Positions 1 through 64,000 of a DNA stretch of 64,000 nucleotides are shown here, in pieces. The notes under the pieces were generated by a model, which did not search any database, had not been told where the DNA came from, and saw only the letters and a program-made list of their open reading frames with translations. The DNA comes from an uncultured Candidatus Saccharibacteria bacterium (GTDB lineage Bacteria; Patescibacteriota; Doudnabacteria; UBA920), in NCBI GenBank assembly GCA_964384035.1, contig CAYLIB010000001.1, positions 135,636 through 199,635 on the forward strand. The letters run 5' to 3'. Position numbers and translations under genes: made by a program. The number at the start of each line of letters is the position of its first letter. The first letter of the stretch is position 1.

Positions 1-156
1 CAAGAGGATGTGTGGTACGCCGAAGAAGTATCCATGGTAACAAAAGAAGATAAAAGACGCTGGTCACTTTACTACCTAGGAACAGCACTCTTCCTCGGCT
101 TACTTTATTTTCTCTCCCTTTACCTAAAACCACTACTGTCTATTGGAGACATATAG
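1..156 (+). CDS. C-terminal fragment of a membrane protein (5' end lies outside the window)
   Basis: Open frame from position 1 to TAG at 154-156. Hydrophobic C-terminus (GTALFLGLLYFLSLYL). Followed by a hairpin and T-run. Confidence 0.3.
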   Translation, partial: QEDVWYAEEVSMVTKEDKRRWSLYYLGTALFLGLLYFLSLYLKPLLSIGDI

Positions 157-167
157 TCAAACTAAAA

Positions 168-201
168 CCGCGAAACTAGATTAAGTTTCGCGGCGTTTTT
201 T
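168..201. terminator. Bidirectional rho-independent terminator between two convergent genes
   Basis: Stem ccgcgaaact / agtttcgcgg with a T6 run on the + strand and an A-run upstream. Sits between the fragment ORF and the 3' end of the VanW-like gene. Confidence 0.5.
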
Positions 202-1510
202 ATTGGTTAGTCGGTATTGTTGGTGGGGGAGTTATTGGTGGAATGCCTACTGTAGGGTTAACTGGTTTAGTATCCAACTTTTCTTCTTTATGAAACAGTG
301 CAGGGGGTAAATAAACAGACTTGAATTCATCATGCTTCTCTTTACCATCTTTTATTACCGTCCTCTCCCAAATTGCCTTCATAGAACCATCACTTTTTCT
401 ATCGTACTGTACTGGTTTCTTTAGCTGTACAACTCGGTTATCTTTCGTGCCATAGAAATCAAACGCCAGGTTGTCTTTATCTACTAAATATGGCCATATT
501 AGAATACTTCCTGTCGTATCGTTCTTAAACCTAAAATCTATTCCACCACAGTAAGTAGTTGCATCGCTTCCTTGAGGGGAATAATACTGCACCGCATACG
601 AATGGTTCTTCCTCATAGTAATTGGCAAACCCGCCTTCATAGCCGCACGGTAGGTCGTAGAGGACACTTGGCACAAACCTCCACCATACTCTGGGACAGT
701 TCCTTCATCTGCACCTTTTATCACAAGCTCCGGAAGCCAACCACCCTCTTTATCTACAGGGCAAATGTTTTTATTGAAACTAAACTCTTCTCCTGGTGCA
801 ATTATCATTCCTCTGAGTCTAGACACCCCAATATTTATATTGTGCCTTCTGTTTTTAGGACTACCTCTGAAGTTTGATTCTCCTCTTGAAAGCAGGGTGT
901 CAATTCCAAGATCGTTTATTTCAGAGAGTTTTTTAGTCGGTGGTTCAATAACTGTAGTGGCCAAAACCTTAGTCTCGTTGTTTTGTAGCTTAGAAATAAT
1001 TTCCTCTGTTGTCTTCTTGTAGTCTACTAACAAACCATCGACAGGAGGAACAAAATTTTTAGCCCTACCACCCTCAATTTCGAGTATTGGTTCTTGGCTA
1101 GGCCTTACATAGTTTTTTGTGTTACTTATTACCCAGTTATATATAGGATTGGGGTCATAGTAATAGCTTGTCTGAGGAACCTGCACCGGCTTGTCTGGTA
1201 ACCCCGCAAAATATCTATTCGCAGACTCAGCTGTGTCTGTGGAAATCATGTTTCTGTCTATGTTCGGAAGAGTAACAGGATTCCTTAAGGGCTTAAGAAG
1301 CTCTTTGGGTAGAATAATTTGTTTAGCTTGAGGTTTACAACCAGAACAATTTAGGAGTATTTCAACTCCATTTTCTAGTATCTCTGTGGGTCTGGTAACA
1401 TCCACGGTTTGAGCGTAGGCAGGAGTGCTTTCGCCCACACAAAAACCCATTGCTATCAAAGACAAGAAAACTAAAATCCTAATCTTCAAATATTTTCTGT
1501 TTTTTCTCAT
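200..1510 (-). CDS. Secreted VanW-domain protein
   Basis: N-terminal signal peptide (MRKNRKYLKIRILVFLSLIAMGFCVG). VanW core motif EYGGGLCQVSSTTYRAAMKAGLPI...NHSY...GSDATTY...IDFRFKNDT. Confidence 0.7.
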   Translation of the reverse strand: MRKNRKYLKIRILVFLSLIAMGFCVGESTPAYAQTVDVTRPTEILENGVEILLNCSGCKPQAKQIILPKELLKPLRNPVTLPNIDRNMISTDTAESANRYFAGLPDKPVQVPQTSYYYDPNPIYNWVISNTKNYVRPSQEPILEIEGGRAKNFVPPVDGLLVDYKKTTEEIISKLQNNETKVLATTVIEPPTKKLSEINDLGIDTLLSRGESNFRGSPKNRRHNINIGVSRLRGMIIAPGEEFSFNKNICPVDKEGGWLPELVIKGADEGTVPEYGGGLCQVSSTTYRAAMKAGLPITMRKNHSYAVQYYSPQGSDATTYCGGIDFRFKNDTTGSILIWPYLVDKDNLAFDFYGTKDNRVVQLKKPVQYDRKSDGSMKAIWERTVIKDGKEKHDEFKSVYLPPALFHKEEKLDTKPVNPTVGIPPITPPPTIPTNQ

Positions 1511-1943
1511 TTTTTATTTCAATATATATCGTAGATTTTGGAAGAGCATGCTTAACTTTATCTGCCCACTCTATGAAAATCACAGCCTTAGGGTCATTAA
1601 ATAACTCAGCTATTCCTAATTGTAAAAATTCACTAGGATGCTTTAGACGATATACGTCTAAATGGTGTAGTTCTACTTCGGTCTCACTTCCCACAAGCAA
1701 GCCGGAATGTGTAGTCATGATAACAAAAGTCGGACTTGTTACATTGCTTTTCACCCGAAGTTCGCTTGCTATAAGTTTTACAAACGTAGTCTTTCCAGCC
1801 CCTAAGTTTCCTACCAAACCGAAGACCTCTCCACCCTTTATGTCTCCAGCTAGTTTTTTCGCCAAAACAGGCAGTTCGTCTATAACAACCTGGATATCTG
1901 GTAATTCTCTATTCTTCTTTGGTTTCTTTTGGGTTCTTTTCAT
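1479..1943 (-). CDS. tsaE: tRNA threonylcarbamoyladenosine biosynthesis protein TsaE (YjeE-type P-loop ATPase)
   Basis: Motifs GLVGNLGAGKTTFVKLIA and SPTF; about 150 aa. Overlaps the 3' end of the VanW-like gene by 32 nt on the same strand. Confidence 0.75.
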   Translation of the reverse strand: MKRTQKKPKKNRELPDIQVVIDELPVLAKKLAGDIKGGEVFGLVGNLGAGKTTFVKLIASELRVKSNVTSPTFVIMTTHSGLLVGSETEVELHHLDVYRLKHPSEFLQLGIAELFNDPKAVIFIEWADKVKHALPKSTIYIEIKNEKKQKIFED

Positions 1944-2148
1944 CTAATCAACTAAGTATATAAATTCTACCTACGTTGACTTCAGATGTAAAATTCCCTA
2001 TATTACCTAGCTTGCCAGAAAAAGAAGCGGAAACCGCTCTTTTTTTGTCTATTTTTACCCTTTTGCTATGATTGAATAGAGCTCGCCAAGAGGGTATATT
2101 GTTGCTAAATATGCGACGCTCCCCCTCATTTGAACAAAACTTTGTATT

Positions 2149-3303
2149 ATGGATGAAAAAATTGTTGAATCAGCAGTAGATAGAGTAAAAAATAGTAGTC
2201 GAATACTCATTTGCCTACCCAAATTTGTTACTCCCGAAATAGGTGCTACCGGTATTGCGGTTGCGGACTTTTTGAAGTCCCTAGGAAAAACCGTAACACT
2301 AAGTAGCCAAGAAGAACTGCCAAGCGAAATCGCATTTTTAGGTGGAAGCAGGGTGGGCAACATATCTTCTCTTACCGAAAAAAAATTAACCATCCAAGTA
2401 AATACAAAAGAGACCAAACTAGGAGAACTTACTTACGAAACCCTCGCTGATACTGCAGTTATTTATCTAACCCCAAAAGAAGGTGAATTCAAAGAATCAG
2501 ATGTAACGGTAATTTCAAAGTTAGAAAAACCAGAATGCATAATAACAATCGGAGCTACCAACCTAGAAGACCTTGGTGACCTCTATTCAAGCTCAGCAAA
2601 CCTTTTCTTTGAAACACCAATCATTAATATAGATGTAGAAGCCACCAATGAGTATTACGGAGCCCTAAATTTAGTAGATGTTACTCAAATTTCTGTCTCT
2701 GAGGTAGTCTATGAATTACTAGCCAGGTTGGATTCTGAAAAAATTTCCCCAAAAATAGCAACAGCCCTTCTCTCAGGAATAATTTCTAAGACACATAGTT
2801 TCCAAGACGTAAGAACAACACCTAAATCTTTTACGGTCGCAGCAAAACTTATGGACCTAGGTGGAGACCACCAAGAAGCAGTGCAGTACATCTATAAAAC
2901 AAAACCACTTGCGCTCTTGCAGGTTTGGGGTAGGGCATTGGCTCGCCTAAAGTCAGGCGACACTCCAGGGGTCTTAGTTTCGACTCTTACTCAACTCGAT
3001 TTAGATAAAACCGACTTCGAGAACTCAAACGTAAGACCCGAAAGTGTTCTCCACGAACTTTTAGACAATATATCTGGATTCAAAATAGTAGCACTACTAT
3101 TAGAACAAGATCAGCAAATAGATGCTTATTTAGCACTTCATCCACAAATCCACCAGGAAAAAATTACTTCAAGCATTCCAAGCACAGGAATAGTAAGTAC
3201 CTCTTTCAACTTTTACACCCTAGTTACTCTTTCCTTTATGGACCAGTCGCTAAGCGAAGCTGAAGAAGCGCTAAACAAAACTTTTGAACAGCTTCTTGGT
3301 TAG
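2149..3303 (+). CDS. DHH-family NrnA-like phosphoesterase homologue with a degenerate DHH motif
   Basis: DHH-family linker motif LLSGIISKTHSF, as in NrnA. The canonical IDHH motif is replaced by NIDVEAT and the N-terminal Asp motif is not evident, suggesting a catalytically impaired pseudoenzyme. Confidence 0.45.
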   Translation: MDEKIVESAVDRVKNSSRILICLPKFVTPEIGATGIAVADFLKSLGKTVTLSSQEELPSEIAFLGGSRVGNISSLTEKKLTIQVNTKETKLGELTYETLADTAVIYLTPKEGEFKESDVTVISKLEKPECIITIGATNLEDLGDLYSSSANLFFETPIINIDVEATNEYYGALNLVDVTQISVSEVVYELLARLDSEKISPKIATALLSGIISKTHSFQDVRTTPKSFTVAAKLMDLGGDHQEAVQYIYKTKPLALLQVWGRALARLKSGDTPGVLVSTLTQLDLDKTDFENSNVRPESVLHELLDNISGFKIVALLLEQDQQIDAYLALHPQIHQEKITSSIPSTGIVSTSFNFYTLVTLSFMDQSLSEAEEALNKTFEQLLG

Positions 3304-3313
3304 TAACTTCTAA

Positions 3314-3343
3314 AAATAACCCTTCAGGAGGGTTATTTTTTTA
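3314..3343 (+). terminator. Rho-independent terminator after 2149..3303
   Basis: Stem aataaccc / gggttatt with loop ttcagga, then T7. Confidence 0.55.
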
Positions 3344-3388
3344 TGCATAACTTGTTACTTTTTACATGTAACTCTAGAATAAGAAGGT

Positions 3389-5035
3389 ATGGCAAACTCT
3401 TTTTTACACGATCCAAAAAAACTAGATACTGCACTAGGCGAATTCAATCGCAAGCTTCAAGAAGAAGAAGCTGTCTATCAGGCAAAGCAGTCTGGTCTAC
3501 CATATATGAATTTTAGAAATTTTCCGGTAGACCTTTCCGTATTGAGCATGCTCACTTTTGAGGAAGCAAAAACAGCAGAGAGTGTTGTTTTCTACAAAGA
3601 CAAGAATGATCTCAGAATAGCAACCATAAATCCAAGCAACACACTTCTCGCAAACAAATTAGCCGAGTGGAAACAAAAGTATCAAACAAGTATATATGTA
3701 ATTTCAAAAGTAAACTTTGAATCAGTCCTAAAATTCTATCAAAAAGTAACAGGGCCGGGTGCAAGTAGGGACGAGACCATTAGGGTACTTAAAAAAGAAG
3801 ATTTAGACGAAGACTTCTATGCCCTAAAAGACAATATTTTACAGAACACTCTTACACACACAGAAATTCTCACCCGAGTTTTTGGAGCAGCTGTGTTTTT
3901 AGGTGCTTCCGATATTCACCTGGAACCAGAAAACGAATTTATAAAAGTAAGATTCAGAATAGACGGAGTTCTTCAAGATGTATTGCATTTCCAAAAAACC
4001 CTCCAAAAACCATTGGTTTCAAGAATAAAAATTCAGAGCAAAATAAAACTTAACGTAGAAAACGTCCCCCAAGATGGAAGAATTGGTTTTTTCTACCAAA
4101 ATACTCCCATAGACGTGCGTGTTTCCACACTTCCCTCTGCTTTTGGTGAAAGCATTGTTATGCGTCTATTAAACTCCAGTAGTCTGACCGTGGGTTTCAA
4201 CGACCTTGGGTTTACAGGGAGAGCAAGAGAAGTTGTCTATACCGAGCTAAAAAAACCAAACGGGATGATTATTACCACAGGCCCCACCGGAAGCGGTAAA
4301 ACCACCACGCTATATACTTTCTTAAAAGAACTCAACGAACCCGGTGTAAAAATTATTACTATAGAGGACCCAGTCGAATACAAACTAGAAGGAATAACCC
4401 AAACCCCAATAGACCACAATGCCAACTACGACTTTAGCAAAGCCCTTCGGGCAATTCTCAGGCAAGACCCAGACATTGTGATGGTAGGAGAAATTAGAGA
4501 CGGAGAAACCGCAGATACAGCAGCACAAGCCGCCCTCACTGGTCACGTCGTACTAAGCACACTCCACACTAACGACGCAGCCGGAGCAGTGCCAAGACTA
4601 TACAACATGGGTGTTAAACCATTTGTTCTCGGTCCTGCCCTAAACTGTGTCATTGCACAGCGGCTTGTTAGAAAAATTTGCTCTTATTGTAAAACCCAGG
4701 ATATCCCGGACGAAAAAATTCTAGCTAGAGTGAAGGCAATTCTAGGCACCGTCCCAGAAAAAAGTGGTATAAAAGTTCCAGCCGAACTAAAATTTCAAAA
4801 GTCTCCTGGTTGTGACCGCTGTCACAAACTTGGCTACAAAGGCCGAATCGGAATATTTGAAGTTATAGAAATAAACGACGAGATGCGCGAGCTAATCTCC
4901 ACCGAACCCTCAATGGTTCAAGTAAAAAAACTAGCTATCGCCAACGGAATGCTTACATTAGTTCAAGACGGACTACTAAAAGCCCTAGACGGTATAACCG
5001 ACATAAACGAAGTCTTCCGCGTAGCAGGGGAGTAG
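3389..5035 (+). CDS. Type II secretion / type IV pilus assembly ATPase (GspE/PilB family)
   Basis: Walker A GPTGSGKTTTLYT; Walker B/Asp box MVGEIRD; His box; C-terminal tetracysteine CSYCK...CDRCHKLGYKGRIGIFEV. Confidence 0.85.
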   Translation: MANSFLHDPKKLDTALGEFNRKLQEEEAVYQAKQSGLPYMNFRNFPVDLSVLSMLTFEEAKTAESVVFYKDKNDLRIATINPSNTLLANKLAEWKQKYQTSIYVISKVNFESVLKFYQKVTGPGASRDETIRVLKKEDLDEDFYALKDNILQNTLTHTEILTRVFGAAVFLGASDIHLEPENEFIKVRFRIDGVLQDVLHFQKTLQKPLVSRIKIQSKIKLNVENVPQDGRIGFFYQNTPIDVRVSTLPSAFGESIVMRLLNSSSLTVGFNDLGFTGRAREVVYTELKKPNGMIITTGPTGSGKTTTLYTFLKELNEPGVKIITIEDPVEYKLEGITQTPIDHNANYDFSKALRAILRQDPDIVMVGEIRDGETADTAAQAALTGHVVLSTLHTNDAAGAVPRLYNMGVKPFVLGPALNCVIAQRLVRKICSYCKTQDIPDEKILARVKAILGTVPEKSGIKVPAELKFQKSPGCDRCHKLGYKGRIGIFEVIEINDEMRELISTEPSMVQVKKLAIANGMLTLVQDGLLKALDGITDINEVFRVAGE

Positions 5036-5052
5036 GAAAAAACCAAAAACAA

Positions 5053-5090
5053 AAGACTCTTCGCTTTTAGCGAAAGAGTCTTTTTTTGTT
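5053..5090 (+). terminator. Rho-independent terminator after the GspE/PilB gene
   Basis: Stem gactcttcgct / agcgaaagagtc followed by T7. Confidence 0.55.
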
Positions 5091-5282
5091 TTCAACAAAA
5101 ACCCAATAAAAATGGGGTGTAGGTTTTTTTCTACACGGTCAAAATTTTAATCCACAAGTTACGCAATTGGATTCTGGTAAACAATCATAATGTGAAACAG
5201 AGAAACACTATGTGGATATCATGTGTCCATAGGATATTCATAACCTATACACACTTATACACAAGTTATTAACAACAGTGGA

Positions 5283-5310
5283 TAAAAAAAGACCAGTCTA
5301 TTACTGGTCT
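5283..5310 (-). terminator. Rho-independent terminator of 5301..6047
   Basis: Hairpin agaccagt-ctatt-actggtct overlapping the stop codon. On the - strand it is followed by T7 (the A7 run at 5283-5289). Confidence 0.45.
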
Positions 5311-6047
5311 ATAACAACCTCGTATCCGGATTTCTCTAAGTGGTCGATTATCAACTCTTTTATATCCGCAAATTTTTTTTGTGGCATACGCACTATGAAC
5401 GTATGGGGATGATCTTCATTTGGCTCAAGATACACTTCCACCTCATCATCTGCTTCAATCGCATCCAACAGGTCTGATGAAAACTCTGATAGCGAACCTC
5501 GTCGCGCGAGAGGAAAGTCTATGTCGAACTGTACTTCCACAAACTCTTTCCCGTCTGTGTTCTGGACTATCATCGCAAAAGCCAAACGAGCTTTTCTTTT
5601 GAATTTTTCTGTGCTCACTTTAGGGTGTAATCCGAAATGCTTCATACACATACTATTTACATAAGCTATTCCATCTGAATCACTTACGTTCGTAGTAAAT
5701 TGAACTAAAAAAGCAGTTTCGCTCATGGACCCAACCTCGTAAAGATTCTTAATTACTCGAGGTGTTTTCCAAAGATCTTCATAAAAATCCTCAGCTTTCT
5801 TGGTATTTCGACCAGAGGGTTGCTTGAGAATCTCTTCTGGAAGCGTAAATCCGTATAGCTGGTTACTAAGTACACGAGTTTTGGGGATCTGGGCGAAGGT
5901 TGTAGCATTCAGTATAAGTAACATGCATACAGCTTGAGTCAGTCCTGCTATAAAATGCTCGACCAACTCGGTCTTAAGAATAAACCTAACTATCTTGCGA
6001 GTTTTCATAAGATAATTATTCCTCCAGTTGAATATATGGAATCTCAA
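5301..6047 (-). CDS. Hypothetical protein
   Basis: 248-aa ORF at background GC with its own terminator. No recognisable motif. Confidence 0.45.
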   Translation of the reverse strand: MRFHIFNWRNNYLMKTRKIVRFILKTELVEHFIAGLTQAVCMLLILNATTFAQIPKTRVLSNQLYGFTLPEEILKQPSGRNTKKAEDFYEDLWKTPRVIKNLYEVGSMSETAFLVQFTTNVSDSDGIAYVNSMCMKHFGLHPKVSTEKFKRKARLAFAMIVQNTDGKEFVEVQFDIDFPLARRGSLSEFSSDLLDAIEADDEVEVYLEPNEDHPHTFIVRMPQKKFADIKELIIDHLEKSGYEVVIDQ

Positions 6048-6537
6048 TTGCCAATATTAACAATACCTAACCTAGTCTGTCTAACTTATAATCATATAAA
6101 CTTAAAACACAATGTTAATTATATAGCCAAAAACAAAAAAACCCTTTAAATAAGGGATTAATTAAGCAATACTATTGACAAATATCCAAATTTCTGATAT
6201 ACTAACACTTAAATTAAATAAGAAAAGAATTATTTCCACACCTTTTATTTCAAGCCCACATTTAGAAAATGATGTAAAACACGAAATCCTGTGGCTAGAA
6301 AGTAAGAATAAATAAAAGGGGTGCAAATACTCTGTACATACCTTCACCGTTTCAACTCATAAACAAGGAAACAGGTTGCAAGATTTATGTGCAGAGTATT
6401 TGCACCCTTTTTGATTATCTATTATACACAAGTCTCAGATTTTTTCAAGCCAATACCCATTTACAGATTTAGATTAATGTATTATTTTTACCTACTATTA
6501 AAATTTGCTACTATTTAACAGAAGGGGGGGAAAGATA

Positions 6538-6882
6538 ATGAGGCCAGAAAAAAACAAACCAGTAAACAATCGGTTTGATGAATATGGAAAACCAAACTTC
6601 TCTGCGTACGTAAAAAGCCTAGCCACTAACAGAAAAACGATACGCGATAATAGCTTTCAAGCAGAGGCTACTATTTATTTTTGGTGGAAGCGGCAAATTT
6701 CACACATTTGGAATGATGAAGAAGTTCAATACTTCGAAGTACTAGAGAACGACTGTATGGTTGTAGGTATCATACTTTTTCACCCGCTTTGGGAGTTAAA
6801 GATGCTTATAACAGAACCACACCTCGCAGATGTGCTGCTTATGAAAATTTATTCCCAGAATTTAGAATTTCAAGAACAATAA
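6538..6882 (+). CDS. Hypothetical small protein
   Basis: ATG at 6538 preceded by RBS aagggggggaaag. The track's 6505 start is an upstream in-frame alternative. Confidence 0.3.
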   Translation: MRPEKNKPVNNRFDEYGKPNFSAYVKSLATNRKTIRDNSFQAEATIYFWWKRQISHIWNDEEVQYFEVLENDCMVVGIILFHPLWELKMLITEPHLADVLLMKIYSQNLEFQEQ

Positions 6883-7244
6883 AGTCTTGAATTTTTTTTT
6901 ATTCTATGCTATAATACGAGTAACGTTTCAATAAATTATTGGCGAAGATCAAAATAATCAACGCCAATTCGAAACAAAAACACAATTAATTAAGCGCTAT
7001 GAACACTGGCACGTAAAGGCTCCGTTGCCAAACTCGCTTTTGAGTTAATATTCAATTATTTCAAACGAAAAATTTTAACGCAATGAACGTAATTACGGTA
7101 AAAATTTTTTGAAAGTTTGCAGCCGAAGTAATTGAAAATTAGACAAAATGGAGTTTGACAACAGAGCCGTATGCTCACGCGCAAGTATTTATAGCCGAAA
7201 GCTATACCCCTCAAGCCAAAATTAGCTAGAGGGCGAAAACAAAA

Positions 7245-10200
7245 ATGGAATACCATCCAATGTTTCCAAAGCAGGGGAGTATCAATACCCCAGCTAGACC
7301 CAAACCCTCATTAGGGTCCTTGTTAGTGGAAATAGTAAACGAAAAAGTTCACAGCGGATTAGCAGCCGCTTCCTTGGCTTTTATGTTTTTATTAGTCGGT
7401 TCAATTTCTCTAACTCTACCAGTCGACCCGAGTTTTAGCACTGGTTATCCCAGCTCGTACGCTAGTATTGCTAAGGCGAAAGCAATTGTTCTTGGTGACT
7501 CTACTACTTTACCATCAGGAACCGTTTATCCAGATGCTCGAACAGTATCGCCTGTAAAATGTCGCGGCGGACAATTACAGAATGGCCAGTTTTGTGTTTA
7601 CAGCTTCATAGATTTTAGTACCGGACAACACTTTGTTTATCCAGCTCCTGAGACTGCCACTAACCAAAATCCTTACATAACTTCCACTATTAACAACGAT
7701 TGGGACAAAGGTGTAATAAAAGGTACAAGCGGAAGAAAAGACAATATATCCATAAGGTGGGTAGGAAACATTGAGTTCAAAAAAGGTTTATATGCTTTTA
7801 GTACGCGAAGCGATGACGGTATTCGCATAAGTGTAAATTCATCACGTATTAATCTATCTGCTACTAACGGTACGTCAGTGCAGGCTTATGCGGACCACGG
7901 TCCAACAGATTTTAAAGGTTATGTATATATAGAAACCCCAGGAACAAAAGAAATAGTCGTTGAATATTATGAAAATACCGGGCTCGCTGTAGCCAAAGTA
8001 TCCTTGAATGAATACCTAGGTGATCCCCTTGCAAAAGGCGGCTCATCTACAAGTCTAATACCAAACGCAAAAAACTACGCAGAGTTGCTTGGGGTAACCC
8101 ACGTTGCCGGTAATTATAGATTCACTAACAAAACTTTCCTCGAGGAAGGCACAGATGCTGTTGCTGAAACCGGAGCAAGAACGATTGGAATTTGGATGGG
8201 GCCAGACTATCAAAAACAGTACCATGATTCTAACCTGCCAGCAGGAATAACCAGCCTAAAAGCACTTGCTGAAACAAGTCCTTTTAAATCTGTTTTTGCA
8301 AATAGCAATTTTGATACATATATATTAACCACTTATACCTTCAGTAACTTCTTCAATACTTTTGATGGCAGCTGGAATTCCCCAATAAATCAAAGTATAT
8401 ATAACAAAGAAGTAATTGAAATGAAGGATTTGGCTGTTTATCTAAGCCAAACATACCCAAATAAAAAGTTCATTCTAAAAAATTGGGAAGGGGACTGGCA
8501 GGTTCAAGGCAATTTCGCTCTAAATGGCAGCGAAGCTATCCCAAGCAACTCTAGAATAGAAGCTATGACAAATTGGTTGAGGGCAAGACAGGAGGGTGTA
8601 GTTCAAGCCAGAACCCAGACTGGTAAAAATAATATTTATCATGCCGTTGAATTTAACAGTTTAAGAAAGTGTGATTCCAACGGACAGAACTGTCTTCTTA
8701 CTCGAACAAACCTCTTAAACAACGTTATAGGAAACGTAGACAGCGACCTCCTCTCTTATTCTGCTTACGGAACAACAAACGGAGGAGATAGAGAAAAAAT
8801 ATTCTCAGATATTCAATATATTAAATCACACCCCTCAGCAAAATCCAGAAATCTTATCCTTTCAGAGTTCGTGGCGATTGGTGGTCAAGATAATGTTCAA
8901 ATGTTAAAGAACCAAGCTAAGGCATTTTTAGATGCAGGTGTGGTAAGGGCAATTTATTGGGAAATCTATGACAATGTTTGCGCCCTAAATTCAACCGGGA
9001 CTGCACAGCTAGACCCAAACTGTGTTTCTTTTGGACTTATAGATAGAACCGGAGCTAGAACTCCCCAGTTCAATACATTAAAAGACCTTATTTCATCTTC
9101 ATCACAGCAAAGTTATTCTATTTTAGGAATTCAGCGTTTCAATCAAAACCTGACTGGTAATCAATCATATATTAACACCGACGAAATGGTAGTGGGTCAG
9201 TATATGCTTTTATATGGTACGTTCCCTTCTACTGGTGCTGAAGTCTGGATCGGCGGCGAGCAGGTACCAGCTTCAAATGTTGCAGCAGCACTTTCGACTA
9301 GTGCAACCACAAACCAGATAAATGTAAAAATCGATAAACAGTACTACGCCCAAGCTTCTCCAACCGGCTTTTATCCGGTAGTCGTAAAGAAGAATGGTGT
9401 TAGTTCAAACGAAAAGTTAATTAGATATCAAAGTTCTCAAACCACTACTTTAACATGTCCAACCCCACAAAATATTAATGGGATTGTTACCTCATGTTAT
9501 TACAACGACAAAGCCCCAGTATACGCACATTTTCAGTCAGTCGATTTAGTAGAAACAAGAATAACCGACGGTCCAACCCAGGACGGTTATATGTTTAATA
9601 AAGATTGGGCAAAAAATACACCGGGTTCCAAAATAAACCCAGATCATTTTTCAGCTACATACCAGGGATATTTTCCTTTCGATGGGGGAGAGTATAAGTT
9701 TACAGCACGCACCGACGACGGTATGCGCGTATGGATAGAAGCATCTGGTGTTGCTTATACTGTTTTAGACAAATTTACAGACCAGGGCGCAACGACCTAC
9801 ACCAACACAATTAAATTACCCGCAGGTAGTCACCTTGTAAAAGTTGAGTATTATGAAAATGTAGGTGATGCTGTAGCAAGTCTAAGATGGGACAAGTTAA
9901 CTCCTATAGAAACAACTAAAGAAATAAATAGTGTCACCGTCTCTCCTTACACAACCCCAGCAGGCCAGAGTGGGTACATTAAAGGTTATCCAATCGGTGT
10001 ATCTTGGACTGCTTCCAATATTACCAACGGCTATACTGTTGAATTAATGTTTAACGATAGTGGTACAGCAAGGGGTGTCGGAATTCTTTCGAGTAGGACG
10101 ACCTCAAGCAGTGGTAGCTATTCATTGCCCACAAGTATTGGTACAGGCGGAGCTTTCTTTGTAAGAGTATGTGAATATACAACCGGAACTTGTTCCAATG

Positions 10201-11435
10201 GTACATCTAGCGTTTTCAAGGACAGCGCCTCATTTACCGCTATAGACTATCCATCCACGACAACTAAAGCTATCTCTTCTGTATCTGTCTCGCCTTACAC
10301 GGCATCTAATGGTCAGGAAGGTTATATTAAAGGTTATCCAGTTCAAGTTTCTTGGACAGCATCAGGGATTACGAGTTTCAATGCTCAGCTTTTCATAAAA
10401 TCTACAGACGGTTCTATTACTCCAAACCAGGTTTTTAGGTCCAATATCACCGGTAACTCTATTCCAAACGGTGCCCCAATTCCAACCTCTGTTGGAACCG
10501 GTGCAAAAGCATTCATCCGTATTTGTGAAAATACCGGTAGTTTCCAAGATTGTAACAACGGCACTACTTATAAAGACAGCGATGAATTCACCATCAGCGA
10601 AATTACAAACAAAGCTATAACTGCTGTAATAACCGCCCCTTATACAACATCAAGCGGTACAACCGGCTATATAAAAGGATATCCAATTAGTGTTTCTTGG
10701 GCTTCAACGGGTCTCTCTATATATACAGTAGAGTTAATGCTCAAATTCCCAGATGGGACTGTTGGAACCGCAGGTGGTTTTGTATCTAAAACCACAGCTA
10801 GTTCTGTAACCCTACCTATTCCAACAAACATTGGAAACGGTGCTACCGGGTTTGTAAGAGTTTGTGAATGGACCACTGGTACCTGTACCAACGGATATAG
10901 TGATGTGTATAAAGATAGCAGTACATTCACTATCAATGACCTCAATCAGGGTGGTTATATCACAACTACAACTGGTTACTATCAAGCAGAAACCGGCACC
11001 ACTATCGTTTCCCCGATGCAGTCAGCAGCCGACGGTTCTAATGTAGGTCACGTATTTACTCCTCAGGCCAACTCAGGAAGTGTAATCATTCCATTTAATA
11101 CAACCGGGTCTACACAAACATACATAGTATGGGCTAAGGTAATCGCCCCAGACTCAAGCACAGACTCATTCGTTGTATCTATAGACGGTGGTGGGGAAGA
11201 CATATTCGATACAAACGACCTAAATACAAATGGCACAATTACTTATGTAGCTAAACCAACATGGCAGTGGGTAAGAGTAAACGGTCGAGGAGGCACAGGC
11301 TCTCCAGCAATCATTAGTACCAGGGCTTGGAACCTAGCTCCAGGAGCACACACTATTACTTTTAAAGGGCGTGATGCGAATACTAAACTCGACCAAATAT
11401 TCATTACCACAAACCAAGTCGCTGTCCCGCAATAA
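7245..11435 (+). CDS. Giant secreted or anchored surface protein with two PA14 domains and Ser/Thr/Gly-rich tandem repeats (putative adhesin)
   Basis: N-terminal hydrophobic segment. First PA14 signature: RWVGNIEFKKGLYAFSTRSDDGIRISVN...VVEYYENTGLAVAKV. Second: YQGYFPFDGGEYKFTARTDDGMRVWIE...VKVEYYENVGDAVASLRWD. Three tandem repeats of about 105 aa, each SPYT..GYIKGYP..VSW.....ICE.TTG.C.NG. Confidence 0.7.
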   Translation: MEYHPMFPKQGSINTPARPKPSLGSLLVEIVNEKVHSGLAAASLAFMFLLVGSISLTLPVDPSFSTGYPSSYASIAKAKAIVLGDSTTLPSGTVYPDARTVSPVKCRGGQLQNGQFCVYSFIDFSTGQHFVYPAPETATNQNPYITSTINNDWDKGVIKGTSGRKDNISIRWVGNIEFKKGLYAFSTRSDDGIRISVNSSRINLSATNGTSVQAYADHGPTDFKGYVYIETPGTKEIVVEYYENTGLAVAKVSLNEYLGDPLAKGGSSTSLIPNAKNYAELLGVTHVAGNYRFTNKTFLEEGTDAVAETGARTIGIWMGPDYQKQYHDSNLPAGITSLKALAETSPFKSVFANSNFDTYILTTYTFSNFFNTFDGSWNSPINQSIYNKEVIEMKDLAVYLSQTYPNKKFILKNWEGDWQVQGNFALNGSEAIPSNSRIEAMTNWLRARQEGVVQARTQTGKNNIYHAVEFNSLRKCDSNGQNCLLTRTNLLNNVIGNVDSDLLSYSAYGTTNGGDREKIFSDIQYIKSHPSAKSRNLILSEFVAIGGQDNVQMLKNQAKAFLDAGVVRAIYWEIYDNVCALNSTGTAQLDPNCVSFGLIDRTGARTPQFNTLKDLISSSSQQSYSILGIQRFNQNLTGNQSYINTDEMVVGQYMLLYGTFPSTGAEVWIGGEQVPASNVAAALSTSATTNQINVKIDKQYYAQASPTGFYPVVVKKNGVSSNEKLIRYQSSQTTTLTCPTPQNINGIVTSCYYNDKAPVYAHFQSVDLVETRITDGPTQDGYMFNKDWAKNTPGSKINPDHFSATYQGYFPFDGGEYKFTARTDDGMRVWIEASGVAYTVLDKFTDQGATTYTNTIKLPAGSHLVKVEYYENVGDAVASLRWDKLTPIETTKEINSVTVSPYTTPAGQSGYIKGYPIGVSWTASNITNGYTVELMFNDSGTARGVGILSSRTTSSSGSYSLPTSIGTGGAFFVRVCEYTTGTCSNGTSSVFKDSASFTAIDYPSTTTKAISSVSVSPYTASNGQEGYIKGYPVQVSWTASGITSFNAQLFIKSTDGSITPNQVFRSNITGNSIPNGAPIPTSVGTGAKAFIRICENTGSFQDCNNGTTYKDSDEFTISEITNKAITAVITAPYTTSSGTTGYIKGYPISVSWASTGLSIYTVELMLKFPDGTVGTAGGFVSKTTASSVTLPIPTNIGNGATGFVRVCEWTTGTCTNGYSDVYKDSSTFTINDLNQGGYITTTTGYYQAETGTTIVSPMQSAADGSNVGHVFTPQANSGSVIIPFNTTGSTQTYIVWAKVIAPDSSTDSFVVSIDGGGEDIFDTNDLNTNGTITYVAKPTWQWVRVNGRGGTGSPAIISTRAWNLAPGAHTITFKGRDANTKLDQIFITTNQVAVPQ
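9888..10925 (+). repeat. Three tandem intragenic repeats of about 315 bp (about 105 aa) inside the PA14 giant protein
   Basis: Repeated protein blocks begin at EINSVTVSPYTTPAGQSGYIKGYPIGVSW, AISSVSVSPYTASNGQEGYIKGYPVQVSW and AITAVITAPYTTSSGTTGYIKGYPISVSW. Each ends in a ..VCE(Y/W)TTGTC(S/T)NG..KDS..FT motif. Confidence 0.6.
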
Positions 11436-11439
11436 ATAA

Positions 11440-11468
11440 AAATCCCCTCTAAGAAGGGGATTTTTTTA
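11440..11468 (+). terminator. Rho-independent terminator after the giant PA14 gene
   Basis: Stem atcccct / aggggat followed by T7. Confidence 0.55.
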
Positions 11469-11510
11469 TCTGTAATTCGTCATGTTATAAAAAAAGAACG
11501 AAAATTTCGT

Positions 11511-12569
11511 TCATTTAAATTTTGGCAATAAGAACAATCTCTCGTTCATCCAACCAAGAAGGCCATCTTCTTCTGCTCTGTACCAGCCCTTAGACAAAGT
11601 GCTTATTTTGGACTGCACTCGAAGAGCAAAATTCTGCCACAACCGGTCCTCTGCGGTACTAAAGATACAAGCAAGCATAATCATGGTAAACGCATGTATA
11701 TGATTGAAATATCCATCATGCTGTCCAAATTGAAGTATCCGGTTAAGTGCTGCCAAACGAAAGTCTTCTGGTCTTAGTCCAATTACACCCAGTCCCTCCT
11801 CGGAAAGGAGAGTTAGTTCATCAATCAGCTCAGCTGTGGTCTCGATGTTGTCATCCCATCGCTTAAACTTATCATGGGCGCGATTTCCCAGTATTTCGTG
11901 TAGATAAATCACCGCAGTTACAGGTATGGTCGCACCCACACACCGGCTCTTAAAAGCAGGTATTCCGCCACACTCAGCCCAAGCATTAGCAATTACTTTA
12001 GGTTCAACATTAGCGAAACTTGCCGCATCCATAAAAGCAAGCAAATCGTCATATTTACGAGCTTTTGCTACCTTAGTTCGCAAATGCGAATACAGGCCTT
12101 CTTCGATAAGCGTGGTTGTTATTAGGCGCTTCGGATATTTAATTAGTTCGAAGACATCTCTAACTCGGGACCACTTCCGTATGAAGCTATGAGCACCAAT
12201 AGATTCATCCTTCAACTTTTCCACCAACCTAGCTAACAAATTTGCTCTTGTCTTTTGTGCAAAATCAGGATCAATTTCTCTTTGGACACCAAAAATTATA
12301 TTGTCCGAGTTAGTAACCGATCCATTTTTCTTGATATATTTTCTGACGACCCTAATTAGTTCATCGCTGGTAAGTCCAGGAAACAATTCTAGACCCCTCT
12401 TGACTACAAGATCGGCTTCATCCTGTTGGTCATTTTTAAAACTGTAAAGCTTGGCTCTTTGAAAATATTCCAAGAGCAAATCTACTGGATTATTGTCTGG
12501 CCTTTCATCCTTGAACCAGATATATTCAATAACCCCAAGGCGTTCTTCTAAGCTTTTAAAACTTGCCAT
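11511..12569 (-). CDS. Hypothetical protein
   Basis: 352-aa ORF at background GC. No recognisable motif. Confidence 0.45.
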   Translation of the reverse strand: MASFKSLEERLGVIEYIWFKDERPDNNPVDLLLEYFQRAKLYSFKNDQQDEADLVVKRGLELFPGLTSDELIRVVRKYIKKNGSVTNSDNIIFGVQREIDPDFAQKTRANLLARLVEKLKDESIGAHSFIRKWSRVRDVFELIKYPKRLITTTLIEEGLYSHLRTKVAKARKYDDLLAFMDAASFANVEPKVIANAWAECGGIPAFKSRCVGATIPVTAVIYLHEILGNRAHDKFKRWDDNIETTAELIDELTLLSEEGLGVIGLRPEDFRLAALNRILQFGQHDGYFNHIHAFTMIMLACIFSTAEDRLWQNFALRVQSKISTLSKGWYRAEEDGLLGWMNERLFLLPKFK

Positions 12570-12671
12570 ATTTCACCTCCGTTGTATTTGAGATAACCCT
12601 AATTTTTAGCACACAATTACTTAAAAGTAAATATACCTATTAATCCTAAATAGTTGTACGAAGCAAATAAA

Positions 12672-12700
12672 AAAAGGGGAATATATTTCAATTCCCCTTA
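12672..12700 (-). terminator. Hairpin at the low-GC / high-GC junction; probable terminator of the high-GC minus-strand operon
   Basis: Stem aggggaat / attcccct lies immediately beyond the stop of 12698..13102. An A7 run precedes it on the + strand, giving a T-run on the - strand. Confidence 0.4.
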
Positions 12701-13102
12701 GACCAGGTCGACCAGTAAAGTCCACTGCTCGAGGTCTTCTTCGAAATATAGTTCCCCTTGAGCAGTGCAGGGGAAGGTAAACCACACAACAGACGCCACG
12801 CAGTCGGCGCGTACATCCATTGGCCCTTCCGGTCTTCCGCAGCCGCAAGGACAAGTGAATTTTTTGGCGAAACTTCTCAAGTCTTGCCTGGGAAATATTT
12901 TGAAACCTACATTTCCCTCCTTCTTATATCTCCGCCCATCAATCATTGTCCACCCTCCATCATAAAGAGCGGACAACTCGCCAAGAGCCCCCACCTGGGA
13001 TGTAAATGTCTGCATCCTGACCCCACAACAATCTTCAAAATCGTATCCCGGGGGGCAGTATGTACGGCAGACGTGACATACGCGCCATAAATCATCTTCC
13101 AT
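12698..13102 (-). CDS. Small Cys-rich protein (high GC); last gene of island-1 operon
   Basis: 134 aa with CHVCRTYC, DCCG and CPCGCG clusters. Occupies the same position as the Cys-rich gene 58837..59514 in island 2. Confidence 0.45.
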   Translation of the reverse strand: MEDDLWRVCHVCRTYCPPGYDFEDCCGVRMQTFTSQVGALGELSALYDGGWTMIDGRRYKKEGNVGFKIFPRQDLRSFAKKFTCPCGCGRPEGPMDVRADCVASVVWFTFPCTAQGELYFEEDLEQWTLLVDLV

Positions 13103-13300
13103 AAAATTCCTCCATGTGGGGTTTTTGTTCGGAAAGCCATCTATTTGCTCGCATGAGCTAGAAAAGCTTCTTGTAAAGCACCTACAAAAGGAGAGAGTCT
13201 TTCATAGATACCCTACAAGAAGCTCACGATTGGATGTGCGGTCCAATCGTGAGATAATATTGTGCGAATTATTTTTTTGTTTTGCCCCGCTAGGAGGTTT

Positions 13301-15718
13301 TTATTTTTCAACGTGGCCAGTGCGGCCACAGTTGCTGCAAGTCACCGGCACTTGCGCGCCGGCAACCAAAGCTTTCCACTCTTTCTTCTTCATGGCTTCG
13401 ATTGAGTAGTTGCACGGAATGCAACGCACCCAACCGTCACCAAGCACTAAGAAGTCTTCACTAACCTCAACCACTTCTGGTTTAGGAGTTTCGACTTGTT
13501 CGGTAGTAGGGGAAAGAGTTTCTGCTTCCGTAGTCACCTCACCACGCTGCAGCCGCTCAATTTCAGCTAGGATTGTCGCCGGGTCAACCAACTTTGTTTG
13601 CGGGTTAACCGGCACCACAAGCCTGCCTTGTTTGTCGCGACCAATGGCGAAGTCCTTGTAAGTGCAGTACCAAGACTCGCCGACAACGGGCGGAACGTCC
13701 AGCCAGTTGCAACGCTGCGGGTCGCATGTCACGCGAACCACACCTTCGACTGTAGTGTATTCATCTTGCCTTGGGAGCTTAATGGATACACCACCTTCAA
13801 CGGTGACGGTTCCCGTAAGGCGACCCCTGAATTCTGGCCGTTGGTCTGCTTCGAACTTCACGAGCCAACGACCGTAGCGTTGGCTTTCTGCTTGCATAAG
13901 CTCGAGCTGTTTTTCGAGTCGCCGAATCTGCTGCCGATTTGTGAGTTCAGTTTCATCCGGTTCTTCGAAGAGATCGACAGTTTTGGTTTTCTCGAAATCA
14001 CTTTCCGTTACCACAACCTCGCGGTTGAGGGTAAAGGTGAAGCTGATTTCGTTGCGCCCATACCGCCGTGCCTCCAGCCGAACCAACCAGGTGTTGCCGA
14101 GTTCCGTTTCCATGACGGTCATGGTTTCTTTGTCTTCTGGAAGCTCGAGAAGGGCGTCCATGAGAGCATCGAAACCTTGCTCGTTTGAGTACAGCCAATG
14201 ATTGGAGCCGAAGCGAATGCAGTCCACTTCAAACCAACCATTGTCTTTGTAATCAGGAAGCAAGAACTCAGCCAGTTTATTCTCGAGCTCGCGCCAAGCA
14301 GCAATGCGCGAATCGATACGGTTAATGAAGTCTTGAGTTTCGACTGCTACCACAAGCGCCTGCTTATAGTCACCCTCCGAATCAACGAGCCGGTCAAGCT
14401 CATTCGAAAAGCGCTCAGCTTCCGCTTGTTCAGCTGTCGTAACCTCGGCATATTCGCCTCGGCCACGGCGGATGTCATAAAGATAGCTTTCAAGCTGTTG
14501 CTTACGCTCTTTGGCTTGCGTCTTCTCCGCCTTTTTAGTCTCAACTTCTACTTTCAAGGCTTCGATTCGGCTCGCCAACGCAGCAACCAAAGTTTCGACC
14601 TCGTCGTACTCAGCAGCCGCGAGCTTTTCGCGCGCCACTTTGAGTTCGGCCTCAAGAGCTTCGGTTTCGGTCTTAACCAAGTTGCGATCGTAATAGTCGA
14701 TCGCCGCATACACCTCTTTATAGGAGGTTTCCACAGCGACGACTTTGTCGCGAACCTCAATGAAGCGCCCACCAATTTCGCTTCGAGCCGTTTGTGCTTT
14801 GGCTTTGGCTGTTTCTACGCGGGACATAACGGTTTCAATCGTCAGTCCCTCAACAGTCGTAGCCTCATTCACAATATGCTCGAAGCGCGCCTGCAAACCT
14901 TGGCCGAGTTCAGTCAGCGACCACGAATACCAACTCGAGGGCCGAGTTTTAAACGGCTCCTCGTCGGGAATCGCGATTGCATCCTTGAGCAAACGGCGAA
15001 CGAGAGCTTGTAACGCCGTTTGGGTTTTGGATCTTGCCTCAGCTTCCGACTCCAGACCCAGTTTGAAATATGAGCCTGATGCATCATACTGCTGAAGCGC
15101 TATAAACGCCTCCACCGGCTCGCCGTTTGCATCCGTTGTGACCTCGACTTTCTTGAGGACGGACGACAAACGCTCGAGTGTCTTCTGAAGATCGCTCTGC
15201 CAGTCGGTTGCGTGTTGAGCACGCGCAGCTTCCCAGGCCTTCTCAATGCGCCGCGCTTCAATTTTGGCTCTCAGACCTTCAAGGTCCTTACCTTCAAACG
15301 TTTGACCTTCGTAGGTAACAACCAGTGTAACCTGGCGTCCTGAAGGGAGGGTGGGTATCTTTGTGAGAAACGCGAGTTGTTCAACTGTTGCTGCGGCTTT
15401 GACATAAAATGTGCCATACGAATGACTATATGTCACATTCAGTGTTTGTCCTTCAGCTTGAATCTCATCCGGGTTTTCAAGTCTAATCCGCGCTGCCTTT
15501 ACAGGGTCAGGAGCAGGGAAACTGAGAGCCTCAATATTAGGAATTCCTTCGGCAGACATTGCATCTCCGAGTAGTCCTTTGAGTAGCGTTTCCAACTCTT
15601 CCCGGGTCGGCAGGCGGAACACGTGTTCGCCTGCTCGGATGATAAGCGCTTTGACTTCGTTCATGATCGCCACATTCAGGGCGATAATCTGCATGAGTTT
15701 TTCTTTTTTTGTTGTCAT
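13301..15718 (-). CDS. 805-aa coiled-coil protein with a C-terminal zinc-ribbon EWKAL module (high GC)
   Basis: Long E/A/K/R/L-rich heptad-like stretches. C-terminus GWVRCIPCNYSIEAMKKKEWKALVAGAQVPVTCSNCGRTG matches the C-terminus of 56300..58714 (GWLRCSCGRAEMYWKKAEWKALEPESKHTVTCKGCRGVG). Confidence 0.6.
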   Translation of the reverse strand: MTTKKEKLMQIIALNVAIMNEVKALIIRAGEHVFRLPTREELETLLKGLLGDAMSAEGIPNIEALSFPAPDPVKAARIRLENPDEIQAEGQTLNVTYSHSYGTFYVKAAATVEQLAFLTKIPTLPSGRQVTLVVTYEGQTFEGKDLEGLRAKIEARRIEKAWEAARAQHATDWQSDLQKTLERLSSVLKKVEVTTDANGEPVEAFIALQQYDASGSYFKLGLESEAEARSKTQTALQALVRRLLKDAIAIPDEEPFKTRPSSWYSWSLTELGQGLQARFEHIVNEATTVEGLTIETVMSRVETAKAKAQTARSEIGGRFIEVRDKVVAVETSYKEVYAAIDYYDRNLVKTETEALEAELKVAREKLAAAEYDEVETLVAALASRIEALKVEVETKKAEKTQAKERKQQLESYLYDIRRGRGEYAEVTTAEQAEAERFSNELDRLVDSEGDYKQALVVAVETQDFINRIDSRIAAWRELENKLAEFLLPDYKDNGWFEVDCIRFGSNHWLYSNEQGFDALMDALLELPEDKETMTVMETELGNTWLVRLEARRYGRNEISFTFTLNREVVVTESDFEKTKTVDLFEEPDETELTNRQQIRRLEKQLELMQAESQRYGRWLVKFEADQRPEFRGRLTGTVTVEGGVSIKLPRQDEYTTVEGVVRVTCDPQRCNWLDVPPVVGESWYCTYKDFAIGRDKQGRLVVPVNPQTKLVDPATILAEIERLQRGEVTTEAETLSPTTEQVETPKPEVVEVSEDFLVLGDGWVRCIPCNYSIEAMKKKEWKALVAGAQVPVTCSNCGRTGHVEK

Positions 15719-15737
15719 CTTTTGCCTCCTAAAAAGG

Positions 15738-17807
15738 TTAGAGCTGGACGAGCATTTGCCGCACCAGCCAATTACGAAACTGGTTTGCGGCTTCCGCTTC
15801 GAATTCGATCGGGACCTCGGCGTCCGGTACGAGTTCTGTTGAAGAACTCAGGCGTTCACCAGCGAACCTTTGAGCAAACTCAATTCGTACACCATCAGCA
15901 TCCACAGCGTAAATTGACTGCGGTGTCTTTTGAGCGTACTTATCGAGCAGGTCGGAAGAAACTTCCGTTCCTTCAATGGTCGCACGGCGAATGCCTCGCT
16001 TGTCAGTCCAAAATCTAATCACTCCAAGAACGGCATCGTCTGCATCGGCGACGGAATGTTGAGCAGCCCACACAGCTCCAGCCGTGCTGTTCCGCTGGCT
16101 CTGTACAAAGTCGAAACTTTGCACGCGAGCGAGCAGTTCAACAAACCGGATGTGCAAGTTGGTATCACTTTCAATTTTGGCGAAACCTTCGGGATTAAGC
16201 AGGTCCAGACCAAGCTGGCGATAAATGCTCTTCATGGCGATTGCGACTTCCTTAATCGCTTTGCCAGAAAAACCAAATTCATCGCACCACTCAGCGAACG
16301 CTCCTTTTTCCACATCATTTCCGCGTCGTTTCACGTAGTCTCCATTGAAGGCATACTCCTTTTCATCGCCACGACGAATAAAACCAAACTGGTTCATCGC
16401 ACTAGCAATAATATTGTATGCAGTCAGATGGTCACTACCTTTAACGCGGAAGTTAGAAAGTTTTGCATCCTTGCGCATGAGCGAATACAGAGACTCGATG
16501 CTTGCGCTCACGATAGTGATATCCAGCAGTTGTTCATTACCACTGTCTTCCGCATGCACAAGCATTTCTGCCCACGCAGGGGAGACAGGCAGTCGTTCGA
16601 TGCGTTTACCGTAATGCGTAAGTTCCGGTGAATCTTTCTCGATAACACCACGTTCTCGAAAGCGGGCTACTTCGGCCAGATATTTGCCCTGGTCAATTTT
16701 CGTAATCAGGTCAAGTTCACTGGCTTCGACACCTAGCCTCGCGCAGACTAAGGCCACATGTTGCAAATCGCCCCCTAATTGAAACCGGGGAACTTCGGGT
16801 TTGAGGCTGTGAAAATCAATCGAGCGACTGGAGAGGATGTAAATTTCTCCGTTAACTGCTCGACCGTTCACACGACCACCCATTTGCAGCATGGTGTTGT
16901 TATCGAGATACGTTTTCTCCAGAACCTTCACACCGCTGTGAATATTTTCAGTGAACATCTGGTCCACGATCACAACGGTATCCAGTCCCGCGATGTTCAG
17001 ACTCGAAGCACCCGCGCTCGTCATAAAGATCATAAACGGCTTAGGCACTTCTCCCTTGAGGAATTGACGAAGTTTTTCGGCTTTCTCGCCACCGTGGTAG
17101 TAGTCGGTGTTCAGACCCGGGGTTGATGCGAACTGCTTGGACAAACGTTCAGCCATTTCGCGGGTTGGAACGAATACAGCCACGGCGCGTTTTTCGGCAA
17201 CAAACTTCTGAACGTTGCTGCGAAGAAAATCATCTACTTCTCCGTATTTAGCTTCCGCTTTGGCTTTACGAGTCGGGTCAAACGCCGAACATTCGATCAC
17301 GCTCTGTGCATTCAGATAATTCTTGTACACAGATGCGTCAATCGTAGCGCTCATCCACACCACGGTGTTACCTTCGCGTTTGGCCAGAGCCATGGACAGC
17401 TCCAAGTGTTCGCTCGTCTGGTGAATTTCGTCAATAACGATGAGATCGTTTTTTTTGATGACTCCATTCTTAAACCAGTGAAGCGCCACACCGGGCGTGA
17501 TCACGAGCACGTTGCAACTCCAAGTGTATGGGGTAGCTTCGTTTTCACGAGTCACGACGTCCACTTTGAGTTCGCCTATGATCTGTTTCGCCATTGCGCG
17601 GATGGCAACGGTTTTACCCGTCCCAGTGCCGGCAACAACACCAAACCCACCATTTGCCAAATTTGTCACTGCGGCGGCAATCTCTGTTCCTTTCTCGCGG
17701 ACTAGCAAAGTTCCAGGGATATTGCCGTTCTCCAGCACAACGGAAATATTGAGGCATGTACTCCGGGTAGGAGCAATGATAACAACTCTTCCAAATTCCT
17801 TACTCAT
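15738..17807 (-). CDS. Superfamily-2 DEAH/DExH-box helicase (high GC)
   Basis: Walker A AGTGTGKT; motif II DEIHQTSEH; motif III-like TSAGASS; motif VI QMGGRVNGRA. Start lies 19 bp from the stop of the 805-aa gene, so the two are probably co-transcribed. Confidence 0.7.
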   Translation of the reverse strand: MSKEFGRVVIIAPTRSTCLNISVVLENGNIPGTLLVREKGTEIAAAVTNLANGGFGVVAGTGTGKTVAIRAMAKQIIGELKVDVVTRENEATPYTWSCNVLVITPGVALHWFKNGVIKKNDLIVIDEIHQTSEHLELSMALAKREGNTVVWMSATIDASVYKNYLNAQSVIECSAFDPTRKAKAEAKYGEVDDFLRSNVQKFVAEKRAVAVFVPTREMAERLSKQFASTPGLNTDYYHGGEKAEKLRQFLKGEVPKPFMIFMTSAGASSLNIAGLDTVVIVDQMFTENIHSGVKVLEKTYLDNNTMLQMGGRVNGRAVNGEIYILSSRSIDFHSLKPEVPRFQLGGDLQHVALVCARLGVEASELDLITKIDQGKYLAEVARFRERGVIEKDSPELTHYGKRIERLPVSPAWAEMLVHAEDSGNEQLLDITIVSASIESLYSLMRKDAKLSNFRVKGSDHLTAYNIIASAMNQFGFIRRGDEKEYAFNGDYVKRRGNDVEKGAFAEWCDEFGFSGKAIKEVAIAMKSIYRQLGLDLLNPEGFAKIESDTNLHIRFVELLARVQSFDFVQSQRNSTAGAVWAAQHSVADADDAVLGVIRFWTDKRGIRRATIEGTEVSSDLLDKYAQKTPQSIYAVDADGVRIEFAQRFAGERLSSSTELVPDAEVPIEFEAEAANQFRNWLVRQMLVQL

Positions 17808-18041
17808 TCTTTCTCCTCAAGCTAGGGAACTTCTTCATCCACCCCAACCTGGCCAGCTAAGCTGACTTCCTGTTCCCCCGAGCCCGAGGTAAAGGCGTGC
17901 GAGTAGGATGTCTCGCATAACTTTTAGTTTTTCTGTTTCGGCTCTTTTGAGCCGTCATCAGTCGGAATACACATTCCGAGACAGAGAGGGTTTTTAGTGC
18001 GACCTAGGAAAACCCACAACCTGTTAATTTTCTGCTGAAAG

Positions 18042-18641
18042 CTAAATTCGCTCCCAGTCATACGCCTTTTTACAATCCGTGTTGCGGATTGCAAAAGACC
18101 CCTGCTTTTCGTCACCGGTAATGCGGAAAACAAGATCCCCGTCACCATCCCACCACCAGAAGACCTCCACTTGAACGCTTCCGAGCTGATAAGTGTAGCC
18201 ATGACTTTCACGCACGGCTTCCTCCACCAACTCATTACAAACCAGGTCCAAGTCTGTTATGAAACTTCGACGTTTATCGGCGTTCCAATCAGTGGCGTCT
18301 TTGCGAGGCTCGAAGTTGTCATAACAGCCATAGCCTTCACCAACAAAAGTAATCTGGCGAAGCCATTCCCCAATGAAATTCCAGTTGGGATGAGTGGTCG
18401 CCATGGCGATCACACCCTTCGCGATTTTCTCATTTTCGGTTTCTGGCAAATTGGATACCCTGCTTATTACCCGCTGCCACCACATTCCAAGCTGAAAGAG
18501 AGTCAAGGCGTTGAAGCCCATGGCTAGGAGGATCCAACCCTCCAGCCTGACACCCTTCAGGACAAAAATGAAAGTGGAAACGATCGCCGTGGCGATCGAG
18601 AAATTTCTAACAGCTATTCTGAAGTTCATAACTCTCCTCAA
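18042..18641 (-). CDS. Membrane protein with N-terminal transmembrane helices (high GC)
   Basis: Hydrophobic N-terminus AIATAIVSTFIFVL...WILLAMGFNALTLF. TTG start as given by the track. Conserved upstream leader motif shared with the helicase gene. Confidence 0.4.
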   Translation of the reverse strand: MRRVMNFRIAVRNFSIATAIVSTFIFVLKGVRLEGWILLAMGFNALTLFQLGMWWQRVISRVSNLPETENEKIAKGVIAMATTHPNWNFIGEWLRQITFVGEGYGCYDNFEPRKDATDWNADKRRSFITDLDLVCNELVEEAVRESHGYTYQLGSVQVEVFWWWDGDGDLVFRITGDEKQGSFAIRNTDCKKAYDWERI

Positions 18642-18841
18642 GCTCGGGGCACTACTTTGCCCTTCCCCAAACTTGGCCAGTTTTTTCAGGACCGACTTCT
18701 CGCTTGCTTATGTATTCGCCAGCGAGCATAAAGGCAAAGGCAACCTTGTTTTCCAATCTTGGCAAAGCACCAACGCGTTGTTGATGCCGCCAAGAAAGGA
18801 AAGGTGGTATGCGTTAGTGCGTTGCATACCACCCAGAATTA

Positions 18842-19057
18842 TCACAGGATATAGTCTTCATACGCGGTTTCTTTGCGTTCTTCTTCCAAGCCGCACGTTT
18901 TGCAACGCACGACCACGACAGAAGTCGCAATGTAATCCCACGTATAGTCACCATTATTTATTTTCTCAATCTCACACGAGTGCGAAATTAAAGAAAAGTT
19001 ATGGTCACATTCGTTATTGCAAAATAAGCTCATTTGTTCGTTCATGATATTCTCCAT
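18842..19057 (-). CDS. Small zinc-ribbon-like protein
   Basis: 71 aa with CNNECDH...SHSCE...RCKTCG cysteine pairs. Low confidence because it is short. Confidence 0.3.
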   Translation of the reverse strand: MENIMNEQMSLFCNNECDHNFSLISHSCEIEKINNGDYTWDYIATSVVVVRCKTCGLEEERKETAYEDYIL

Positions 19058-19359
19058 GTTTAAAGTTAAAGTTTTGTGGATGCAATTGATCCCTTTCTTT
19101 AACTCATATACATTTCAAATTCTTGAACGAAACATAGCTCTTTTAATAACGAACAGCTCTATCCAATTTTCAATCCACAAATTTCTTTGCAGACTGAAGA
19201 AAGGAGAGGTTACAAGTTTGAGTGCTAGTCAACTTGTAACCTCTGAATAATTGCGTCCCCAGACTTATCGCTAAGTGTGGGGAAAACTTCCGGATGCCTA
19301 GGATACCGGAAGTGGTATGAAATTGTATGAATGTATCATTTCTACCTAGGATGTTTAAG

Positions 19360-20325
19360 CTACGCCAAAGCGTTGAGTGCCTCGACAACTTTGTCGAGAT
19401 TCTCCGCGCCATGGACCGTAGCCTTGCCCGGGATCCCGCTGGCGGTGAGGCCGGCGGCTTTCAGGGTTTCGAGCAGGTCAGTTTTGCCAAGCTGCGGGTG
19501 CTGGCCGTTGCACCCAACCACGACGACTTCGCCTTCACCAGCCTTGGCGCCGGTGATTGCGACGAACGGCGCCCATTTGTAGCCAGCGAACATCGCGTTC
19601 GTCTGGTTAATCTCAACCCCAACGGGCTGCGAGATAACCAAAACGTTTCCGCGCAGTTCGGCAGCTGCAAGCGCCGCGTTCGTCGCCGCCTCAATGGCTT
19701 TGCCTTCGGCGAGCCGGGCTTCGAAAGCCGCGGTCGCTTCGGCATCGCCCAACAGGTGGCGAATGACGGTAACGCGAAACGCGTTGTCCGCAATCCGCGC
19801 CTTCACGGCGTTGTCAACGCCCGTAGCCAAAGCCTTCGCTTCGGGGCCAACTTCGAGCTGGCGGTTATCGGCCCAGTCGCCAGCCACAACCCACAGCTGA
19901 GGCATGGCCGCAAACTCGCCGCCCACGATGCTCGCGGCCGACAAATGTCCCTCACCCTTGCCAGGGGTGAAGAACAGTTCGGAGGCCAAACCAAGCTCAT
20001 CGCGAAGCTTGGCCCACAAGTCGGCACCGTGCTCATCGAAACATCCGACGAGCCGTGAGCCAATCGCACGAACGAGTTCTGTGGTCATGCCCGGCTCCCG
20101 GTTGTTCACCGGAAGACCGATCAAGACAACCTCGTCGTCCTCGGCCAACTCAGCCACCGCTTTTCGCGCCGGCGATCCCTCGCCCACCTGGAAGGCTTGC
20201 GTGAAGACCACGCGCGCCTCTCCAGCCGCGACTTGCGCCGCGGAAATGCCGCGTGCCAGGAGATACCCGGCAACGGCAAGCAAAGTGGAAGGTGAACCGG
20301 CAGCGATCACTAATAATTTTTTCAC
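19360..20325 (-). CDS. Hypothetical protein (high GC), possibly paralogous to 20625..21755
   Basis: 321 aa. Similar N-terminus (MKKLLVIAAG vs MKIKKIVVSR) and a shared FD(E/H)HG motif (CFDEHGAD vs NFDHHGGG). A hairpin follows at about 19213-19250. Confidence 0.45.
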   Translation of the reverse strand: MKKLLVIAAGSPSTLLAVAGYLLARGISAAQVAAGEARVVFTQAFQVGEGSPARKAVAELAEDDEVVLIGLPVNNREPGMTTELVRAIGSRLVGCFDEHGADLWAKLRDELGLASELFFTPGKGEGHLSAASIVGGEFAAMPQLWVVAGDWADNRQLEVGPEAKALATGVDNAVKARIADNAFRVTVIRHLLGDAEATAAFEARLAEGKAIEAATNAALAAAELRGNVLVISQPVGVEINQTNAMFAGYKWAPFVAITGAKAGEGEVVVVGCNGQHPQLGKTDLLETLKAAGLTASGIPGKATVHGAENLDKVVEALNALA

Positions 20326-20624
20326 GAAAGTTTCCTTTTCCCGCTCTGCCTTTTCTTTCCAGATGGAGCCACCTGGTTCGGCATTGCAGGGAAAGGTTTT
20401 ACTGTGTTCGTTTCATTCCTCACCAACCAAAGTTAGTGGGGGACACGACTCACAGCAAGTAGAGAAAGATTTTGGAAACATATCCGCAATCTCGGCTACA
20501 AAATGCAAAGCAATTTTCACACCTGCACCGCTTTAGCGCCTGCAGTCTCTACCCCCAGATGGCCCCTTCGCCTTGGGGAAACCCCTTAGAAAAGTGTTTC
20601 GCGTCCTCGGGACTTTTGCCCTAC

Positions 20625-21755
20625 TTACGCAACTCTTCTAAGTTGAAAAGGAACAACTGTCTTTCGTGAAGAATTATCCGCATGTGTGGTAACCCACACG
20701 CGGTTGCTTTGGCAGTAACTCTTAACTATCTGAATTACTGCTTCAAGGCTTAGCGACGAACTCTCGGTCCGGTTCGAGCCGATTATAGTCATATGGTTAG
20801 GTCCACCCCAACCTTTGACCGAATCGGCGGATTCGAGTTGCTTACAAAGTTCATCCAGTCTTTCCCCACCGGTTATGGTAAACTTCGCAAAACCGTTTTG
20901 AACGAACTCTGGTTTAACCCCGAGTTGTTCAAAGAGGGGAACAACGTTGCAGTATTTCACCACTCTATTTTCAAGAGGGTGATTTACTTTCGCGTCGAAG
21001 ACCGGATCGAACGAAATGGTAATGTGCGGAGCCCGCCCTTTACTATTTCGCAACCCTTCCATCAAGCCCGGTGTGCCAAACCAAGAAGAATTAATGGCAG
21101 CTATTACAAAGCCATTAACTTCAAACCATTTCACTTGCTTCGCAACTTCCGAAGCGTAAGATTCATGGTTTTTCTTGGCCGTAAGCCAGTTTTCAAACTC
21201 AAGATAGTTTTCAATCAACACGTTCATCGACCGGTAAGGGTCAATCTCGTGCCGAACAATACTATCGAAGAGTCGAAACCCAGCTCTCAGTTGCTCAATT
21301 GGATCCTCGTTACAAAGGAGGAGTCCAGCAAGCAGCCAGGCAAATGTAGGCCCGTCGCTACGCTCATGGCGACTTTTCCTGCCTGCGTCAAACTCGCCAA
21401 CATATTCAACTATTGGCCAAAGTAGCTTCCGCCACCCCGCACCAAAAGTTTCCATATGCTGGTAAGCTTGAAGGCAAGCCGGGCGCATTTCTGTGCCCCC
21501 GCCATGATGGTCAAAATTCATAAGCCACACCTGTCCGCTACCCCCACACTCTATGCAGAGCACTTGGGAGTCGCTCAAGTCTTGGCCGGAAGCCGATCCT
21601 CTCACTACTTCAATTGGCAAACTAAAGACTTGCGTCCCAGCTACCAAAAAAGCAGTAAGCATAGTATCTGGATCGACTCTCGAAACAACGATTTTTTTAA
21701 TCTTCATCGATGCTCCTAAAGCTTGATCCAGACGGATCGATTTCAATTTACTCAA
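20625..21755 (-). CDS. Hypothetical protein with DHH-like motifs; first gene of island-1 operon
   Basis: 376 aa. VDPDTMLTAFL resembles DHH motif I (DxD) and NFDHHGGG resembles motif III. Weak and by eye only. Confidence 0.4.
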   Translation of the reverse strand: MSKLKSIRLDQALGASMKIKKIVVSRVDPDTMLTAFLVAGTQVFSLPIEVVRGSASGQDLSDSQVLCIECGGSGQVWLMNFDHHGGGTEMRPACLQAYQHMETFGAGWRKLLWPIVEYVGEFDAGRKSRHERSDGPTFAWLLAGLLLCNEDPIEQLRAGFRLFDSIVRHEIDPYRSMNVLIENYLEFENWLTAKKNHESYASEVAKQVKWFEVNGFVIAAINSSWFGTPGLMEGLRNSKGRAPHITISFDPVFDAKVNHPLENRVVKYCNVVPLFEQLGVKPEFVQNGFAKFTITGGERLDELCKQLESADSVKGWGGPNHMTIIGSNRTESSSLSLEAVIQIVKSYCQSNRVWVTTHADNSSRKTVVPFQLRRVA

Positions 21756-22748
21756 ACGCGTTGTTTGAGCTTAGGCTGTTATCCAGCCAAAAAAATACCC
21801 ATTCTTATGGGTGCTTGTTTGTTTGGATAATATATTTCCACGCTCGAGACTAAACCGAGCTTCATTTAATTCTTATGTTGTATTTTGTATTCAGTATTTG
21901 CACCACCGGGTTACGCATTCGTCCACGCAAAACAAATACAACGTAACTACTTTCACCCGCTGCAAGCTTCACTCTCGTGAACCCGCCGCTTGGATTACTA
22001 ATAACTACCCCCACACTCATTGCCGAATATGGGATAAATTTACAAAATCACTATTTTTCAAAGTTCATCCCGCACATACACTTGTGTGAAGAAGTGCTAG
22101 CAAGGAATGACCCCCTCACCTGTCTTTTTCCTTCTCTCTCGAGAGCAAAAACAGACGAAGGGTCGCACTCATTGCTAAGCTTTTCCTAGGTAAACATTTT
22201 CCCTTCCATAAATTCGGAAGAAATAGCGTCATACTTTCGGGCTCTAGCAGAACCGGTGGTTCGCCTAGGGCGAACAGGGGATAGGTAAGTGTGGTTAACA
22301 GTTACTCGCTCCTTTTCCCAGATTCCTGTTGCCTGACGGCAACTGTACGCACCTGTCGTACTAATTAAGTTGTAAATATTTATGGGATCTCTCTCTAATA
22401 TGAGGTTCTATAGAGGGATCTGTTGTAAAAGCCTTAGGCCACCATGTATGTATATGTGGATGGGGATTTACAACATATCTCTTTCTATAAAACAAAAGCG
22501 GTGTATATATTCCTCTCTATATAGAGAGAAATACGTACATCGCTTTTCTTGTGCCCTATATGTCACGGTGGGCTACCGCTCTCTCTAATGGACTATTTGA
22601 CTATCAGTAATTTTTATTTAAATATCAGTATACAATAAATTCAGAAAAATGTCAATATTAATGTGTCATAAAATAGTAAAATTTAATTACATCCAATAAA
22701 ATATATATAAAAATCTAAATAAAATTAAATAAATTTGTCATAAAAATC

Positions 22749-22777
22749 TTGACAAAAATAATCAAACCTGCTAATAT
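22749..22777 (+). promoter_or_regulatory. Sigma70-type promoter of TrmB-like gene 22786
   Basis: TTGACA (22749-54), 17-nt spacer, TAATAT (22772-77). ATG at 22786 with no obvious RBS, so the mRNA is possibly leaderless. Confidence 0.5.
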
Positions 22778-22785
22778 GTAACCAT

Positions 22786-23658
22786 ATGGAACCCCAAAAC
22801 TCACAAATAAATAACCAGGATCAGCCCATTCCACACTCAGGTCCAAAACAAGAAGAGGGGCAAAATAGAACAAAAAAAGGTGTAGCTTCTAAAGCAAACT
22901 ACACGCAAGTTCTTATGCAAGCAGGTTTAAATGGTTCTCAGGCCCTTATTTACGAAACCTTACTAAAAACTGGCCCCTTAAAAGCCAGTAGTTTAGCCAC
23001 AAGAACCCCATTCAAACGTCAACTTACTTATAAGCTCTTAGAAGAACTAGTAGAAATAGGTCTGGTAGTTAAGCAGGAGCAAAAAGGGAAAGTAGCCATT
23101 TTCGAACCAGCGCATCCCCTAAAGTTAAAAGACTTTATAGAAAAACAACAGGAAAAAGCCAAAGCTGCCGAATTAGCCGTAAGTGGCATGATGGAAAAAC
23201 TAACCCTAGACTACAATTCAGTATTTGGTCGTCCCGGTGTTAAGTTCTACGAAGGAAAAGAGGGGATTATAAAAATCTACGAAACCTTATTAGAAAACGG
23301 AAAAAATATAGACAGTATAGAAGACAAAGGCGAAATGGCTAGTTTTATACCAGAATATTCCAGGCAATACCCAAAGCTAAGAGTAAAAAGAAATATTTTC
23401 AATAGAGTTATCGCTCCGTCAGATAATCCTATAAACGAATCCAGCAAAGTGCTCATGAGAGAAACCAGATCCATCCCCACAGAATCATTCCCGTTTCGCA
23501 TGGACATAAAAATTGCTGGTCAGCTAGTTAGTCTAATCACATTTCATAAAGATAACCCCGTAGGTATTCTTATAGACAACCCAGAAATAGCCGACAACTT
23601 TAAAATCCTATTCGATTTAATTTGGAGATCATCAGAAAAAAATAAACCCGCTTTATAA
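22786..23658 (+). CDS. TrmB-family winged-HTH transcriptional regulator paralogue (copy 1)
   Basis: N-terminal TrmB-like HTH: GLNGSQALIYETLLKTGPLKASSLATRTPFKRQLTYKLLEELVEIGLV. C-terminal domain is closest to copy 52486..53250 (shared PFRMDIKI...ILIDN.EIADN..ILF). Confidence 0.7.
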   Translation: MEPQNSQINNQDQPIPHSGPKQEEGQNRTKKGVASKANYTQVLMQAGLNGSQALIYETLLKTGPLKASSLATRTPFKRQLTYKLLEELVEIGLVVKQEQKGKVAIFEPAHPLKLKDFIEKQQEKAKAAELAVSGMMEKLTLDYNSVFGRPGVKFYEGKEGIIKIYETLLENGKNIDSIEDKGEMASFIPEYSRQYPKLRVKRNIFNRVIAPSDNPINESSKVLMRETRSIPTESFPFRMDIKIAGQLVSLITFHKDNPVGILIDNPEIADNFKILFDLIWRSSEKNKPAL

Positions 23659-23675
23659 GCGAGTTTATTTTATAA
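23640..23675. terminator. Bidirectional terminator hairpin between convergent genes 22786 and 23670
   Basis: Stem aaataaacccgctt / aagcgagtttattt with flanking T/A runs. Confidence 0.5.
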
Positions 23676-26600
23676 AACTTCTATATGGCAACCCTTCTTC
23701 TTATACTTATTCCACAGAGTCTGGCTACTACCTTGTTTAGTAATAATCATTGAGAGAGGAACAGGTCTGTCTTGTATAGGGTCTTCACCAGATATTGGTG
23801 GACCGAATATTATCAGTACCTCTGCATCAGGATGATGTCCTTTAAAAGTATGAAGTTCTTCATAGCGGTACCTGTATCCATCATTATCTCGGAAACTGTC
23901 ATCAAGTGCTATTCCCCCCACTTCTAATCGATCATATAAATCATCGAGGAAATGAATATATTCTGCACCCCGTTTGTAAACTGTCGACCTAACAGCTAGC
24001 TCTATCGAAATCTGATTCTTTTGTATCTTCGATATTTCGGAAATATCTCCTAGCATAACATTGGGAGGGAATGCATCTAGGTGCTCATAAAAGTTTTCGT
24101 TAGCCTTTAAGAACTCTAAGGGGTTTTCTTGTAAAGCTGACAGTGCAATTTCCAGGCCTCGCGGTCTTATTTTTTTAGTGTATTCAACTTCGTTTGCAGA
24201 GATATGTACGCTGGGTCCTCCGGGGACAGCGGGTAATCCATCTAACTTCTCTGTTAGTGTAGGCCAAATAGCTTTCAAATTATTGATATTTTTATTTATA
24301 CCCGAGTAGAAATCTGTATCATAGCGCACTCCCATCTCCGTTGTCCCTGTCTTAAGGCTCAGAATTCTGTAAAGATAATCGGTAATCCGCAAACGTTCAG
24401 AGGTGTCCATTTTAGTTCCAGTACGTTCTTCCAGTTTTTCAAAATCTACAATTCTTTCAAGAACAGGTTGAAGTGAAAAGTAAACATTGTCCGCAAGTCC
24501 AAATTCCATATACCCCCGAGATAACCCAGTACCAAAACGATCTTTCATACTTTGCCCGCTTCCCGGCCCTATCTCTAGTAAGATAGGCTTAGGAAGTTCG
24601 GGATTCCTTTTAGATTTGAATTCTTCAAGTAGTCCATTTAGATCAACACCAAACCGCTCTTCGTAACTCCTAAGATCTCTATCCACACTCCAATGAAACT
24701 CAGGAACTATCTTGAGCTTTCCCTCTTGTTGCAATACTTCAAGTAATATACTTTTTGAATCACTCGTGCCCATACTTTCAAGTAATAGTTCTTGCTCTCT
24801 AGAGAAGTCACGAAGATCAACAACACCCTTCTTATTAAGTAGTTCCGCTATGTGAGAAAAATCAGATCGAAGTACCGCATCGGAAGGAACTTCCTTTTGT
24901 AGGTCGTCAGCAAGTTTTTGTATGATTTCAGTCCTAGACAATTCCGTTCCGGATTCCTTGAGTCGTCTTTTGCAGTCCATTAGGTAGTATTTACCCCTTC
25001 GTAAAAAAGATTGCAAAAGTGACTCTTCCGAAAGCGAAATATTAGGGTATAATTCATGCAACCTCGTTAGGGCATTAGCGATTCTCACCTGAATTGTTTC
25101 TGTGTAAGTACGGTAAGAGCCAAATAGAAGCTTAGTATCTTCCTCAGAAGTGCACAGATCTGCTAGCTCAAGTATAGTATGTCCATACTCCGTATCTTCA
25201 GATGCAACTAAAAATGACCTAAGTATATCCTCTTTTGCCTCAGGATGATTACTTAGCGTATATTTTAGTTTATCCGCCGTAGTCTTATCGCCTTCGTCAG
25301 CGAGAAATCTAAGTAAGTGAAGCTGTGTACGCAGTGGTAATTCGGAAATGCTTATGCCATAGCGAGAATTAATAGACTCCGTAATATCAGGTGAGTGTAA
25401 ATGTTTAAAAAGAAGTGGTAGATTCCTTTGAGGTAACCCATATGGGTTGTAATCAGGATCTCTTTGCAAATTTTCGTAAGGTACAAAATGAGCATCTATA
25501 GGGGTGTAATCAATATGCGACTCTAATTTTTTCGCGAACTCATGAATGTCTTCTACAAGCTCATTTTTATGTTGTTTAATATATCCCCATTCCGAAATAT
25601 AGGTACGGACCGCGGTTGTTCTTTTTGTATCTACTTCAATGCTTTTTTGTAAATCCGTAAGTTTATTTTTATATACACGCGCATTTCTATCGAAAGCAGC
25701 CAAAACAGCATTATATGAAAGCACAAGCCTTCTCCCAGCTTTAGTTAGAGCGTGTGCTTTACTACTATTTATATTTTCATCTAAATCGAGAAATCGTTTT
25801 GCATTTAAAATGCCGATGCAGTCGACCGCTATATTAAAACATTCTTCCAGACTGTTTTTTTCTTTATATCGCGAATACTCTTGCCATAGTATAGAAAGCC
25901 GTTGAATTCCGGGCTCTCTATTTTCAGAAAGAATGCTAGGCATAGTTGCTTCAAACTTTTGTAAAAATGCATCAGTCGCACCTTCATTAGTATCACCCAT
26001 TTCTTTATTGAGTCTTTCGTCCTCATCTCGTAAACTTTGGTTGAATTTTACCAGTACTTCTTGAGATGTGAGTAATTTCTGTATCCTTTCACCCAGTGCT
26101 GGAGATATCTCTCTCCACAAAGAATGTCCACTCCTTTCTACAAGCCCTATTTCAACCGCCTTATGACCTAATCGGTTTTCTATATATTCACTGTGTACAA
26201 AAAGCTCTCGCGGATGAGAAAAATTTTCAGAATTTAATTGCAGAACCGTATTAATTTCACGCTTAGAAAGCCCCTCTGTTTTTGGAAGCCTACTTGTGTC
26301 TATATGAGTAATATATTTTGGTAACCTCGAATGGTCGGTAATGGCCACCGCATCACTGGCAACCTTTAAAAAAGTATCACCTTTATATAAAGGTACATCT
26401 GGTTCCAGTTGGCGACTAAGATTCCAAGATGCTAGACGCTCAGCCTCTGTAACGCTAGCGGATAGTCTTGCTCTAGAACGTTGGGATTCATAAGTTACTA
26501 TACCGAAGCGAGGGTCATTGATCTCTTGAGATATTATTTTTAAAGCACCTCGAGATTTAGTTTCCAACAACTCTGTACGTGCATTTATCTGAATTTCGGT

Positions 26601-27263
26601 AATAAGATTTTGAATTGACTCCACAGAGCGCATAGAGTTTCCGTAGCCCAGGCCTCTAATATTTGCCGCGACTGCGACTAACTGGTCTAGGCTATCTAAC
26701 TGTTCTTCTATCGGGGCATGTGCAATAAACTTCTTAATGATTTCAGTATCACCATCATCCAGTCTTTCAATCTCCATAGTAAAAGATCTACCAAAGATAC
26801 CTTGCAATTCCTGGTTGCGACTAGCTCTAAGTGATAAAAAGAAAATATCCGAAGGGTGGAGACTTGAGACAATAGAGTTCGAGTCACTAAATAATGATTC
26901 ATGTATCGAACTAAAAGTAGTCTGAACCTTTGATCTATCAGATTCACGCCTTGAGTAATCCTCCATCGTATCTATTAAATCTTCACAAAAGAGTTTTATG
27001 AGTTTAGTGATATCAGTATTTACACCACCTATTTTTCTAAAATAGTCTACAATAACATCTCTGGGTATATTGATATTTTGGTTCTCTGACGAATTGACCA
27101 CCTTATCAAAAAGTCCATTAGCAATAATATGAATTTCCTTTCGTATCGAGGGGTCATCTAGATCTCTCATTTTTTTATCATCTCGAGCTTCTCCAGTAAG
27201 ATTCTGGTTGTTTTCAGGATTAGCAATTTCACTCAGAAATTTTGTGTCAAAATTTTCATGCAT
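23670..27263 (-). CDS. Giant partner protein (1197 aa), helical with a C-terminal Rossmann/SAM-methyltransferase-like domain; paralogue of 49449..52463
   Basis: Shared blocks with the 1004-aa protein: RFGVD...LLEIGPGSG (vs LLELGPGSG), AFPPNVMLGDIS (vs AFPEGVIIGDFS), VLIIFGPPISGED (vs FLIVTGPGFEGKE). Arranged tail-to-tail with TrmB copy 1. Confidence 0.65.
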   Translation of the reverse strand: MHENFDTKFLSEIANPENNQNLTGEARDDKKMRDLDDPSIRKEIHIIANGLFDKVVNSSENQNINIPRDVIVDYFRKIGGVNTDITKLIKLFCEDLIDTMEDYSRRESDRSKVQTTFSSIHESLFSDSNSIVSSLHPSDIFFLSLRASRNQELQGIFGRSFTMEIERLDDGDTEIIKKFIAHAPIEEQLDSLDQLVAVAANIRGLGYGNSMRSVESIQNLITEIQINARTELLETKSRGALKIISQEINDPRFGIVTYESQRSRARLSASVTEAERLASWNLSRQLEPDVPLYKGDTFLKVASDAVAITDHSRLPKYITHIDTSRLPKTEGLSKREINTVLQLNSENFSHPRELFVHSEYIENRLGHKAVEIGLVERSGHSLWREISPALGERIQKLLTSQEVLVKFNQSLRDEDERLNKEMGDTNEGATDAFLQKFEATMPSILSENREPGIQRLSILWQEYSRYKEKNSLEECFNIAVDCIGILNAKRFLDLDENINSSKAHALTKAGRRLVLSYNAVLAAFDRNARVYKNKLTDLQKSIEVDTKRTTAVRTYISEWGYIKQHKNELVEDIHEFAKKLESHIDYTPIDAHFVPYENLQRDPDYNPYGLPQRNLPLLFKHLHSPDITESINSRYGISISELPLRTQLHLLRFLADEGDKTTADKLKYTLSNHPEAKEDILRSFLVASEDTEYGHTILELADLCTSEEDTKLLFGSYRTYTETIQVRIANALTRLHELYPNISLSEESLLQSFLRRGKYYLMDCKRRLKESGTELSRTEIIQKLADDLQKEVPSDAVLRSDFSHIAELLNKKGVVDLRDFSREQELLLESMGTSDSKSILLEVLQQEGKLKIVPEFHWSVDRDLRSYEERFGVDLNGLLEEFKSKRNPELPKPILLEIGPGSGQSMKDRFGTGLSRGYMEFGLADNVYFSLQPVLERIVDFEKLEERTGTKMDTSERLRITDYLYRILSLKTGTTEMGVRYDTDFYSGINKNINNLKAIWPTLTEKLDGLPAVPGGPSVHISANEVEYTKKIRPRGLEIALSALQENPLEFLKANENFYEHLDAFPPNVMLGDISEISKIQKNQISIELAVRSTVYKRGAEYIHFLDDLYDRLEVGGIALDDSFRDNDGYRYRYEELHTFKGHHPDAEVLIIFGPPISGEDPIQDRPVPLSMIITKQGSSQTLWNKYKKKGCHIEVL

Positions 27264-27344
27264 ATCCTATATTGTAACAGTAAGTACAACATAAATAACA
27301 CAAACTTGATAGATATAAAGCTCTTCTAAAGCTATAATACCCTT

Positions 27345-30137
27345 ATGCCAAAAACTACCCACCCTAAATACATGTTAATAGACGGCAACGCCCTAGTTCA
27401 CCGCGGTTTTCATGCCATCCCCGGACTTCAAAACAAAGCAGGAACTCCAACCGGTGCTGTCTACGGATTCATTTCCATACTTCTTAAAGCAATAAAAGAC
27501 CTTAAACCTACTCACGTAGCTGCCACCTTCGACCTTGCTGGTCCCACCTTCAGACACGAAAAATACAAAGACTATAAAGCAACCCGCGTAAAAGCCCCAC
27601 AAGAACTCTACGACCAAATCCCCCTAGTAAAACAAGTCGTAAGGGCTATGGGTATCCCCGTTGTAGAAAAACAAGGTTTCGAAGCAGACGACTGCTTGGG
27701 TACACTTTCAAATAAAATTTGCAGTCACAAAAACGGCGGCTGCGACGTTATGATAGTTACAGGAGATTTAGATACTCTCCAGTTAGTTTCAGACTGCGTA
27801 AAAATATACACACTCAGAAAAGGTCTCTCCGATATCGCCATCTACGACAAGTCAGCAATAAAAGAACGCTTCGGTCTTACCCCAGAACAAATGGTGGACT
27901 ACAAAGCATTAAGAGGGGACCCATCAGACAACATTAAAGGAGTAAAAGGTATAGGAGAAAAAACCGCCAGCGACCTAATACAAGAATTCGGCAGTCTAGA
28001 TGCTCTATATAAAGCCATTCACGCAGGAAAAACCGGCGACAAAATTAAACCTCGCATTTTAGAATTACTCAAAGCCGGAGAAGAAGACGCTAAGTTCTCC
28101 TATGAGCTCTCTACTATAGAGAGAAATATAGATATAGATGCAAATATCCCAGAATTCACCTTTACTAAAGAAGAACAGCACGCCACTCTAGAAGTATTCA
28201 AAGAACTCGAGTTCCAAAGTCTTGTCAGCAAGCTTCCCGGTGCAGATGGTTCTGCTGCTGTTTCTACTAAGTCACCAAAAAACGCACAAACAGAATCCGA
28301 AGAAGAAGTAAAAAAACCAGCACTTTCAACAGAAGTCCACAAAAAAACCTACCACTTTGTAAATACCGAAGAAAAACTAGACGACCTACTTTCTAAACTC
28401 AACAAAGTTAAAGAATTTGCAATAGATACCGAAACAACAAGCATCCATCCGGTAGATGCCAAGCTGGTTGGTGTTTCCGTTTCTTTCAAAGCCCACACCG
28501 GTTACTATATTCCAGCAAATATTTTAGAACTCAGAAAAAAAGAATTTGGAAAAATATTAAACGACCCAAAAGTAAGCAAAGTTGGCCACAATATTAAATA
28601 TGACCTTCTAACTTTGCAAAATTTTGGACTAAATCTCGTCGGTGCCGACTTCGACACCATGCTCGCTTCCTATCTACTCGATCCAGGCACCAGAAAACAC
28701 AGTATGGACGCTCTCGCCTTTAATGAACTCGGCTACCAAACCCAAAGCATAGAAGAGCTTATTGGCAAAGGAAGCAAGCAAATTACTATGGATCAAGTAG
28801 ATCCAGAAAAAGTCAGCTGGTACGCCAGCGAAGACGCCGACGTCACCTGGCAATTCAAAGAAATTTTCGAACCAAGACTAAAAAAAGAAAAACTAGACAA
28901 GGTCTTTAGCGAAATAGAAATGCCCCTCATACCCGTTTTGGCTGAAGTAGAAAGAAACGGAGTCATTTTAGATACCGAACTATTAGAAGAGTACGAATAC
29001 ATCGCCGAAAAAGCCATACACAGTTTAGAAAAAGAAATATATCATCTCACCGGTGAAGAGTTTAATATAGCTTCCCCGGCACAAATGAAAGAAGTGCTTT
29101 TCGAAAAGCTAAAACTCGAACCCATCCAAAACAAAAAAACCAAAACCGGTCTCTCAACGGCAGCAGGAGAGTTAGAAAAAATGCTTGGCCAACATCCAGT
29201 CATAGAAAAAATTATGGAGTACAGAGAGCTGACCAAACTCCAGTCTACGTATATAACGGCTCTCCCAAAACTAGTTAGTCCGACCACTGGTAGAATCCAC
29301 ACTAGCTACAACCAAACCATTGCGGCAACTGGTCGCTTGAGTTCCACCGACCCCAACCTCCAAAATATTCCTATTAAAGACAATCGTCACGAACTGGAAA
29401 TAAGAAAAGCCTTTGTCGCAGAACCAGGCTACAAGTTACTCTCCATCGACTACTCTCAAATAGAACTACGAATGGTAGCGCACCTTTCGGGCGACAAAAA
29501 TATGCTAGAAGTCTTCAAAAAAGGCGAAGACATACACACAAATACAGCAAGTCAGATCTTTGGAGTGCCCAAAAGCGAAGTAACTAAAGCCCACAGACGC
29601 GACGCCAAAACCATAAACTTCGGCATCCTCTACGGTCTCTCGGGTTTTGGTTTAAGTAGTCGCATTCAGGAAATAGATATGAAAGACGCTCAAGACTTCA
29701 TAAACAAATACTTCGAAGCCTACCCCGGAATTAAAGTCTATATGGAAAAAGTAAAAGAAGAAGTAAGAGAAAACGGTTTTGTAAGAAACGAAATAGGTAG
29801 AATCAGACGCTTCCCCGAAATAAAATCCAGCCAGTTCTTCATTCGCTCTGCCGCCGAACGCGCCGCCATAAATTTCCCCATACAAAGTCTCGCCGCCGAC
29901 GTGATTAAGCTCGCCATGTTAAAAATCCACCCCCTCCTGTCATCCTCGGCGAAGGCCGGGAATCCAGACTGCCGAATGATCCTCCAAGTCCACGACGAAC
30001 TCGTCTTCGAAGTAAAAGAAAAAAAAGTAAAAGAATACGAAGGTCTATTAAAACCCCTAATGGAACAAGCCATAAAACTAACCGTCCCCATAACCGTCGA
30101 ATCAAAAATAGGTGACAATTGGGGAGATATGAAATAA
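27345..30137 (+). CDS. polA: DNA polymerase I
   Basis: 930 aa with a 5'-3' exonuclease N-terminus, a 3'-5' exonuclease region, and polymerase motifs RRDAKTINFGILYG and QVHDELVFE. Confidence 0.9.
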   Translation: MPKTTHPKYMLIDGNALVHRGFHAIPGLQNKAGTPTGAVYGFISILLKAIKDLKPTHVAATFDLAGPTFRHEKYKDYKATRVKAPQELYDQIPLVKQVVRAMGIPVVEKQGFEADDCLGTLSNKICSHKNGGCDVMIVTGDLDTLQLVSDCVKIYTLRKGLSDIAIYDKSAIKERFGLTPEQMVDYKALRGDPSDNIKGVKGIGEKTASDLIQEFGSLDALYKAIHAGKTGDKIKPRILELLKAGEEDAKFSYELSTIERNIDIDANIPEFTFTKEEQHATLEVFKELEFQSLVSKLPGADGSAAVSTKSPKNAQTESEEEVKKPALSTEVHKKTYHFVNTEEKLDDLLSKLNKVKEFAIDTETTSIHPVDAKLVGVSVSFKAHTGYYIPANILELRKKEFGKILNDPKVSKVGHNIKYDLLTLQNFGLNLVGADFDTMLASYLLDPGTRKHSMDALAFNELGYQTQSIEELIGKGSKQITMDQVDPEKVSWYASEDADVTWQFKEIFEPRLKKEKLDKVFSEIEMPLIPVLAEVERNGVILDTELLEEYEYIAEKAIHSLEKEIYHLTGEEFNIASPAQMKEVLFEKLKLEPIQNKKTKTGLSTAAGELEKMLGQHPVIEKIMEYRELTKLQSTYITALPKLVSPTTGRIHTSYNQTIAATGRLSSTDPNLQNIPIKDNRHELEIRKAFVAEPGYKLLSIDYSQIELRMVAHLSGDKNMLEVFKKGEDIHTNTASQIFGVPKSEVTKAHRRDAKTINFGILYGLSGFGLSSRIQEIDMKDAQDFINKYFEAYPGIKVYMEKVKEEVRENGFVRNEIGRIRRFPEIKSSQFFIRSAAERAAINFPIQSLAADVIKLAMLKIHPLLSSSAKAGNPDCRMILQVHDELVFEVKEKKVKEYEGLLKPLMEQAIKLTVPITVESKIGDNWGDMK

Positions 30138-30145
30138 ATAAAAAA

Positions 30146-30176
30146 CAGACCCAAGAGACTTCTCTTGGGTCTTTTA
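30146..30176 (+). terminator. Rho-independent terminator after polA
   Basis: Stem agacccaagaga / tctcttgggtct followed by T-run. Confidence 0.55.
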
Positions 30177-30243
30177 AATAGCCAAACATCTTAGTGTGGT
30201 TGATAGTAAGCAGATATATATCAAACACCCAAACTCAAGCTAA

Positions 30244-30275
30244 CTATTCTCCATCGCGGCCGCGAGGGAGAATAG
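30244..30275. promoter_or_regulatory. Near-perfect 32-bp palindrome with a NotI (gcggccgc) core upstream of 30316
   Basis: ctattctccatcgcggccgcgagggagaatag; 30 of 32 positions are self-complementary. Candidate operator or hairpin. Confidence 0.35.
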
Positions 30276-30315
30276 TATGTTAAGCTAAACCTATAAAAAA
30301 TTTAAATAAAAATAT

Positions 30316-30615
30316 ATGATAATTGTTCGCGAGGTGTTCACCTGCAAGCCGGGAAAAGCCGGGAAATTCGCTAAAATGTTTAAAGAATTTCACGAGAAAT
30401 TCTATCCAACAGAAAAAGTAAAAATCCTCACAGACGTAGTAGGGGATTTTAATACAGTCGTTATGGAAACCCAATTAAATAACTTGGCCGAGTTCGAAAT
30501 GCGCATGGCAAGCTACAAGTACGACTCACAAAGCAAAGCAGAAATGCAGGAACTAATGAGAGATTATTTAGATAACTACCAAACCGGCAAACGCGAAATC
30601 TGGCAGGTAGTTTAA
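30316..30615 (+). CDS. Hypothetical small protein
   Basis: 99-aa ORF. A terminator hairpin (agcggatcacaa / ttgtgatccgct) follows at about 30627-30659. Confidence 0.4.
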   Translation: MIIVREVFTCKPGKAGKFAKMFKEFHEKFYPTEKVKILTDVVGDFNTVVMETQLNNLAEFEMRMASYKYDSQSKAEMQELMRDYLDNYQTGKREIWQVV

Positions 30616-30657
30616 ATAATAAGAAAGAGCGGATCACAATTGTGATCCGCTAGTTTT

Positions 30658-31356
30658 TTATAGACAGTGTTTAGGCCACTGTCCTACGTAGTGTACCTTT
30701 TCAGATACCATGTATCTGTAAGGCAAAAGTCTCGAGAGTTGCTCGGTTTTCGAAGCAAACGCGAAGCACTCCTCCGTAGTGGGCTGGTAGATTGTAGCCA
30801 CCCTACTCACTTGCGAGTAGGGAAGCATTGTGTCATTAGGTTGAATAGACCCAAAGTCCACCACTTGGTGCTGCGGTAATCCAATGGATACCATTGCATT
30901 AGTGATTGCCTCAAGCGTTGGTAGTCTATCTGGGTAATTCTTCCAGATAACATGGGTTTCCTGCGCGGGGGAATTCTGCACTCTTTCAAATTCTGGAAAC
31001 TCAAGGTCGAAATTTATCTCCGACCAACCCCAACCCGGGTTCACAATTACTTCCTCCACCTCGAAGTTGCATTCAACTCCGAGGGCTCGAAGCTGTGTCA
31101 TGCCTTCACGAATCAGGTTTTTAATTCCTTCCCAGTCCTGGCTCTTACTCGTTGCCATCAAGGTTGGACAATCAAGGTCGTGTCCAGTAGGCGGGACCCC
31201 AGCAGGGTGTTCAAGCTGGTCGAAGTTCGTGACCCCCAGAAAGTATTTCACTTTCTGGAACCCAACGCCAATGAGTGTATTTCTAACCTCTTCAGTGCAA
31301 ATTAATTCCGAATATTGCGTCGCAATGTGTGCCTCAAAAAGTCTACGTATTTTCAT
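30658..31356 (-). CDS. Hypothetical protein of moderately elevated GC; head-to-head cargo of TrmB copy 2
   Basis: 232-aa ORF divergent from 31532. Confidence 0.45.
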   Translation of the reverse strand: MKIRRLFEAHIATQYSELICTEEVRNTLIGVGFQKVKYFLGVTNFDQLEHPAGVPPTGHDLDCPTLMATSKSQDWEGIKNLIREGMTQLRALGVECNFEVEEVIVNPGWGWSEINFDLEFPEFERVQNSPAQETHVIWKNYPDRLPTLEAITNAMVSIGLPQHQVVDFGSIQPNDTMLPYSQVSRVATIYQPTTEECFAFASKTEQLSRLLPYRYMVSEKVHYVGQWPKHCL

Positions 31357-31531
31357 AAGAACCTCCTATTAAGTTTTAGTTTATGCGAACGGGTTGTTTG
31401 TTTTTGAAATATAATTATGTCATAATTAGCTAGAATTATTAACAATATTAGATAGTAATTTTAAATAAAAGCTCAAATATAGGATATTTTTAATACTAAT
31501 TAGCATAAATTTGTCAGAAATAATAACAAAA

Positions 31532-32275
31532 ATGATAGATTCTAAATCACTTCTCGTTGCAGGATTAGATGAAAAATCCGCACAAATATATCTCGCTAGT
31601 CTAAGTTCTGGTGTGTCTTCAGTTCAACAGCTTGCTGAAAAAACAGGTTTAAAAAGACCCACAGTCTATATGTATATTCAGCAAATGCTAAAAGAAGGCT
31701 TTCTAGAAAAAGTCCCCATTGGTAAGAAGGACTACTACCAAGCAATAGACCCAGAAGTTGTAAAACAGAAAGTAGACGAGGCTCACGCCCAAATGCAAAC
31801 CATATTCCCAGAGCTATTACAGATGCAAAATAAAACTGCGGGCAAACCCGGGGTTAAAGTACTCGTTGGTAAAAAGGGAATGGAGCAAATATACAAAGAA
31901 ATAGCCCAAGCAGATTCTATTCGTTTCTGGACCGACCTCTCCCAGTTTGAAAGCACCTTCAAAAATAGTTTCAACTACCTAAGCGAAACCATAAAAACTA
32001 AACAGATACGAACCAAAGAAATAATCGCCGACAACCCCAAAAGCAAAGCCAGCTCAAAACGTTACGCAGCAAACGCCGGTAAATTTTACTCTTCCCGCAT
32101 TGCCACAAAAGAAGGTATAACCAACGACAGTGCAATATATGGAAACGTCGTAGCCCTTTTCCGCATCCACGATTTCAACCTCTTCGTAGTCAGAATAGAA
32201 GACCTCACCATAGCTACCAGTATGAAAGCCCTCTTCGAAATGGCCTGGCAATCCGCCACGCCCTTCATTGGTTAA
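31532..32275 (+). CDS. TrmB-family winged-HTH transcriptional regulator paralogue (copy 2)
   Basis: N-terminus LLVAGLDEKSAQIYLASLSSGVSSVQQLAEKTGLKRPTVYMYIQQMLKEGFL. ATG at 31532 preferred over the track's TTG at 31511. C-terminus ALFEMAWQSA resembles other copies. Confidence 0.6.
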   Translation: MIDSKSLLVAGLDEKSAQIYLASLSSGVSSVQQLAEKTGLKRPTVYMYIQQMLKEGFLEKVPIGKKDYYQAIDPEVVKQKVDEAHAQMQTIFPELLQMQNKTAGKPGVKVLVGKKGMEQIYKEIAQADSIRFWTDLSQFESTFKNSFNYLSETIKTKQIRTKEIIADNPKSKASSKRYAANAGKFYSSRIATKEGITNDSAIYGNVVALFRIHDFNLFVVRIEDLTIATSMKALFEMAWQSATPFIG

Positions 32276-32297
32276 TAAAAAAAGCGAGTCTGTAAAC

Positions 32298-32984
32298 TCA
32301 CTGTAATTTGGGGTTTCCCTTAATTTCCATCTCAGTCTGTATGCCGGAAAACAACTTTGCTTCTTTTTCCGAAAAGTAGTCGTTAAACTGTTCCTCAAAA
32401 AGCCCTGCCTGCGAAGGCTTTTTATTTTTGAGAAGCAATTCATACTGAACGATGAAATACATCCCAACCCAATACAACTCTAACTCTTTCGGTTTGTTTT
32501 CAAGGTAGTACTGTAAGAACCGATTACGGGCCAAGCGTTTGAGCCTATCAAGGCCATCTGTATCTTGGCTCAATCCCTTGCTTTCCAGTCTCGCAAGGAA
32601 AACAGTCGCAAGGAATTCTACGGTTTCATCCTTATCCTCAGACACCAATATCTTTACCAGTTTGCTGCGACACTCCGGGATGTTCTTTTTGTAGTATGCG
32701 AGTAGTGCCTGCAGAAACCAAATCCGGGTTTCAAGCCTGCCTTCTTCCACGTATTTGGTAGTTAGTTCTTCGATCTCGGCCAGCAGCGACTTGTCCTGCG
32801 CTCCCTGAAGGTCGTAGCAAATAAACAAATCCACCACACAGTTGAAAGAGGCAAACAAACTCCCGCCGACCAGCATTTCATCCCGATAACCCTTTTTCAG
32901 AAATCCTTGAGCTTCATCAAAATTTCCTCGAAGCATGGATTTCAGCGCCTTGGGTCTAAGTTCACTAGCTTGCTCTCTGGGCAT
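32298..32984 (-). CDS. Hypothetical helical (TPR-like) protein; tail-to-tail partner of TrmB copy 2
   Basis: 228-aa E/K/L-rich ORF convergent with 31532. Confidence 0.45.
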   Translation of the reverse strand: MPREQASELRPKALKSMLRGNFDEAQGFLKKGYRDEMLVGGSLFASFNCVVDLFICYDLQGAQDKSLLAEIEELTTKYVEEGRLETRIWFLQALLAYYKKNIPECRSKLVKILVSEDKDETVEFLATVFLARLESKGLSQDTDGLDRLKRLARNRFLQYYLENKPKELELYWVGMYFIVQYELLLKNKKPSQAGLFEEQFNDYFSEKEAKLFSGIQTEMEIKGNPKLQ

Positions 32985-33062
32985 TTTCCAAATCCTCCAT
33001 TTAATCTAAGAAGTAAGCGGTATTTAAACACACTAATGATAAGGTAGTCAAATAAAAGCCTC

Positions 33063-33090
33063 TTGAAAATATGTAGAAATATATTATAAT
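33063..33090 (+). promoter_or_regulatory. Sigma70-type promoter for the uORF / kinase / Rieske operon
   Basis: TTGAAA (33063-68), 16-nt spacer, TATAAT (33085-90). Confidence 0.45.
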
Positions 33091-33222
33091 TTCTTTTATT
33101 TTCTATTCAGCCATACAAACAAGGAGAGTCATATGACCTACTTCTTTCCCACTGGTTTCATTCTATGCCCCTAAACTCGGTGATTAGTTAGAGGCTAATC
33201 ACCACTAACAATCGGAGCTAGA

Positions 33223-33684
33223 ATGAAACCGAAAAAAGATTATTTTCTCATGGTCGGCGCTCCCGGAAGTGGTAAGTCCACCTCTGCTGGGAAACTGGCC
33301 AGTGAAACTGGAGCGCTTATTGTTTGTCCGGACCATCTTCGTGATGTTTATCCGGAAAAAAGCGATGCGCAAATTTTCGCTATCGCCCGCGAAATCATCG
33401 CTTTTACTTTGAAAAACGGAAAGCGCGACGTTATCCTCGACTGCACCAATACCAGCAGAAGAGGAAGAAAGGAAATGATCGAAGCTGGAAAATCCTTTGC
33501 CAACAGGGTGGTGTGCATCCATATGGCCACCAGTCTCGAGGAGTCTCTCAAAAGGCACAAAGCTCGGCAGGTGAGGGGAGAGAAACCCACCCTCACGGAG
33601 GTGAGGATTACTGAGATGTACGATCGTCTCCAGAAAAACCTCCCCAGCCTCACCGAGGGTTTCGATGAAATCATTGAGTGCTAA
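33223..33684 (+). CDS. P-loop NTPase, AAA_33 / polynucleotide-kinase-like small kinase
   Basis: Walker A MVGAPGSGKST at the N-terminus and an Asp-containing Walker B region ILDCTNT; about 150 aa, typical of this kinase class. Confidence 0.6.
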   Translation: MKPKKDYFLMVGAPGSGKSTSAGKLASETGALIVCPDHLRDVYPEKSDAQIFAIAREIIAFTLKNGKRDVILDCTNTSRRGRKEMIEAGKSFANRVVCIHMATSLEESLKRHKARQVRGEKPTLTEVRITEMYDRLQKNLPSLTEGFDEIIEC

Positions 33685-33775
33685 TTATACCGACAATAGT
33701 CGGTATTTTTATTTACCCACTCATTTACATACACCTAAATAACTGCAATAATTTCGCGGTATAAGGAGGTTAGAT

Positions 33776-34705
33776 ATGGAAGAAAATGCTTCAAGAAAGG
33801 TCAGTAACTTCAACAACCCAAAAAGACATTTGCAGTCATGGTATGTTTTAGGTAAGTCATCTCAGGTAAAAATAAATAAACCGAAAAACTTTCAAGTACT
33901 AGGCAGGAATTTAGTTTGCTGGCGAGACGAAAATAATTCTTTACATTTGCTAGATTCCCGTTGCCCACACCTGGGAGCAGATCTCGGAAAGGGGAGAGTT
34001 GTAACTGGGAATATCGTGTGCCCCTATCACAAGTGGCAGTTCTCACCTACAGGTAATTGTGTTTTCGCTCCAAGAACCGAGTCTCTCCCAGAGAGGTCAG
34101 TAAGAGTCTATCCCGTGCAGGAAAAGTGGGGATTAATATGGTTCTGGAACGGGCCCGAGATAGGGTTCGCTATTCCAGAAATATCACACCCCTATAGACA
34201 TTTAAAAATGCCCTCAAGAACATTCCCTTGCCACCCCCATGTGGTAATAGCGAATGGTCTAGATATAACGCATTTCGAAACCCTACACCAAATTTCACTA
34301 AGAGAATACAAAAGCGAACAGAATCCGTACTCTGCCAAAGTCACTATTGGTGGGCAGTTTTCTACTTTTCTTATGAACTCACTAGCGGGTACGCAAGATC
34401 AAGATTTTGTAGTCTCAATTACTGCTATCGGTGGGAACAACGCCCTTATAGAAGCCGAATCACCTATAAAATTCTCTGTCATCTTCACAACCTTACCCAT
34501 AGAAACTGGGTGTAAGATTCAGGCTCTGTTATTCTTACCCAAAAAAATATTTCCAGATTTTTTCAGGGCGTTCATTTCTCTATATCGGTTGCTTATGGAC
34601 GACCGTATAATTTTGGAAAATATAAATTTCTCCCCATCCTTCGTGGATTCAGACAACGCATTCAAAGAATATGTAAACCTAGTAAATACCATGCCCACAT
34701 GGTAG
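33776..34705 (+). CDS. Rieske [2Fe-2S] non-heme iron oxygenase-like protein
   Basis: Rieske motif CPHLGADLGKG...(15 aa)...CPYHKWQF. Mononuclear-iron motif DITHFETLH (D-x2-H-x4-H). Confidence 0.7.
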   Translation: MEENASRKVSNFNNPKRHLQSWYVLGKSSQVKINKPKNFQVLGRNLVCWRDENNSLHLLDSRCPHLGADLGKGRVVTGNIVCPYHKWQFSPTGNCVFAPRTESLPERSVRVYPVQEKWGLIWFWNGPEIGFAIPEISHPYRHLKMPSRTFPCHPHVVIANGLDITHFETLHQISLREYKSEQNPYSAKVTIGGQFSTFLMNSLAGTQDQDFVVSITAIGGNNALIEAESPIKFSVIFTTLPIETGCKIQALLFLPKKIFPDFFRAFISLYRLLMDDRIILENINFSPSFVDSDNAFKEYVNLVNTMPTW

Positions 34706-34833
34706 ATGAACAAAAAAACGATACTTAGCAGTATCGTTAATTTTTTATGAATTTAAGAATATTGACTTTTATAAATATTTATGTTAAAATCATGTTTATT
34801 TCTCAAACATAAAAATAGGATGGATAACACTAA

Positions 34834-35163
34834 ATGAAGTTTTTGTGCGCGGTGATTTTATTTTTCACGTTATCAGCAAGCACTGTTGCGATTGCACAGC
34901 AAAAGCCTTGTAGTAAGAGTGCAAGCATCGGTATCAGATACGAGGAAGAAAAGTATATCACAGACACATGGATATCTGGTAATGGCAGGCAAGCCCTCGC
35001 CGTTTATAAAGAATTCGGAAGAGAAAAAACATCTTTAGTCTTGCATGTTTCGCCAGAGATGGCAGCAACTCTAAAAATCGGAGATAAGGTCCTAGCTGAA
35101 GGTAACATAATTTGCACCCAACAGGGTGCTCACAGCTTCCGTATTAGTTCAGTAACGCGATAA
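34834..35163 (+). CDS. Small secreted protein
   Basis: Signal peptide MKFLCAVILFFTLSASTVAIAQQ. Terminator hairpin cgcgat / atcgcg plus T6 at about 35156-35182. Confidence 0.4.
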   Translation: MKFLCAVILFFTLSASTVAIAQQKPCSKSASIGIRYEEEKYITDTWISGNGRQALAVYKEFGREKTSLVLHVSPEMAATLKIGDKVLAEGNIICTQQGAHSFRISSVTR

Positions 35164-35180
35164 AATTTATCGCGATTTTT

Positions 35181-35318
35181 TTAATTTATAAACAACCGCG
35201 CAAGCCTTATCTCATCATAACTAAAACTCTCGTCTAGTAGTTGTTTAACCGGATCGAGGACAGACAGAACTGAGGGGAAAAGCTGGATGTTACGGACAAG
35301 GCTATCATCCGCATGCAT
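35181..35318 (-). pseudogene. RecQ C-terminal (HRDC end) gene fragment; displaced copy of the recQ 3' end
   Basis: 45-aa remnant MHADDSLVRNIQLFPSVLSVLDPVKQLLDESFSYDEIRLARLFIN. Its last 22 aa match the RecQ C-terminus (APVKQLLDESFSYDEIRLARLFIK). DNA is 67 of 69 identical to 38035-38103. Confidence 0.5.
35185..35253. repeat. Left copy of a 69-bp direct repeat of the recQ 3' end
   Basis: tttataaacaaccgcgcaagccttatctcatcataactaaaactctcgtctagtagttgtttaaccgga. Differs at 2 positions from the right copy at 38035-38103. Similarity stops abruptly on both sides. Confidence 0.7.
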
Positions 35319-35469
35319 GAGCGTCTGCTTAGAAATCAGCCTGAAGAAGTCGAAGGTTTCACTAAAATTATCCGCGTCACTCCCAGTTGAGTGGCGTTTT
35401 TTTACCTAACAAGTAGTTCTGGGAGAGAATGGGGTTGCAGAATGTCCACTCAAAGCACAAGAGCAAGTA

Positions 35470-36018
35470 GTGTTCAATGTGAGGAGCGACTGGAATAACC
35501 ATCAGGTGAGTAAAGTCGTGAGGGAAGCTATCTGGTACGCTAATGATTTTTTTAGCGAAATGCGCAAGCCGTACCAATTTATGTATTCCGATGAAAGTCC
35601 AGACATAGTGGTTCGGGAATGGCAAATCAACCTGAAGGTCTGTGGGGAGGCGATTATTAGGTTGGATACCCAAGGTGGGTATTACGGCGTGGTAAAAATA
35701 CACTCGGTAATGGCGAATGCTCAATTTGATACTCTGGTAAGAGTTATTCTGCACGAGTTGCTGCACTCGGTTGGTGCAAAGCATTCAAGTGTTGCCGAAG
35801 CCAACGACTTGATGAGTAAAAATTTAGTGCCGCTTCCAGGTTATGGCCAATACTGGTGCCAAACCAGTCACGATTGGGCCATAAAGTCACAAACTCTGGG
35901 AGAAATTACAAACTTTATCGAGCGACTAAAAACTTATCAAGGCAACCGTGGTAGGATATGGAGAAGTCCAGCGTCCGACCCGAAAGTCAAAAAGAGTAAG
36001 AAAAAGGGCTATTACTAA
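35470..36018 (+). CDS. Metzincin-type zinc metallopeptidase-like protein; tail-to-tail partner of TrmB copy 3
   Basis: HEXXHXXGXXH signature HELLHSVGAKH. 182 aa. Terminator hairpin ctgcc / ggcag plus T-run at about 36020-36046. Confidence 0.55.
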   Translation: MFNVRSDWNNHQVSKVVREAIWYANDFFSEMRKPYQFMYSDESPDIVVREWQINLKVCGEAIIRLDTQGGYYGVVKIHSVMANAQFDTLVRVILHELLHSVGAKHSSVAEANDLMSKNLVPLPGYGQYWCQTSHDWAIKSQTLGEITNFIERLKTYQGNRGRIWRSPASDPKVKKSKKKGYY

Positions 36019-36200
36019 TACTGCCACCCAAGGCAGTTTTTATTTTACTTCTACTTGCTCGTAGTCCGCATAGAAGACGCTGCTATTGCAAGTACTATGG
36101 GTGCACTGTTCGATGTGGCCTGGAAACAATCCACTCCATTCATAGGCTAAGCACTGTAAATAAATAAACCACCACCAGCAATAAGTTGGCGGTAGTTTAT

Positions 36201-36929
36201 TTATGCGAGCATTTTCCACATAAAGTTGAATATATTCTGCATAAAGCTCGATATTTCTTTAGAAAATATTTCTACCGCAACATGCTCTTTTTTATAGCTG
36301 ATAAAAATTACTCTATCTGGCAGTATATAGCACCCAGCTGTCCACGAAAGAGGGGAGAACGCAGGTGGAAGCAGTTTAACTTCGCTCAGGGTTTTCTCTT
36401 TATCTGACTTTCGCGCCTCCGCAATCATAGAAGTCTCCGTAACCAAGCGCGTATGTATTCCTCTCTCGGCACGTCTCTTTTTAAATCCTTTTAAGAACCC
36501 TGAGTTCATGGAAAGCCAATCTTGCTCACTGGTAATAATGTCGTAACTTTTAAGTCCGCGTATTTCTAAAATAGAATCATACAATTTAAGTAATTCCTTT
36601 TCAGAACTATAAACCTTAATAACTGGGGTCTTACCCGAGGTTCGGTGTAGATCTATGAGATCCGGTAGTAGTTCTTTAAGTTTTTCTTCTTTCTGTTTAA
36701 GCTCAATAAGTAAATTCTTCGGACTGTGCGGGAAAAAACGAAGAACTTTTTTTGATTCAGCTTTATAAACCATACCCCGTTTCTCCAATTCCGAAAGTAC
36801 GTCGTAAATCGTTGTTCTGTCTAACTTTGAGCTAACTGCTATTTCCTTTACAGTCGCCTCGCCCAAAGTAAGTAGGGTCTTATAAACATTTTCCTCTTTT
36901 AAAGAAAGTCCCAAAAATGATAAATCCAT
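36201..36929 (-). CDS. TrmB-family winged-HTH transcriptional regulator paralogue (copy 3)
   Basis: Classic TrmB HTH LGLSLKEENVYKTLLTLGEATVKEIAVSSKLDRTTIYDVLSELEKRGMV. ATG at 36929 preferred; the track begins at an upstream TTG (36965). Confidence 0.7.
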   Translation of the reverse strand: MDLSFLGLSLKEENVYKTLLTLGEATVKEIAVSSKLDRTTIYDVLSELEKRGMVYKAESKKVLRFFPHSPKNLLIELKQKEEKLKELLPDLIDLHRTSGKTPVIKVYSSEKELLKLYDSILEIRGLKSYDIITSEQDWLSMNSGFLKGFKKRRAERGIHTRLVTETSMIAEARKSDKEKTLSEVKLLPPAFSPLSWTAGCYILPDRVIFISYKKEHVAVEIFSKEISSFMQNIFNFMWKMLA

Positions 36930-37111
36930 AATTTTGTGGATAATTTTCGACAAATAATAATACAAAATAATAGCCTAAATAAGGCTATTTTTAATTAATT
37001 ATAGCAATATTTATTAAATTTGTCAATATTTCCCCTCAACTCATGTATAGTTACCCATCAAGTTGATAATTCGATCAGCTTGAAATTCCACCCACTTCCT
37101 TAGGAGGTTCC

Positions 37112-37540
37112 ATGAAGTACGTTCTGTTGTCTCTCGTTTTGTTCGCCGCAGTTCTGGGTTTCGGCTGTTTCGGTAAAAGCAGTCCACCGGTCGGAGCCAA
37201 AGCCACGCCCGAAGCGCGTGGTATCGCCGACGACTCGACTCAGATCGAGGAGGTGTCGGACTGCAGTTGTGGTGCAGTTCCGAACCGAACTCCATCCCGA
37301 TTCGAGCTTCGCATGGAAGATGATCGTTACTTCCTGCGAATCGTCCCAGCTCAAGGTCAGCAGGATATTGAATATTTAATTTCCACAAAGCACCAGGGCG
37401 GACCGAAGGCGAGATCGGAAAAGGGAGAACTATGGGACATCAATCCCAAAGATCTCGCGAACCACTTCTCAAGTTGTTGGCAGGTGCTCGCAAAAAAGGT
37501 CGATGAAAAGACCCTAAAGCGAGTCTACTCCCAGCAGTAA
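37112..37540 (+). CDS. Lipoprotein (discrete high-GC insert); head-to-head cargo of TrmB copy 3
   Basis: Lipoprotein signal with lipobox LGFGC. About 60% GC against 35-40% flanks. RBS ggagg. Own terminator hairpin ggggcga / tcgcccc at about 37550-37580. Confidence 0.55.
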   Translation: MKYVLLSLVLFAAVLGFGCFGKSSPPVGAKATPEARGIADDSTQIEEVSDCSCGAVPNRTPSRFELRMEDDRYFLRIVPAQGQQDIEYLISTKHQGGPKARSEKGELWDINPKDLANHFSSCWQVLAKKVDEKTLKRVYSQQ

Positions 37541-37603
37541 CTGTGACTCTGGGGCGATTAGCTAACTGCGTCGCCCCACTTTCTTTAAAAGGAGAAAAGA
37601 AAA

Positions 37604-37984
37604 ATGTTCCTATATTCTTCATTAGTCATATCACTGTTGTTAAATTTATCTGCCATCTTTCTTTACCTCCGTCATCTCGGAATAAAGGAGATGGGCAAAG
37701 AAGCCGAGCGACTAGAAGAGAAAATAACTACAGCGTTCACAATGGCGAACGGCATCCTAATTTGCCTCAGTCAACTCCCAGAGGAGTATGGCCTCAAGGC
37801 AGAAGCCGAAGGTTTCCTATTAGAAATAGATGATCTCATTCGTTCAAACGTGGTTAGTTTGGACGGGGGAGCAACCCCAAGGTTCAAGATTCTCGAAAAT
37901 CTCGATGAGCTAACTAAAAAAATGCTTTGTACAGCTAGTGGTAGAAAATACGAAGCGAAGGGGTGGAAAATTCCAGAGGCGTAA
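37604..37984 (+). CDS. Hypothetical protein with an N-terminal transmembrane segment
   Basis: RBS aaaggagaaaag. 126 aa. Followed by the bidirectional terminator shared with recQ. Confidence 0.4.
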   Translation: MFLYSSLVISLLLNLSAIFLYLRHLGIKEMGKEAERLEEKITTAFTMANGILICLSQLPEEYGLKAEAEGFLLEIDDLIRSNVVSLDGGATPRFKILENLDELTKKMLCTASGRKYEAKGWKIPEA

Positions 37985-38003
37985 AAAAGGGTTAATTTTT
38001 TTA

Positions 38004-38037
38004 AAGCGGAATCATCAGAATTCCGCTCTTTTATTTT
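38004..38037. terminator. Bidirectional terminator between 37604..37984 and recQ
   Basis: Stem agcggaat / attccgct with T-runs on both sides. Confidence 0.5.
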
Positions 38038-40181
38038 ATAAACAACCGCGCAAGCCTTATTTCGTCATAACTAAAACTCTCGTCTAGTAGTTGTTTAACC
38101 GGAGCAAGAAATTCGGTGCCCGCCTCCAAATAAGCATCTTGTATTTTTAGAAGTCTCTGTGCGTCTGGTTTAAGGTATTCAATATCTAAACCAGGCTCCT
38201 GCTCCAGTAGTACTTCTATATGCGCAATTACCGTACCTTCCTTTATTCCTCTCTCATTCGCAATTTCGGCAAGACTTTTCCTCTCCAAAATGAACTGCTT
38301 GGTTATTAAATGGGTCGGCGTAGCTTTCTCTCGTATTACCCTTTGTTGTGGAGCTGGTTCTTTCTTAGTTGTTCTCTCCGAAAACCCCAAAGGTTCTGCG
38401 AAATTTCTAATTACTTCCACAAACTTTTCACCATACTGCAAAAGCTTTTGTTCACCCACGCCGTTAATATTCGCAAAACTTTCAAGACTCTGCGGTAAAC
38501 TGTTCGTCATGTCAATTAAGCTCACATTAGAAAACACAACATACGGCGGCACACCTTGTTCGTCCGCCAATCGCTTGCGAAGCTCAGATAATACTTGGTA
38601 CAGTTCTGGAAATTCAGTACTGCTGGCAACAGTTTTCTTTTCTTTCTTCTCTCTTTTTTCTTTCACTTCACTACTATTCACTTTCGGGATATGTAACACC
38701 TTCCTCTCCCTAAGCCACCGCATTCCCATAGGTGTAACCCGTAGAATAGGGTACTGTCCTGCTGTTTGTTCGAGTAAGTCCTTAGCTAAAAGCGATCCAA
38801 ATACTTCTTCCAGCTGGCTCTTAGAATAATCTTTTACAATCCCAAACACCGACAAATTATTATGCCCAAACTGCAGAACTTTTTCGTTTTCCTTACCCAG
38901 TAATACAGAAATAACATGCCCTTTCCCAAACCGTTGCTCGGTTTTTATAACCGCCGAAAGTATTTTCTGCGCAACTTCGGTTGCATCGAACTCCTCCGGT
39001 GGGTTAACGCACATATCACACATATCACACGGGGTAGGGAAGTCCTCACCAAAATAATTCAGTAAAAATTTTCGTCTACACGAAAGACTCTGTGCATAGT
39101 CCCGCACTTCATATAGTTTTTGCCATGCTCTTTGCTGTTCTTCGCTGTCGGTTATCATCTGAATCAAGCGACCCTGCTGTACTAAATCCCCAGCAGAATA
39201 AAAAAGTACACACTCACTAGGTAATCCGTCTCTTCCCGCACGACCAGTTTCCTGGTAATACCCCTCAACCGACTTTGGTAAACCCAAATGCACCACAAGC
39301 CTAACGTCTGGTTTGTCTATTCCCATACCAAACGCCACCGTCGCTACTATTATATCTATATCGCTTCGTATAAATTTCTCCTGTGTCCTGCTCCTATCCT
39401 CGCTACTCATACCTGCATGATAAGGCAGCGCCCTAAAACCGGAAGACTTAAGCACACTTGCCACTCGCTCGGTTTCATTCCTAGAAAAACAGTAAATAAT
39501 TACACTCTCATCCTTAAATTTATTCAGCAACTCCAGTAGTTTCGCTAAAGACCCCTGTTTAGGTACTACAGAATAAAATAAATTCGTTCTATTAAATCCA
39601 CTTAAAAAAGTTTTGTGGTCTGTTAACCCTAACTGCGAAATAATATCTGTCTGAACCTGCCCAGTCGCAGTAGCAGTTAGCGCAACTATCGGCACATCTG
39701 GAAAATACTGTCGTAAGTTTCTTAGGTTTCTATATTCCGGCCTAAAATCATGCCCCCATTCCGAAATACAATGCGCCTCATCTATTGCTATTAACCCCAC
39801 TGGAATATTTTCCAAAAATTCTCTGAACCCCGGAGTAGAAAATCGCTCCGGCGCCAAATACAAAAGTTTAACTTGTCCTCCGAGCACGGCTTGTTCCACC
39901 TCCATTCGCTCGTTCACCGAAAGGCTGCTATTTAAAAACGCAGCCGAAACACCATTATTCCTAAGTCCATCCACCTGGTCTTTCATTAAAGCTATTAAAG
40001 GCGAAACCACCAAAGTAACTCCGGGACGAAGCAAAGCCGGCAGCTGAAAACAAAGCGACTTCCCCCCGCCAGTCGGCATAATAACCAAAGAATCCCTCCC
40101 CGAAGCCACATGCTCTATAATCTCCCTTTGCCCCGGCCTAAAACTATCTAACCCAAAATATTTTTTAAGAGTATCTATCAT
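38031..40181 (-). CDS. recQ: ATP-dependent DNA helicase RecQ
   Basis: RecQ motifs FRPGQREII...MPTGGGKSLCFQLPAL, DEAHCISEWGHDFRPEY, the zinc-binding cluster CRRKFLL...CDMCDMC, and C-terminal RQC/HRDC regions. 716 aa. Confidence 0.9.
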   Translation of the reverse strand: MIDTLKKYFGLDSFRPGQREIIEHVASGRDSLVIMPTGGGKSLCFQLPALLRPGVTLVVSPLIALMKDQVDGLRNNGVSAAFLNSSLSVNERMEVEQAVLGGQVKLLYLAPERFSTPGFREFLENIPVGLIAIDEAHCISEWGHDFRPEYRNLRNLRQYFPDVPIVALTATATGQVQTDIISQLGLTDHKTFLSGFNRTNLFYSVVPKQGSLAKLLELLNKFKDESVIIYCFSRNETERVASVLKSSGFRALPYHAGMSSEDRSRTQEKFIRSDIDIIVATVAFGMGIDKPDVRLVVHLGLPKSVEGYYQETGRAGRDGLPSECVLFYSAGDLVQQGRLIQMITDSEEQQRAWQKLYEVRDYAQSLSCRRKFLLNYFGEDFPTPCDMCDMCVNPPEEFDATEVAQKILSAVIKTEQRFGKGHVISVLLGKENEKVLQFGHNNLSVFGIVKDYSKSQLEEVFGSLLAKDLLEQTAGQYPILRVTPMGMRWLRERKVLHIPKVNSSEVKEKREKKEKKTVASSTEFPELYQVLSELRKRLADEQGVPPYVVFSNVSLIDMTNSLPQSLESFANINGVGEQKLLQYGEKFVEVIRNFAEPLGFSERTTKKEPAPQQRVIREKATPTHLITKQFILERKSLAEIANERGIKEGTVIAHIEVLLEQEPGLDIEYLKPDAQRLLKIQDAYLEAGTEFLAPVKQLLDESFSYDEIRLARLFIK
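38035..38103. repeat. Right copy of the 69-bp direct repeat (the native recQ 3' end)
   Basis: tttataaacaaccgcgcaagccttatttcgtcataactaaaactctcgtctagtagttgtttaaccgga; 67 of 69 identical to 35185-35253. Confidence 0.7.
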
Positions 40182-40217
40182 TTTGTAAGTATAATTTCAA
40201 ACAACTATACTAACAAT

Positions 40218-42227
40218 ATGACCCATTCACCCGAACACCAAACAAATTTAGAATTTGAATTAAGCAACGAGGAGTTAGATAGTTTGCTCGAGGAAAATAC
40301 CCCAAAAAGCAGATCAAAACTTCACAAATTTTTCGAGCACATACAAATAGAAAAAGAGAAATTTGAGTCAGAGCACATTGGAGATCCAGACCTAGAAGCG
40401 AATCCTGCAATATTAAGAGCTCTTGTCTGGGCTCAAAAAGCAAAGGACAAAACCGATAACTATTTACTACAATCCCACCTCGAAGATTTCCTAAATAGTC
40501 GAATAGATTTCGCCACAGACGAGGCTGAGGCAGGGGACGGATCCCCAGGAGCCGGTGCTTACAAGAACCGGTTCATGTTTAAAAATCAATTACGGTCTGC
40601 TCAGAACCGTTTAAAGTTCGGTCTAGTCTCAGAAACTAATCCAGCTCGTGAAGCTTTTGTTCCGCTCTCAAAGAGTCAAAACCTTTTTGCGCTTTATAGG
40701 AATGGGCAGTTAGCAGAAATTTACGAACAACCAGAAAGTTTGCAGGATTTCGAGTCTCTAGAAAATGAATTAGTAGCCGGGAATCCAAAAGAAGGTGAAG
40801 AAATCTATTCATCTGTAGTGAATATGTTACGTGATCTTCGAGAAAACCCACGAACCAATAACTTAACCACGCAAGTTTTACTAAAAGACACCATAGCAAA
40901 GTTCGATGAAGAGCACCCCAACTTCTATTTCGATTTTAAAGATTTGGAAAAGTGGGGAGAAGACCCAAACAAGCTTCATCCGGTTGTAATTGCTTGGCTT
41001 GTAATGCACAACGAGGACATGCCCCGTCTGAAAGAGGTCTTAAATCGTATTCCAAAGCCAAGCAGTGTAAGTAAGGAGAGGTTAGAATCACTAGCCTTCC
41101 CTTACCAGGACCCTTCAGGATCAACTTTAGCTGAATACGAATATCTAGTTAGTCCTGCCATGCGATACAGAATAGAAAAAGATTTCGGATTAGAAATAAG
41201 TAATCTGCCAATTCATGCCCAGGCTCAGTTTCTTAAGTACCTAAACTCAAGCAACGTAGAAAGTTTTGAAAAAGTTAAGTCAGTTATCGGTTCGCTAAAA
41301 GACGAAGGTCTACGTAGTGGTGCAGCATCTGCTTTCTTCTCGTGTTTAGAAAATCCTGAATATGCACAAGGGGTATTAAATCTAGTTGAAGATCTAAAAG
41401 ATAAACCCGAAGATCTTGAATCAGTTATTAGTTCATACAACCAAATAGTTGAAAGTTCGTTCAAAGCCGAACACTATCTGGGTCGTATAAATGACGCATC
41501 AGATCTAGAAGAAAATGACATTGCACAGGTGGCAAAGCGCATGCAGCATAAAGCCAACGAAATAGTTAAGCAGTACCAAAAGGGCGCTTCTAAAGAAACC
41601 TTAGGACTCGAGAAAAAACGCCTCTTAGAAGCAGAAATAGAGGTAATAGGTTTAGCCTCAGCCTATAAAAATGTCTCCAAAGAACACCCCGCAAAACTAG
41701 AATCGTTAACAGCCAGTGAATTAACTGAGAAACTTAAAAAAGAAATAGTAGAAACCTATCGTCGTGCCAGAAACCTAGACAGAGACTATCAAGGTCAGCA
41801 AGAAGTTGTAGAAGCACAAGTAAAAGATTTAGAGCATCACATGGAACCAAACTCCGGTGCGGTGTTCAAGTTAACCAGAGTCGGCGGAAAATTAATGGGT
41901 TTTATGTATCTACAACCAGAAAACAAAGACACTCTGTGGGTGGGCGGTCTAACCGTGAGGCCCGAGGCCCAGAGCGATAACGTGGTAGATGTTTTTCAGC
42001 AAGACATGAGAGAAGAAATTTACCCAAGATTCAATGTGGTAATAGAGGTCTTAGCCGAAAAAGAAAGCCTGCAAAGAGCCTATGGGTTCGAAGGGTTTGC
42101 CTATAAGAAAGGAGAGGACGGAAAAGATAAGGTAATAAACGAATTCGCCGGTGTACAGTTTGTGGTCATGGAGAGACCTAAAGGTGTGAAGCAAGCTATG
42201 CGAAAATCTAAAACAGCTACTGCTTAG
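40218..42227 (+). CDS. Large partner protein (669 aa), helical with a GNAT-like C-terminal domain; paralogue of 59578..60744 and partly of 49449..52463
   Basis: Shared module with the 1004-aa protein: LHPVV and AEYEYL...P.H.Q..L......E.F..V...I.......A..FF.C. GNAT-like C-terminus GGKLMGFMYLQ...GGLTVRPEAQ...V, similar to the 406-aa protein (IVAGVYYIDE...GGFNVRKSYQ). Confidence 0.6.
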   Translation: MTHSPEHQTNLEFELSNEELDSLLEENTPKSRSKLHKFFEHIQIEKEKFESEHIGDPDLEANPAILRALVWAQKAKDKTDNYLLQSHLEDFLNSRIDFATDEAEAGDGSPGAGAYKNRFMFKNQLRSAQNRLKFGLVSETNPAREAFVPLSKSQNLFALYRNGQLAEIYEQPESLQDFESLENELVAGNPKEGEEIYSSVVNMLRDLRENPRTNNLTTQVLLKDTIAKFDEEHPNFYFDFKDLEKWGEDPNKLHPVVIAWLVMHNEDMPRLKEVLNRIPKPSSVSKERLESLAFPYQDPSGSTLAEYEYLVSPAMRYRIEKDFGLEISNLPIHAQAQFLKYLNSSNVESFEKVKSVIGSLKDEGLRSGAASAFFSCLENPEYAQGVLNLVEDLKDKPEDLESVISSYNQIVESSFKAEHYLGRINDASDLEENDIAQVAKRMQHKANEIVKQYQKGASKETLGLEKKRLLEAEIEVIGLASAYKNVSKEHPAKLESLTASELTEKLKKEIVETYRRARNLDRDYQGQQEVVEAQVKDLEHHMEPNSGAVFKLTRVGGKLMGFMYLQPENKDTLWVGGLTVRPEAQSDNVVDVFQQDMREEIYPRFNVVIEVLAEKESLQRAYGFEGFAYKKGEDGKDKVINEFAGVQFVVMERPKGVKQAMRKSKTATA

Positions 42228-42243
42228 TTAGTAGCTGTTTTAA
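42214..42243. terminator. Hairpin with T-run at the convergent junction of 40218 and 42224
   Basis: Stem cagctac / gtagctg with a 10-nt loop, then ttttaattt. The two genes' stop codons overlap within it. Confidence 0.4.
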
Positions 42244-43015
42244 TTTCCTTTGCGTGTATCCAGTTGTGCTCAAAAAGTAGTTTTTGCAGTTTATATATGT
42301 GTGAGTCTCTAATTAATACCGAGACTATTTTGTTAGGGTTTAGAGTTATGTAGCATATTGTATCGTTGTAAATTCTAAGCATCGCTGGGAAGTCTTCCGG
42401 AAGGTCTAAAAATCTAACGTGAGTAAATTTACTAGCAAGCTCAGTCGCGACTTTTTGCTCGAAAGGTGTATTGCGCACAAGTAGTCTATGGTTAACTTGT
42501 AGTCGGTGCCTAGCCTTAACGTAATCGTCATTTAATTCCTTAGCCTGTGTTAACACTACTTCGCTATCTATATAAGAACATACTTCTTTAGCGTGAAGCG
42601 AATCTTTCACTGCTTTAACCGCCCCTTCTAACCCTTCAAAAAACTGTACCGTCGGTCTATTCGCAATCAAGTTAAAGTCAGAAGTAACGTTTTGCCAAAT
42701 ACCTTCCACCGCCAAAGCGGCATTTTTTATTTGCGCCTCTTTCGAGCTAATAATCTTTTTCAAGTTATCCGGATGAAGAGGGGAGAACTGCGTTACCTTA
42801 CCCACTACCTCTTTTTTTTCTATTAACTCCAACTCTTCCAATTCCTCCAGGACTTTATAAAGCAGCCCCTTTTTTAAAGGTGTCTTAGTAAACAGCTTAG
42901 TCGCCGTCATTTCCCCATGCTTCAGTAGCACCTCATAAACAACCGCCTGGTTCTCTGTTAGCCCAGCCAACTCAAAAGTATTTGTATAAGAAAATGAAGA
43001 TTTACTTTCGTTCAT
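42224..43015 (-). CDS. TrmB-family winged-HTH transcriptional regulator paralogue (copy 4)
   Basis: N-terminus ELAGLTENQAVVYEVLLKHGEMTATKLFTKTPLKKGLLYKVLEELEELELI. Closest paralogue is 60754..61539. ATG at 43015; the track's TTG start is at 43033. Confidence 0.7.
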   Translation of the reverse strand: MNESKSSFSYTNTFELAGLTENQAVVYEVLLKHGEMTATKLFTKTPLKKGLLYKVLEELEELELIEKKEVVGKVTQFSPLHPDNLKKIISSKEAQIKNAALAVEGIWQNVTSDFNLIANRPTVQFFEGLEGAVKAVKDSLHAKEVCSYIDSEVVLTQAKELNDDYVKARHRLQVNHRLLVRNTPFEQKVATELASKFTHVRFLDLPEDFPAMLRIYNDTICYITLNPNKIVSVLIRDSHIYKLQKLLFEHNWIHAKEIKTATN

Positions 43016-43142
43016 ACCTATATAATAGCACAAAACAAAAATATTTTCAATACTTTTTGAAAATAATCACTAATAAAATATATAAATTTAACCCTATTTT
43101 CATTAATCAATTGAAAATAAGCAATATTTTATTCAATAATTA

Positions 43143-43171
43143 TTGACATTTATATAATTTTATGGCATACT
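43143..43171 (+). promoter_or_regulatory. Conserved cassette promoter (copy C)
   Basis: TTGACA, 17 nt, tgg-CATACT (extended -10-like). About 50 bp around it are near-identical to 61759-61812. Confidence 0.55.
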
Positions 43172-43259
43172 ACAACTTAAACCCAAACAAACAGTAACCT
43201 CCTTCACCGGAGGTTTTCGCAAAACCCGTTTTCACCCGTTTTTCGGGCAAGGAGGAAAG

Positions 43260-43529
43260 ATGACAGCTTTACAAATCACCCTCACGGTACTCATCCTGCT
43301 CATGGTTGCTCTTGCGTTCAGTATTATGAACGCGACAGTTGGCACCCCTTCCAATTGGAAGTGGTATCGCCGCTTAAAAGGCGGTCACTGGGAAAAATGG
43401 TGCGTAGATTTCCCCGTTTGTGGGGACGTCTGGCACCAAGTATCACAATGCTCAACTTCCACTGGGCAGCGGCCTACGAGTATCTGTCGGGGTACCCCGA
43501 CCTGCGAGCACTACCCCCAGAAACGGTAG
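43260..43529 (+). CDS. Small membrane protein (high GC)
   Basis: RBS aaggagg. N-terminal transmembrane helix ALQITLTVLILLMVALAFSIM. Start of a high-GC cargo block. Confidence 0.35.
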   Translation: MTALQITLTVLILLMVALAFSIMNATVGTPSNWKWYRRLKGGHWEKWCVDFPVCGDVWHQVSQCSTSTGQRPTSICRGTPTCEHYPQKR

Positions 43530-43709
43530 TGCAAAAAACCGGAAATGGAGAATCGCACATTCTCCATTTCCCTCTTATTAAAAGAAGTAATAAGTTATTT
43601 CTTTCAACGAGAGAAAAATAATACTCCTTACGTTTTGGTCTATTGCGGCCGCACAGATCAAAACAAACCCAAATTTCCGACCCGGCGGAATCCGGGTTTA
43701 AGGAGCAAA

Positions 43710-44222
43710 ATGAACATTTTTTCTTTCGACGCAGAAACTGACGGCTTGCACGGCGACGTGTGGGCAATCGGTGCCGTAGTTCAAGACGAACACGGTACCG
43801 AGATTGCTCGGTTCGCCGGGCAAGTTGACCCTGCTGATCTCACAAATCAGTGGGTAATCGAAAACGTGGTGCCCCACGTAAACCTCCCAGTATTCTCGAC
43901 GCGTCTCGAGCTTCGCGATGCGTTCTGGAAATTCTGGCTTGCCAATAAAAACGATGCGCTGTGCATTGCTGATGTTGGCTCGCCAGTAGAATCGGGATTA
44001 TTCAGCGCCTGTATAGCAGACGATCTTGGTGCGAGACAGTGGAGTGGTCCATACCCGCTCCACGAAGTAGCAACGCTCCTGTTCGCTGCAGGGGTCGACC
44101 CCGATCTTAATCGGGTCGAATTCTCAGGTCTTTCGGGGTTAATTCAACACAACCCGGTAGACGACGCCATCGCCTCAGCCGCTTGCTGGCGAAAGGCGAT
44201 GAAAATTATCAGGAATCACTAA
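43710..44222 (+). CDS. DEDDh-type 3'-5' exonuclease (DnaQ/RNase T-like) (high GC)
   Basis: Exo I motif FDAETDGL; Exo III motif HNPVDDAIASA (H-x4-D). RBS aaggag at 43699-43704. The track ORF's upstream extension (from 43545) is low-GC and is rejected. Confidence 0.55.
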   Translation: MNIFSFDAETDGLHGDVWAIGAVVQDEHGTEIARFAGQVDPADLTNQWVIENVVPHVNLPVFSTRLELRDAFWKFWLANKNDALCIADVGSPVESGLFSACIADDLGARQWSGPYPLHEVATLLFAAGVDPDLNRVEFSGLSGLIQHNPVDDAIASAACWRKAMKIIRNH

Positions 44223-44356
44223 TTTCCACCCGCGGCAGGCGGGCAAATAAACTCACTCAACCAGAGAACGACCCTGCCTCGTTCTCTCCTTTTTCCTAGC
44301 TCGTAAATAAGTTGCGATCTAAGAAAAAATCAAACTCTAAAAAACAAGGAGATCAA

Positions 44357-45172
44357 ATGTTACTAGAAATTTCGAAAGAGAAGATTCTTTCGAGCGAATG
44401 GCAGCTCGGATGGCGCGAATTTAACAACGGAACGATTATTGAAACGTTCCTCGTCGATAAGGAAACTTTCGGTGATTTCAAAATAACGGTTCCTGAATTA
44501 GACCAGCTACCGCTTAAAGGAGAGCGGTTTGCAGAGCGGGTCGAAATTGAACATACCTGTACGGTTGCTGCTCGGGTAACCGAGCGGTATAGGCTGATAA
44601 AGTTTCTAAAAAGACTGGATAAATATGAATTAGGGAAACATTTGGAAAACCGCATCGCGGAGATGAAACCCGAAATGGCGTTAGATGAAAAAACTTATAA
44701 GGAAGCGAGCGAGCGGCTGAATGCTGCAGTACAAGCGCTTCGAGGTTTTCGTTACACTCATGCGTACCGGAAATATCTCCCTACTAGCCCCAACAGGGGG
44801 GTAGCAAAGCGGAAAGCATTGCGTGAGCGCGCAACACTTGAACAGGAGCAAAAAATTGCACAAGAATGCTCGGATATTGTTCTTGGAAGAATGCGAAAGA
44901 ACGAGCATTTCATGAATGCCCTAAAAGAAAAATTCTGGGATAGAGTAAAAGTAGTCTACCGAGAAAAACATGCGCTCGGCCGTCTGCGCTCCTACAAACA
45001 AAGAGGCTATGACGTCTATCCTCACATGAAAGACTCGCTTATGCACGTAGAGGGATACAGCGAAAGAAAGGAAAGCCCCCACTACTCTTCTTTATGGTAC
45101 GAAGACCCTATGAGTCTTGATATACATAGTTTACTAACCAAATTTGTTGTGGATAATGTCCAGACCGAATAA
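44357..45172 (+). CDS. Hypothetical protein (high GC)
   Basis: RBS aacaaggag plus ATG at 44357. 271 aa. Terminator gggagaag / cttctccc plus T8 at about 45226-45260. Confidence 0.5.
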   Translation: MLLEISKEKILSSEWQLGWREFNNGTIIETFLVDKETFGDFKITVPELDQLPLKGERFAERVEIEHTCTVAARVTERYRLIKFLKRLDKYELGKHLENRIAEMKPEMALDEKTYKEASERLNAAVQALRGFRYTHAYRKYLPTSPNRGVAKRKALRERATLEQEQKIAQECSDIVLGRMRKNEHFMNALKEKFWDRVKVVYREKHALGRLRSYKQRGYDVYPHMKDSLMHVEGYSERKESPHYSSLWYEDPMSLDIHSLLTKFVVDNVQTE

Positions 45173-45302
45173 GGTACGAGGATGCATTCAATACTCTCCT
45201 TTTCCACCTACAAAAAGTTACCCTTCGGGAGAAGTCTAAGAACTTCTCCCTCTTTTTTTATACCCTCCAACCCATACCACAAGAGTCAGGTATAATTACT
45301 TC

Positions 45303-47483
45303 ATGCATACTTCCGAAGGACAATCGCCTGATCACTCATTTCAACCATTCACACATGAACAACCTATCCCAGAGGCCGAGTCTTTTTACACAGAAACCCC
45401 AGAGCAACAAAAAACTCAAGAACTCCCCGAAAAAATTCAGGGTGTCTTTAGCGAATTTATAAAACATAAAGTCACTTTCCTAACGCGAACAATGCAGGGC
45501 CTAGAAAGTCAGGTTTATGGTAGAAAAATGTCCACTTTGTCGGAAATACAAGCAGGCCTGCTCCCTCATTTCCAAGCAGTCTTAAATGAATTTACAGAAG
45601 GGGCACCCAATAAAGAAGACGAAGCAAGTGTAAACGCAAAAGCTATAGAGTTAGTGAACAAACTTCTAGAAACGTTTAGTAGAATTCAACTTATAATTGC
45701 CACCGCAACCGAATCTGCCATTCAAGTACAAGATAAACTTCGTTCAATTTCTAAAGATTTAAAATTAGATGAAGACATACAGCTCGCACTCTTCCGTCCG
45801 CTAATGTTCCAAGCCCGCCTGGAAGATGAGATGCAAAGAAATACTCCAGAAGCTTTAGAAAAACTGAAATTAGCGTCTGCCCAACACGACCATATTACGC
45901 CCACCCCTCACGTAACAAGCCACGGAATAGAAATTCTCATTAAAGATTTAGAAGAAAGAGGAGCTTTTTCAGAAGAAGATTACGAAGCTGTTAGAGCTTT
46001 GCAAGGTGCGGGTGAAGCACAGGCGCAAAAATTAAAACAACAAGCCGAAACCAACGCTAAAAAATACGCACCAGCTATTAGAGAATTAAGAGAGCTTCTT
46101 AAGTTTCAAAACCAATTCGAAAAACAAGTAAATCTATTAATACTAAACCCTGAAACAGGCGAGCTACCTAAAGATATCTTCTCAAACCTAGAAAGAGACG
46201 CAGAAAATTACACTCCTGAGCTTGCAACTTCGGAACACCAAGCATTTTTCCCTGTTGGTATAACAAAAGATTTACCCAAAAAACAACAAGAGTTCAAAGG
46301 AGACTTAAAATCAGCAAAACCCGTAGAAATCTACGCCTACCTTTTTTGGCTAAACAACCAAAATCAAAAAATTACATTAATGGTTGCAGACACCGCCCAA
46401 GTACCTAACTACATGGGTTTATATGACTTAAGTGAACAAGAAGCAAAAACCGCAAGCGCTCAAATAGGGGAGCGAGAAGCCAGTAAATACCAAAAAATTA
46501 TAGACACCTTTGGCTTACAAAATATAGAAATTGTAAGGTATCAAGATTTTTTAAAAGACAAACAAGATTTTAAAGCAAACCAAGAACTAGTAGAAAAATT
46601 ACTCAGTCATCCGCTGTTCAAGAAAGCAAGAGAAGCAATGTTGCCGGCATCACTCAAAGGTAATGGCGCGGAGAGCTTTAGTAAGTATGGCGCCGAAGAA
46701 CTCGCCGTAATCCTTTCCACCCCCGGCAGAAAAATTTCACACCAAAACGAAGCCCGTTACGATGCTCTCGCTTCGGTTATTCAAAATGTGGAAAAAGAAT
46801 ATGGTAAAACCGTCTTTGCCGATCCAAACTCCACCGAATTTATAGAGGCATACGACGCAGTCCTCGGCGCCCTGCAGTTAAAATTAAAAGCAGAATCAGA
46901 GAAACCTAGTCTAACAGAGGAACAAAAAAATTATTTCGCAAAGGCCGTAGCAGGTCTAAGTTTACTTAGAGAAAGCGAGAAAGATTTTTTAAAGTCGCAC
47001 ATACAAGACTCAAAAGAAAGAGCAAGAGTCCTTCAGCGAAACAAAGTATACGAGAACCTAAGTAGTAAAGTAGAGTACAATTTTTCAGTACCTAGCGTTG
47101 CTACCAGAAGTTTTGGTTGGAAAACCGGTAAAAAAGGGGAGACCGTTTCTACAGTTTCCGGAACAGATCCTTACGCCGACTTTTTCTACCAAGGCGAGTT
47201 CTCTTTCCTTCACGCCAACCAAGTCGTGGCCACTACCGAAGGCTATATTGGGGGAAAAGTCTTAGCTCTAGACCAAGCTAGTCAAACCAAATATGCTGAG
47301 GAATCCACAAAGCCATTATTAACCCACTTCGTTCGCACTCTCCAAAACACCCCACCTGAATACTTTAAAAGTCTGGGTAAAAATAAAGAAGACCTAATTG
47401 CAGAGGCTAAGGAAATCCGCTCTGTTGCTGAAGCCACGTTCTTTATTCAAAAATATATAGTAAGACCTACACAAGAAATCTAA
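45303..47483 (+). CDS. Large helical partner protein (726 aa); tail-to-tail partner of TrmB copy 5
   Basis: E/K/Q-rich helical protein resembling the other partner giants. Convergent with 47510..48274. Confidence 0.55.
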   Translation: MHTSEGQSPDHSFQPFTHEQPIPEAESFYTETPEQQKTQELPEKIQGVFSEFIKHKVTFLTRTMQGLESQVYGRKMSTLSEIQAGLLPHFQAVLNEFTEGAPNKEDEASVNAKAIELVNKLLETFSRIQLIIATATESAIQVQDKLRSISKDLKLDEDIQLALFRPLMFQARLEDEMQRNTPEALEKLKLASAQHDHITPTPHVTSHGIEILIKDLEERGAFSEEDYEAVRALQGAGEAQAQKLKQQAETNAKKYAPAIRELRELLKFQNQFEKQVNLLILNPETGELPKDIFSNLERDAENYTPELATSEHQAFFPVGITKDLPKKQQEFKGDLKSAKPVEIYAYLFWLNNQNQKITLMVADTAQVPNYMGLYDLSEQEAKTASAQIGEREASKYQKIIDTFGLQNIEIVRYQDFLKDKQDFKANQELVEKLLSHPLFKKAREAMLPASLKGNGAESFSKYGAEELAVILSTPGRKISHQNEARYDALASVIQNVEKEYGKTVFADPNSTEFIEAYDAVLGALQLKLKAESEKPSLTEEQKNYFAKAVAGLSLLRESEKDFLKSHIQDSKERARVLQRNKVYENLSSKVEYNFSVPSVATRSFGWKTGKKGETVSTVSGTDPYADFFYQGEFSFLHANQVVATTEGYIGGKVLALDQASQTKYAEESTKPLLTHFVRTLQNTPPEYFKSLGKNKEDLIAEAKEIRSVAEATFFIQKYIVRPTQEI

Positions 47484-47512
47484 AAAACAGCCTCCCCGCG
47501 GAGGCTGTTTTA
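47484..47512. terminator. Bidirectional terminator between 45303 and 47510
   Basis: Stem cagcctcccc / ggggaggctg (47488-47507) with flanking A/T runs. Confidence 0.55.
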
Positions 47513-48274
47513 GTTTGTGCTTTTCCATACTAGTTCGAACACCGAAAGTAATGTTTGGTAAATTTCTTTGTTCTCTATAATAACCGCCACATGGTTATTT
47601 TCTTTAAACGTAACAAACGAAACCTTTCCAGAATAAATGTTTACCTCGCTCGCAAAAGGGAATAGACCATACTCCACCCATTTATTCTCTGTAAACTTAT
47701 TAGCCACATAGTTTTTTGTATACGCAACGGCATCCGGATGGTTAAGTACCAATGCCCGCTCGTGAATTCCTAGTTTCAGTCGCTTTGGACCATAATATTT
47801 TTCATTCCATTCGCGCAAGTATTTTAAATAGGTGCTCAAATCGGAAAACGTTGCCAACTTTCCATCTGGGTTGTGTGTTAGCGTATCTTCCAAAACCAAT
47901 TTAACTCCAGCAAGTCCTTCATAAAATCTAACTCCTGGTTTGGCTGCTAAAGTTTGGTACTGGTTACGTAAAGCGGGGAGGTGGGCAAGCAGTTTACTTT
48001 CAGCTTCCGCAAGAGAGTTTTTTTGTTTTGCCACAAATACTTCCAAGCTCTGTGGATCCTTAGCCGCAAACACCGCCCGGTTGTTCGTACCCGCGTACTC
48101 TTCTATAAGCCCCTTACTCTTAAGCGAGTCCAAAGCATAATAGCAACTACCCCGAACAATACTCGTAGCCGAAACAATAGTTTTCATCTGCGAAGGACCA
48201 ATAGAAAGTAGGGTAGTAAGAATCTTACTCTCCCGTTCATTCAGCCCCACAGATTGTAATAACTGCTCGTTCAT
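47510..48274 (-). CDS. TrmB-family winged-HTH transcriptional regulator paralogue (copy 5)
   Basis: N-terminus GLNERESKILTTLLSIGPSQMKTIVSATSIVRGSCYYALDSLKSKGLI. C-terminus LLSVFELVWKS. Confidence 0.65.
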   Translation of the reverse strand: MNEQLLQSVGLNERESKILTTLLSIGPSQMKTIVSATSIVRGSCYYALDSLKSKGLIEEYAGTNNRAVFAAKDPQSLEVFVAKQKNSLAEAESKLLAHLPALRNQYQTLAAKPGVRFYEGLAGVKLVLEDTLTHNPDGKLATFSDLSTYLKYLREWNEKYYGPKRLKLGIHERALVLNHPDAVAYTKNYVANKFTENKWVEYGLFPFASEVNIYSGKVSFVTFKENNHVAVIIENKEIYQTLLSVFELVWKSTN

Positions 48275-48390
48275 AAGCTTATATTAACAAATTTTATCAA
48301 TATTGTCAAAACAATTTTTACACTAAATAACATAAATAAGCAAAAAAACCTCACAAATTCAATAACTTAAATAATTTCGTCAAACTACAA

Positions 48391-48419
48391 TTGACGAAAC
48401 TTCATTTTTCTGGCATAAT
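48391..48419 (+). promoter_or_regulatory. Conserved cassette promoter (copy for 48520)
   Basis: TTGACG, 17 nt, tgg-CATAAT. Followed by a leader (48440-48519) homologous to 61822-61899. Confidence 0.5.
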
Positions 48420-48519
48420 ACTCTTTAAAATCCAAACAAATAAAGACACCAAAGCAATCGCATAGGTGTCTAAGTTCAAAACCCGCGGACTCAGCCGCAA
48501 AAACCACAAGGAGTTCCCA

Positions 48520-49095
48520 ATGAAAGAGAATTTTAATCCAAGTACGCTATTTGTAGAATTGAGAGCGATCGAGCTGATGCTTCAAGGTATGTGTTACGCA
48601 TACACTGAGCCTATATACAAGGCAAGAAAAGAAATAATCGCCCGGTCTGGTCTGGCCGATGGAATTTACGTATTAGCAGGTAGTTCACTCTATAAAAAGG
48701 GAGATGGACGCAAACTCGGGTGGGGGGGCTGGAGTATCTCATCTTTTTTTGCTCCCTTCGGAAACGATAACCTAAGGAGTCATCGTATCGCCAGCAAACA
48801 AATGATGTTCAAAGTCCAAGATGGCGACTGGGACAGCCTGGGACCCCAGACCATGCTGCTCTGTATAGCCACATGGGACAAGGCGGGCGACGAATTCTGG
48901 GAAGGTCGCAACTTCCCAAACGGCTCAAACTACCAAATTTGCAAACTCGAAGGGATTCTGCCCGCTTTAGGCGGCGAAGTGCGAGTGGTTAAGGCCAAAG
49001 GCTCAATCCACTTCAGCACAGAAAGCGATACAGTGGTATACCGGGATTACAATTTCGGTACCCCAAAAGAGGAGGACTGGATTAAGGTCAGTTAG
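48520..49095 (+). CDS. Hypothetical protein; head-to-head cargo of TrmB copy 5
   Basis: RBS aaggag plus ATG at 48520, in frame with the track ORF that starts at 48466. 191 aa. Terminator ggagagaaag / ctttctctcc at about 49108-49143. Confidence 0.5.
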   Translation: MKENFNPSTLFVELRAIELMLQGMCYAYTEPIYKARKEIIARSGLADGIYVLAGSSLYKKGDGRKLGWGGWSISSFFAPFGNDNLRSHRIASKQMMFKVQDGDWDSLGPQTMLLCIATWDKAGDEFWEGRNFPNGSNYQICKLEGILPALGGEVRVVKAKGSIHFSTESDTVVYRDYNFGTPKEEDWIKVS

Positions 49096-49448
49096 AGTTT
49101 ATTTTCTGGAGAGAAAGCCCCGTCTTTCTCTCCACCTTTTTCCAAACCCATAATTCACTTGTGGGTTTAGAAGAAGAAAAAACAAAAACCGCCTTACAGC
49201 GGTTTCTAAAATGGTACTGGAATCCCTAATTTTTCACTCACTTCCCGCATCCACCGAAGCTGAGGTGGGGTCGGTAACAAGCGAGGACATTCGCATGCTG
49301 GGGATGTGCGAGCAGGGGACTTATCGTAAAATTCCTATGGGGTAATGAAAAAGACCCCAACCGGCTGCAAGCAAAAACTTGCAGCCTCTTTTTATTTAAC
49401 TATTTAGTTAAGCTAAAAAGAACAACCTAATACCGTATACTTATATAT

Positions 49449-52400
49449 ATGAGCAGGCGTCCAGAAGAAGTACTTATGTTTGGGGAACAAGAACCTCAAG
49501 TACGAGAATTCAAAGAACCAAAAACACTCGAACAGCAAAAACACGAAGAGCAAATTGCGCTCAATTCTTTTTTGTATGCCGAACCCGCCGAACAGCTAGA
49601 GGTAGACGAAAGCAATCTAGGCTCTTTAATCTCCGAACTCTTAAATTCTCCCTCCGGACAAAGAGCAAAAACAATAATTAACTCTATTGTAGAGTACATA
49701 CAAAGCAGTAAAGAACCGCGCCTGAGAGTTAAACAAGCAGAAAAAGAACTAACGTCGAGTCATATTCACCTAAACATCGAAACACTAACCCTGTTAGGGG
49801 AATTAGATCGGTTTCGGGAAGAGTTCGAAATGGATCCAGAACTCGCCGAAGAGTTAGATTTACAAGATGTACTAGATAATCCCACTAAAGAAAAACTACT
49901 GTACCTTGCAGGAAAAAATGACCGAAAAGGAAATATAGTACTCCATAAAATTCTCGACGCAGCCAAACGCCAGCTCGTTACCCTTCAAAACCTATACGTA
50001 AACCCAAGCACACACGAACCCGAACCCGCAGTCTTTGCTCTTTCCGAGCAAATGCTTGAGTTTGCCCAGGAAGCCAAAGCTGTATGTAAAAACGATCTTC
50101 TGTATAGGCACATATTAGATTACGAAAACACCCGCAGAACAATAGCAACTGGTCTACCCGGTGGCTCCGAAGCAAGTACAGAATATGCATTTGAAAGACT
50201 TATTGAATCTTCAAGCAATCGGCTTGCGTTAGGTCTGTACTCGGAAGAGGGAAGAGATTCGGCCGATGCATGCATTGCGCTAACAGACTCTCTAGTGGGG
50301 GAATATAAGAATGGTAAACTCTTCCGTGTGTACACAAAACCAAGTTCAAACGAAACAGAAACAATTAAAACTGCATGCATTAAGCAAAATCACACAGACG
50401 ATGAATACATTTATGAAGCCCTCCAAAGAGAAATAGACGAATACACCGAACACACCCCGCTTAACTGGAAACTCGAAACTAAACTTCTAATTCATGAATT
50501 CCATAAACATTTAGAGCAGGAAAAACGGACATTTTTCTTCGACCTAAGCAGAATTAACGGCTGGGAAAAGCTCCACCCTGTAGTATTAGACGAAATATTA
50601 GCAACCAACGAGTATGCCGCATTCGCACAAGGTAAGTTGCAGAAAGCAAAACCCGTAAGCAGTGAGGTCTTACAAAATTTACTCGCACCAGCAGGCGCAG
50701 AAAAAGGTGCTGAATACGAATATCAGTACCTCATGAGTCTTGAATACAGAAGTTTTCTGGAAAACTCGCTTGGTATCCCAGTCGAAACATTACCCCCGCA
50801 CGTGCAAGTAGAGTTGCTTCGGGTCAACAACGCGCTTACGAAAGAGAAATTTCACCAAGTCTTAAAAGCCATTAGAGATTCAAAGTTTCCCACAGAACTT
50901 GCTACTGTGTTCTTCTGCGCCCGAGCAGATGAAAGATATATAGACGTAGTCCTAGATATTTTAGAAAAAACAAAATACAAATCTTCCCTCCAAACCACGC
51001 TTTTCGAAGGCTATGCAAACCATGTGGAAGCAGTGCACGGGAAAACGAATGAAGTTCTGCGAGAGCTAGAGCAAAAAGGATTCACATCTCTCTCTTATAC
51101 CGATGTTGCAAAAGCACTACTAGCAGAAAGCGACTTTGCGCTTAAAGACCTCCAGGCAAAACTCGAAGCGCAACCAGATAATGCTAATCAAATAGCACGA
51201 AACTTCCAAAACCTTTTAGGGCAGACGAGCGCAAGCGAACTCTATAAACGTGGCACCTTCGAACAAATTGCTAGAGCTTTCGAAAGTCCAAAAGCAGATA
51301 TCGATCCAGCAGAATGGGCTGCTTCCCAAAAGGTAATCCAACAAGAAATGCTGGAGGGGATAAATAAAGCTCTGTATTTAAGGATGCTGGCAGAAAAAGG
51401 GTTTCTAGCTCCAAAGCCTGCAATATTTTGGGAAATTTCCAGAGGGCTTAAAGAAAGTAATATTCGTTTTGGTGTAGACACAGAAAAGTTTTTAAACAAA
51501 GTAGCAACACGTACCAATGGTGGTGTGCTACTAGAGCTAGGGCCTGGGAGTGGACGAGGCAAAGAAGATCGAGCACACAGCCGGCTTAGTGAATTTCAAG
51601 ACATCGCCATAGGTAATAAAGTCTTTTTCGATCTCGAGCCCATTATTGGATCCTTTTTAGATATAGAAAAACTTGAAGCAGACCTAAACTCGACATTGAA
51701 TGAGGAAGATAGGGCGCTACTTATCGATACGCTCACAAAAGCACTCATGGTCGAGTCAGGTGGGCTTGCCAAAGACCATATTCAGTACGATTCCGAAACA
51801 CTCGAATATCTTGCAAAAGACATAAACACACTTAAAGTAGAATGGGCTAAACATAAAACCAAACTCAAAGGAGTAACCGCCATTCCTAGTAGCGAGGGGG
51901 CAATTGTAGAAGGGGATACAGTACGCTTCCCAAATAAAATCGACATAACCCATCTTGCTGACGCGCTAAATAAAATTGCACAGTCACCGTATCACTATCT
52001 AAATTCACAAACAAAACACCAAGATCTATACACGCACATAAATGCATTCCCAGAAGGTGTCATAATTGGAGACTTCAGCAACTTGAAGCGTTTAAAGAAA
52101 GAAAGCCTGGCCGGAGTTATGGCTATTCGCTCAGATGTCTACATAGAAGGCGCAAATTACGTGGAGCATCTCGCTACGGTCGCCGAAAAACTGCAAGATG
52201 GTGGTGTCTATGTAAGCGACGCCTTCCGCGAACTCTACGGTAAAGGTTACCGCCAGACAGAAATAGAAGCTGTAAAAAAAGTATTACAAGAAAAATTTCC
52301 AAAGGACACGTTCGAATTTTTAATAGTCACCGGCCCTGGTTTCGAAGGCAAAGAAGTAGAAAAAACAATCCCGCTAGCCGTCTACCTAACCAAAAACGCC

Positions 52401-52463
52401 TCCTCTAAAGAAGAAGCTAGGCAAACTCTAGTTTCAGAACGGTACAGTGTGAATGAAATTTAA
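49449..52463 (+). CDS. Giant partner protein (1004 aa), helical with a C-terminal Rossmann/SAM-methyltransferase-like domain; paralogue of 23670..27263
   Basis: LLELGPGSG motif-I-like block and several further collinear blocks shared with the 1197-aa protein. Mid-region AEYEY module shared with the 669-aa protein. Confidence 0.65.
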   Translation: MSRRPEEVLMFGEQEPQVREFKEPKTLEQQKHEEQIALNSFLYAEPAEQLEVDESNLGSLISELLNSPSGQRAKTIINSIVEYIQSSKEPRLRVKQAEKELTSSHIHLNIETLTLLGELDRFREEFEMDPELAEELDLQDVLDNPTKEKLLYLAGKNDRKGNIVLHKILDAAKRQLVTLQNLYVNPSTHEPEPAVFALSEQMLEFAQEAKAVCKNDLLYRHILDYENTRRTIATGLPGGSEASTEYAFERLIESSSNRLALGLYSEEGRDSADACIALTDSLVGEYKNGKLFRVYTKPSSNETETIKTACIKQNHTDDEYIYEALQREIDEYTEHTPLNWKLETKLLIHEFHKHLEQEKRTFFFDLSRINGWEKLHPVVLDEILATNEYAAFAQGKLQKAKPVSSEVLQNLLAPAGAEKGAEYEYQYLMSLEYRSFLENSLGIPVETLPPHVQVELLRVNNALTKEKFHQVLKAIRDSKFPTELATVFFCARADERYIDVVLDILEKTKYKSSLQTTLFEGYANHVEAVHGKTNEVLRELEQKGFTSLSYTDVAKALLAESDFALKDLQAKLEAQPDNANQIARNFQNLLGQTSASELYKRGTFEQIARAFESPKADIDPAEWAASQKVIQQEMLEGINKALYLRMLAEKGFLAPKPAIFWEISRGLKESNIRFGVDTEKFLNKVATRTNGGVLLELGPGSGRGKEDRAHSRLSEFQDIAIGNKVFFDLEPIIGSFLDIEKLEADLNSTLNEEDRALLIDTLTKALMVESGGLAKDHIQYDSETLEYLAKDINTLKVEWAKHKTKLKGVTAIPSSEGAIVEGDTVRFPNKIDITHLADALNKIAQSPYHYLNSQTKHQDLYTHINAFPEGVIIGDFSNLKRLKKESLAGVMAIRSDVYIEGANYVEHLATVAEKLQDGGVYVSDAFRELYGKGYRQTEIEAVKKVLQEKFPKDTFEFLIVTGPGFEGKEVEKTIPLAVYLTKNASSKEEARQTLVSERYSVNEI

Positions 52464-52487
52464 AACTCCCCTTAGGGGAGTTTTTTT
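52462..52487. terminator. Bidirectional terminator between 49449 and 52486
   Basis: Stem ctcccc / ggggag with loop tta, then T7. Confidence 0.55.
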
Positions 52488-53250
52488 AAACAATCATTTT
52501 CCAAAACGTTTCAAATAGTATCCGGTAGTTGTCTGCAATTTCTTGGTTATCTATTAGAATTGCTACCGGATGTTCTTTCTGAAAACTAGTTTGTAGTACG
52601 TACCGGTCAAAAATTTTAATATCCATCCGAAACGGAAATTTCTCTAGTGGTAGTGTCTTAACTTCAAGCAGTAGCTTGGGGTCTGTTTTGTTTACCCTGT
52701 TTACAGCAGGGGAGATAGTGCGCGATTTAATTCCGCGTTTCACCCGCTTTTTTATATAGATATCAACATAGTCTCTAAAGTAAGCATCCATATCGCCTTT
52801 TTCTTCAAAACTCACAACCGTCTTAGCGTTTTCGAGTAAGAACTCATACGCCTGAATTATTCCTTCCTTCCCTTCAAAAAACCTAACCCCTGGACGCCCC
52901 GTGGCTAAATTAAAGTCGATAGTCATTTTCTCAAGAGAGCCAGAAACCGCTTGCTCTGCTACCTTTGCAAGTTCTGCTTTTTTCTCCGCCCATTCCTTCA
53001 GTTTAATTGGATGCGAAGCTTCAAACACCGCCACTTTACCAGGTTCATCTTTTTTAATAACCAGGCCTATCTCTAGTAATCGCTCCAGAATTTTATACAC
53101 CAGTGTTCTTTCTACTGGAATTTTTACACTAATTTTAGAAGCCGGCATCTGTCCATGTATAAGCAGGGCTTCATACACCAAAGCCTGTTCAACGCTAAGT
53201 CCAGAAAGGAGGAGGGTATTATGATGTGAAAAATTTTGAGGAATGTTCAT
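52486..53250 (-). CDS. TrmB-family winged-HTH transcriptional regulator paralogue (copy 6)
   Basis: N-terminus MNIP...LSGLSVEQALVYEALLIHGQMPASKISVKIPVERTLVYKILERLLEIGLV. Closest to copy 1 at 22786. Confidence 0.7.
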   Translation of the reverse strand: MNIPQNFSHHNTLLLSGLSVEQALVYEALLIHGQMPASKISVKIPVERTLVYKILERLLEIGLVIKKDEPGKVAVFEASHPIKLKEWAEKKAELAKVAEQAVSGSLEKMTIDFNLATGRPGVRFFEGKEGIIQAYEFLLENAKTVVSFEEKGDMDAYFRDYVDIYIKKRVKRGIKSRTISPAVNRVNKTDPKLLLEVKTLPLEKFPFRMDIKIFDRYVLQTSFQKEHPVAILIDNQEIADNYRILFETFWKMIV

Positions 53251-53437
53251 GGCTAATATTATTTGTAATTCCCAACTTCATTAGGAATCTTAAGAATTTT
53301 GACCTTTACTACACTAATTATAGCACAATAAAATAATTTTGTGAAGCCATCTTCACAAAATAAGTAAATAAAAATAGGTAGAAAGTACCTATTTTTATTA
53401 TACATACACAAATAAGGCTTAATTATGTGAAATACTA

Positions 53438-53466
53438 TTGACATTTTTCATAAAATACTGTATACT
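53438..53466 (+). promoter_or_regulatory. Conserved cassette promoter (copy B)
   Basis: TTGACA, 17 nt, TATACT. Followed by a leader hairpin and T-run (53519-53577) and a roughly 270-nt GC-rich leader. Confidence 0.5.
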
Positions 53467-53738
53467 GAGTTTTAAACAAATTCTAAAACCAAGTGAGTTT
53501 AGAGAGAGCTCAGTAAGTAAATGGTTTGCCCAGGTTTTCTCTATATATAAGAAATACTGGGCAAGCCATTTTGTTTTAACGCATGGAAGCAAGCGCAGGG
53601 ATTCATTCAAACAAAGCCCGCCACCTTCCTTCCAGCCGCTAAACCAAAACCAATCACTCCCAACGGCACGCGCCCGCGGGAAAAGCCAGAACCTTGGCCA
53701 GCCTGGAAACGGTTCGGCCAAAACCATAAGGAGAAAAA

Positions 53739-54338
53739 ATGAATAAAGACATCGCTTCTATCGAGTTAGATTTTATCGGCACGGTGGAAAAAGTGGCCCT
53801 CAACATTTCGAATACGCTTTCTTTACTTGTGGGGCTGAGTCCCTGGATCAAAAAAGAGAACGTCAATCGCAATGACGGTCCACAGTATTTTTTCCGAAAT
53901 TTACTTCAAGTTGATCTGCATACCATGGTCGTGGTTGCCGACCAGATGCAAGAGTTCCTCGACCCGGAACGCGAGGGAGAAAACAACCTGGAATGGCATA
54001 TCGGCGTAGAGTTCGGTACTGGCAGTGAATTCTACCAGAATCGGAAAATTACGGTCGGTAAGGGGATTAAAATAAAAATTGAAGACCAGACGTTACGTCT
54101 GAGTCTTAAGCCGTCGATAAGCGCCGGAGGCTGCGCAGCCAAGTTGATTCTAGAGTTTCCAGAAGGTCGCGTTACCAGAGAGTTTATCGATGCAATACTC
54201 TGGCAATCTCTTATAGATGTGGGAATTCGAAACGGATTCCAATCATACACTGGGTCTACCTGCGCAACCTGGGGGCCGACGGCCCCTTACTGTGCTGTCG
54301 AGGTACATGAGGTAAAGTGTTACCTCGAACGCGAGTGA
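53739..54338 (+). CDS. Hypothetical protein (high GC); first gene of island 2
   Basis: RBS aaggag. 199 aa. Confidence 0.5.
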   Translation: MNKDIASIELDFIGTVEKVALNISNTLSLLVGLSPWIKKENVNRNDGPQYFFRNLLQVDLHTMVVVADQMQEFLDPEREGENNLEWHIGVEFGTGSEFYQNRKITVGKGIKIKIEDQTLRLSLKPSISAGGCAAKLILEFPEGRVTREFIDAILWQSLIDVGIRNGFQSYTGSTCATWGPTAPYCAVEVHEVKCYLERE

Positions 54339-54715
54339 TATTCCCGACGAAAGAAAGTCCGCCTCAACTTTCTTTCGTCACCTTTTTTAGAACCATCACT
54401 CACAAAGTGGTGTTTCGAAATCAGGTAATTACTAAAGAGGTTTGCATCTTTTCTATTTGCCCTCGTTCTGCGAAGCGAGAGGGGAAACCGGTCTTTCATC
54501 CTTAAGGATGAAGAAAATATTTTCCCTCACCCGCCTCGCAGAACCCTCCACCATGTATTCCTATGTTTTCTAATGTCATTCCGGGCGACTGAAAGGAGAT
54601 CCGGAATCCGTGAGATTAAAAGACTTAGTCGTCCCACCCCACACGAGTGGACACAGGACAAAAGAGCCGCAGAATACCGGCTATGGAGGAATGAAGCGGG
54701 GCAGAAGGAAAAGTA

Positions 54716-55060
54716 ATGAATCAGAGATATTTCAACACTACCCTCGGCCTCTCCATGCTCCCCGACGGCGGAGCAGAGATCAAAACCCTCACCGACGACG
54801 AGGCGAAAGCCTGGTTGGTGGCCGACTTCACCAACGCCGCCAACCCGGCCCATGGCAACACCTTGCAAGCCCTCACCCAAAAACTCGGCGTAGACCTTAC
54901 TCTCGCGGAAGGCACCAAAGCCCCACGTGTGTATCTCGAGCACGGCGACCAGTGCCTCGTCGCTGAAGTCTCGAAAATCCCCCGGGAAACACGAGAGTTC
55001 ACCGATGAGGAGATAGGTGTCGCGACTTTCAGATTTCGATTGGTCACGGTAAGTAGTTAG
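54716..55060 (+). CDS. Hypothetical protein (high GC)
   Basis: 114-aa ORF in island 2. Confidence 0.4.
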   Translation: MNQRYFNTTLGLSMLPDGGAEIKTLTDDEAKAWLVADFTNAANPAHGNTLQALTQKLGVDLTLAEGTKAPRVYLEHGDQCLVAEVSKIPRETREFTDEEIGVATFRFRLVTVSS

Positions 55061-55087
55061 TAGTTAGCTGTTTTCCAAAGGAGGCAA

Positions 55088-55411
55088 ATGAAAGTTTCAA
55101 AAGCGGTGGTTTCTTACTTACTCCGGAGGGCGGAGTATGAATTAGGTTCAGAATTCAGGGAACCGGAAGAGTGGCGTGAGGATGAAATCACGTCAGAAGG
55201 ATTAGAACTTCACTTCGGTTTCCATTTTGGTTCTAACTCATCGGACTGGTGCAGCACGCCAGTCCAAGTTCGTCCTTCTCGCGAAGGCGAGAATCTTCTG
55301 GAGTATAAACAGAAGATAGTAGGAAAGATAGCGGAGGCTATCGCCGAGTTAAATCGGCACATAGACACGCATCTGTCTACATACCCGCATGAACAGAAGG
55401 ACAATGAGTAA
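55088..55411 (+). CDS. Hypothetical protein (high GC)
   Basis: 107-aa ORF with RBS aaggagg. Confidence 0.4.
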   Translation: MKVSKAVVSYLLRRAEYELGSEFREPEEWREDEITSEGLELHFGFHFGSNSSDWCSTPVQVRPSREGENLLEYKQKIVGKIAEAIAELNRHIDTHLSTYPHEQKDNE

Positions 55412-55541
55412 GTTTCGAACGGTGCAGGTTTTTAGATAGGAGAAAAGTTTCCTTTCCTGCACCGAACCTTTTTCGGGGGCGTGATCCAAAGCGGATCGTG
55501 CTTGACCCGAAATTGGCAACTACATTTTAAAGGAGGCAAGA

Positions 55542-56051
55542 ATGAGATTGATAGTAAACTGCGAGATTAGTTTCCGGGGCATTCTATGGAATGCGCCATG
55601 GTACCTAACATTTTTACTCTCAGAAGGGGATAAGAGAAATTATTTGCTATATGACTTGCTTCTCCAAACGGAGAGGGTAGTCATCAGTCAAACAGGGTAT
55701 GACGACGAAATTGGTCGAGGGTATGAACTTGATTTTCTTTCCAAGGAAGGTAATCTTCTGCAAAAAGAATACGGCGCTGCACACAGCGTTAGTCTTGAGG
55801 ATGCGGGGTGCCGAAACCTTTTCTTTTATGAAAACCCAGTGTTTTCTGAAGAGTTCTTGGTAAACCTTGCAAAGCAAGGGAATCAAGTTGCTGAGCATAT
55901 GCTAAGGCGCAGATCGATTCCTCCCGAACTCTGGGAGAAATATCAGTATGTGTTTCCCAGTCCGGAGCTGCTCCCTGCATATACCTGGGAGTATCCAATT
56001 TCAGAGGAGCAAAAGCAAGAAATTAAATTGCTTTTAGAAAACAAGCAATGA
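55542..56051 (+). CDS. Hypothetical protein
   Basis: 169-aa ORF with RBS aaaggagg. Confidence 0.4.
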   Translation: MRLIVNCEISFRGILWNAPWYLTFLLSEGDKRNYLLYDLLLQTERVVISQTGYDDEIGRGYELDFLSKEGNLLQKEYGAAHSVSLEDAGCRNLFFYENPVFSEEFLVNLAKQGNQVAEHMLRRRSIPPELWEKYQYVFPSPELLPAYTWEYPISEEQKQEIKLLLENKQ

Positions 56052-56299
56052 ATTGCTTATAGAAGGAAAACTATAAACCCGCCTGTGATTGCTTGGGTGT
56101 TACATAAGCAGTGCGTAAGTGGGGGACGCGTATAACTCCCACAGCGTGCTAGTTGCATGTCTACTTTAAAAACTCGTCATGTGAACACTGTTCACATGCC
56201 TTCCTCCCAGGTAACAAATATGGTTCTCTCTCCACATTTGTTGCCGGAGAGGAGGGTAATAAAACCCAAACACCAAAGCTTTCTTTCAAAGGAGATCAT

Positions 56300-58714
56300 A
56301 TGCCTATTATCGACATCACCGCCCAAGTCCGAGCCCGTCAAGAACAAGAACGGTTAAGCCAGCAGGCCGAGCAGGAAGCCAAAGAAGCCCCTGCCAAAGC
56401 CTGGTGGGGAAAAAACGGCACCTTCATTGAGGCGCATGTAACAACAAGATTGAAGCAACTAACTATCGGATCCACTCCAACTATAGAGGTGGATGGGCAC
56501 GAGGTAACATTCGTCACCCAGACTCTTCTGGGCGAACTACTAAACCAACCCTCAACCGAGGTTGCTCCCCAGATACAGTATTCCTGGGGGTGCGAGGTCT
56601 ACGTGGAAGGGTTCGAAACCCGGTTTCATTCCCACGTTAAGCACGAAGAAGTGCGACAAGGCTGGGGTTTAGTTAAACCCGGTGAACTGCGTCGGTGGGA
56701 CGAGAAAAATTTTACGGTAAGTGTTGAGTTTCAAATCCTTAATACGCATTCCGCAAAATTTACTCTAACTTGTCCGGTTGTCCCACAAGCCCCTGAGCTT
56801 AGGGGAGACCACGTCTTTCAATCGCTTATAGTTCAGCTCCCGAACGGTGAGGTCCTAGCTCAAGAGAACAATCTCACCAGACATGCGTTCAAGGGGCTAT
56901 GGGGTGACTTCGATGCAGAAAAATTAAAACTTCAAGGCATCGACCAAGAAGTTAAAAAGCTCGAAGCAATAATCAATCTAGAAACGCCAAAATGTGAGCT
57001 CTCTATGGTCGGAGTCACTCGCTACGAAAGTAGCGGCGCCCTGGTTGTAAAAGGTGATGTTTGGCACACGGGCCCCCCGGCCCAAAGTGTCCCATATCGC
57101 GTACAGGTAACAGCGTTGCTTTTCAATTTTTCCACTCCAACTTTTTCAAAGTCCGAAAAGGGAATTGGGGTGGACGATCTCAAGGTCGAAGTGAATCAAA
57201 AATTCGACCGTGAACAAATTAGAAAAAAAATTGAAAGCTATGTTACCGGGAAAATTCAAAACGCGGGCTTCCAAGTTAACGAGTACTCGCAAAAACTTAT
57301 TGACTCTTTGGTAGAAGCCTGCATAAAGGCAATGCCAAGGGTTGTAATTGAAAGCCAAGTTCTCGTGGTTGAAGAAGACCCATTCCAGCACAACCAAACC
57401 CGGGCAGAACAAGCCTACCCCGGCATGGGTATCTGCCCAAATGGACACGACGGGAAACTCCGAAAAGTTCTCCTCCCCGAAGTTGCAGAGTTTCTGGGAG
57501 TAAAAGGCGAACTTTTGGAAAATATTCCCGTGCAGTGGGGGTTGGGGCGAGTGGGCATGGGTTCACTCTTGAGTTTAGAAAACTTCACCGACCAACGTTT
57601 GGTTTTCGCAAGCCCTTTGCACCCAATAGGCGCTCGCTTTAAAGCGCAGGTAAAAACCCAAAACGGCAAAGCCAGCGCAACCACAGTTTTTAGTGCTAAT
57701 GTCATGCGCGACGTCACTCGTTACACCACAGGTGGCCCGGTAACCGAACCGGTCATTGTGGGAACCAAAAACGCCGAACATACATTCGCGGTGAGTCTCC
57801 CCGCAGGTTTCAAAGGCGACCTCAATGGTGAATATGAAATCGAGGTCTGCGACACTCACCAAAGACGCGGGACAGAATGTGTCTACATGGTCATTCTGCC
57901 AGAAGTGGCAGCAGACCAAGATGACTATTCAGTGACCGAAAGCTTTGTGGTTGGTATCGAAACCAGTGGTAGCCGCAGCTTCGAGCAAGTGTGGGTAATT
58001 TCCCCCAAAGGGAAATTTATTCCGCACTCTCGCGCCGAAGCAAGGGGAGGTAGGCGAGGCAGACCAGCAGACCGCACTCGCTACCACTGGGACTCCGCTC
58101 CTGCCGGGTGTCTCGTACTCACCCGGAGGCAGTCCAATTACGGCTACACCCACTCAGTGGAGTTCGTGGTCGTAAGGAAACCAGGGATTATCTCAAAAGA
58201 GCAACTGAGTGCAGTCGAAGTAATTCTCCAGAATACAACCAACTGGAAATACTTCGTCGGCTCCCAAGTTCGGTGGGATCTCTCCAAAGTGGGAAGCGTC
58301 ACCTTCACCACCGAACGGGAAGCAGGTCGTGATGATCTGGAAGATTTTATCCGCCAGATCAGCACCGCCCCGGTAAACCCGTTCGACTACGAGATCAAAC
58401 GGGAAGCAATACCTCCGGATTCCGAATTGAGGTCTCCGGCCGGTGTCCGCTTCACCGTCTATCCACTAAAAGCAGGTAACCAAATCCCACCCACAGAACT
58501 TTCTGCGCCAGTGGGTGAGGCTGAAACCGAGGGCGTCAAATTCGAACTCATGCCTTCCTCTCCTGGCTGGCTTCGCTGCAGCTGCGGGCGAGCCGAAATG
58601 TATTGGAAGAAGGCCGAGTGGAAAGCGCTCGAGCCCGAATCCAAACACACCGTAACCTGTAAGGGTTGCAGGGGAGTGGGCGAAATTCAAAAACCAAAGG
58701 AGGTAAAAAACTAA
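56300..58714 (+). CDS. 804-aa protein with a C-terminal zinc-ribbon EWKAL module (high GC); paralogue by C-terminus of 13301..15718
   Basis: RBS aaaggag plus ATG at 56300; the track's upstream extension from 56153 is rejected. C-terminus GWLRCSCGRAEMYWKKAEWKALEPESKHTVTCKGCRGVG matches that of the island-1 805-aa protein. Confidence 0.6.
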   Translation: MPIIDITAQVRARQEQERLSQQAEQEAKEAPAKAWWGKNGTFIEAHVTTRLKQLTIGSTPTIEVDGHEVTFVTQTLLGELLNQPSTEVAPQIQYSWGCEVYVEGFETRFHSHVKHEEVRQGWGLVKPGELRRWDEKNFTVSVEFQILNTHSAKFTLTCPVVPQAPELRGDHVFQSLIVQLPNGEVLAQENNLTRHAFKGLWGDFDAEKLKLQGIDQEVKKLEAIINLETPKCELSMVGVTRYESSGALVVKGDVWHTGPPAQSVPYRVQVTALLFNFSTPTFSKSEKGIGVDDLKVEVNQKFDREQIRKKIESYVTGKIQNAGFQVNEYSQKLIDSLVEACIKAMPRVVIESQVLVVEEDPFQHNQTRAEQAYPGMGICPNGHDGKLRKVLLPEVAEFLGVKGELLENIPVQWGLGRVGMGSLLSLENFTDQRLVFASPLHPIGARFKAQVKTQNGKASATTVFSANVMRDVTRYTTGGPVTEPVIVGTKNAEHTFAVSLPAGFKGDLNGEYEIEVCDTHQRRGTECVYMVILPEVAADQDDYSVTESFVVGIETSGSRSFEQVWVISPKGKFIPHSRAEARGGRRGRPADRTRYHWDSAPAGCLVLTRRQSNYGYTHSVEFVVVRKPGIISKEQLSAVEVILQNTTNWKYFVGSQVRWDLSKVGSVTFTTEREAGRDDLEDFIRQISTAPVNPFDYEIKREAIPPDSELRSPAGVRFTVYPLKAGNQIPPTELSAPVGEAETEGVKFELMPSSPGWLRCSCGRAEMYWKKAEWKALEPESKHTVTCKGCRGVGEIQKPKEVKN

Positions 58715-58836
58715 CACGAGGGTCACCCTCATCACACACCGGGGACGATAAAACATACGTCCCCCTCTTTTTCCAGCCTGTGACCACCATCGTCGTCGGC
58801 ATGGAAATTGAGAAAAATTTTATAAGGAGAAAAATT

Positions 58837-59514
58837 ATGGAGCTAACTAATCAGGAGTTATTCTGGGTAGCGGTAGCAATGTTACCGCAGGGTTCAAAAA
58901 GAAGAGTTAGGCTAGAGCGTATGCAAGAAGAATCAGAACTGTGCCTGGTATGTGGGTACATCGACCAAGGTGACCCAGTTCACAAAGTACACGGCGAGAA
59001 AGTTTTGGAATACCTACGAGAATTAGAAGCCGGTCTAAAAGTATGTTGCGCCGCATACCCCAACTGTCACAACGACCCTGGCGGATATGTGCTAATAGGC
59101 GGTCCTGAGGAGATTAGGTTTTGCTCCGACTTCTGTCGGTTGAGTCTAATGAATCCAAAAAAATACAAAAAACTCCTCGCCCAAACCCCTAAGGAAGGAG
59201 AGGTGGAAAACTTCGAAAAGAAGTTAAAGAAAATTCCTCTCAAAGCAATAAAAAAAGCCGTGGGTGAAACCGAACAAAGAGAGGGGATAGACGTCCCCAC
59301 TAGTATTACGGAAAAAGACAGAGAATCTGTTATAAAATATTTACTAGTAGTAAGGTCTGTTGAATCCGGTGCATGGGATTGGATAAACCATCCCGATAGA
59401 CTTTACGCCAACATTACCAAAATCGAAGGCTTAACAATTTACGGTCACGTTTTCTACGATGACCAAGAGGACTTCGAGGAGGTCGAAATAGACCTCACTT
59501 TTTCAGGGGATTAA
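58837..59514 (+). CDS. Cys-rich protein (high GC); last gene of island 2
   Basis: RBS aaggag plus ATG at 58837. Cysteine clusters CLVCGY, CCAAYPNCHND and FCSDFC. Terminator gggatt / aatccc plus T-run at about 59508-59535. Confidence 0.5.
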   Translation: MELTNQELFWVAVAMLPQGSKRRVRLERMQEESELCLVCGYIDQGDPVHKVHGEKVLEYLRELEAGLKVCCAAYPNCHNDPGGYVLIGGPEEIRFCSDFCRLSLMNPKKYKKLLAQTPKEGEVENFEKKLKKIPLKAIKKAVGETEQREGIDVPTSITEKDRESVIKYLLVVRSVESGAWDWINHPDRLYANITKIEGLTIYGHVFYDDQEDFEEVEIDLTFSGD

Positions 59515-59577
59515 AAAAATCCCTTGCTTTTTTTATTCCCCCGGATTTCGCTATACTATCTCTATAATAAAAAACCT

Positions 59578-60744
59578 ATGCCCGAAACCCATCACGCAGA
59601 ATATGATTTTCCAGAATTTCGCATCCCTTCTGAGACAGAATTCATAGAATACCAAGAAGGTAAAGAAGCGGAATATATAAACTCGATACTAGATATTAAA
59701 ACAGCAGAAAAAATACCAGAACGCGCCAAGGTCCCACTGGTAAGGTTTCTACAAAAATATGCAGAATACCCAACAGGTGCAACAGCACAGCTCCGTTTCG
59801 GAATACAAAGGCTGCCCGAAAAAGCTCGGATAGAGCTATTAAGTGGGTTCGCTGCAGCAGATATAAGTGAAGACTACGCCCTAACACTTGTTTCTCTTGC
59901 GCGCAACGTAAGAGACACTCGTGCAGTATCCGAATTAATGTCTACGTTTAACGCAATTCTAGACAACGCCGAAAAAGTAGACGACTTTTTGGGAGAATCA
60001 TATAAGTCGGAAGGTGTAGACAAAGAAGCAATGAGCACAGCCGCCAAGCAAAGCCTTGTACGTCGTGCAGCACGTGTCCTGAGTAACCAAGGGATAGGTA
60101 TAGGCCTTAGTTCTATAACAATTGAGCAAGCACGCAAAGAGCTTACACATATTAACGCAGACGCGCTGCTAACCACACAAACCATTCGAGCAGCACTTGA
60201 AAACGATTCAGAGTTTACATTAGAAAAGCTTAAAACGCTCACCATAGAATCCGGCTACGGAAACAATATACCACCAGAAAATATTCAAGCTCTCATAGAA
60301 ATAAACACAGAAAATTGGACAACCAAAGAAGGGAAAGAAAAAACTTCAAGTGAGTATATCGAAGAATTGAATCGTAAATTTGAAGAGCTAAAAAATAACC
60401 CCAATGCAAAGCTTGCGGTATTAAAAGACAAAGAAGAGATAGTCGCCGGAGTCTATTATATAGACGAGCGCGGCGAAGACGGAGAGATAAAGAGTATATA
60501 TGCCGGCGGGTTTAACGTACGCAAAAGCTATCAGAAAGAAAAAGTGGGTGAGTTATTTTTGAGCCAAACGCTTGCCGACGAACGAAAAAGAAACTTAAAA
60601 ATAAGAAGCATAACCAGTCCCAACCAACCTATGCTTCCTAAGTATATAAAAATGGGTTTTAAAGAAGGACGACATTTTACTTTAGAAACTGGCGAACCCA
60701 GAGTAGAGCTAGAAATTCCACCCGATGCATCACGCCCCGCCTAA
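59578..60744 (+). CDS. Partner protein (about 388 aa) with a GNAT-like C-terminal domain; short paralogue of 40218..42227
   Basis: C-terminus IVAGVYYIDERGEDGEIKSIYAGGFNVRKSYQKEKVGELF is homologous to that of the 669-aa protein. ATG at 59578 preferred; the track start at 59524 lies inside the upstream terminator. Confidence 0.5.
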   Translation: MPETHHAEYDFPEFRIPSETEFIEYQEGKEAEYINSILDIKTAEKIPERAKVPLVRFLQKYAEYPTGATAQLRFGIQRLPEKARIELLSGFAAADISEDYALTLVSLARNVRDTRAVSELMSTFNAILDNAEKVDDFLGESYKSEGVDKEAMSTAAKQSLVRRAARVLSNQGIGIGLSSITIEQARKELTHINADALLTTQTIRAALENDSEFTLEKLKTLTIESGYGNNIPPENIQALIEINTENWTTKEGKEKTSSEYIEELNRKFEELKNNPNAKLAVLKDKEEIVAGVYYIDERGEDGEIKSIYAGGFNVRKSYQKEKVGELFLSQTLADERKRNLKIRSITSPNQPMLPKYIKMGFKEGRHFTLETGEPRVELEIPPDASRPA

Positions 60745-60756
60745 CGCGGGGTTTTA
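60733..60756. terminator. Bidirectional terminator between 59578 and 60754
   Basis: Stem gccccgc / gcggggt with loop ctaa (containing the stop codon), then tttt. Confidence 0.5.
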
Positions 60757-61539
60757 TAATGCCCGCGCCTTCTCCCATGTAAACTCGTACAACTGTCTAT
60801 GCAATTCAGCTATATGAGCGTCTTCAATAATAACTCCAATATATTTGTCCTTCTCAAACGTCATATAGCTAATCTTATTGTCGTAAATCTGAAGCATGCT
60901 CTTAAACTGCATGGGGGAGTGGACACGGTCTACTAAGCGAATGTCTGTAATATCACGGTGGTAGTCTGCTAAATACGCACGGTTCTCCAAAGAATCATTC
61001 ACCAAATTTCGTTTCTTTATTTTAAGTCGTCTACGGACCTTAACGTATTCATCGTTAAGGTCTTTTAAATGCGCCTGAATAACCGACATATCCAAATAGG
61101 CAAGTATCTCACCTTTGGCAGTTAAGTTATCGAATGCCACCGTACGAATTCCTTCCAGTCCTTCAAAAAATTGCACCGAAGGTTTCCCAACCGACAAGTT
61201 GTACTCAGAAGAAAGTGTCCCCATAACAGCAGCCAGCGACTCTTTAGCGGTTTGTGCTTCTTTTTCGCGTCGTGCAATAAGCTCCTCTAAGTGTCTCGGG
61301 TGATTCGCCTCAAACAAAGCCACCTTCCCCGGTTCATCTTTCTTTACAACAAGCTCAAGTTCTAATAATTGATCCAGAATCCGATATGCGATAACCCGTT
61401 CCATCTGTACTGCACTAGCCAATTTACTAGCAGTACTCGCACCACTCTTAAGAAGCGATTCATACACCAAAGCCTGCTGGTCAGTTAAGCCGGCCAACGT
61501 TAAATGTTCAAAGTATGTATGTGAGTGGGGGATGTTCAT
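60754..61539 (-). CDS. TrmB-family winged-HTH transcriptional regulator paralogue (copy 7)
   Basis: MNIPHSHTYFEHLTLAGLTDQQALVYESLLKSGASTASKLA... Close paralogue of copy 4. Shares the MNIP start with copy 6; the track's upstream ATG at 61572 is the alternative. Confidence 0.7.
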   Translation of the reverse strand: MNIPHSHTYFEHLTLAGLTDQQALVYESLLKSGASTASKLASAVQMERVIAYRILDQLLELELVVKKDEPGKVALFEANHPRHLEELIARREKEAQTAKESLAAVMGTLSSEYNLSVGKPSVQFFEGLEGIRTVAFDNLTAKGEILAYLDMSVIQAHLKDLNDEYVKVRRRLKIKKRNLVNDSLENRAYLADYHRDITDIRLVDRVHSPMQFKSMLQIYDNKISYMTFEKDKYIGVIIEDAHIAELHRQLYEFTWEKARAL

Positions 61540-61766
61540 ATGTTGCGTTAGGGTATGTAAGAAATCACACATACCATAGATTCCTGTTACCCGAATAAAT
61601 GAAAACCATTCATTCCGAGCCTAAGAAACTCTTTTCTATAAACTATTATATCACAACAAGATAATTTTGTAAAACAAAAAGTTACAAAAACATATAAATA
61701 AAATAAGCAAAATGTGCTTATTATATTAAATAATATTACAAATACAAATATTTTGTATCAATATTA

Positions 61767-61795
61767 TTGACATTTATATAAATTTATGGCATACT
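61767..61795 (+). promoter_or_regulatory. Conserved cassette promoter (copy D)
   Basis: TTGACA, 17 nt, tgg-CATACT. Identical to 43143-43171 apart from one spacer base. Confidence 0.55.
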
Positions 61796-61899
61796 ATCAC
61801 TTAAACCAAAACGCAAAAAAACCGAACTCCAAAGCAAGCGCTAAGGTATTCATATCTAAAAACTACAACGCGGCCTCAGCCGCAAAATAAGGAGAGAAA

Positions 61900-63432
61900 A
61901 TGACTAATCTTAAAAAAGCAGAATCAATTATTTGGTCCGATGGTAACAAAGTTTCGCGAGTAATCGAATCCCAAGTGGGAACTTTGATAATGTACGGAGG
62001 ACGATGGGGGATCGTCCACAAGAGCAGTCTGAATGGTCATGTGATCATGAGTGACGCATTTCTTACATCATGCTCGTACCACAACGTTGATATCACCACG
62101 CCACTCCCCACTGAACTAACGGTATTGACTTATAGTGGTAAAGCCACGGGTCACGGACGGCTTTCGGCAGGGAGTCCGGTGCTCGAAGGTACCACGATCA
62201 TTCCGGCTGGTACCGAGATTGCCAAGGCGCTAACTACCAAAGGCGAGCACCCGTGTTGGGTATCCTCAGTTCTGGAAGTGGGAGAGGGAAAACTAGTTAG
62301 TGTCCTGGATATCGGTAACCATGGCGGCTGGTTCGGAATGAGATTCTCTGGGGAGAGCTCAAGTGCTCCTAATCTCCAGCTTTCATCCGAAGATGATCAG
62401 GTGACTCTGGTCAACTTCCATTTCGACAGCGACGACCGGTACATGGCCCGACGGGTAGTGCTCAACAAAGGCTGGGTCCGCGAAGCCGAGCCAGAATTTC
62501 ATGAAGTGGTTGAAGGAGCGCCCACCGAGGTTCTGGTGGAGTGGCTGGTTACAGGGGACCGCAAGCACCCCTTCTCCGACCATTTGAAAAAACTCCGCGT
62601 AGCGCTTCATGAGTTCGAGTTGCGTCGTGAGCTCAGTGACGGCAAGCGCCGCCATTATAGTGATCAGGGTAGGTACGAATGGAAGACAGTGCAGGAAGCT
62701 GCCATCGCCTATCTAGGTAAAGATGTTCGAAAAGCATCGCAGATCCCAAGCGATGCAAAAATCGAACTCGAGACTCTCGTTCCAGCCGAGCTCTGGGCCC
62801 AGCGCGAAACCTTGGACACGATCGAAATTCCGGGACTCGGGCGCAAGCAGCTCGAGCACCCTAAAGACTACGGTGGACTTGGTTCGTCTGCCAGAGCCGA
62901 AGTCCGGCTCACGCGGGACGAGGCAAAGAAGGTCACGTCGTGGCCATTCCTCGACGTAGTTCTAATTGTGGACGGCACCGCGCCATTCACACATTGGTCC
63001 CACGTGATATACGATGGGATGTACACACCTAAGCAGCGCTGGTTCCACGCGTCAACCGAACTAGGGTTGATCCAGTATGGAGAATACAGTGTCGGATCGG
63101 AAGTCAAAACGATATCAATCGAAGGGAAAGGCATGAAGAAAGATGTTCCGACCGAAGCGATCTCCGTTGATCAACCGCTCACCGGACAGAATATAGATAT
63201 CTTTCACGCCGTCCTGAAATCAGGCGACCGTGCAGAAATCTATGGGGACTGCGGAGTCGGTCGCACGTTGGTCTTCGAGGAGCAGGGAGTCGCGCACGTC
63301 GTAATCCGGCGAGTGTCGGCCGGGTCAAAGACCCGGTACTACATCGCTACCGTGAGCAGTGATGGGGTTTTCGGCCCAGCTCCGGCTGGGATGGCAGTAA
63401 GCGACCAGGGGGTCGCATACTGGGAAGACTAA
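61900..63432 (+). CDS. Hypothetical protein (high GC); head-to-head cargo of TrmB copy 7
   Basis: RBS aaggagag. 510 aa. No recognisable motif. Confidence 0.5.
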   Translation: MTNLKKAESIIWSDGNKVSRVIESQVGTLIMYGGRWGIVHKSSLNGHVIMSDAFLTSCSYHNVDITTPLPTELTVLTYSGKATGHGRLSAGSPVLEGTTIIPAGTEIAKALTTKGEHPCWVSSVLEVGEGKLVSVLDIGNHGGWFGMRFSGESSSAPNLQLSSEDDQVTLVNFHFDSDDRYMARRVVLNKGWVREAEPEFHEVVEGAPTEVLVEWLVTGDRKHPFSDHLKKLRVALHEFELRRELSDGKRRHYSDQGRYEWKTVQEAAIAYLGKDVRKASQIPSDAKIELETLVPAELWAQRETLDTIEIPGLGRKQLEHPKDYGGLGSSARAEVRLTRDEAKKVTSWPFLDVVLIVDGTAPFTHWSHVIYDGMYTPKQRWFHASTELGLIQYGEYSVGSEVKTISIEGKGMKKDVPTEAISVDQPLTGQNIDIFHAVLKSGDRAEIYGDCGVGRTLVFEEQGVAHVVIRRVSAGSKTRYYIATVSSDGVFGPAPAGMAVSDQGVAYWED

Positions 63433-63667
63433 TTCACAAAGTGGCAATGATCCTCATTGCCACTATTTTTTTCGAAGATCACATAATGTGTATAGATACC
63501 ACAACTTTCAATTATACGATGATTAATGTAAGCCTAAATTTCATTTAGCTATAAACTATGCGAAGGGTCTTTAAGTAAAAATTTTGCAAGCATAACTTGT
63601 CACATTAAAGTGTCCCAAGTGACTTTCTCAGTTCCAACAATTACTTGCTATAATTACTTATCTATAT

Positions 63668-64000
63668 ATGCTTTCTACACTACTTAAAACTATAAATCCC
63701 AATGTCATTGTCGATCTTTTTGCCGAAGCCAAACGAAGAAGAGAAGGTCAAGATCCGCAGGTCCGGACACTAATTTTAATAAGTGGTGGTGGGGCATCTG
63801 GGGCCATTGGTGCCGCACAAATGGAAGTCTTATTTGAGCATGGTCTAGATATTGCAGTAGACAAAATATACGGACAATCTACTGGAGCAGCTATAGCATC
63901 GTATGCCACATCAAAAGATAGTTTAGAGATAGGCAAAAAAAATTACGAAGAATTTGTTTCGGGTGCGCGTACTTTGCACAGTTCAGGGAGGAGATTCTTT
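63668..64000 (+). CDS. Patatin-like phospholipase (5' part; runs off the window end)
   Basis: ATG at 63668, open to the window end. Oxyanion motif SGGGASG and GxSxG motif GQSTG. Confidence 0.55.
   Translation, partial: MLSTLLKTINPNVIVDLFAEAKRRREGQDPQVRTLILISGGGASGAIGAAQMEVLFEHGLDIAVDKIYGQSTGAAIASYATSKDSLEIGKKNYEEFVSGARTLHSSGRRFF

Follow-up and report, generated by a model that had tools for sequence, protein, structure and literature searches.

Campbell-type integration, in which DNA enters by a single crossover, is normally a laboratory outcome, obtained with circular DNA that carries cloned homology of hundreds of base pairs. The microcin H47 island of E. coli, 13 kb in size, has no integrase and is flanked by imperfect direct repeats, and its hybrid sites show crossovers in four identity segments (Azpiroz, Bascuas & Lavina 2011, PMC3191183). 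To excise, it requires neither RecA nor any of the 16 site-specific recombinases of strain K-12 (Azpiroz & Lavina 2017, PMC5426353). The CIMEs of the Streptococcus ICE families, a recognised class whose att sites are intact but which lack genes for integration or transfer, are defined relative to the integrase of a cognate ICE or IME using the same att site (ICEberg 2.0, PMC6323972). The locus analysed here belongs to an uncultivated, probably CPR-like bacterium and lies in a 64-kb stretch of DNA (the window, to which all positions refer) from a contig of at least 201 kb. The integrase-less H47 island and the CIMEs are its closest analogues. We consider it moderately probable that the region is a recombinase-less genomic islet of 2,775 bp and four genes, which entered by a Campbell-type event and undergoes host-driven, homology-dependent exchange. 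The islet is real, and it is of a fairly ordinary recombinase-less kind that reveals no new mechanism.

The islet is bounded by two direct copies of the recQ 3′ end. The target gene itself is intact (38031–40181, minus strand) and encodes a protein of 716 aa with the Pfam domains DEAD, Helicase_C, RecQ_Zn_bind, RQC, HRDC and HTH_40. Its last 24 codons, the stop codon and 2 nt beyond make up the right, proximal repeat copy (38029–38103), and the left, distal copy (35179–35253) is a duplicated recQ 3′ end adjoining the native downstream flank. The original prediction gave 67 of 69 identical positions between 35185–35253 and 38035–38103, which is correct, the repeat being in fact slightly longer, with 72 identities over 75 bp (blastn E 3.9e-28; family D1 in the repeat search). 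The similarity was also described as ending abruptly on both sides, and the ungapped comparison bears this out, as no similarity was seen past either repeat end. When the whole window was compared with itself, the sole further self-match was a 66-bp promoter segment. The homology covers 72 nt inside recQ and reaches only 2–6 nt past the stop codon. The exactly identical stretches measure 39 bp and, for the second crossover interval discussed below, 26 bp, and the site holds a single inverted repeat, which is 8 bp long and has 43 nt between its arms.

The left copy closes a chimeric ORF of 45 aa on the minus strand (35181–35318), in which 24 duplicated recQ codons are fused to 21 codons of the insert. 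Its last 24 residues match the RecQ C-terminus at 23 positions and deviate only at the final one, where N replaces K. The ORF and its RecQ-matching end had been recognised correctly in the original prediction, which also took the upstream part to be RecQ-like and derived from a diverged allele; that part does not hold. A profile built from 117 RecQ C-termini scored the 50 residues upstream of the left repeat at -1.3 bits, which does not exceed the scores of other frames, and the Pfam HTH_40 match is confined to residues 45–70 of the 74-residue frame. As the upstream part is not RecQ-like, we rejected the interpretation of the ORF as a RecQ pseudogene from a diverged allele. The left copy carries the bases of the empty-site allele at two variant positions; it is the native recQ end, displaced or duplicated and fused to insert DNA.

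The empty site was found in L087, a contig of a related MAG (NCBI GCA_964434195.1, CAYSUI010000028.1) whose recQ is ~93 % identical to ours. There, recQ runs directly into the terminator of a converging gene of 109/110 aa, the counterpart of the 109-aa gene at 34834–35163 (plus strand; terminator hairpin at 35156–35174), the gene that natively follows recQ in the lineage with the empty site. The comparison with an uninserted relative, proposed in the original prediction, thus came out positive. In blastn, L087 positions 1340–3495 correspond to 40183–38029 of the window and positions 3420–6404 to 35253–32272, so that a single 76-bp segment (L087 3420–3495) aligns to both repeat copies. It follows that the window holds a 2,775-bp insert plus a 75-bp target duplication. 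The flanks of the empty site are collinear with the window and 93.5 % and 89 % identical to it, and the left repeat copy is contiguous with the same flank as in L087. This one MAG contig represents the unoccupied site (attB) of an integrative element, and the flanking direct repeats, 75 bp long and derived from the target, are of the attL/attR type. In the same 12-kb region, L087 and the window also differ by other cassette-type indels located at terminator T-runs. The occupied form is present in independent assemblies, namely JGI contigs from three samples that are 99.98–100 % identical to the window. In a third lineage, represented by the 90.6 % identical Logan contig L104, the right junction from insert into recQ is the same, so the insert is old or has spread. 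Over the 3′ 450 nt of recQ, the three lineages are about equidistant (92.7–93.5 %). Regarding the direction of events, gain as against a precise loss in L087, we can only infer it.

The insert (35254–38028) is absent from the sister lineage L087 and has a GC content of 42.7 %, compared with 43.0 % for the window. Near its left end there is a terminator-like hairpin followed by T7 (35374–35397, plus strand) with no obvious upstream gene; it had no Rfam match, and the fold of 35254–35410 was no better than that of shuffled sequences (z 0.42). The insert holds the four ORFs that the original prediction listed as metzincin-like, TrmB, lipoprotein and membrane-protein genes; the lipoprotein gene has an overall GC content of 52 % and not 60 %. 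The first gene (35470–36018, plus strand) encodes an orphan protein of 182 aa with the metzincin-type motif HELLHSVGAKH, of the zinc-site form HEXXHXXGXXH, and a Pfam Peptidase_M57 match that covers only 41 residues and scores 22.9 bits (cut-off 21; E 7.7e-5). A search among 5.8 billion proteins returned only its own cluster. The second gene (36201–36929, minus strand) encodes TrmB3, a member of the TrmB family with 242 aa from the ATG (PF01978, E 2.6e-17, 62.9 bits against a cut-off of 25.6), and is preceded in the divergent intergenic region by a consensus sigma-70-like promoter (36998–37026, minus strand), TTGACA-17-TATAAT with a TG extension and a 12/12 match. The AlphaFold model of TrmB3 (pLDDT 83.6) retrieved TrmBL2 over the full length in Foldseek (5bqt/5bpd, E 1e-12) and TrmB (3qph, E 2e-9). 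The model shares with these structures the N-terminal winged helix characteristic of the family, a long helix and a TrmB/TrmBL2-like C-terminal domain, which is PLD-like and lacks the HKD motif; the sequence identity is, however, ~20 %, and the host is bacterial, not archaeal. Relatives of TrmB3 at 55–76 % identity occur elsewhere in unrelated contexts. Together with TrmB3, seven divergent TrmB paralogues are encoded within the 64 kb, and TrmB3 is at most 28.6 % identical to the other six. The third gene (37112–37540, plus strand) encodes a putative secreted lipoprotein of 142 aa with a signal peptide and Cys, for which a single weak relative was found (38 %, E 1.5e-4), and the fourth (37604–37984, plus strand) a protein of 126 aa with an N-terminal hydrophobic helix. 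These two genes were the ones that could be tested against L104 orthologues, and both are under purifying selection (dN/dS 0.18 and 0.21, respectively). A terminator hairpin at the right end of the insert (38005–38027, plus strand) abuts the right repeat and now also lies just downstream of recQ.

Searches of the four cargo ORFs with Pfam, PADLOC and PHROGs detected no recombinase domain, in agreement with the original prediction that none is encoded inside, and Pfam found none in the ~45 other ORFs of the window. The islet has no integrase of its own, which sets it apart from islands of the prophage, ICE or IME type, and what it does have, an intact attL and attR with no integration or transfer genes, is the composition of a CIME. 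The locus does not have the features of a transposon or IS insertion: the duplication is 75 bp as opposed to 2–15 bp, terminal inverted repeats are absent from 35254/38028, and no transposase domain was detected in the insert. We also looked for a donor or a free form of the islet and found none.

Two variant positions lie inside the repeat. In the window, the left copy has C/A at 35211/35214, the same bases as the empty allele in L087, and the right copy, on the insert-proximal side, has T/G at 38061/38064, unlike both; the two variants are synonymous (GAC/GAT for Asp, GAA/GAG for Glu). This layout is the hybrid pattern that a single crossover produces. In DRR235453, the arrangement is reciprocal to that of the window, with T/G in the flank-linked copy (L102) and C/A in the insert-linked copy (L090), and the insert-linked copy from DRR235452 (L091) likewise has C/A. 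The outermost repeat variant takes no part in the swap and remains linked to its flank, as A on the left side and T on the right. To obtain the swapped arrangement, a crossover must fall between repeat positions 7 and 32; to derive the arrangement of the window from the native allele, it must fall between positions 37 and 75. Two different intervals fit homology-dependent recombination better than a fixed site-specific cut, and the variants partition oppositely, in unitig-level evidence, where a site-specific element would exchange strands at a fixed position. The swap is recent, since L102 and L103 have six flank variants in common and yet differ at the two repeat positions. The swap evidence comes from k=31 Logan unitigs, which break inside the shared 39 bp, and the DRR235453 unitigs would fit an integrated islet with swapped repeats and an empty site plus free circle equally well. 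A mixture of strains with two independent conversions is, strictly speaking, still a conceivable source of the swap. In addition, the repeat copies within the genome are more alike (72/75) than orthologous copies between lineages (69/75), and repeat position 72 is C in both copies of the window and T in L104 and L087, which indicates concerted evolution or re-integration.

The favoured scenario, host-driven exchange through homology, can be outlined as follows. Incoming DNA with a match of ~75 bp to the recQ end would have recombined with the chromosomal recQ 3′ end in one reciprocal crossover. This would duplicate the 75-bp segment, so that RecQ keeps its full C-terminus and a stub of 24 codons remains on the distal side. 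Recombination between the two imperfect direct repeats would be continuing, with crossovers at varying positions; looping-out would yield a circle of 2,850 bp and leave an empty site of the L087 type, re-insertion may occur, and conversion between the copies would keep them alike. The enzymes would be supplied by the host, presumably from its recombination machinery. It is the variable crossover position that argues for homology-dependent recombination rather than a dedicated integrase. The exact stretches of 39 and 26 bp are short for recombination of the RecA type, which counts against this model. Like a Campbell integrant, the islet has its homology duplicated as direct repeats, hybrid copies that depend on the crossover, and a route of reversal by recombination between the repeats. 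It differs in being natural and in its short homology, 75 bp with the two exact stretches, which ends neatly at the stop codon. With the H47 island it shares the small size, extensive imperfect direct repeats, the lack of both integrase and excisionase, empty sites of hybrid sequence in other strains, and several hybrid variants arising from different identity segments (four in H47, at least two intervals here). The H47 island, in contrast, is 13 kb long, encodes a microcin system, resides within larger pathogenicity islands, and has a mobility that was shown experimentally and is RecA-independent, whereas the islet is 2.8 kb long, its repeat is the 3′ end of the housekeeping gene recQ, and its mobility is deduced from population variants only.

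The original prediction interpreted the repeats as attL and attR of an integrated element. Insertion into the recQ 3′ end with duplication of the target and an intact RecQ is upheld by the comparison with L087; the reading of attL/attR as the site of a site-specific recombinase is not, given the two crossover intervals. A version of it is the strongest competitor, which we nevertheless regard as rather unlikely: the repeats could be true attL/attR of a tyrosine or serine integrase whose gene lies elsewhere in the genome or on a helper element and which acted at a fixed recQ 3′ site, with the variants swapped later by ordinary recombination, and the inserted unit could be the islet itself or a larger forerunner from which the integrase has since been lost. 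As in CIMEs, att-like direct repeats with a protein-gene 3′ end enclose cargo only. The homology comprises the last 72 nt of the gene and stops just past the stop codon, the target is restored as by elements at tRNA or protein-gene 3′ ends, and the junction is the same in two lineages ~7–10 % apart. However, neither the insert nor the ~49 ORFs of the 64-kb window yielded an integrase or a partner element, the contexts of TrmB3 homologues and viral contigs revealed no related element with an integrase, the single inverted repeat, with its arms 43 nt apart, does not resemble a core site with a 6–8-bp spacer, and the populations need crossovers in two different intervals. Still, homology that ends by the stop codon resembles an evolved attP restoring its target gene, so the islet may first have been inserted by an integrase acting in trans.

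It is less probable again that the locus is a one-off scar. Illegitimate or replication-based repair would have inserted foreign or rearranged DNA once past the recQ stop codon, duplicating 75 bp, and the insert would never have been mobile; L087 would have diverged earlier, or a deletion between the repeats would have removed its islet. The host-like base composition of the insert would suit such an origin, as would its age, the purifying selection on its genes, the two cargo genes that are lineage-specific orphans, and the T-run indels noted above. On the other hand, the differences of the right copy must then have arisen after the duplication and been swapped reciprocally, which amounts to excision and re-integration or a double crossover. 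Moreover, to our knowledge, target duplications of 75 bp far exceed any transposition or end-joining footprint.

At the other extreme, the islet could be a 2.85-kb recombinase-free shuttle cassette that occurs in natural populations both integrated in recQ and as a free circle and moves solely by host recombination across a 75-bp mimic of the gene end, and such TrmB units may be a recurrent class in CPR-like genomes; we find this slightly less credible than the scar. A second unit, consisting of a small gene and a TrmB gene and flanked by 83–84 % identical direct repeats of intergenic DNA, is present in L097, and the TrmBL2-like DNA-binding protein of such a cassette could act in its maintenance or site choice. 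A mis-join across the 75-bp repeat, creating either the integrated arrangement or the empty site, is very improbable, for although in the k=31 graph two paths enter and two leave the shared 39 bp and Logan contigs break exactly there (L089 and L090 correspond to 35224–38094, 2,871 bp, and L099 and L102 end at 35244), the integrated form appears in the three JGI assemblies and the window alike, L104 runs across the right junction, ordinary reads and larger k-mers span the exact shared stretch of only 39 bp, and L087 crosses the empty site with flanks 89–93 % identical on both sides.

The mobile DNA of uncultivated bacteria of the CPR-like kind is poorly charted, and an integrase is a prerequisite for most island finders. 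Here, the end of a housekeeping gene is the site of a gene-sized unit that lacks its own recombinase and whose gain or loss is precise, and public metagenome unitigs retain the reciprocal recombination products of its flanking repeats. The islet brings an additional TrmBL2-like regulator together with secreted and membrane proteins, which fits the turnover of surface proteins and regulators in these genomes. It represents, in a lineage very far removed from E. coli, a natural counterpart of the H47 island, and the recQ site offers a concrete, PCR-testable place for asking how integrase-free islands move.

A blastn comparison of the window with itself paired 35179-35253 with 38029-38103 (72/75 identical, E 3.9e-28), a pair also detected by find_repeats (family D1); the only other self-match in the whole 64 kb was a 66-bp promoter segment. 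The original prediction counted 67 of 69 identical positions between 35185-35253 and 38035-38103, which is exact, although the repeat is in fact 75 bp long. It also described an abrupt loss of similarity on both sides, and ungapped comparison indeed found none outside either repeat end. The right copy is the terminal part of an intact recQ gene (38031-40181, minus strand), whose 716-aa product contains DEAD, Helicase_C, RecQ_Zn_bind, RQC, HRDC and HTH_40 domains. The left copy closes a 45-aa ORF (35181-35318, minus strand), previously regarded as a RecQ pseudogene from a diverged allele. This could not be upheld, as the frame upstream of the left repeat is not RecQ-like. Pfam HTH_40 aligns with residues 45-70 only of the 74-residue frame running through the repeat, and with a custom profile built from 117 RecQ C-termini the 50 residues upstream of the repeat score -1.3 bits, equal to other frames. 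A diverged RecQ allele 5′ of the left repeat was rejected on this basis; the alignment of the full remnant to the same profile is likewise confined to residues 48-73. The ORF is a fusion of 24 duplicated recQ codons with 21 codons of insert DNA.

The empty site was recovered from the 90 % RecQ cluster, in which a second full-length member (P0121) is encoded on an 11.8 kb MAG contig, L087 (NCBI GCA_964434195.1, CAYSUI010000028.1). Here recQ runs straight to a directly converging 110-aa gene, followed by Rieske and AAA_33 genes, so the proposed comparison with an insert-free relative came out as anticipated, with both flanks collinear. Positions 1340-3495 of the contig match window 40183-38029 at 93.5 %, and 3420-6404 match window 35253-32272 at 89 % (blastn). 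The two matches overlap, and therefore the 76 bp at 3420-3495 align with both repeat copies of the window. Relative to this contig the window has a 2,775-bp insert (35254-38028) and a 75-bp target duplication, and in the three-way alignment the contig is seamless across the site while the window junctions are sharp. The evidence for an empty site comes from this single contig, which may either never have held the insert or have lost it precisely.

The same contig differs from the window elsewhere. A one-base difference in a T-run (L087 3489-3507) shifts the RecQ stop, so that the protein ends ...LFIKIKKSR and not ...LFIK. A 741-bp single-gene cassette (L087 6405-7145, corresponding to window ~32272-32282) is missing from the window; its gene, for a protein of 212 aa, comes with a promoter and terminator of its own, and the cassette lies between two terminator T-runs, TTTTTTTATTAA and TTTTTTATTGG. 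In a replacement indel (L087 9119-10326, window 30143-30309), unrelated intergenic DNA of 166 bp in the window stands in place of two genes of the contig, one for a DUF2207_C protein (285 aa) and one for a membrane protein of 88 aa.

Scans of genomes and metagenome contigs, including a metagenome scan using the RecQ C-terminus, found only distant RecQ loci (<= 60 %; 34-44 %) with no downstream repeats, and the informative close relatives were obtained from 90 % protein clusters. The closest RecQ among species-representative genomes, from a Candidatus Peribacteria MAG, is only 60 % identical, and in a collection of 5.8 billion proteins the next one beyond the query's own cluster is only 55 % identical, for which reason the host lineage is an isolated one, probably CPR-like. 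The insert is also present in JGI contigs from three samples (L081, L082 and L088), whose identity to the window is 99.98-100 %. A third lineage, represented by a Logan contig of 1,393 bp (L104, SRR17068072), corresponds to window 37079-38477 at 90.6 %; in it, orthologous lipoprotein and membrane-protein genes are followed by the same terminator-to-repeat junction and then recQ. Pairwise identity over the 3′ 450 nt of recQ is about equal among the three lineages (93.1 %, 92.7 % and 93.5 %), with 17, 13 and 15 lineage-unique sites. Given this equidistance and the occupied site in the third lineage, the insert is either old or has spread.

The gene set expected between the repeats was found as ORFs. 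The first (35470-36018, plus strand) encodes a protein of 182 aa that contains the motif HELLHSVGAKH and matches Peptidase_M57 marginally, the second (36201-36929, minus strand; 36201-36965 as listed among the window paralogues) is the TrmB-family gene TrmB3, the third (37112-37540, plus strand) encodes a putative lipoprotein of 142 aa, and the fourth (37604-37984, plus strand) a protein of 126 aa that has a hydrophobic helix at its N-terminus. The lipoprotein gene, for which 60 % GC had been claimed, has 52 % by our computation. Its product and the metzincin-motif protein are orphans, and both cargo genes comparable with the L104 lineage are under purifying selection (dN/dS 0.18 and 0.21). 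A phage or plasmid origin was rejected, since IMG/VR contained no relatives of any of the four cargo proteins and PHROGs was uninformative; defence-system cargo was also rejected, as PADLOC matched just the winged helix of TrmB3. The dS between the window and L104 is 0.087 for the lipoprotein gene (L104 35-463), 0.54 for the adjacent membrane-protein gene and 0.25 for recQ. To judge by its low dS, the lipoprotein gene, which coincides with the GC-rich patch in the insert, may have been exchanged recently or be under unusual constraint. At the left end of the insert there is a strong terminator-like hairpin followed by T7 (35374-35397, plus strand), with no gene upstream in the integrated form; a circular form would place it in series after the terminator at 38005-38027. 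A structured RNA at this end was dismissed (fold z-score 0.42), and Rfam had no match in the region.

The window encodes seven TrmB-family paralogues in 64 kb (22786-23658, 31511-32275, TrmB3, 42224-43033, 47510-48274, 52486-53250 and 60754-61572) with mutual identities of 21-51 %, most of them adjoining a divergently transcribed small gene of no known family. Identity between TrmB3 and the other six does not exceed 28.6 %, and an origin of its unit as a recent duplicate of some other local TrmB unit was rejected on this ground. Its relatives elsewhere (55-76 % identity) are all in unrelated contexts, with neither recQ, an integrase nor other cargo genes at their loci; a conserved four-gene unit elsewhere was rejected, as the 63-76 % homologues lack the remaining cargo. 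Foldseek aligned the AlphaFold model of TrmB3 (pLDDT 83.6) with the archaeal chromatin protein TrmBL2 along its entire length (E 1e-12) and with TrmB (E 2e-9); the C-terminal domain of TrmB3 has a PLD-like fold without the HxK motif. A hidden enzyme or recombinase was discarded on these grounds, and TrmB3 is, according to the model, a DNA-binding protein. The 66-bp promoter segment (43123-43188 and 61747-61812, 89.6 % identical) lies upstream of two TrmB paralogues that are just 37.5 % identical to each other, and includes a promoter close to consensus, TTGACA-17-TGgCATACT, directed towards the divergent neighbour gene. In another organism, the locus containing a TrmB3 homologue of 63 % identity also has a 1.47-kb unit (within L097 1278-2871) in which a 107-aa gene is joined by another TrmB paralogue, of 248 aa, with direct repeats of intergenic sequence on either side (1278-1317 and 2752-2791, 83 %; 1445-1481 and 2835-2871, 84 %), possibly a second repeat-flanked TrmB unit.

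Two internal variants, at repeat positions 33 and 36, distinguish the repeat copies. In the left copy they are C and A (35211/35214), the same as the empty-site allele of L087, whereas the right copy has T and G (38061/38064), both synonymous; such a hybrid pattern would be expected from a single crossover between the native site and an incoming copy. In the window, SRR12487045 and the JGI contigs the flank-linked copy is C..A and the insert-linked copy T..G. In DRR235453 the flank-linked copy is T..G (L102) and the insert-linked copy C..A (L090; also L091 from DRR235452). Both populations keep the outermost variant (repeat position 6; A left, T right) with its flank, and what separates them is thus a reciprocal swap of the inner part of the repeat. 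Logan contigs (k=31) break inside a 39-bp stretch common to both copies, with L089 and L090 corresponding exactly to window 35224-38094 (2,871 bp) and L099 and L102 terminating at 35244. The 2,871-bp contigs were thus excluded as evidence for a circular form, being k=31 unitigs bounded by the shared 39 bp. A crossover in repeat positions 7-32 would give exactly these sequences, as an excised circle and an empty site, and through a second one, in positions 37-75, the circle would return to the chromosome with the repeats swapped; the DRR235453 unitigs fit both states alike. L102 and L103 (SRR14932689) have six flank variants in common but not the bases at the two internal repeat positions, which makes the exchange a recent event, uncoupled from the haplotype of the flank. 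At position 72 both copies in the window have C, L104 and L087 have T, and copies within a genome are more similar (72/75) than orthologous copies between lineages (69/75), which indicates conversion or re-integration.

The best-supported account, which we hold with moderate confidence, is that one reciprocal crossover over the 75-bp homology of the recQ end integrated the islet and duplicated the homology, and that the imperfect direct repeats would keep recombining at variable positions through host functions, leading to loop-out, re-integration and conversion. Of the attL/attR interpretation in the original prediction, insertion stands, given the empty site in L087, but site-specific att recombination is unproven and somewhat disfavoured. 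The main rival, a CIME-like element moved by a trans-acting site-specific integrase, is rather unlikely. In its favour, the homology ends just past the stop codon, as is typical of a target-restoring attP. Pfam found no integrase, resolvase or transposase in the four cargo ORFs and ~45 further ORFs of the window, which covers 64 kb of a contig of at least 201 kb, and thus no cognate integrase, the component by which CIMEs of otherwise similar architecture are defined (PMC6323972). PADLOC and PHROGs added nothing toward a recombinase, in agreement with the earlier claim that none is encoded in the cargo. The att region has no core-type inverted repeats, only one of 8 bp whose arms are separated by 43 nt, and a tRNA target was ruled out because the window has no tRNA genes. 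A one-off duplication scar is improbable: it accounts for the host-like composition (42.7 % GC in the insert vs 43.0 % in the window) and the orphan cargo, but leaves the reciprocal swap unexplained. An assembly artefact is very improbable because of the independent assemblies and L104.

The closest documented analogue of the islet is the microcin H47 island of E. coli, which is small, integrase-less and has extensive imperfect direct repeats; crossovers in four segments of identity account for its hybrid sites (PMC3191183). It excises without RecA and without any of the K-12 site-specific recombinases (PMC5426353). Particular to the islet are the recQ 3′ end as target, the very small size and the host lineage, as well as the apparent recombination products visible in public metagenome unitigs.

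Follow-up and report, generated by a model that had tools for sequence, protein, structure and literature searches.

The head-to-head sites studied here are probably repressor-guarded strong promoters, and their conserved promoter, leader and ribosome-binding site (RBS) segments appear to act as recombination junctions. They lie in a 64-kb window, the whole stretch of DNA analysed, from an ultra-small Patescibacterium (Patescibacteria). Promoter and operator assignments are predictions based on consensus matches. All four promoters named in an earlier sequence-only reading were found where it had placed them: TTGACA-N17-CATACT-N4-CTTAAA at 43143–43181 (module w43), TTGACG-N17-CATAAT-N4-TTTAAA at 48391–48429 (w48), TTGACA-N17-TATACT-N4-TTTAAA at 53438–53476 (w53) and TTGACA-N17-CATACT-N4-CTTAAA at 61767–61805 (w61), each on the forward strand. 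A fifth member, 22627(−), occupies 22617–22655 on the reverse strand, head-to-head with the TrmB gene 22786–23658; it is 39/48 identical to the w53 promoter and reads into a non-coding leader of about 870 nt and then island 1 (21755 to 13301). The sixth, at 6175–6213 (+), is followed by a hairpin-terminated RNA of about 200 nt.

The full class motif (TTGACR, 17 nt, YATAMT, 4 nt, YTTAAA) had six matches against 0.57 expected, and all six matches to a −10 hexamer followed by N4 and YTTAAA were cargo-type promoters (6175+, 22627−, 43143+, 48391+, 53438+ and 61767+). At the four head-to-head sites, 10–11 of the 12 hexamer positions agree with an extended −10 sigma-70 promoter at 17-nt spacing. The design proposed previously, TTGAC(A/G)-17-tgg/ctg-(C/T)ATA(C/A)T, holds for hexamers and spacing throughout; a TGn extended −10 is present at 43143, 48391 and 61767 but absent at 53438. 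That hexamer pattern matched eight times in 64 kb (0.15 expected). Since it also occurs at the TrmB genes' own promoters, besides other sites, it describes by itself only a generic extended −10 sigma-70 consensus, and it is the YTTAAA box at +1 that separates the cargo promoters from the TrmB genes' own. We consider it improbable that these are ordinary strong sigma-70 promoters of an AT-rich genome, alike through convergence on the consensus and through low-complexity AT-rich sequence. Such convergence would suit the wide reach of the hexamer pattern and a general promoter scan that showed no enrichment (31 sites, 27.7 in shuffles), as well as the occurrence, on eight TrmB-less metagenome contigs (three or more labelled human gut), of a promoter that is 27/29 identical and has a similar flank upstream. 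It does not predict that the YTTAAA box should single out the six cargo promoters exactly, nor that the w43 and w61 spacers should be identical at 16 of 17 positions. The near-identity reported around 43143 and 61767 was borne out: the two cores match at 44 of 49 positions, and their upstream and downstream flanks far less (50/100 and 18/60). Similarity limited to generic hexamers had been named as what would refute the shared design; the likeness goes further, to a specific +1 box, a shared core and leader homology.

The window encodes seven PF01978 TrmB paralogs (36.8–62.9 bits; Pfam cut-off, 25.6 bits), rather than five. A profile built from the seven aligned full-length to the TrmBL2 structures 5box/5bpd/5bqt (residues 15–262, E 1.3e-10). 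The TrmBL2-like regulators of the four modules are all on the reverse strand, at 42224–43015 (w43; 263 aa from the ATG at 43015, with an mRNA that looks leaderless), 47510–48274 (w48), 52486–53250 (w53; 51% identical to TrmB 22786–23658) and 60754–61572 (w61; 37.5% identical to the TrmB at 42224). The w61 regulator gene has a predicted promoter of its own at 61645–61673 (−), TTTACA-17-TGATATAAT, and equivalents precede other TrmB genes at 53317–53345, 48281–48309, 43022–43050 and 36998–37026, all (−); these lack the YTTAAA box and hold their −35 within an inverted repeat.

TrmBL2 acts as a repressor or insulator and binds AT-rich DNA (PMC11840125, PMC4877046), and the spacers between TrmB and cargo promoter have a GC content of 20–31%. 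In w48, a perfect inverted repeat at 48375–48399 (TTTCGTCAA-N7-TTGACGAAA), a candidate operator, has the −35 (TTGACG) as its right arm; w43 carries a near-palindrome, ATTTATATAATT, inside the promoter spacer (43148–43159), and w61 a 12-bp palindrome, ATTTATATAAAT, at 61772–61783 in the spacer. Candidate operators are not the same from module to module, and none is obvious for 22627. Each TrmB paralog may bind its own promoter as well as operators that overlap the −35 or the spacer of the divergent one, and would so hold a promoter of very high intrinsic strength closed until a signal arrives. The likeness to the TrmBL2 of Thermococcales (PDB 5box/5bpd) lies in the PF01978 winged-helix domain, the full-length similarity and, possibly, the target, for which the extremely AT-rich spacers and the inverted repeats over the −35 are circumstantial evidence. 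In contrast to that single abundant chromatin protein, the proteins described here are bacterial and occur as numerous diverged paralogs, every one of them linked to a single divergent promoter. As a separate observation, the promoter at 6175 has no adjoining TrmB (the upstream ORF, 5301–6047, is not TrmB-like), and this class member counts against a TrmB-linked reading.

Throughout the phylum, the DNA beside relatives of the regulator shows one arrangement: a predicted TTGACA-17-TATACT promoter in divergent orientation, a spacer rich in AT and downstream genes rich in GC. TTGACA-17-TATACT is the exact consensus of 25 non-redundant promoters beside TrmB homologues in diverse Patescibacteria, and the recurrence of one architecture beside TrmB homologues throughout the phylum is a further argument against ordinary promoters. 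An inverted partner of the −35 hexamer, matching at five or more of its six positions, occurs in 9/27 promoters, compared with 3.95 in shuffles (P 0.009), and a perfect one in 3/27 (P 0.001). The module conserved across Patescibacteria consists of a large Pfam-less protein gene, tail-to-tail with the TrmBL2-like gene, followed by the AT-rich spacer, the near-consensus sigma-70 promoter (TTGACA-17-TATACT-N4-YTTAAA), the leader and GC-rich accessory genes, each with its own terminator. The DNA downstream of the promoters is GC-rich in many lineages; this persistence in distant lineages is hard to reconcile with a simple recent import and later amelioration.

The leaders of w48 and w61 are homologous. 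The w48 leader (48420–48519, +) comprises an A/C-rich start, a hairpin HP1 (48444–48471) surrounding the core CCAAAGCAATCGCATAGG (48449–48466), a second hairpin HP2 (GCGGACTCAGCCGC, 48485–48498) and an AAGGAG RBS. Its w61 counterpart (61796–61899, +) has the core CCAAAGCAAGCGCTAAGG (61829–61846), HP2 GCGGCCTCAGCCGC (61870–61883) and the same RBS. Over these intervals the two are about 71% identical, in keeping with the roughly 70% given earlier for 48440–48519 and 61822–61899, and their local score of 46 was reached in 0/300 dinucleotide shuffles (18.3 ± 2.8; z = 9.8). A partial third copy, absent from the sequence-only reading, was detected inside the composite w53 leader (53467–53738, +), so that the similarity reaches a third module, which ordinary promoters would not account for. 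This leader has three parts: a GAGAGAG unit (TTAGAGAGAGC, 53499–53509) with an intrinsic terminator (stem arms 53520–53534 and 53557–53571, then TTTTGTTTT), the partial shared block (AAGCAAGCGC at 53585–53600 and CCAGCCGCTAAA at 53632–53643) and the RBS ATAAGGAGAAAAA at 53727. The w43 leader (43172–43259, +) has only the A/C-rich start in common with the others; its CCTCC (43198–43202) could pair with a nearby GGAGG or the RBS AGGAGG.

The hairpin CGG.CTCAGCCGC (HP2), described before as conserved ahead of the RBS, is paired in three of four leader copies; w53 keeps the sequence with a 5' arm that is not complementary. HP1 is broken in the w61 leader (61796), where two of seven pairs are mismatched. 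Considering both, a regulatory RNA role is only a candidate, and the leader may stabilize the mRNA or tune translation. We regard as rather doubtful the explanation that the shared leader (HP1 around CCAAAGCAAKCGC, HP2 GCGGNCUCAGCCGC before the RBS) is a selected cis-regulatory RNA element that places unrelated genes under one post-transcriptional control, exerted by a protein, a small RNA or RBS occlusion. The same pair of hairpins forms in the leaders of w48 and of L003, a related strain (z −3.3 and −3.5), and HP1 differs between them by two compensatory pair changes; HP2 lies directly 5' of the RBS in three copies, the CUCC of the HP1 5' arm can pair with the RBS GGAG in w61, and the leaders are conserved far above the flanking genes. 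However, the sample amounts to four sequences, the mismatches in w61 affect HP1 itself, and the retention of the w53 HP2 sequence without its complement points to conserved sequence or shared ancestry rather than structure. Searches of the window, 87 fetched loci and viral contigs turned up no further leader copy, and Rfam searches of the window and eight related loci gave no match at gathering score, with only chance-level matches at E ≤ 1. Separately, a hairpin-loop RNA motif, GGAGAGAG, is strand-specific and about 32-fold enriched in these leaders, and has no Rfam counterpart.

The sharing of predicted promoter cores and leader blocks does not track the TrmB protein tree. The identity between the w43 and w61 promoters (44/49) is about equal to that between w61 and its orthologue in the closest metagenome-assembled genome (MAG), L004 (43/49), although the w43 and w61 TrmB proteins are just 37.5% identical, and the promoter spacers differ in the w43 orthologues, modules L080 and L081. 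Similarly, a leader block is common to w48, w61 and w53, whose TrmBs are 25–34% identical. From this mosaic pattern of similarity, the modules may have multiplied by duplication, with short regulatory pieces (the w43/w61 promoter core, the w48/w61/w53 leader block and the RBS) later copied between modules within the genome. Such copying would explain why these pieces resemble each other far more than the neighbouring genes do.

Each cargo gene forms a compact leader-ORF-terminator unit. The w43 cargo (43260–44287, +) comprises an 89-aa Cys-rich membrane protein (terminator 43541–43571) and a DEDD exonuclease (about 43710–44222; terminator 44263–44287). The w48 cargo (48520–49134, +) is a 191-aa ORFan with a GC content of 48% and a terminator at 49107–49134, and the w61 cargo (61900–63465, +) is a 510-aa gene with no assigned function (GC 54%, GC3 0.58; intrinsic terminator 63441–63463). 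In w53, two copies of the RBS ATAAGGAGAAAAA, at 53727 and 58824, flank the island-2 segment (53739–58836, +). The first genes behind the promoters have a GC content of 47–57% (GC3 0.50–0.70), against 37–43% (GC3 0.30–0.44) for TrmB and housekeeping genes. They follow the conserved promoter without another predicted promoter, and distal genes may have their own. The downstream genes had been called mutually unrelated. This stands as far as BLAST is concerned, no mutual similarity being detected among the cargo proteins, but a database protein (P0022) connects the central domain of the 510-aa protein to the C-terminal ~70 aa of two island proteins (13301–15718 and 56153–58714). PADLOC returned no significant match to defence-system models among 10 cargo proteins. 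Csx3 takes the first cargo position in other lineages.

Cargo behind the orthologous platform differs between relatives, with breakpoints at the +1 box, the leader core and the RBS. Breakpoints were mapped against two informative relatives, L003 and L004; because loci were retrieved by their TrmB homology, the mapping is biased to breakpoints on the cargo side. In L004, homology stops at 61811, at the +1 box, and resumes at 63466, just past the terminator, so that 61812–63465 has been swapped wholesale (1.65 kb here, 3.6 kb of other genes there). In strain L003, TrmB is 99.9% identical and the promoter through CGCTAAGG 100%, while the remaining leader drops to 80% and the ORF to 82%, which places a recombination breakpoint at 61846/61847, within the w61 leader core. 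The two w61 cargo alleles differ by a dS of 0.58 with a dN/dS of 0.20, indicating a functional gene. The 5.1-kb island-2 segment, present here and missing from the closest MAG, ends at two identical RBSs. The three junctions represent a replacement from the +1 box, an allele swap crossing over in the leader core and an insertion or deletion between identical RBSs. Once DNA has been taken up, exchange most likely proceeds by ordinary recombination, homologous or through short homologies, and not by a dedicated recombinase.

The idea of a fixed platform with variable captured cargo is accordingly retained in part: the platform is real and cargo turns over in relatives, but no capture system was found in the window and the w43 cargo is stable. 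Both w43 genes are kept with the TrmB orthologue in two other genomes (modules L080 and L081); this module is a stable regulon and not a captured cassette, and variable cargo is therefore not a general property. True cassette capture, with promoterless cassettes entering as in integrons at the CTTAAAC +1 box or the leader hairpin through a site-specific recombinase whose gene lies elsewhere, is very unlikely. Besides the compactness of the cargo units, it would draw on the left L004 breakpoint, exactly at CTTAAAC and resembling the TTRRRY part of the integron core site, on a second CTTAAACCC close to where the L004 replacement ends on the right and on the L003 crossover inside the HP1 loop/3' arm. 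One of the three junctions lies at CTTAAAC. Against capture, the third is at an RBS and not a common site, and CTTAAACC shows no significant enrichment (8 observed, 3.9 expected) and is no marker of other cassette boundaries. No integrase, recombinase or transposase domain was detected when about 50 ORFs from across the 64-kb window were scanned with Pfam. A window-wide repeat search retrieved no attC-like family at cassette 3' ends, which carry dissimilar ordinary intrinsic terminators instead, and the stable inheritance of the w43 cargo also argues against capture.

Compared with an integron (Pc, attI and IntI, with attC cassettes), these modules share a fixed promoter upstream of the exchange point for compact, dissimilar and compositionally foreign genes, and one junction falls within a few bases of TTAAAC (integron core site, GTTRRRY). 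They differ in the lack of IntI, other recombinases or an attC family in the window, in cassettes ending at ordinary terminators, in having about seven copies of the platform, every one with a regulator of its own, rather than one array, and in junction positions that vary among the +1 box, leader core and RBS. A more speculative extension is that accessory genes have, throughout the phylum, a landing pad that works without a recombinase and is made up of a repressor related to TrmBL2, a near-perfect promoter and a standardized leader, in many lineages a long RNA bearing GGAGAGAG hairpin loops. Its short conserved promoter, leader and RBS segments would provide portable homology for swapping foreign genes in and bringing them at once under tight inducible control. 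If so, it would be an integron analogue in which a regulator and recombination junctions replace the integrase and attC sites.

Divergent units of a repressor and a strong promoter (BrxR- and CapW-type units beside defence systems, TetR/tetA) resemble the modules in their head-to-head layout, a candidate operator over the −35, a conserved regulator gene and accessory regulated genes. Unlike the modules, they use other regulator families; here, PADLOC recognized no known defence system in the cargo, and the promoter is near-consensus across the phylum. Horizontal gene transfer and genomic islands have been reported as common in Patescibacteria (PMC12455944). As in flexible genomic islands and replacement hotspots, recombination swaps cargo of foreign-looking composition between conserved flanks, but the left flank in these modules is a regulatory element tens of bases long, common to paralogous modules, and not a core gene.

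Patescibacteria have tiny genomes with few regulators, and their gene control is largely obscure. The sequence-only reading had described one promoter and leader reused in front of unrelated genes. This observation proved correct and can be refined, and its interpretation is partly supported: the promoter platform and the turnover of the genes behind it (the cargo) are real, while a dedicated cassette-capture machine is not the case here. The best-supported mechanism is that a family of TrmBL2-like proteins, putative repressors, would guard near-consensus promoters, and that conserved regulatory segments of the same promoters would double as recombination junctions. If true, this would be among the first recognizable regulatory architectures in Patescibacteria, fronting fast-turning-over foreign genes, and would explain how newly acquired genes are expressed and controlled in this group. 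Since the sequences are compact and near-consensus, promoter-plus-regulator pairs are directly testable in a heterologous host.

The window is chromosomal DNA (GC about 43%) encoding PolA, RecQ, TsaE and a PilB-type ATPase; no tRNA genes and no Rfam matches were found in the 64 kb. Matching DNA, identical or nearly so, is present in the JGI metagenome contig Ga0068518_1000007 and in Logan assemblies, and nucleotide searches of plasmid and phage collections did not match the 20-kb region. Seven TrmB-family (PF01978) paralogues are present, at 22786–23658 and 31511–32275 on the plus strand and at 36201–36965, 42224–43033 (ATG at 43015), 47510–48274, 52486–53250 and 60754–61572 on the minus strand. 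Their joint profile matched solved TrmBL2 structures over the full length (E 1.3e-10). Pairwise identities range from 22 to 51%, the closest pairs being 22786/52486 (51%) and 42224/60754 (37.5%), and almost all homologues come from Patescibacteria/CPR metagenome-assembled genomes (MAGs). Each TrmB gene lies tail-to-tail with a gene for a large protein (670–1200 aa) lacking Pfam domains, often with an overlap of 4–22 nt; the large proteins at 40218–42227, 49449–52463 and 23670–27263 are paralogues. This pairing is also found in other lineages (large proteins at L081 8777–11260, L082 5872–8922, L084 3980–6556 and L087 5794–8352), and the order TrmB, large protein, polA in locus L086 mirrors window 22786–30137. 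The two genes seem to form a conserved pair. Promoters of the TrmB genes themselves are of the TATAAT type, with the -35 inside a small inverted repeat. The ATGs of TrmB 42224 (43015) and TrmB 47510 lie only 6–7 nt past their own -10 (43015–43050 and 48274–48309, minus strand), so both mRNAs are probably leaderless.

Promoters had been proposed head-to-head with TrmB genes at 43143, 48391, 53438 and 61767, and all four were found at these positions. The hexamer design that they were said to share gave eight matches against 0.15 expected, but the TrmB genes' own promoters match it too, so by itself it is a generic extended -10 consensus. Scanned for promoters in general, the 42–62 kb region showed no enrichment (31 sites versus 27.7 in shuffles). 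What distinguishes the cargo promoters is a YTTAAA box four nucleotides after the -10, absent from the TrmB promoters, followed by an A/C-rich start. The box occurs exactly six times in the window against 0.57 expected, always in cargo-type promoters (6175+, 22627-, 43143+, 48391+, 53438+ and 61767+). The layout of each unit is large protein, TrmB, TrmB promoter, spacer hairpin, cargo promoter, leader and cargo, and the spacer between the two promoters has 20–30% GC and a small hairpin. A spacer palindrome, ATTTATATAAAT, was considered as an ancient operator, a proposal weakened by its absence from L080 and L081, which carry orthologues of the 43143 module. The promoter at 6175 has no TrmB neighbour; downstream, within 6175–6420, come a long, fully paired hairpin (GGGGTGCAAATACTCTGTACAT...ATGTGCAGAGTATTTGCACCC) and a run of T residues, suggesting a terminated RNA of about 200 nt upstream of a 125-aa ORF (6505–6882). 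Profile comparison ruled out the ORF upstream of this promoter (5301–6047) as a divergent TrmB.

The same architecture extends across Patescibacteria. TrmB homology was used to fetch 48 loci, a large proportion of which have a divergent promoter 120–230 bp upstream of the TrmB start; 25 non-redundant promoters yield TTGACA-17-TATACT as their exact consensus. An inverted partner of the -35 matching at least five of six positions accompanies 9 of 27 promoters (3.95 in shuffles, P 0.009), and in three of the 27 the partner is perfect (P 0.001). Examples are TTTCGTCAA-N7-TTGACGAAA at 48375–48399 in the window and TTGACA-N4-TGTCAA in L084 and L087. Such a pattern would be expected of an operator that overlaps the -35, and it fits published data on TrmBL2, a binder of AT-rich DNA that represses or insulates (PMC11840125, PMC4877046). 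In many lineages GC downstream of the promoter is markedly higher than in the TrmB gene (0.61 versus 0.39 in L005; 0.64 versus 0.32 in L036). A metagenome scan with the 29-mer promoter found no close relatives. It retrieved one related lineage with a TrmB homologue (42% identical), resembling the Jacksonbacteria MAG locus L009, and also eight unrelated contigs without TrmB. The latter, which include L053, L054, L056, L057, L061, L063 and L066 and of which several are labelled human gut, match the 43143 promoter at 27 of 29 positions and have a similar upstream TATCAATAT flank, a warning that convergence is possible even for long AT-rich consensus promoters.

The likeness between promoters partly tracks the TrmB tree (43143 with 61767, 53438 with 22627). 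The copies at 43143 and 61767 are indeed near-identical, as had been claimed, with 44 of 49 core positions and 16 of 17 spacer positions shared; outside the core, 50 of 100 upstream and 18 of 60 downstream positions match. The core value equals that between the 61767 promoter and its orthologue in L004, the closest MAG (43 of 49), where the TrmB proteins are 83–85% identical, and promoter spacers differ among orthologues of the 43143 regulator (47–50% identity). The leaders at 48420 and 61796, reported as about 70% identical, aligned at about 71%, 9.8 standard deviations above dinucleotide shuffles, none of 300 reaching the score. A third, partial copy of the leader block lies in the 3' half of the 53467–53738 leader. 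The block is common to three modules (48391, 61767 and 53438) with regulators only 25–34% identical, and the 43143 module, the closest to 61767, has a different leader. The simplest reading, which we infer from these comparisons, is that short regulatory segments were recently copied from module to module within one genome, possibly with some reinforcement by selection.

The claim of a conserved leader hairpin held in part. Two hairpins, HP1 and HP2 (the latter just 5' of the AAGGAG ribosome-binding site, RBS), fold in the 48391 leader and in that of L003, a near-identical strain (z -3.3 and -3.5), with two compensatory changes in HP1 between them. However, HP1 is mismatched in the 61767 leader, whose 3' arm is like that of 48391, and the 53438 leader retains the HP2 sequence with a non-complementary 5' arm. 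With the three leader copies as query, nhmmer found no further copies in the window or related loci, and the leader pattern gave only chance matches inside coding regions of viral contigs. A regulatory RNA is a possible, unproven role for the block; all that has been demonstrated for it is the presence of a recombination junction within it.

Breakpoints were mapped on two relatives, among loci chosen by TrmB homology. Homology between L004 and the window spans the GNAT gene, TrmB and promoter, ends at 61811, just past CTTAAAC, and restarts at 63466, directly 3' of the terminator; the intervening segment (61812–63465) holds a 510-aa gene in the window and 3.6 kb with 707-aa and 380-aa genes in L004. 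L003 is almost identical over GNAT (99.2%), TrmB (99.9%), spacer (98.5%) and the promoter through CCAAAGCAAGCGCTAAGG (100%), beyond which the remaining leader is 80% and the cargo ORF 82% identical. This places a crossover within the conserved leader core, at 61846/61847. Between the two cargo alleles dS is 0.58 and dN/dS 0.20, so the 510-aa gene is functional. In the L004 counterpart of the 53438 module, promoter and leader are kept through the RBS and joined directly to the orthologue of 58837–59514; the 5.1 kb found only in the window is flanked by the RBS sequence ATAAGGAGAAAAA at 53727 and 58824. A further TrmB module in L004 has no counterpart in the window. Cassette capture, the earlier interpretation, was not supported: no scanned window ORF contained an integrase, recombinase or transposase domain, no attC-like repeat family was found in the window, CTTAAACC is not enriched, and the three cargo junctions lie at three different elements. 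Therefore, resemblance to an integron is functional at most.

Cargo proved to be GC-rich, as had been noted: the genes that come first behind each promoter show 47–57% GC and a GC3 of 0.50–0.70; regulators, large distal genes and housekeeping genes have 37–43% and 0.30–0.44. Each cargo comprises one or more such genes, with an intrinsic terminator after each. It had been described as mutually unrelated. No BLAST similarity was detected among the cargo proteins, but an 865-aa database protein, P0022, links three of them, matching the 510-aa protein in its central domain (61900–63432; E 1e-18) and the two large island proteins, 13301–15718 and 56153–58714, in their C-terminal ~70 aa (E 5e-6 and 5e-4). 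The cargo of three modules may represent one modular protein family. PADLOC, PHROGs, NCBIfam and Pfam returned only weak RNase H/exonuclease and STIV_B116-like matches for the cargo, and the 114-aa and 804-aa proteins were unmatched in a sequence search of solved structures. The 191-aa protein is an ORFan, retrieving only itself among 5.8 billion proteins. The 510-aa protein has 21 remote homologues, none with a Pfam domain; its AlphaFold model is confident for residues 164–390 only, and Foldseek found no credible fold match in the PDB. In L080 and L081 the orthologous 43143 regulator is accompanied by the same conserved cargo, a Cys-rich membrane protein and a DEDD exonuclease, so variability is not general to the modules. 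A GC-rich palindrome, TTGCGGCCGCAC(A/G)GA, lies 5' of the exonuclease RBS (43685–43705) and is kept in the orthologous module of L080 (about 7440–7460, minus strand). Two Paceibacterota loci have a gene for a Csx3 ring-nuclease homologue in first position after the TrmB-linked promoter (PF09620, E 2.7e-7; L028 5380–5685 and L031 5382–5687, minus strand). The STIV_B116-like match is to the 114-aa gene of island 2 (54716–55060; E 0.008). Together these matches hint at a link of some cargo with defence or with signalling by cyclic oligonucleotides.

Many leaders linked to TrmB are long, extending over 0.3–1.3 kb of non-coding sequence with multiple copies of GGAGAGAG, TAGAGAGAG or TGAGAGAG. Across 60 kb of sense-strand sequence this motif occurs 66 times, a density of 1.1 per kb, against 0.10 per kb in antisense and 0.034 per kb in the rest of the loci, and in 30 of 69 cases a stem of 4 bp or more, variable in sequence, flanks the motif (16.5 ± 3.3 in shuffles). 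It is strand-specific and often in a hairpin loop, in leaders across Patescibacteria (L005–L009, L016–L021, L024, L026, L030, L034, L038, L039, L048, L052, L081, L082, L084 and L087). Window elements lie at 53499 (plus strand, within 53493–53577), 22588(-) and 22398(-), the first two followed by an intrinsic terminator. No Rfam family matches the motif, a candidate new class of structured RNA with strong statistical support, which might act as a structured leader or sponge-like RNA.

Two further repeats were observed. A 29-nt repeat, D16, at 63531–63559 resembles the 5' UTR of TrmB 60754 (61618–61646; 72% identity); it lies downstream of the 510-aa gene, before a patatin gene starting at about 63668, and may be what remains of a lost TrmB gene. 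An 80-nt direct repeat (35179–35258 and 38029–38108, 94% identity) has one copy over the recQ 3' end and the other 2.85 kb upstream near 35377–35784, suggesting a recent partial duplication.

What the first reader, a model, noticed from the sequence alone, without database searches (positions are those of the whole stretch)
53460..59520. Second high-GC island ends with the same gene pair (about 800-aa protein with C-terminal EWKAL zinc ribbon, then a Cys-rich protein) as island 1
The 805-aa protein of island 1 and the 804-aa protein of island 2 share a roughly 40-aa C-terminal module: GW(V/L)RC..C....M..KKEWKAL.......VTC..C.R.G, with two CxxC pairs. In both islands this protein is the penultimate gene. 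It is followed by a small Cys-rich protein, 134 aa in island 1 and 225 aa in island 2. That pair sits at the end of the cargo farthest from the cognate TrmB regulator.

The rest of the two proteins and the upstream cargo genes differ: helicase and membrane protein in island 1, four small proteins in island 2. This suggests a conserved core effector pair with swappable accessory genes.
Basis: seen in the sequence. Interest (0 to 1): 0.7.

Follow-up and report, generated by a model that had tools for sequence, protein, structure and literature searches.

The report
Shared zinc-ribbon tail in TrmB cassettes
Two GC-rich gene clusters in this probably CPR-like bacterial genome are sister cassettes with related TrmB regulators and promoters, and their largest, otherwise unrelated proteins end in the same ~50-residue zinc-ribbon tail; the "conserved gene pair" is only positional, and the function is unknown.

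Summary
The core observation is real. The 805-aa protein (13301-15718, -) and the 804-aa protein (56300-58714, +) share a C-terminal C4 zinc ribbon (BLASTP E=5e-8). It beats all 20,000 shuffles even with the cysteines masked.

The rest of the two proteins is unrelated:
- The 805-aa protein is a coiled-coil protein that sits next to a DEAH-type helicase.
- The 804-aa protein belongs to a rare, unannotated family. It has a new ~150-aa "NYGY" domain followed by the ribbon, and some members are fused to a DEAH helicase.

The two Cys-rich downstream proteins are not homologous (E=12). Each is, however, the last gene of its operon, with a terminator directly after it.

What the two islands share is:
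- sister TrmB regulators (49% identity, the closest pair among 7 paralogues);
- a 48-nt promoter block;
- the ribbon.

A second metagenomic contig keeps the same TrmB, promoter and 804-family layout, but with different neighbouring genes. A phage-like contig carries another ribbon-bearing family member.

No known defence, phage or Pfam family matches, and no solved fold matches. My best reading is TrmB-gated accessory cassettes whose large proteins use a shared docking or nucleic-acid-binding ribbon. The function is inferred, not shown.

The parts
52486..53250 (-). TrmB-family regulator of island 2 (254 aa)
   Evidence: Pfam PF01978 at 44.5 bits, above the 25.6 cutoff. 49% identical to the island-1 TrmB, the closest pair of 7 paralogues. 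GC3 is 0.36, like the backbone.
53336..53361 (.). Palindrome TTTGTGAAG-N-CTTCACAAA overlapping the -35 of the TrmB gene's own promoter; candidate operator (inferred)
   Evidence: Hairpin or palindrome listed. A minus-strand promoter lies at 53345-53317. The sequence is conserved in the L023 cassette.
53433..53480 (+). Cargo promoter block of island 2 (TTGACA-17-TATACT at 53438-53466)
   Evidence: 48 nt, 81% identical to 22613-22660 in the same orientation relative to TrmB and cargo. 11/12 match to the promoter consensus. The 31-nt degenerate core occurs exactly twice in the window, against 0 expected. Conserved in L023.
53739..54338 (+). Island 2 cargo gene 1 (199 aa), no annotation
   Evidence: No hit in Pfam, PHROG, PADLOC or NCBIfam. 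A terminator-like hairpin follows at 54346-54379.
54716..55060 (+). Island 2 cargo gene 2 (114 aa), weakly STIV B116-like
   Evidence: Pfam PF08960 at 16.8 bits, below the 26-bit cutoff, E=0.0078. A homologue (E=2e-21) lies on the phage-like contig L024 that also carries the ribbon protein P0026.
55088..55411 (+). Island 2 cargo gene 3 (107 aa), no annotation
   Evidence: No family hit.
55542..56051 (+). Island 2 cargo gene 4 (169 aa), no annotation
   Evidence: No family hit.
56300..58714 (+). 804-aa protein (P0001), a member of a rare unannotated family
   Evidence: Full-length relatives are P0002 (48% identity over the C-terminal half) and P0007 (E=1.8e-129). No hit in Pfam, PHROG, PADLOC or NCBIfam. 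AF2 mean pLDDT is 71.7. No significant match in the PDB or BFVD.
57920..58414 (+). "NYGY" domain (residues 541-705 of the 804-aa protein), a new conserved ~150-aa domain
   Evidence: Shared with about 25 representative proteins out of 1.84 billion. No Pfam family covers this domain in any of the 24 members scanned. No PDB sequence match. pLDDT is 82-94 across most of the domain.
58532..58693 (+). C-terminal C4 zinc-ribbon module of the 804-aa protein (residues ~745-798)
   Evidence: Alignment with the 805-aa C-terminus. AF2 gives beta-beta-beta-helix-beta-beta at pLDDT 86-89.
58837..59514 (+). Cys-rich last gene of island 2 (225 aa, 7 Cys, 5 His)
   Evidence: Gene call in L001. No family hit. 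Not similar to the island-1 Cys-rich protein.
59504..59526 (+). Terminator-like hairpin that ends the island-2 operon
   Evidence: 9-bp stem followed by a T-run.
22786..23658 (+). TrmB-family regulator of island 1 (290 aa)
   Evidence: Pfam PF01978 at 40.8 bits. 49% identical to the island-2 TrmB.
22613..22660 (-). Cargo promoter block of island 1 (TTGACA-17-TATACT at 22655-22627)
15738..17807 (-). DEAH-type SF2 helicase (689 aa), immediately upstream of the 805-aa gene
   Evidence: Pfam DEAD at 42.3 bits and Helicase_C at 32.5 bits, both above their cutoffs. Partial HrpB-like match. Aligns to the helicase part of the helicase-NYGY-ribbon fusion P0016 (E=1e-6) and of the helicase-NYGY fusion P0011, which has no ribbon (E=2e-5).
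13301..15718 (-). 805-aa protein of island 1, with no relatives found outside its own near-identical cluster
   Evidence: The only hit among 5.8 billion proteins is itself. No NYGY domain. AF2 gives a long coiled coil at residues 294-486 with pLDDT 80-90; the rest is low confidence. Weak SMC-like coiled-coil hit.
13304..13462 (-). C-terminal C4 zinc-ribbon module of the 805-aa protein (residues ~753-805)
   Evidence: AF2 pLDDT is 92-96, with the same secondary-structure order as in the 804-aa protein. It also aligns to the P0016 and P0026 C-termini (E=0.001 and 0.007).
12698..13102 (-). Cys-rich last gene of island 1 (134 aa, 10 Cys)
   Evidence: No family hit. Its CxCGCxRxEG motif resembles a 203-aa protein near P0016 (E=0.005, z=4.9).
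12674..12699 (-). Terminator-like hairpin that ends the island-1 operon
   Evidence: 9-bp stem followed by a T-run.
18042..21755 (-). Upstream cargo of island 1 (376 aa, 321 aa, ~199-aa hydrophobic protein), no annotation
   Evidence: No family hits. Composition is a mosaic: the 321-aa gene has GC 0.62 and GC3 0.70.

Best explanation
The two GC-rich islands are paralogous TrmB-gated accessory cassettes.

**Cassette layout (shown)**
- A native-composition TrmB regulator is transcribed divergently from a strong sigma-70-type promoter.
- The promoter drives an operon of compositionally foreign genes.
- The operon ends with a large protein that carries a C-terminal C4 zinc ribbon, then a small Cys-rich protein, then a terminator.
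- The regulators, the promoter block and the ribbon are homologous between the islands. Everything else is different.
- The ribbon is a small portable module (beta-beta-beta-helix-beta-beta, two CxxC knuckles, Lys-ended tail). It also terminates some members of a rare, unannotated protein family defined by a new ~150-aa NYGY domain.
- Two NYGY-family members are fused to a DEAH/HrpA-like helicase, and one of them (P0016) also carries the ribbon. In island 1 the same kind of helicase is a separate gene, directly upstream of the ribbon protein.

**How it probably works (inferred)**
- TrmB represses the cargo promoter until a signal arrives.
- The large proteins are nucleic-acid-directed scaffolds or sensors.
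- The shared ribbon docks them on a common target, either nucleic acid or one host partner.
- The variable neighbouring genes supply different activities.
- The setting looks like conflict or defence, or phage-derived genes, rather than housekeeping.
For: **Shared ribbon**
- BLASTP E=5e-8. The shuffle tests are passed.
- The predicted fold is the same in both proteins, at pLDDT 86-96.
- The ribbon is also present on P0002, P0007, P0016 and P0026.

**Proteins otherwise unrelated**
-.

**Sister regulators and promoter**
-.

**Operon ends**
-.

**Conserved cassette in another organism (L023)**
- A homologue of the 669/1004-aa backbone protein (E=5e-62) and a TrmB (39-43% identity) are followed by conserved intergenic DNA, a 224-aa gene, then P0007.
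- Its cargo shows the same elevated GC3.

**Helicase link**
- P0016 is a DEAH helicase-NYGY-ribbon fusion. P0011 is a DEAH helicase-NYGY fusion without the ribbon.
- The island-1 helicase aligns to both.

**Nucleic-acid-binding flavour**
- The ribbon profile's best PDB matches are RNA-polymerase ribbons, RPA12 (E=0.006) and Rpo12.

**Conflict or phage flavour**
- P0026 lies on a uniformly 54%-GC contig. That contig has an AAA-ATPase matching phrog_8638 (E=1e-137) and phage AAA-ATPases, plus an NrdG-like gene.
- The same contig carries a homologue of the island-2 114-aa gene.
- Toxin-antitoxin genes lie next to P0016 and P0011.
- Patatin and Fic genes lie in the next TrmB cassette.
Against: - No enzymatic or known defence domain was found in either ribbon protein.
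- The fold searches give no significant match, and the OB-fold hits are weak.
- The residues invariant across the NYGY domain are structural (G, Y, P, F, W), not catalytic.
- The N-terminal domain that looks like a cold-shock domain by eye got no Pfam support at E<=0.001.
- A shared target for the ribbon is pure inference.
- The ribbon of the 804-aa protein is only slightly closer to that of the 805-aa protein (42%) than to its own orthologues' ribbons (31-36%) over ~45 positions.
- TrmB regulation of the cargo was not tested.
Confidence: 0.5

Rival explanations
1. One reading: the ribbon-ended large protein and the Cys-rich small protein form a conserved two-component functional pair, for example with the ribbon binding the Zn-rich partner. 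The pair would be the core of both islands.
For: - The order is identical in both islands: large ribbon protein, then Cys-rich protein, then terminator.
- On L024 a 96-aa CxxxC...CxxC protein directly follows the ribbon protein P0026.
- A 203-aa protein 1.7 kb downstream of P0016 shares a CxCGCxRxEG motif with the island-1 134-aa protein (E=0.005, z=4.9).
- L023 has a 6-Cys 197-aa gene two genes after P0007.
Against: - The two window Cys-rich proteins show no similarity (E=12, z=-0.8), and their Cys patterns differ.
- No Cys-rich ORF follows P0002 in the 790 nt available.
- The gene directly after P0007 has no Cys.
- The gene directly after P0016 is a GNAT.
- The large proteins themselves are not homologous.
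Confidence: 0.2
2. The islands are remnants of recently integrated phage or other mobile DNA. The ribbon proteins would be phage proteins (structural, or for replication or host takeover) with no cellular role, and the TrmB genes would simply be neighbours.
For: - GC3 is elevated and varies gene by gene.
- A phage-like contig, L024, carries both a ribbon/NYGY protein and a homologue of the island-2 114-aa gene.
- That 114-aa protein has a weak hit to a viral B116-like family.
- The NYGY family was not found in 185,579 representative genomes.
Against: - No integrase-type Pfam domain in the ORFs scanned, no tRNA and no flanking direct repeats.
- No PHROG hit for any island gene except the helicase.
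- No hit in IMG/VR, in phage records or in plasmid records.
- The TrmB-promoter-cargo layout is conserved in L023 at only 30-43% protein identity. That indicates long residence and a functional link to the regulator.
Confidence: 0.2
3. The C-terminal resemblance is a chance or generic product of CxxC spacing in two Cys-containing tails.
For: The module is short (~50 aa), and zinc ribbons are common. Hits to individual Pfam ribbon families are all below threshold.
Against: - BLASTP E=5e-8.
- 0 of 20,000 Cys-fixed shuffles reach the observed score, and likewise with Cys masked.
- 14 of the 18 identities are non-Cys residues, including KK.EWKAL.
- The predicted secondary-structure order is the same in both.
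- Further family members exist.
Confidence: 0.02

Closest known systems
Classical C4 zinc ribbons (for example the C-terminal ribbon of RPA12/TFIIS, Rpo12/RpoP, and Pfam Zn_ribbon_4)
   Same: Two CxxC knuckles on beta-hairpins and a size of about 45-50 aa. The best PDB profile match is the RPA12 C-ribbon (E=0.006). There is a weak Zn_ribbon_4 hit.
   Different: All Pfam ribbon hits are below gathering (18.2 against 30.3 bits). The module has a conserved helix (EWKAL) between the knuckles and a Lys-ended tail. It sits at the C-terminus of 800-1400-aa proteins that are not in the transcription machinery.
DEAH/RHA helicases of the HrpA/HrpB type
   Same: The island-1 689-aa protein has a DEIH motif and DEAD plus Helicase_C domains. 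It has a partial HrpB match over residues 102-427. Fusion relatives carry an HA2 winged helix.
   Different: The HrpB equivalog score is 60 bits against a cutoff of 546. No HA2 or OB C-terminal domains were detected in the window protein. It is associated or fused with NYGY/ribbon proteins, which is not described for HrpA/B.
Defence-island style regulator-plus-variable-cargo loci (HTH regulator divergent from anti-phage genes)
   Same: An HTH regulator is divergent from a strong promoter. The cargo is foreign in composition and highly variable. A helicase and toxin-antitoxin, patatin and Fic neighbours are present, and a related family member lies on a phage-like contig.
   Different: There are no PADLOC hits except weak Cas3-like similarity of the helicase. 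No nuclease, TIR, Sir2 or other effector domain was found, and no anti-phage role is known for TrmB regulators (my own knowledge, not searched here). The repeated tandem TrmB cassettes look lineage-specific.
TrmB-family transcription regulators (archaeal sugar regulators TrmB/TrmBL1)
   Same: The N-terminal winged-helix domain matches PF01978 above gathering in all 7 window paralogues.
   Different: There are seven paralogues in 64 kb, each paired with unrelated cargo rather than sugar metabolism genes. The C-terminal domains were not assigned. The organism is bacterial (PolA, RecQ, PilB).

Membership tests
C4 zinc ribbon superfamily | Two CxxC (or CxC) knuckles, 4 invariant Cys | tested here: met
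   The 4 Cys are invariant in 6 sequences. They are C766, C769, C794 and C797 in the 805-aa protein.
C4 zinc ribbon superfamily | Beta-hairpin knuckle fold | tested here: met
   AF2 places strands around both knuckles at pLDDT 86-96 in both proteins. This is a prediction only.
C4 zinc ribbon superfamily | Match to a curated ribbon family at its gathering score | tested here: not met
   The best hits are Zn_ribbon_4 at 18.2 bits (cutoff 30.3) and zf-CCHC at 18.5 bits (cutoff 20.8).
C4 zinc ribbon superfamily | Zinc binding | not testable with these tools
   Needs metal analysis of purified protein.
TrmB family regulator (PF01978) | TrmB winged-helix domain above the Pfam gathering score | tested here: met
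   44.5 bits (52486-53250) and 40.8 bits (22786-23658) against a cutoff of 25.6.
TrmB family regulator (PF01978) | Binds an operator and controls the adjacent operon | not testable with these tools
   Only a conserved palindrome and promoter block were seen.
DEAH/RHA helicase (HrpA/HrpB) | SF2 core (DEAD and Helicase_C domains) with a DExH motif | tested here: met
   42.3 and 32.5 bits, both above cutoff. The DEIH motif is in the sequence.
DEAH/RHA helicase (HrpA/HrpB) | HA2 and OB C-terminal domains; equivalog score | tested here: not met
   There is no HA2 or OB_NTP_bind hit. HrpB TIGR01970 scores 60.2 bits against a cutoff of 546.
Known anti-phage defence systems (PADLOC-DB v2) | Hit of any island protein to a system component model | tested here: not met
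   There are only weak Cas3-like hits of the helicase (E=4.7e-6, 24 bits). Nothing hits the ribbon or Cys-rich proteins.
Prophage or integrative element | Integrase or recombinase, att direct repeats, tRNA target, phage hallmark genes | tested here: not met
   No tRNA, no flanking direct repeats, and no integrase or hallmark PHROG or Pfam hits.
STIV B116-like (PF08960), for the 114-aa island-2 protein | Match at the gathering score | tested here: not met
   16.8 bits against a cutoff of 26. The L024 homologue does not hit at all. No PDB sequence match.
Cold-shock domain (N-terminus of relatives P0002, P0007 and P0009) | Pfam CSD match | tested here: not met
   No CSD family is listed among the hits of the 24 members at E<=0.001. 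The resemblance (KGFGFG...FVH) is by eye only, and the window protein lacks this N-terminal domain.
NYGY-domain family (defined here) | ~150-aa domain with W.I.PDG / LV..H..NYGY / YF.G..W(D/N)(L/F) | tested here: met
   The 804-aa protein has it at residues 541-705 (jackhmmer E=1.9e-70). The 805-aa protein does not.

The most novel reading that the evidence does not exclude
Tandem TrmB-gated cassettes in this CPR-like lineage could be a previously undescribed class of conflict or host-interaction loci. In this reading, a rare protein family shared with phage-like elements acts as a nucleic-acid sensor or effector. That family has a variable N-terminal domain, the NYGY domain and, in some members, the zinc ribbon; two members are fused to a DEAH helicase. 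The ribbon would evolve in concert within a genome because all ribbon-tagged proteins dock on one common partner. The persistent GC-rich codon usage of the cargo, seen in at least three independent contigs, would reflect continual exchange with a ~54%-GC mobile gene pool.
Probability: 0.15. Interest if true: 0.75.

Novelty: new variant of a known kind. Interest (0 to 1): 0.45.

Why it matters
- **An unannotated domain family.** The NYGY domain has no Pfam model covering it and no match to any solved fold. It was found in only 36 of 1.84 billion representative proteins.
- **A portable tail.** A zinc-ribbon module links otherwise unrelated large proteins within one genome.
- **A repeated regulatory architecture.** A native TrmB, a conserved promoter and operator, and foreign-composition cargo recur, and the layout is conserved between uncultivated bacteria.
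- **What would follow.** If the cassettes prove to be conflict or symbiosis loci, they would give a handle on the large unannotated fraction of CPR-like genomes. They would also give TrmB regulators a new role.
- **As it stands.** This is a solid descriptive result without a demonstrated function.

Tried and rejected
**Family libraries**
- Pfam, PHROGs, PADLOC and NCBIfam gave nothing for the ribbon or Cys-rich proteins.

**Homologue searches**
- The word-indexed search of 5.8 billion proteins found only P0002 for the 804-aa protein and nothing for the 805-aa protein.
- The same search with the ribbon alignment returned nothing at all, not even the two query proteins.

**Collection scans**
- Two GTDB representative-genome scans with NYGY alignments gave no confirmed locus. 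The source genome and organism name were therefore not obtained.
- IMG/VR scans with two alignments found nothing. A back-translated KKxEWKAL pattern gave 15 matches, none with flanking CxxC knuckles.
- tblastn against phage and plasmid records found nothing.

**Structure**
- The afdb50 library was unavailable.

**Ideas dropped**
- The island-1 376-aa and 321-aa proteins looked DHH-like by eye (an FDHHG/FDEHG motif). This got no support.
- Recent gene conversion of the ribbon is unlikely. By eye the DNA is only about half identical, apart from an 11-nt GAGTGGAAAGC run.
- Homology between the 225-aa Cys protein and the 102-aa gene after P0007 is not supported (z=3.0, but BLASTP E=6).

**Other**
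- Rfam and tRNA scans of the window found nothing.
- Literature searches on TrmB in CPR or Patescibacteria, and on the accession numbers, found nothing.
Full report
**Setting**

The window is bacterial and about 40% GC. It encodes PolA, RecQ, a PilB-type ATPase, VanW and a PA14 giant protein. It has no tRNA gene and no Rfam hit. It holds seven TrmB-family regulators. Most of them are divergent from a short operon and convergent with the preceding gene.

I suspect a CPR/Patescibacteria-like organism from the gene content. The organism name could not be obtained: the identical contigs are JGI metagenomes 3300005002 and 3300005039 and a Logan assembly, and the GTDB representative scans missed the genome.

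Two patches are GC-rich, at about 12.7-21.8 kb and 53.7-59.5 kb. The excess lies at synonymous sites: GC3 is 0.44-0.70 in the patches against 0.30-0.41 in backbone genes. The TrmB genes themselves have backbone composition.

**Checking the observation**

- The 805-aa ORF (13301-15718, -) and the 804-aa ORF (56300-58714, +) are as described.
- BLASTP aligns only their last ~100 residues, at E=5e-8. The informative part is the last ~50: GW(V/L)RC..C....KK.EWKAL....VTC..C...G.
- With the cysteines fixed, none of 20,000 shuffles reaches the observed Smith-Waterman score (90 against a maximum of 66). With the cysteines masked the result is the same (52 against a maximum of 50).
- An HMM of the module finds just these two copies in the six-frame translation of the window.
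- In both islands the next gene is small and Cys-rich: 134 aa with 10 Cys, and 225 aa with 7 Cys.
- Terminator-like hairpins sit directly after both, at 12699-12674 (-) and 59504-59526 (+). The ribbon protein is therefore penultimate and the Cys-rich protein last in each operon.
- The two Cys-rich proteins are unrelated (BLASTP E=12; z=-0.8).

**What the two large proteins are**

They are not homologues of each other outside the ribbon.

*The 805-aa protein*
- It has no relative other than itself among 5.8 billion clustered proteins.
- AF2 predicts a long coiled coil (residues 294-486, pLDDT 80-90), low-confidence flanks and a very confident ribbon (pLDDT 92-96).
- NCBIfam gives only a weak SMC coiled-coil hit.

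*The 804-aa protein (P0001)*
- The word-indexed search found one relative, P0002 (48% identity over the C-terminal half).
- A full HMMER search of 1.84 billion representatives with the P0001+P0002 profile gave 36 hits.
- These include a third full-length relative, P0007 (E=1.8e-129).
- About 25 proteins share a ~150-aa domain (P0001 residues 541-705). Its motifs are W.I.PDG, LV..H..NYGY.. and YF.G..W(D/N)(L/F)S..G.
- Of the 24 members scanned, Pfam hits were only helicase and AAA domains; none covers this domain. It has no PDB sequence match. I call it the NYGY domain.
- The 805-aa protein lacks this domain.

**The ribbon is a portable module**

- The same C-terminal ribbon, with four invariant Cys and a tail ending G.(V/I)(K/Q/E)K, closes P0001, P0002, P0007, P0016, P0026 and the 805-aa protein. 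Most NYGY proteins lack it.
- The 805-aa ribbon also aligns to those of P0016 (E=0.001) and P0026 (E=0.007).
- Both AF2 models give the same order of elements: strand, strand, strand, short helix (EWKAL), strand, strand.
- The profile's best PDB matches are RNA-polymerase ribbons: the RPA12 C-ribbon (E=0.006) and Rpo12. All Pfam ribbon hits fall below gathering. It is a zinc ribbon, but not a member of any curated family.
- Over the ~45-residue core, the 804-aa ribbon is 42% identical to the 805-aa ribbon. It is 31-36% identical to the ribbons of its own orthologues. This hints at within-genome convergence or exchange. The margin is only a few residues. By eye, the aligned DNA is only about half identical, apart from an 11-nt run.

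**Helicase link**

- P0016 (1367 aa) is a DEAH/HA2 helicase fused to the NYGY domain and the ribbon. P0011 (1606 aa) is a helicase fused to the NYGY domain.
- In island 1 a 689-aa DEAH-type helicase lies directly upstream of the 805-aa ribbon protein. It scores above gathering for DEAD and Helicase_C and has a partial HrpB match.
- It aligns to the helicase parts of P0016 and P0011 (E=1e-6 and 2e-5).
- The helicase-plus-ribbon-protein association therefore recurs, as a fusion elsewhere and as neighbouring genes here.

**What the islands really share**

- The island-1 and island-2 TrmB proteins are 49% identical, the closest pair among the seven. The others are 19-37% identical.
- The TrmB-cargo intergenic regions share a 48-nt block containing TTGACA-17-TATACT, pointing at the cargo. 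Its 31-nt core occurs exactly twice in the window, against zero expected.
- A second pair of cassettes (TrmB 42224 and TrmB 60754, 37% identical) shares a different 105-nt intergenic block. Regulator and promoter therefore duplicate together while the cargo differs.

**Conservation elsewhere**

*L023, which carries P0007 (Logan SRR23592405)*
- The contig has the same layout:
  1. a 790-aa homologue of the window's 669-aa and 1004-aa backbone proteins (E=5e-62 and 5e-35);
  2. a convergent TrmB (39-43% identical to the window paralogues);
  3. a divergent operon of a 224-aa gene, P0007, a 102-aa gene and a 197-aa gene.
- The intergenic DNA is strikingly conserved with island 2. The conserved elements are:
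  - the palindrome TTTGTGAAG..CTTCACAAA, which overlaps the TrmB promoter;
  - TTATGTGAAATAYTATTGACATTTT;
  - GTATACTG;
  - GTTTAAACA.
- The cargo again has higher GC3 (0.50-0.65) than TrmB and the backbone (0.43-0.46).
- Only the ribbon/NYGY protein is shared between the two cargos.

*L024, which carries P0026 (NCBI GCA_023250595.1)*
- The contig is uniformly about 54% GC.
- It has an AAA-ATPase matching phrog_8638 (E=1e-137) and 33-42% identical to phage AAA-ATPases, plus an NrdG-like radical-SAM gene.
- It carries a homologue (E=2e-21) of the island-2 114-aa gene.
- A 96-aa CxxxC..CxxC gene lies directly after P0026.

*Negative searches*
- The family was not found in phage or plasmid records, in IMG/VR, or in 185,579 representative genomes.

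**Structure**

- The 804-aa model has mean pLDDT 71.7, with pLDDT 82-94 across most of the NYGY domain and 86-89 in the ribbon.

**Interpretation**

*Shown*
- The islands are sister TrmB cassettes.
- The ribbon is a shared, statistically robust, portable module.
- The large proteins are otherwise unrelated.
- The Cys-rich last genes are analogous in position only.
- The cassette architecture and its regulatory DNA are conserved in another organism.

*Inferred*
- TrmB gates the cargo promoter.
- The ribbon docks different large scaffolds on a common nucleic-acid or protein target.
- The cassettes serve conflict or phage-related functions. This rests on the helicase link, toxin-antitoxin, patatin and Fic neighbours, the phage-like relative and the foreign codon usage.

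*The pair hypothesis*
- It remains possible in a looser form, as "some Zn-binding small protein follows".
- Support comes from the L024 neighbour and a CxCGCxRxEG motif shared between the island-1 134-aa protein and a protein near P0016.
- Against it stand P0002, the gene directly after P0007, and the GNAT directly after P0016.

**Verdict**

The feature is real and partly as described. The mechanistic label "conserved effector pair" is not supported. The interest is moderate: an unannotated domain family and a repeated regulatory cassette in an uncultivated lineage, with the function still unknown.

Noticed in passing
window 22786-23658, 31511-32275, 36201-36965, 42224-43033, 47510-48274, 52486-53250, 60754-61572: There are seven TrmB-family paralogues in 64 kb. 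Most are arranged as tandem modules, with the TrmB on one strand and a divergent promoter plus variable cargo on the other. Pairwise identity is 19-49%.
   Followed up: partly
window 23670-27263 (-), 40218-42227 (+), 49449-52463 (+); L023 124-2496: The large unannotated backbone proteins of 1197, 669 and 1004 aa are paralogues (E=1.8e-57 and 8.9e-34). Each lies tail-to-tail with, or next to, a TrmB gene. A 790-aa homologue holds the same position in L023.
   Followed up: partly
window 43095-43199 and 61719-61823: A 105-nt direct repeat (73% identity) lies in the intergenic regions next to TrmB 42224 and TrmB 60754. These are the second-closest TrmB pair (37%). This is a second case of regulator and promoter duplicating together.
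   Followed up: partly
window 21756-22626 (- strand): About 870 nt lie between the island-1 cargo promoter and the first cargo ATG with no ORF called there in L007. It contains repeated TAGAGAGAG-like motifs and a 34-nt palindrome at 22491-22550. A similar TTAGAGAGAGC motif follows the island-2 promoter. This may be a long leader or a non-coding RNA. Rfam finds nothing.
   Followed up: no
window 53336-53361; L023 about 3349-3371: The palindrome TTTGTGAAG-N-CTTCACAAA overlaps the -35 of the TrmB gene's own promoter. It is conserved between two organisms whose TrmB proteins are only ~39% identical. It is a candidate autoregulatory operator.
   Followed up: partly
window 19360-20325 (-): A 321-aa gene has GC 0.62 and GC3 0.70, well above its island neighbours (0.47-0.52). 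Together with the 114-aa gene at 54716-55060 (GC3 0.69), it shows that the islands are gene-by-gene compositional mosaics.
   Followed up: partly
window 61900-63432 (+); L001 17369-19468: A third GC-rich cargo gene (510 aa, GC3 0.58, no annotation) follows TrmB 60754. Just beyond the window the same contig encodes a patatin-like protein and a Fic/RhuM protein.
   Followed up: no
window 35179-35258 and 38029-38108: An 80-nt direct repeat at 94% identity. One copy overlaps the 3' end of the RecQ gene (38031-40181, -), and the other lies 2.85 kb away in an unannotated stretch.
   Followed up: no
window 59524-60744 (+): A 406-aa protein with a weak C-terminal GNAT-like region (below gathering) has its own terminator and backbone GC3. 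It sits between the island-2 terminator and the next TrmB. On L005 a 149-aa ORF that looks GNAT-like by eye (not scanned) follows the ribbon protein P0016.
   Followed up: no
L024 (NCBI GCA_023250595.1, JAHFAJ010000002.1) 5330-9491: A phage-like gene block holds an AAA-ATPase (phrog_8638, E=1e-137), DUF1257, DUF2997 and an NrdG-like radical SAM gene, upstream of the ribbon/NYGY protein P0026. The whole contig is ~54% GC, similar to the window's islands.
   Followed up: partly
P0002, P0007, P0009, P0012, P0018, P0022, P0027 and others (N-termini): Many relatives begin with a ~70-aa domain, (W/F)..(D/E)KG(F/Y)GF...G...FVH......P......G, that looks like a cold-shock domain by eye. It also occurs on proteins without the NYGY domain. 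The three such proteins in the 24-member Pfam scan (P0002, P0007, P0009) gave no CSD hit at E<=0.001, and the window's 804-aa protein lacks the domain.
   Followed up: partly
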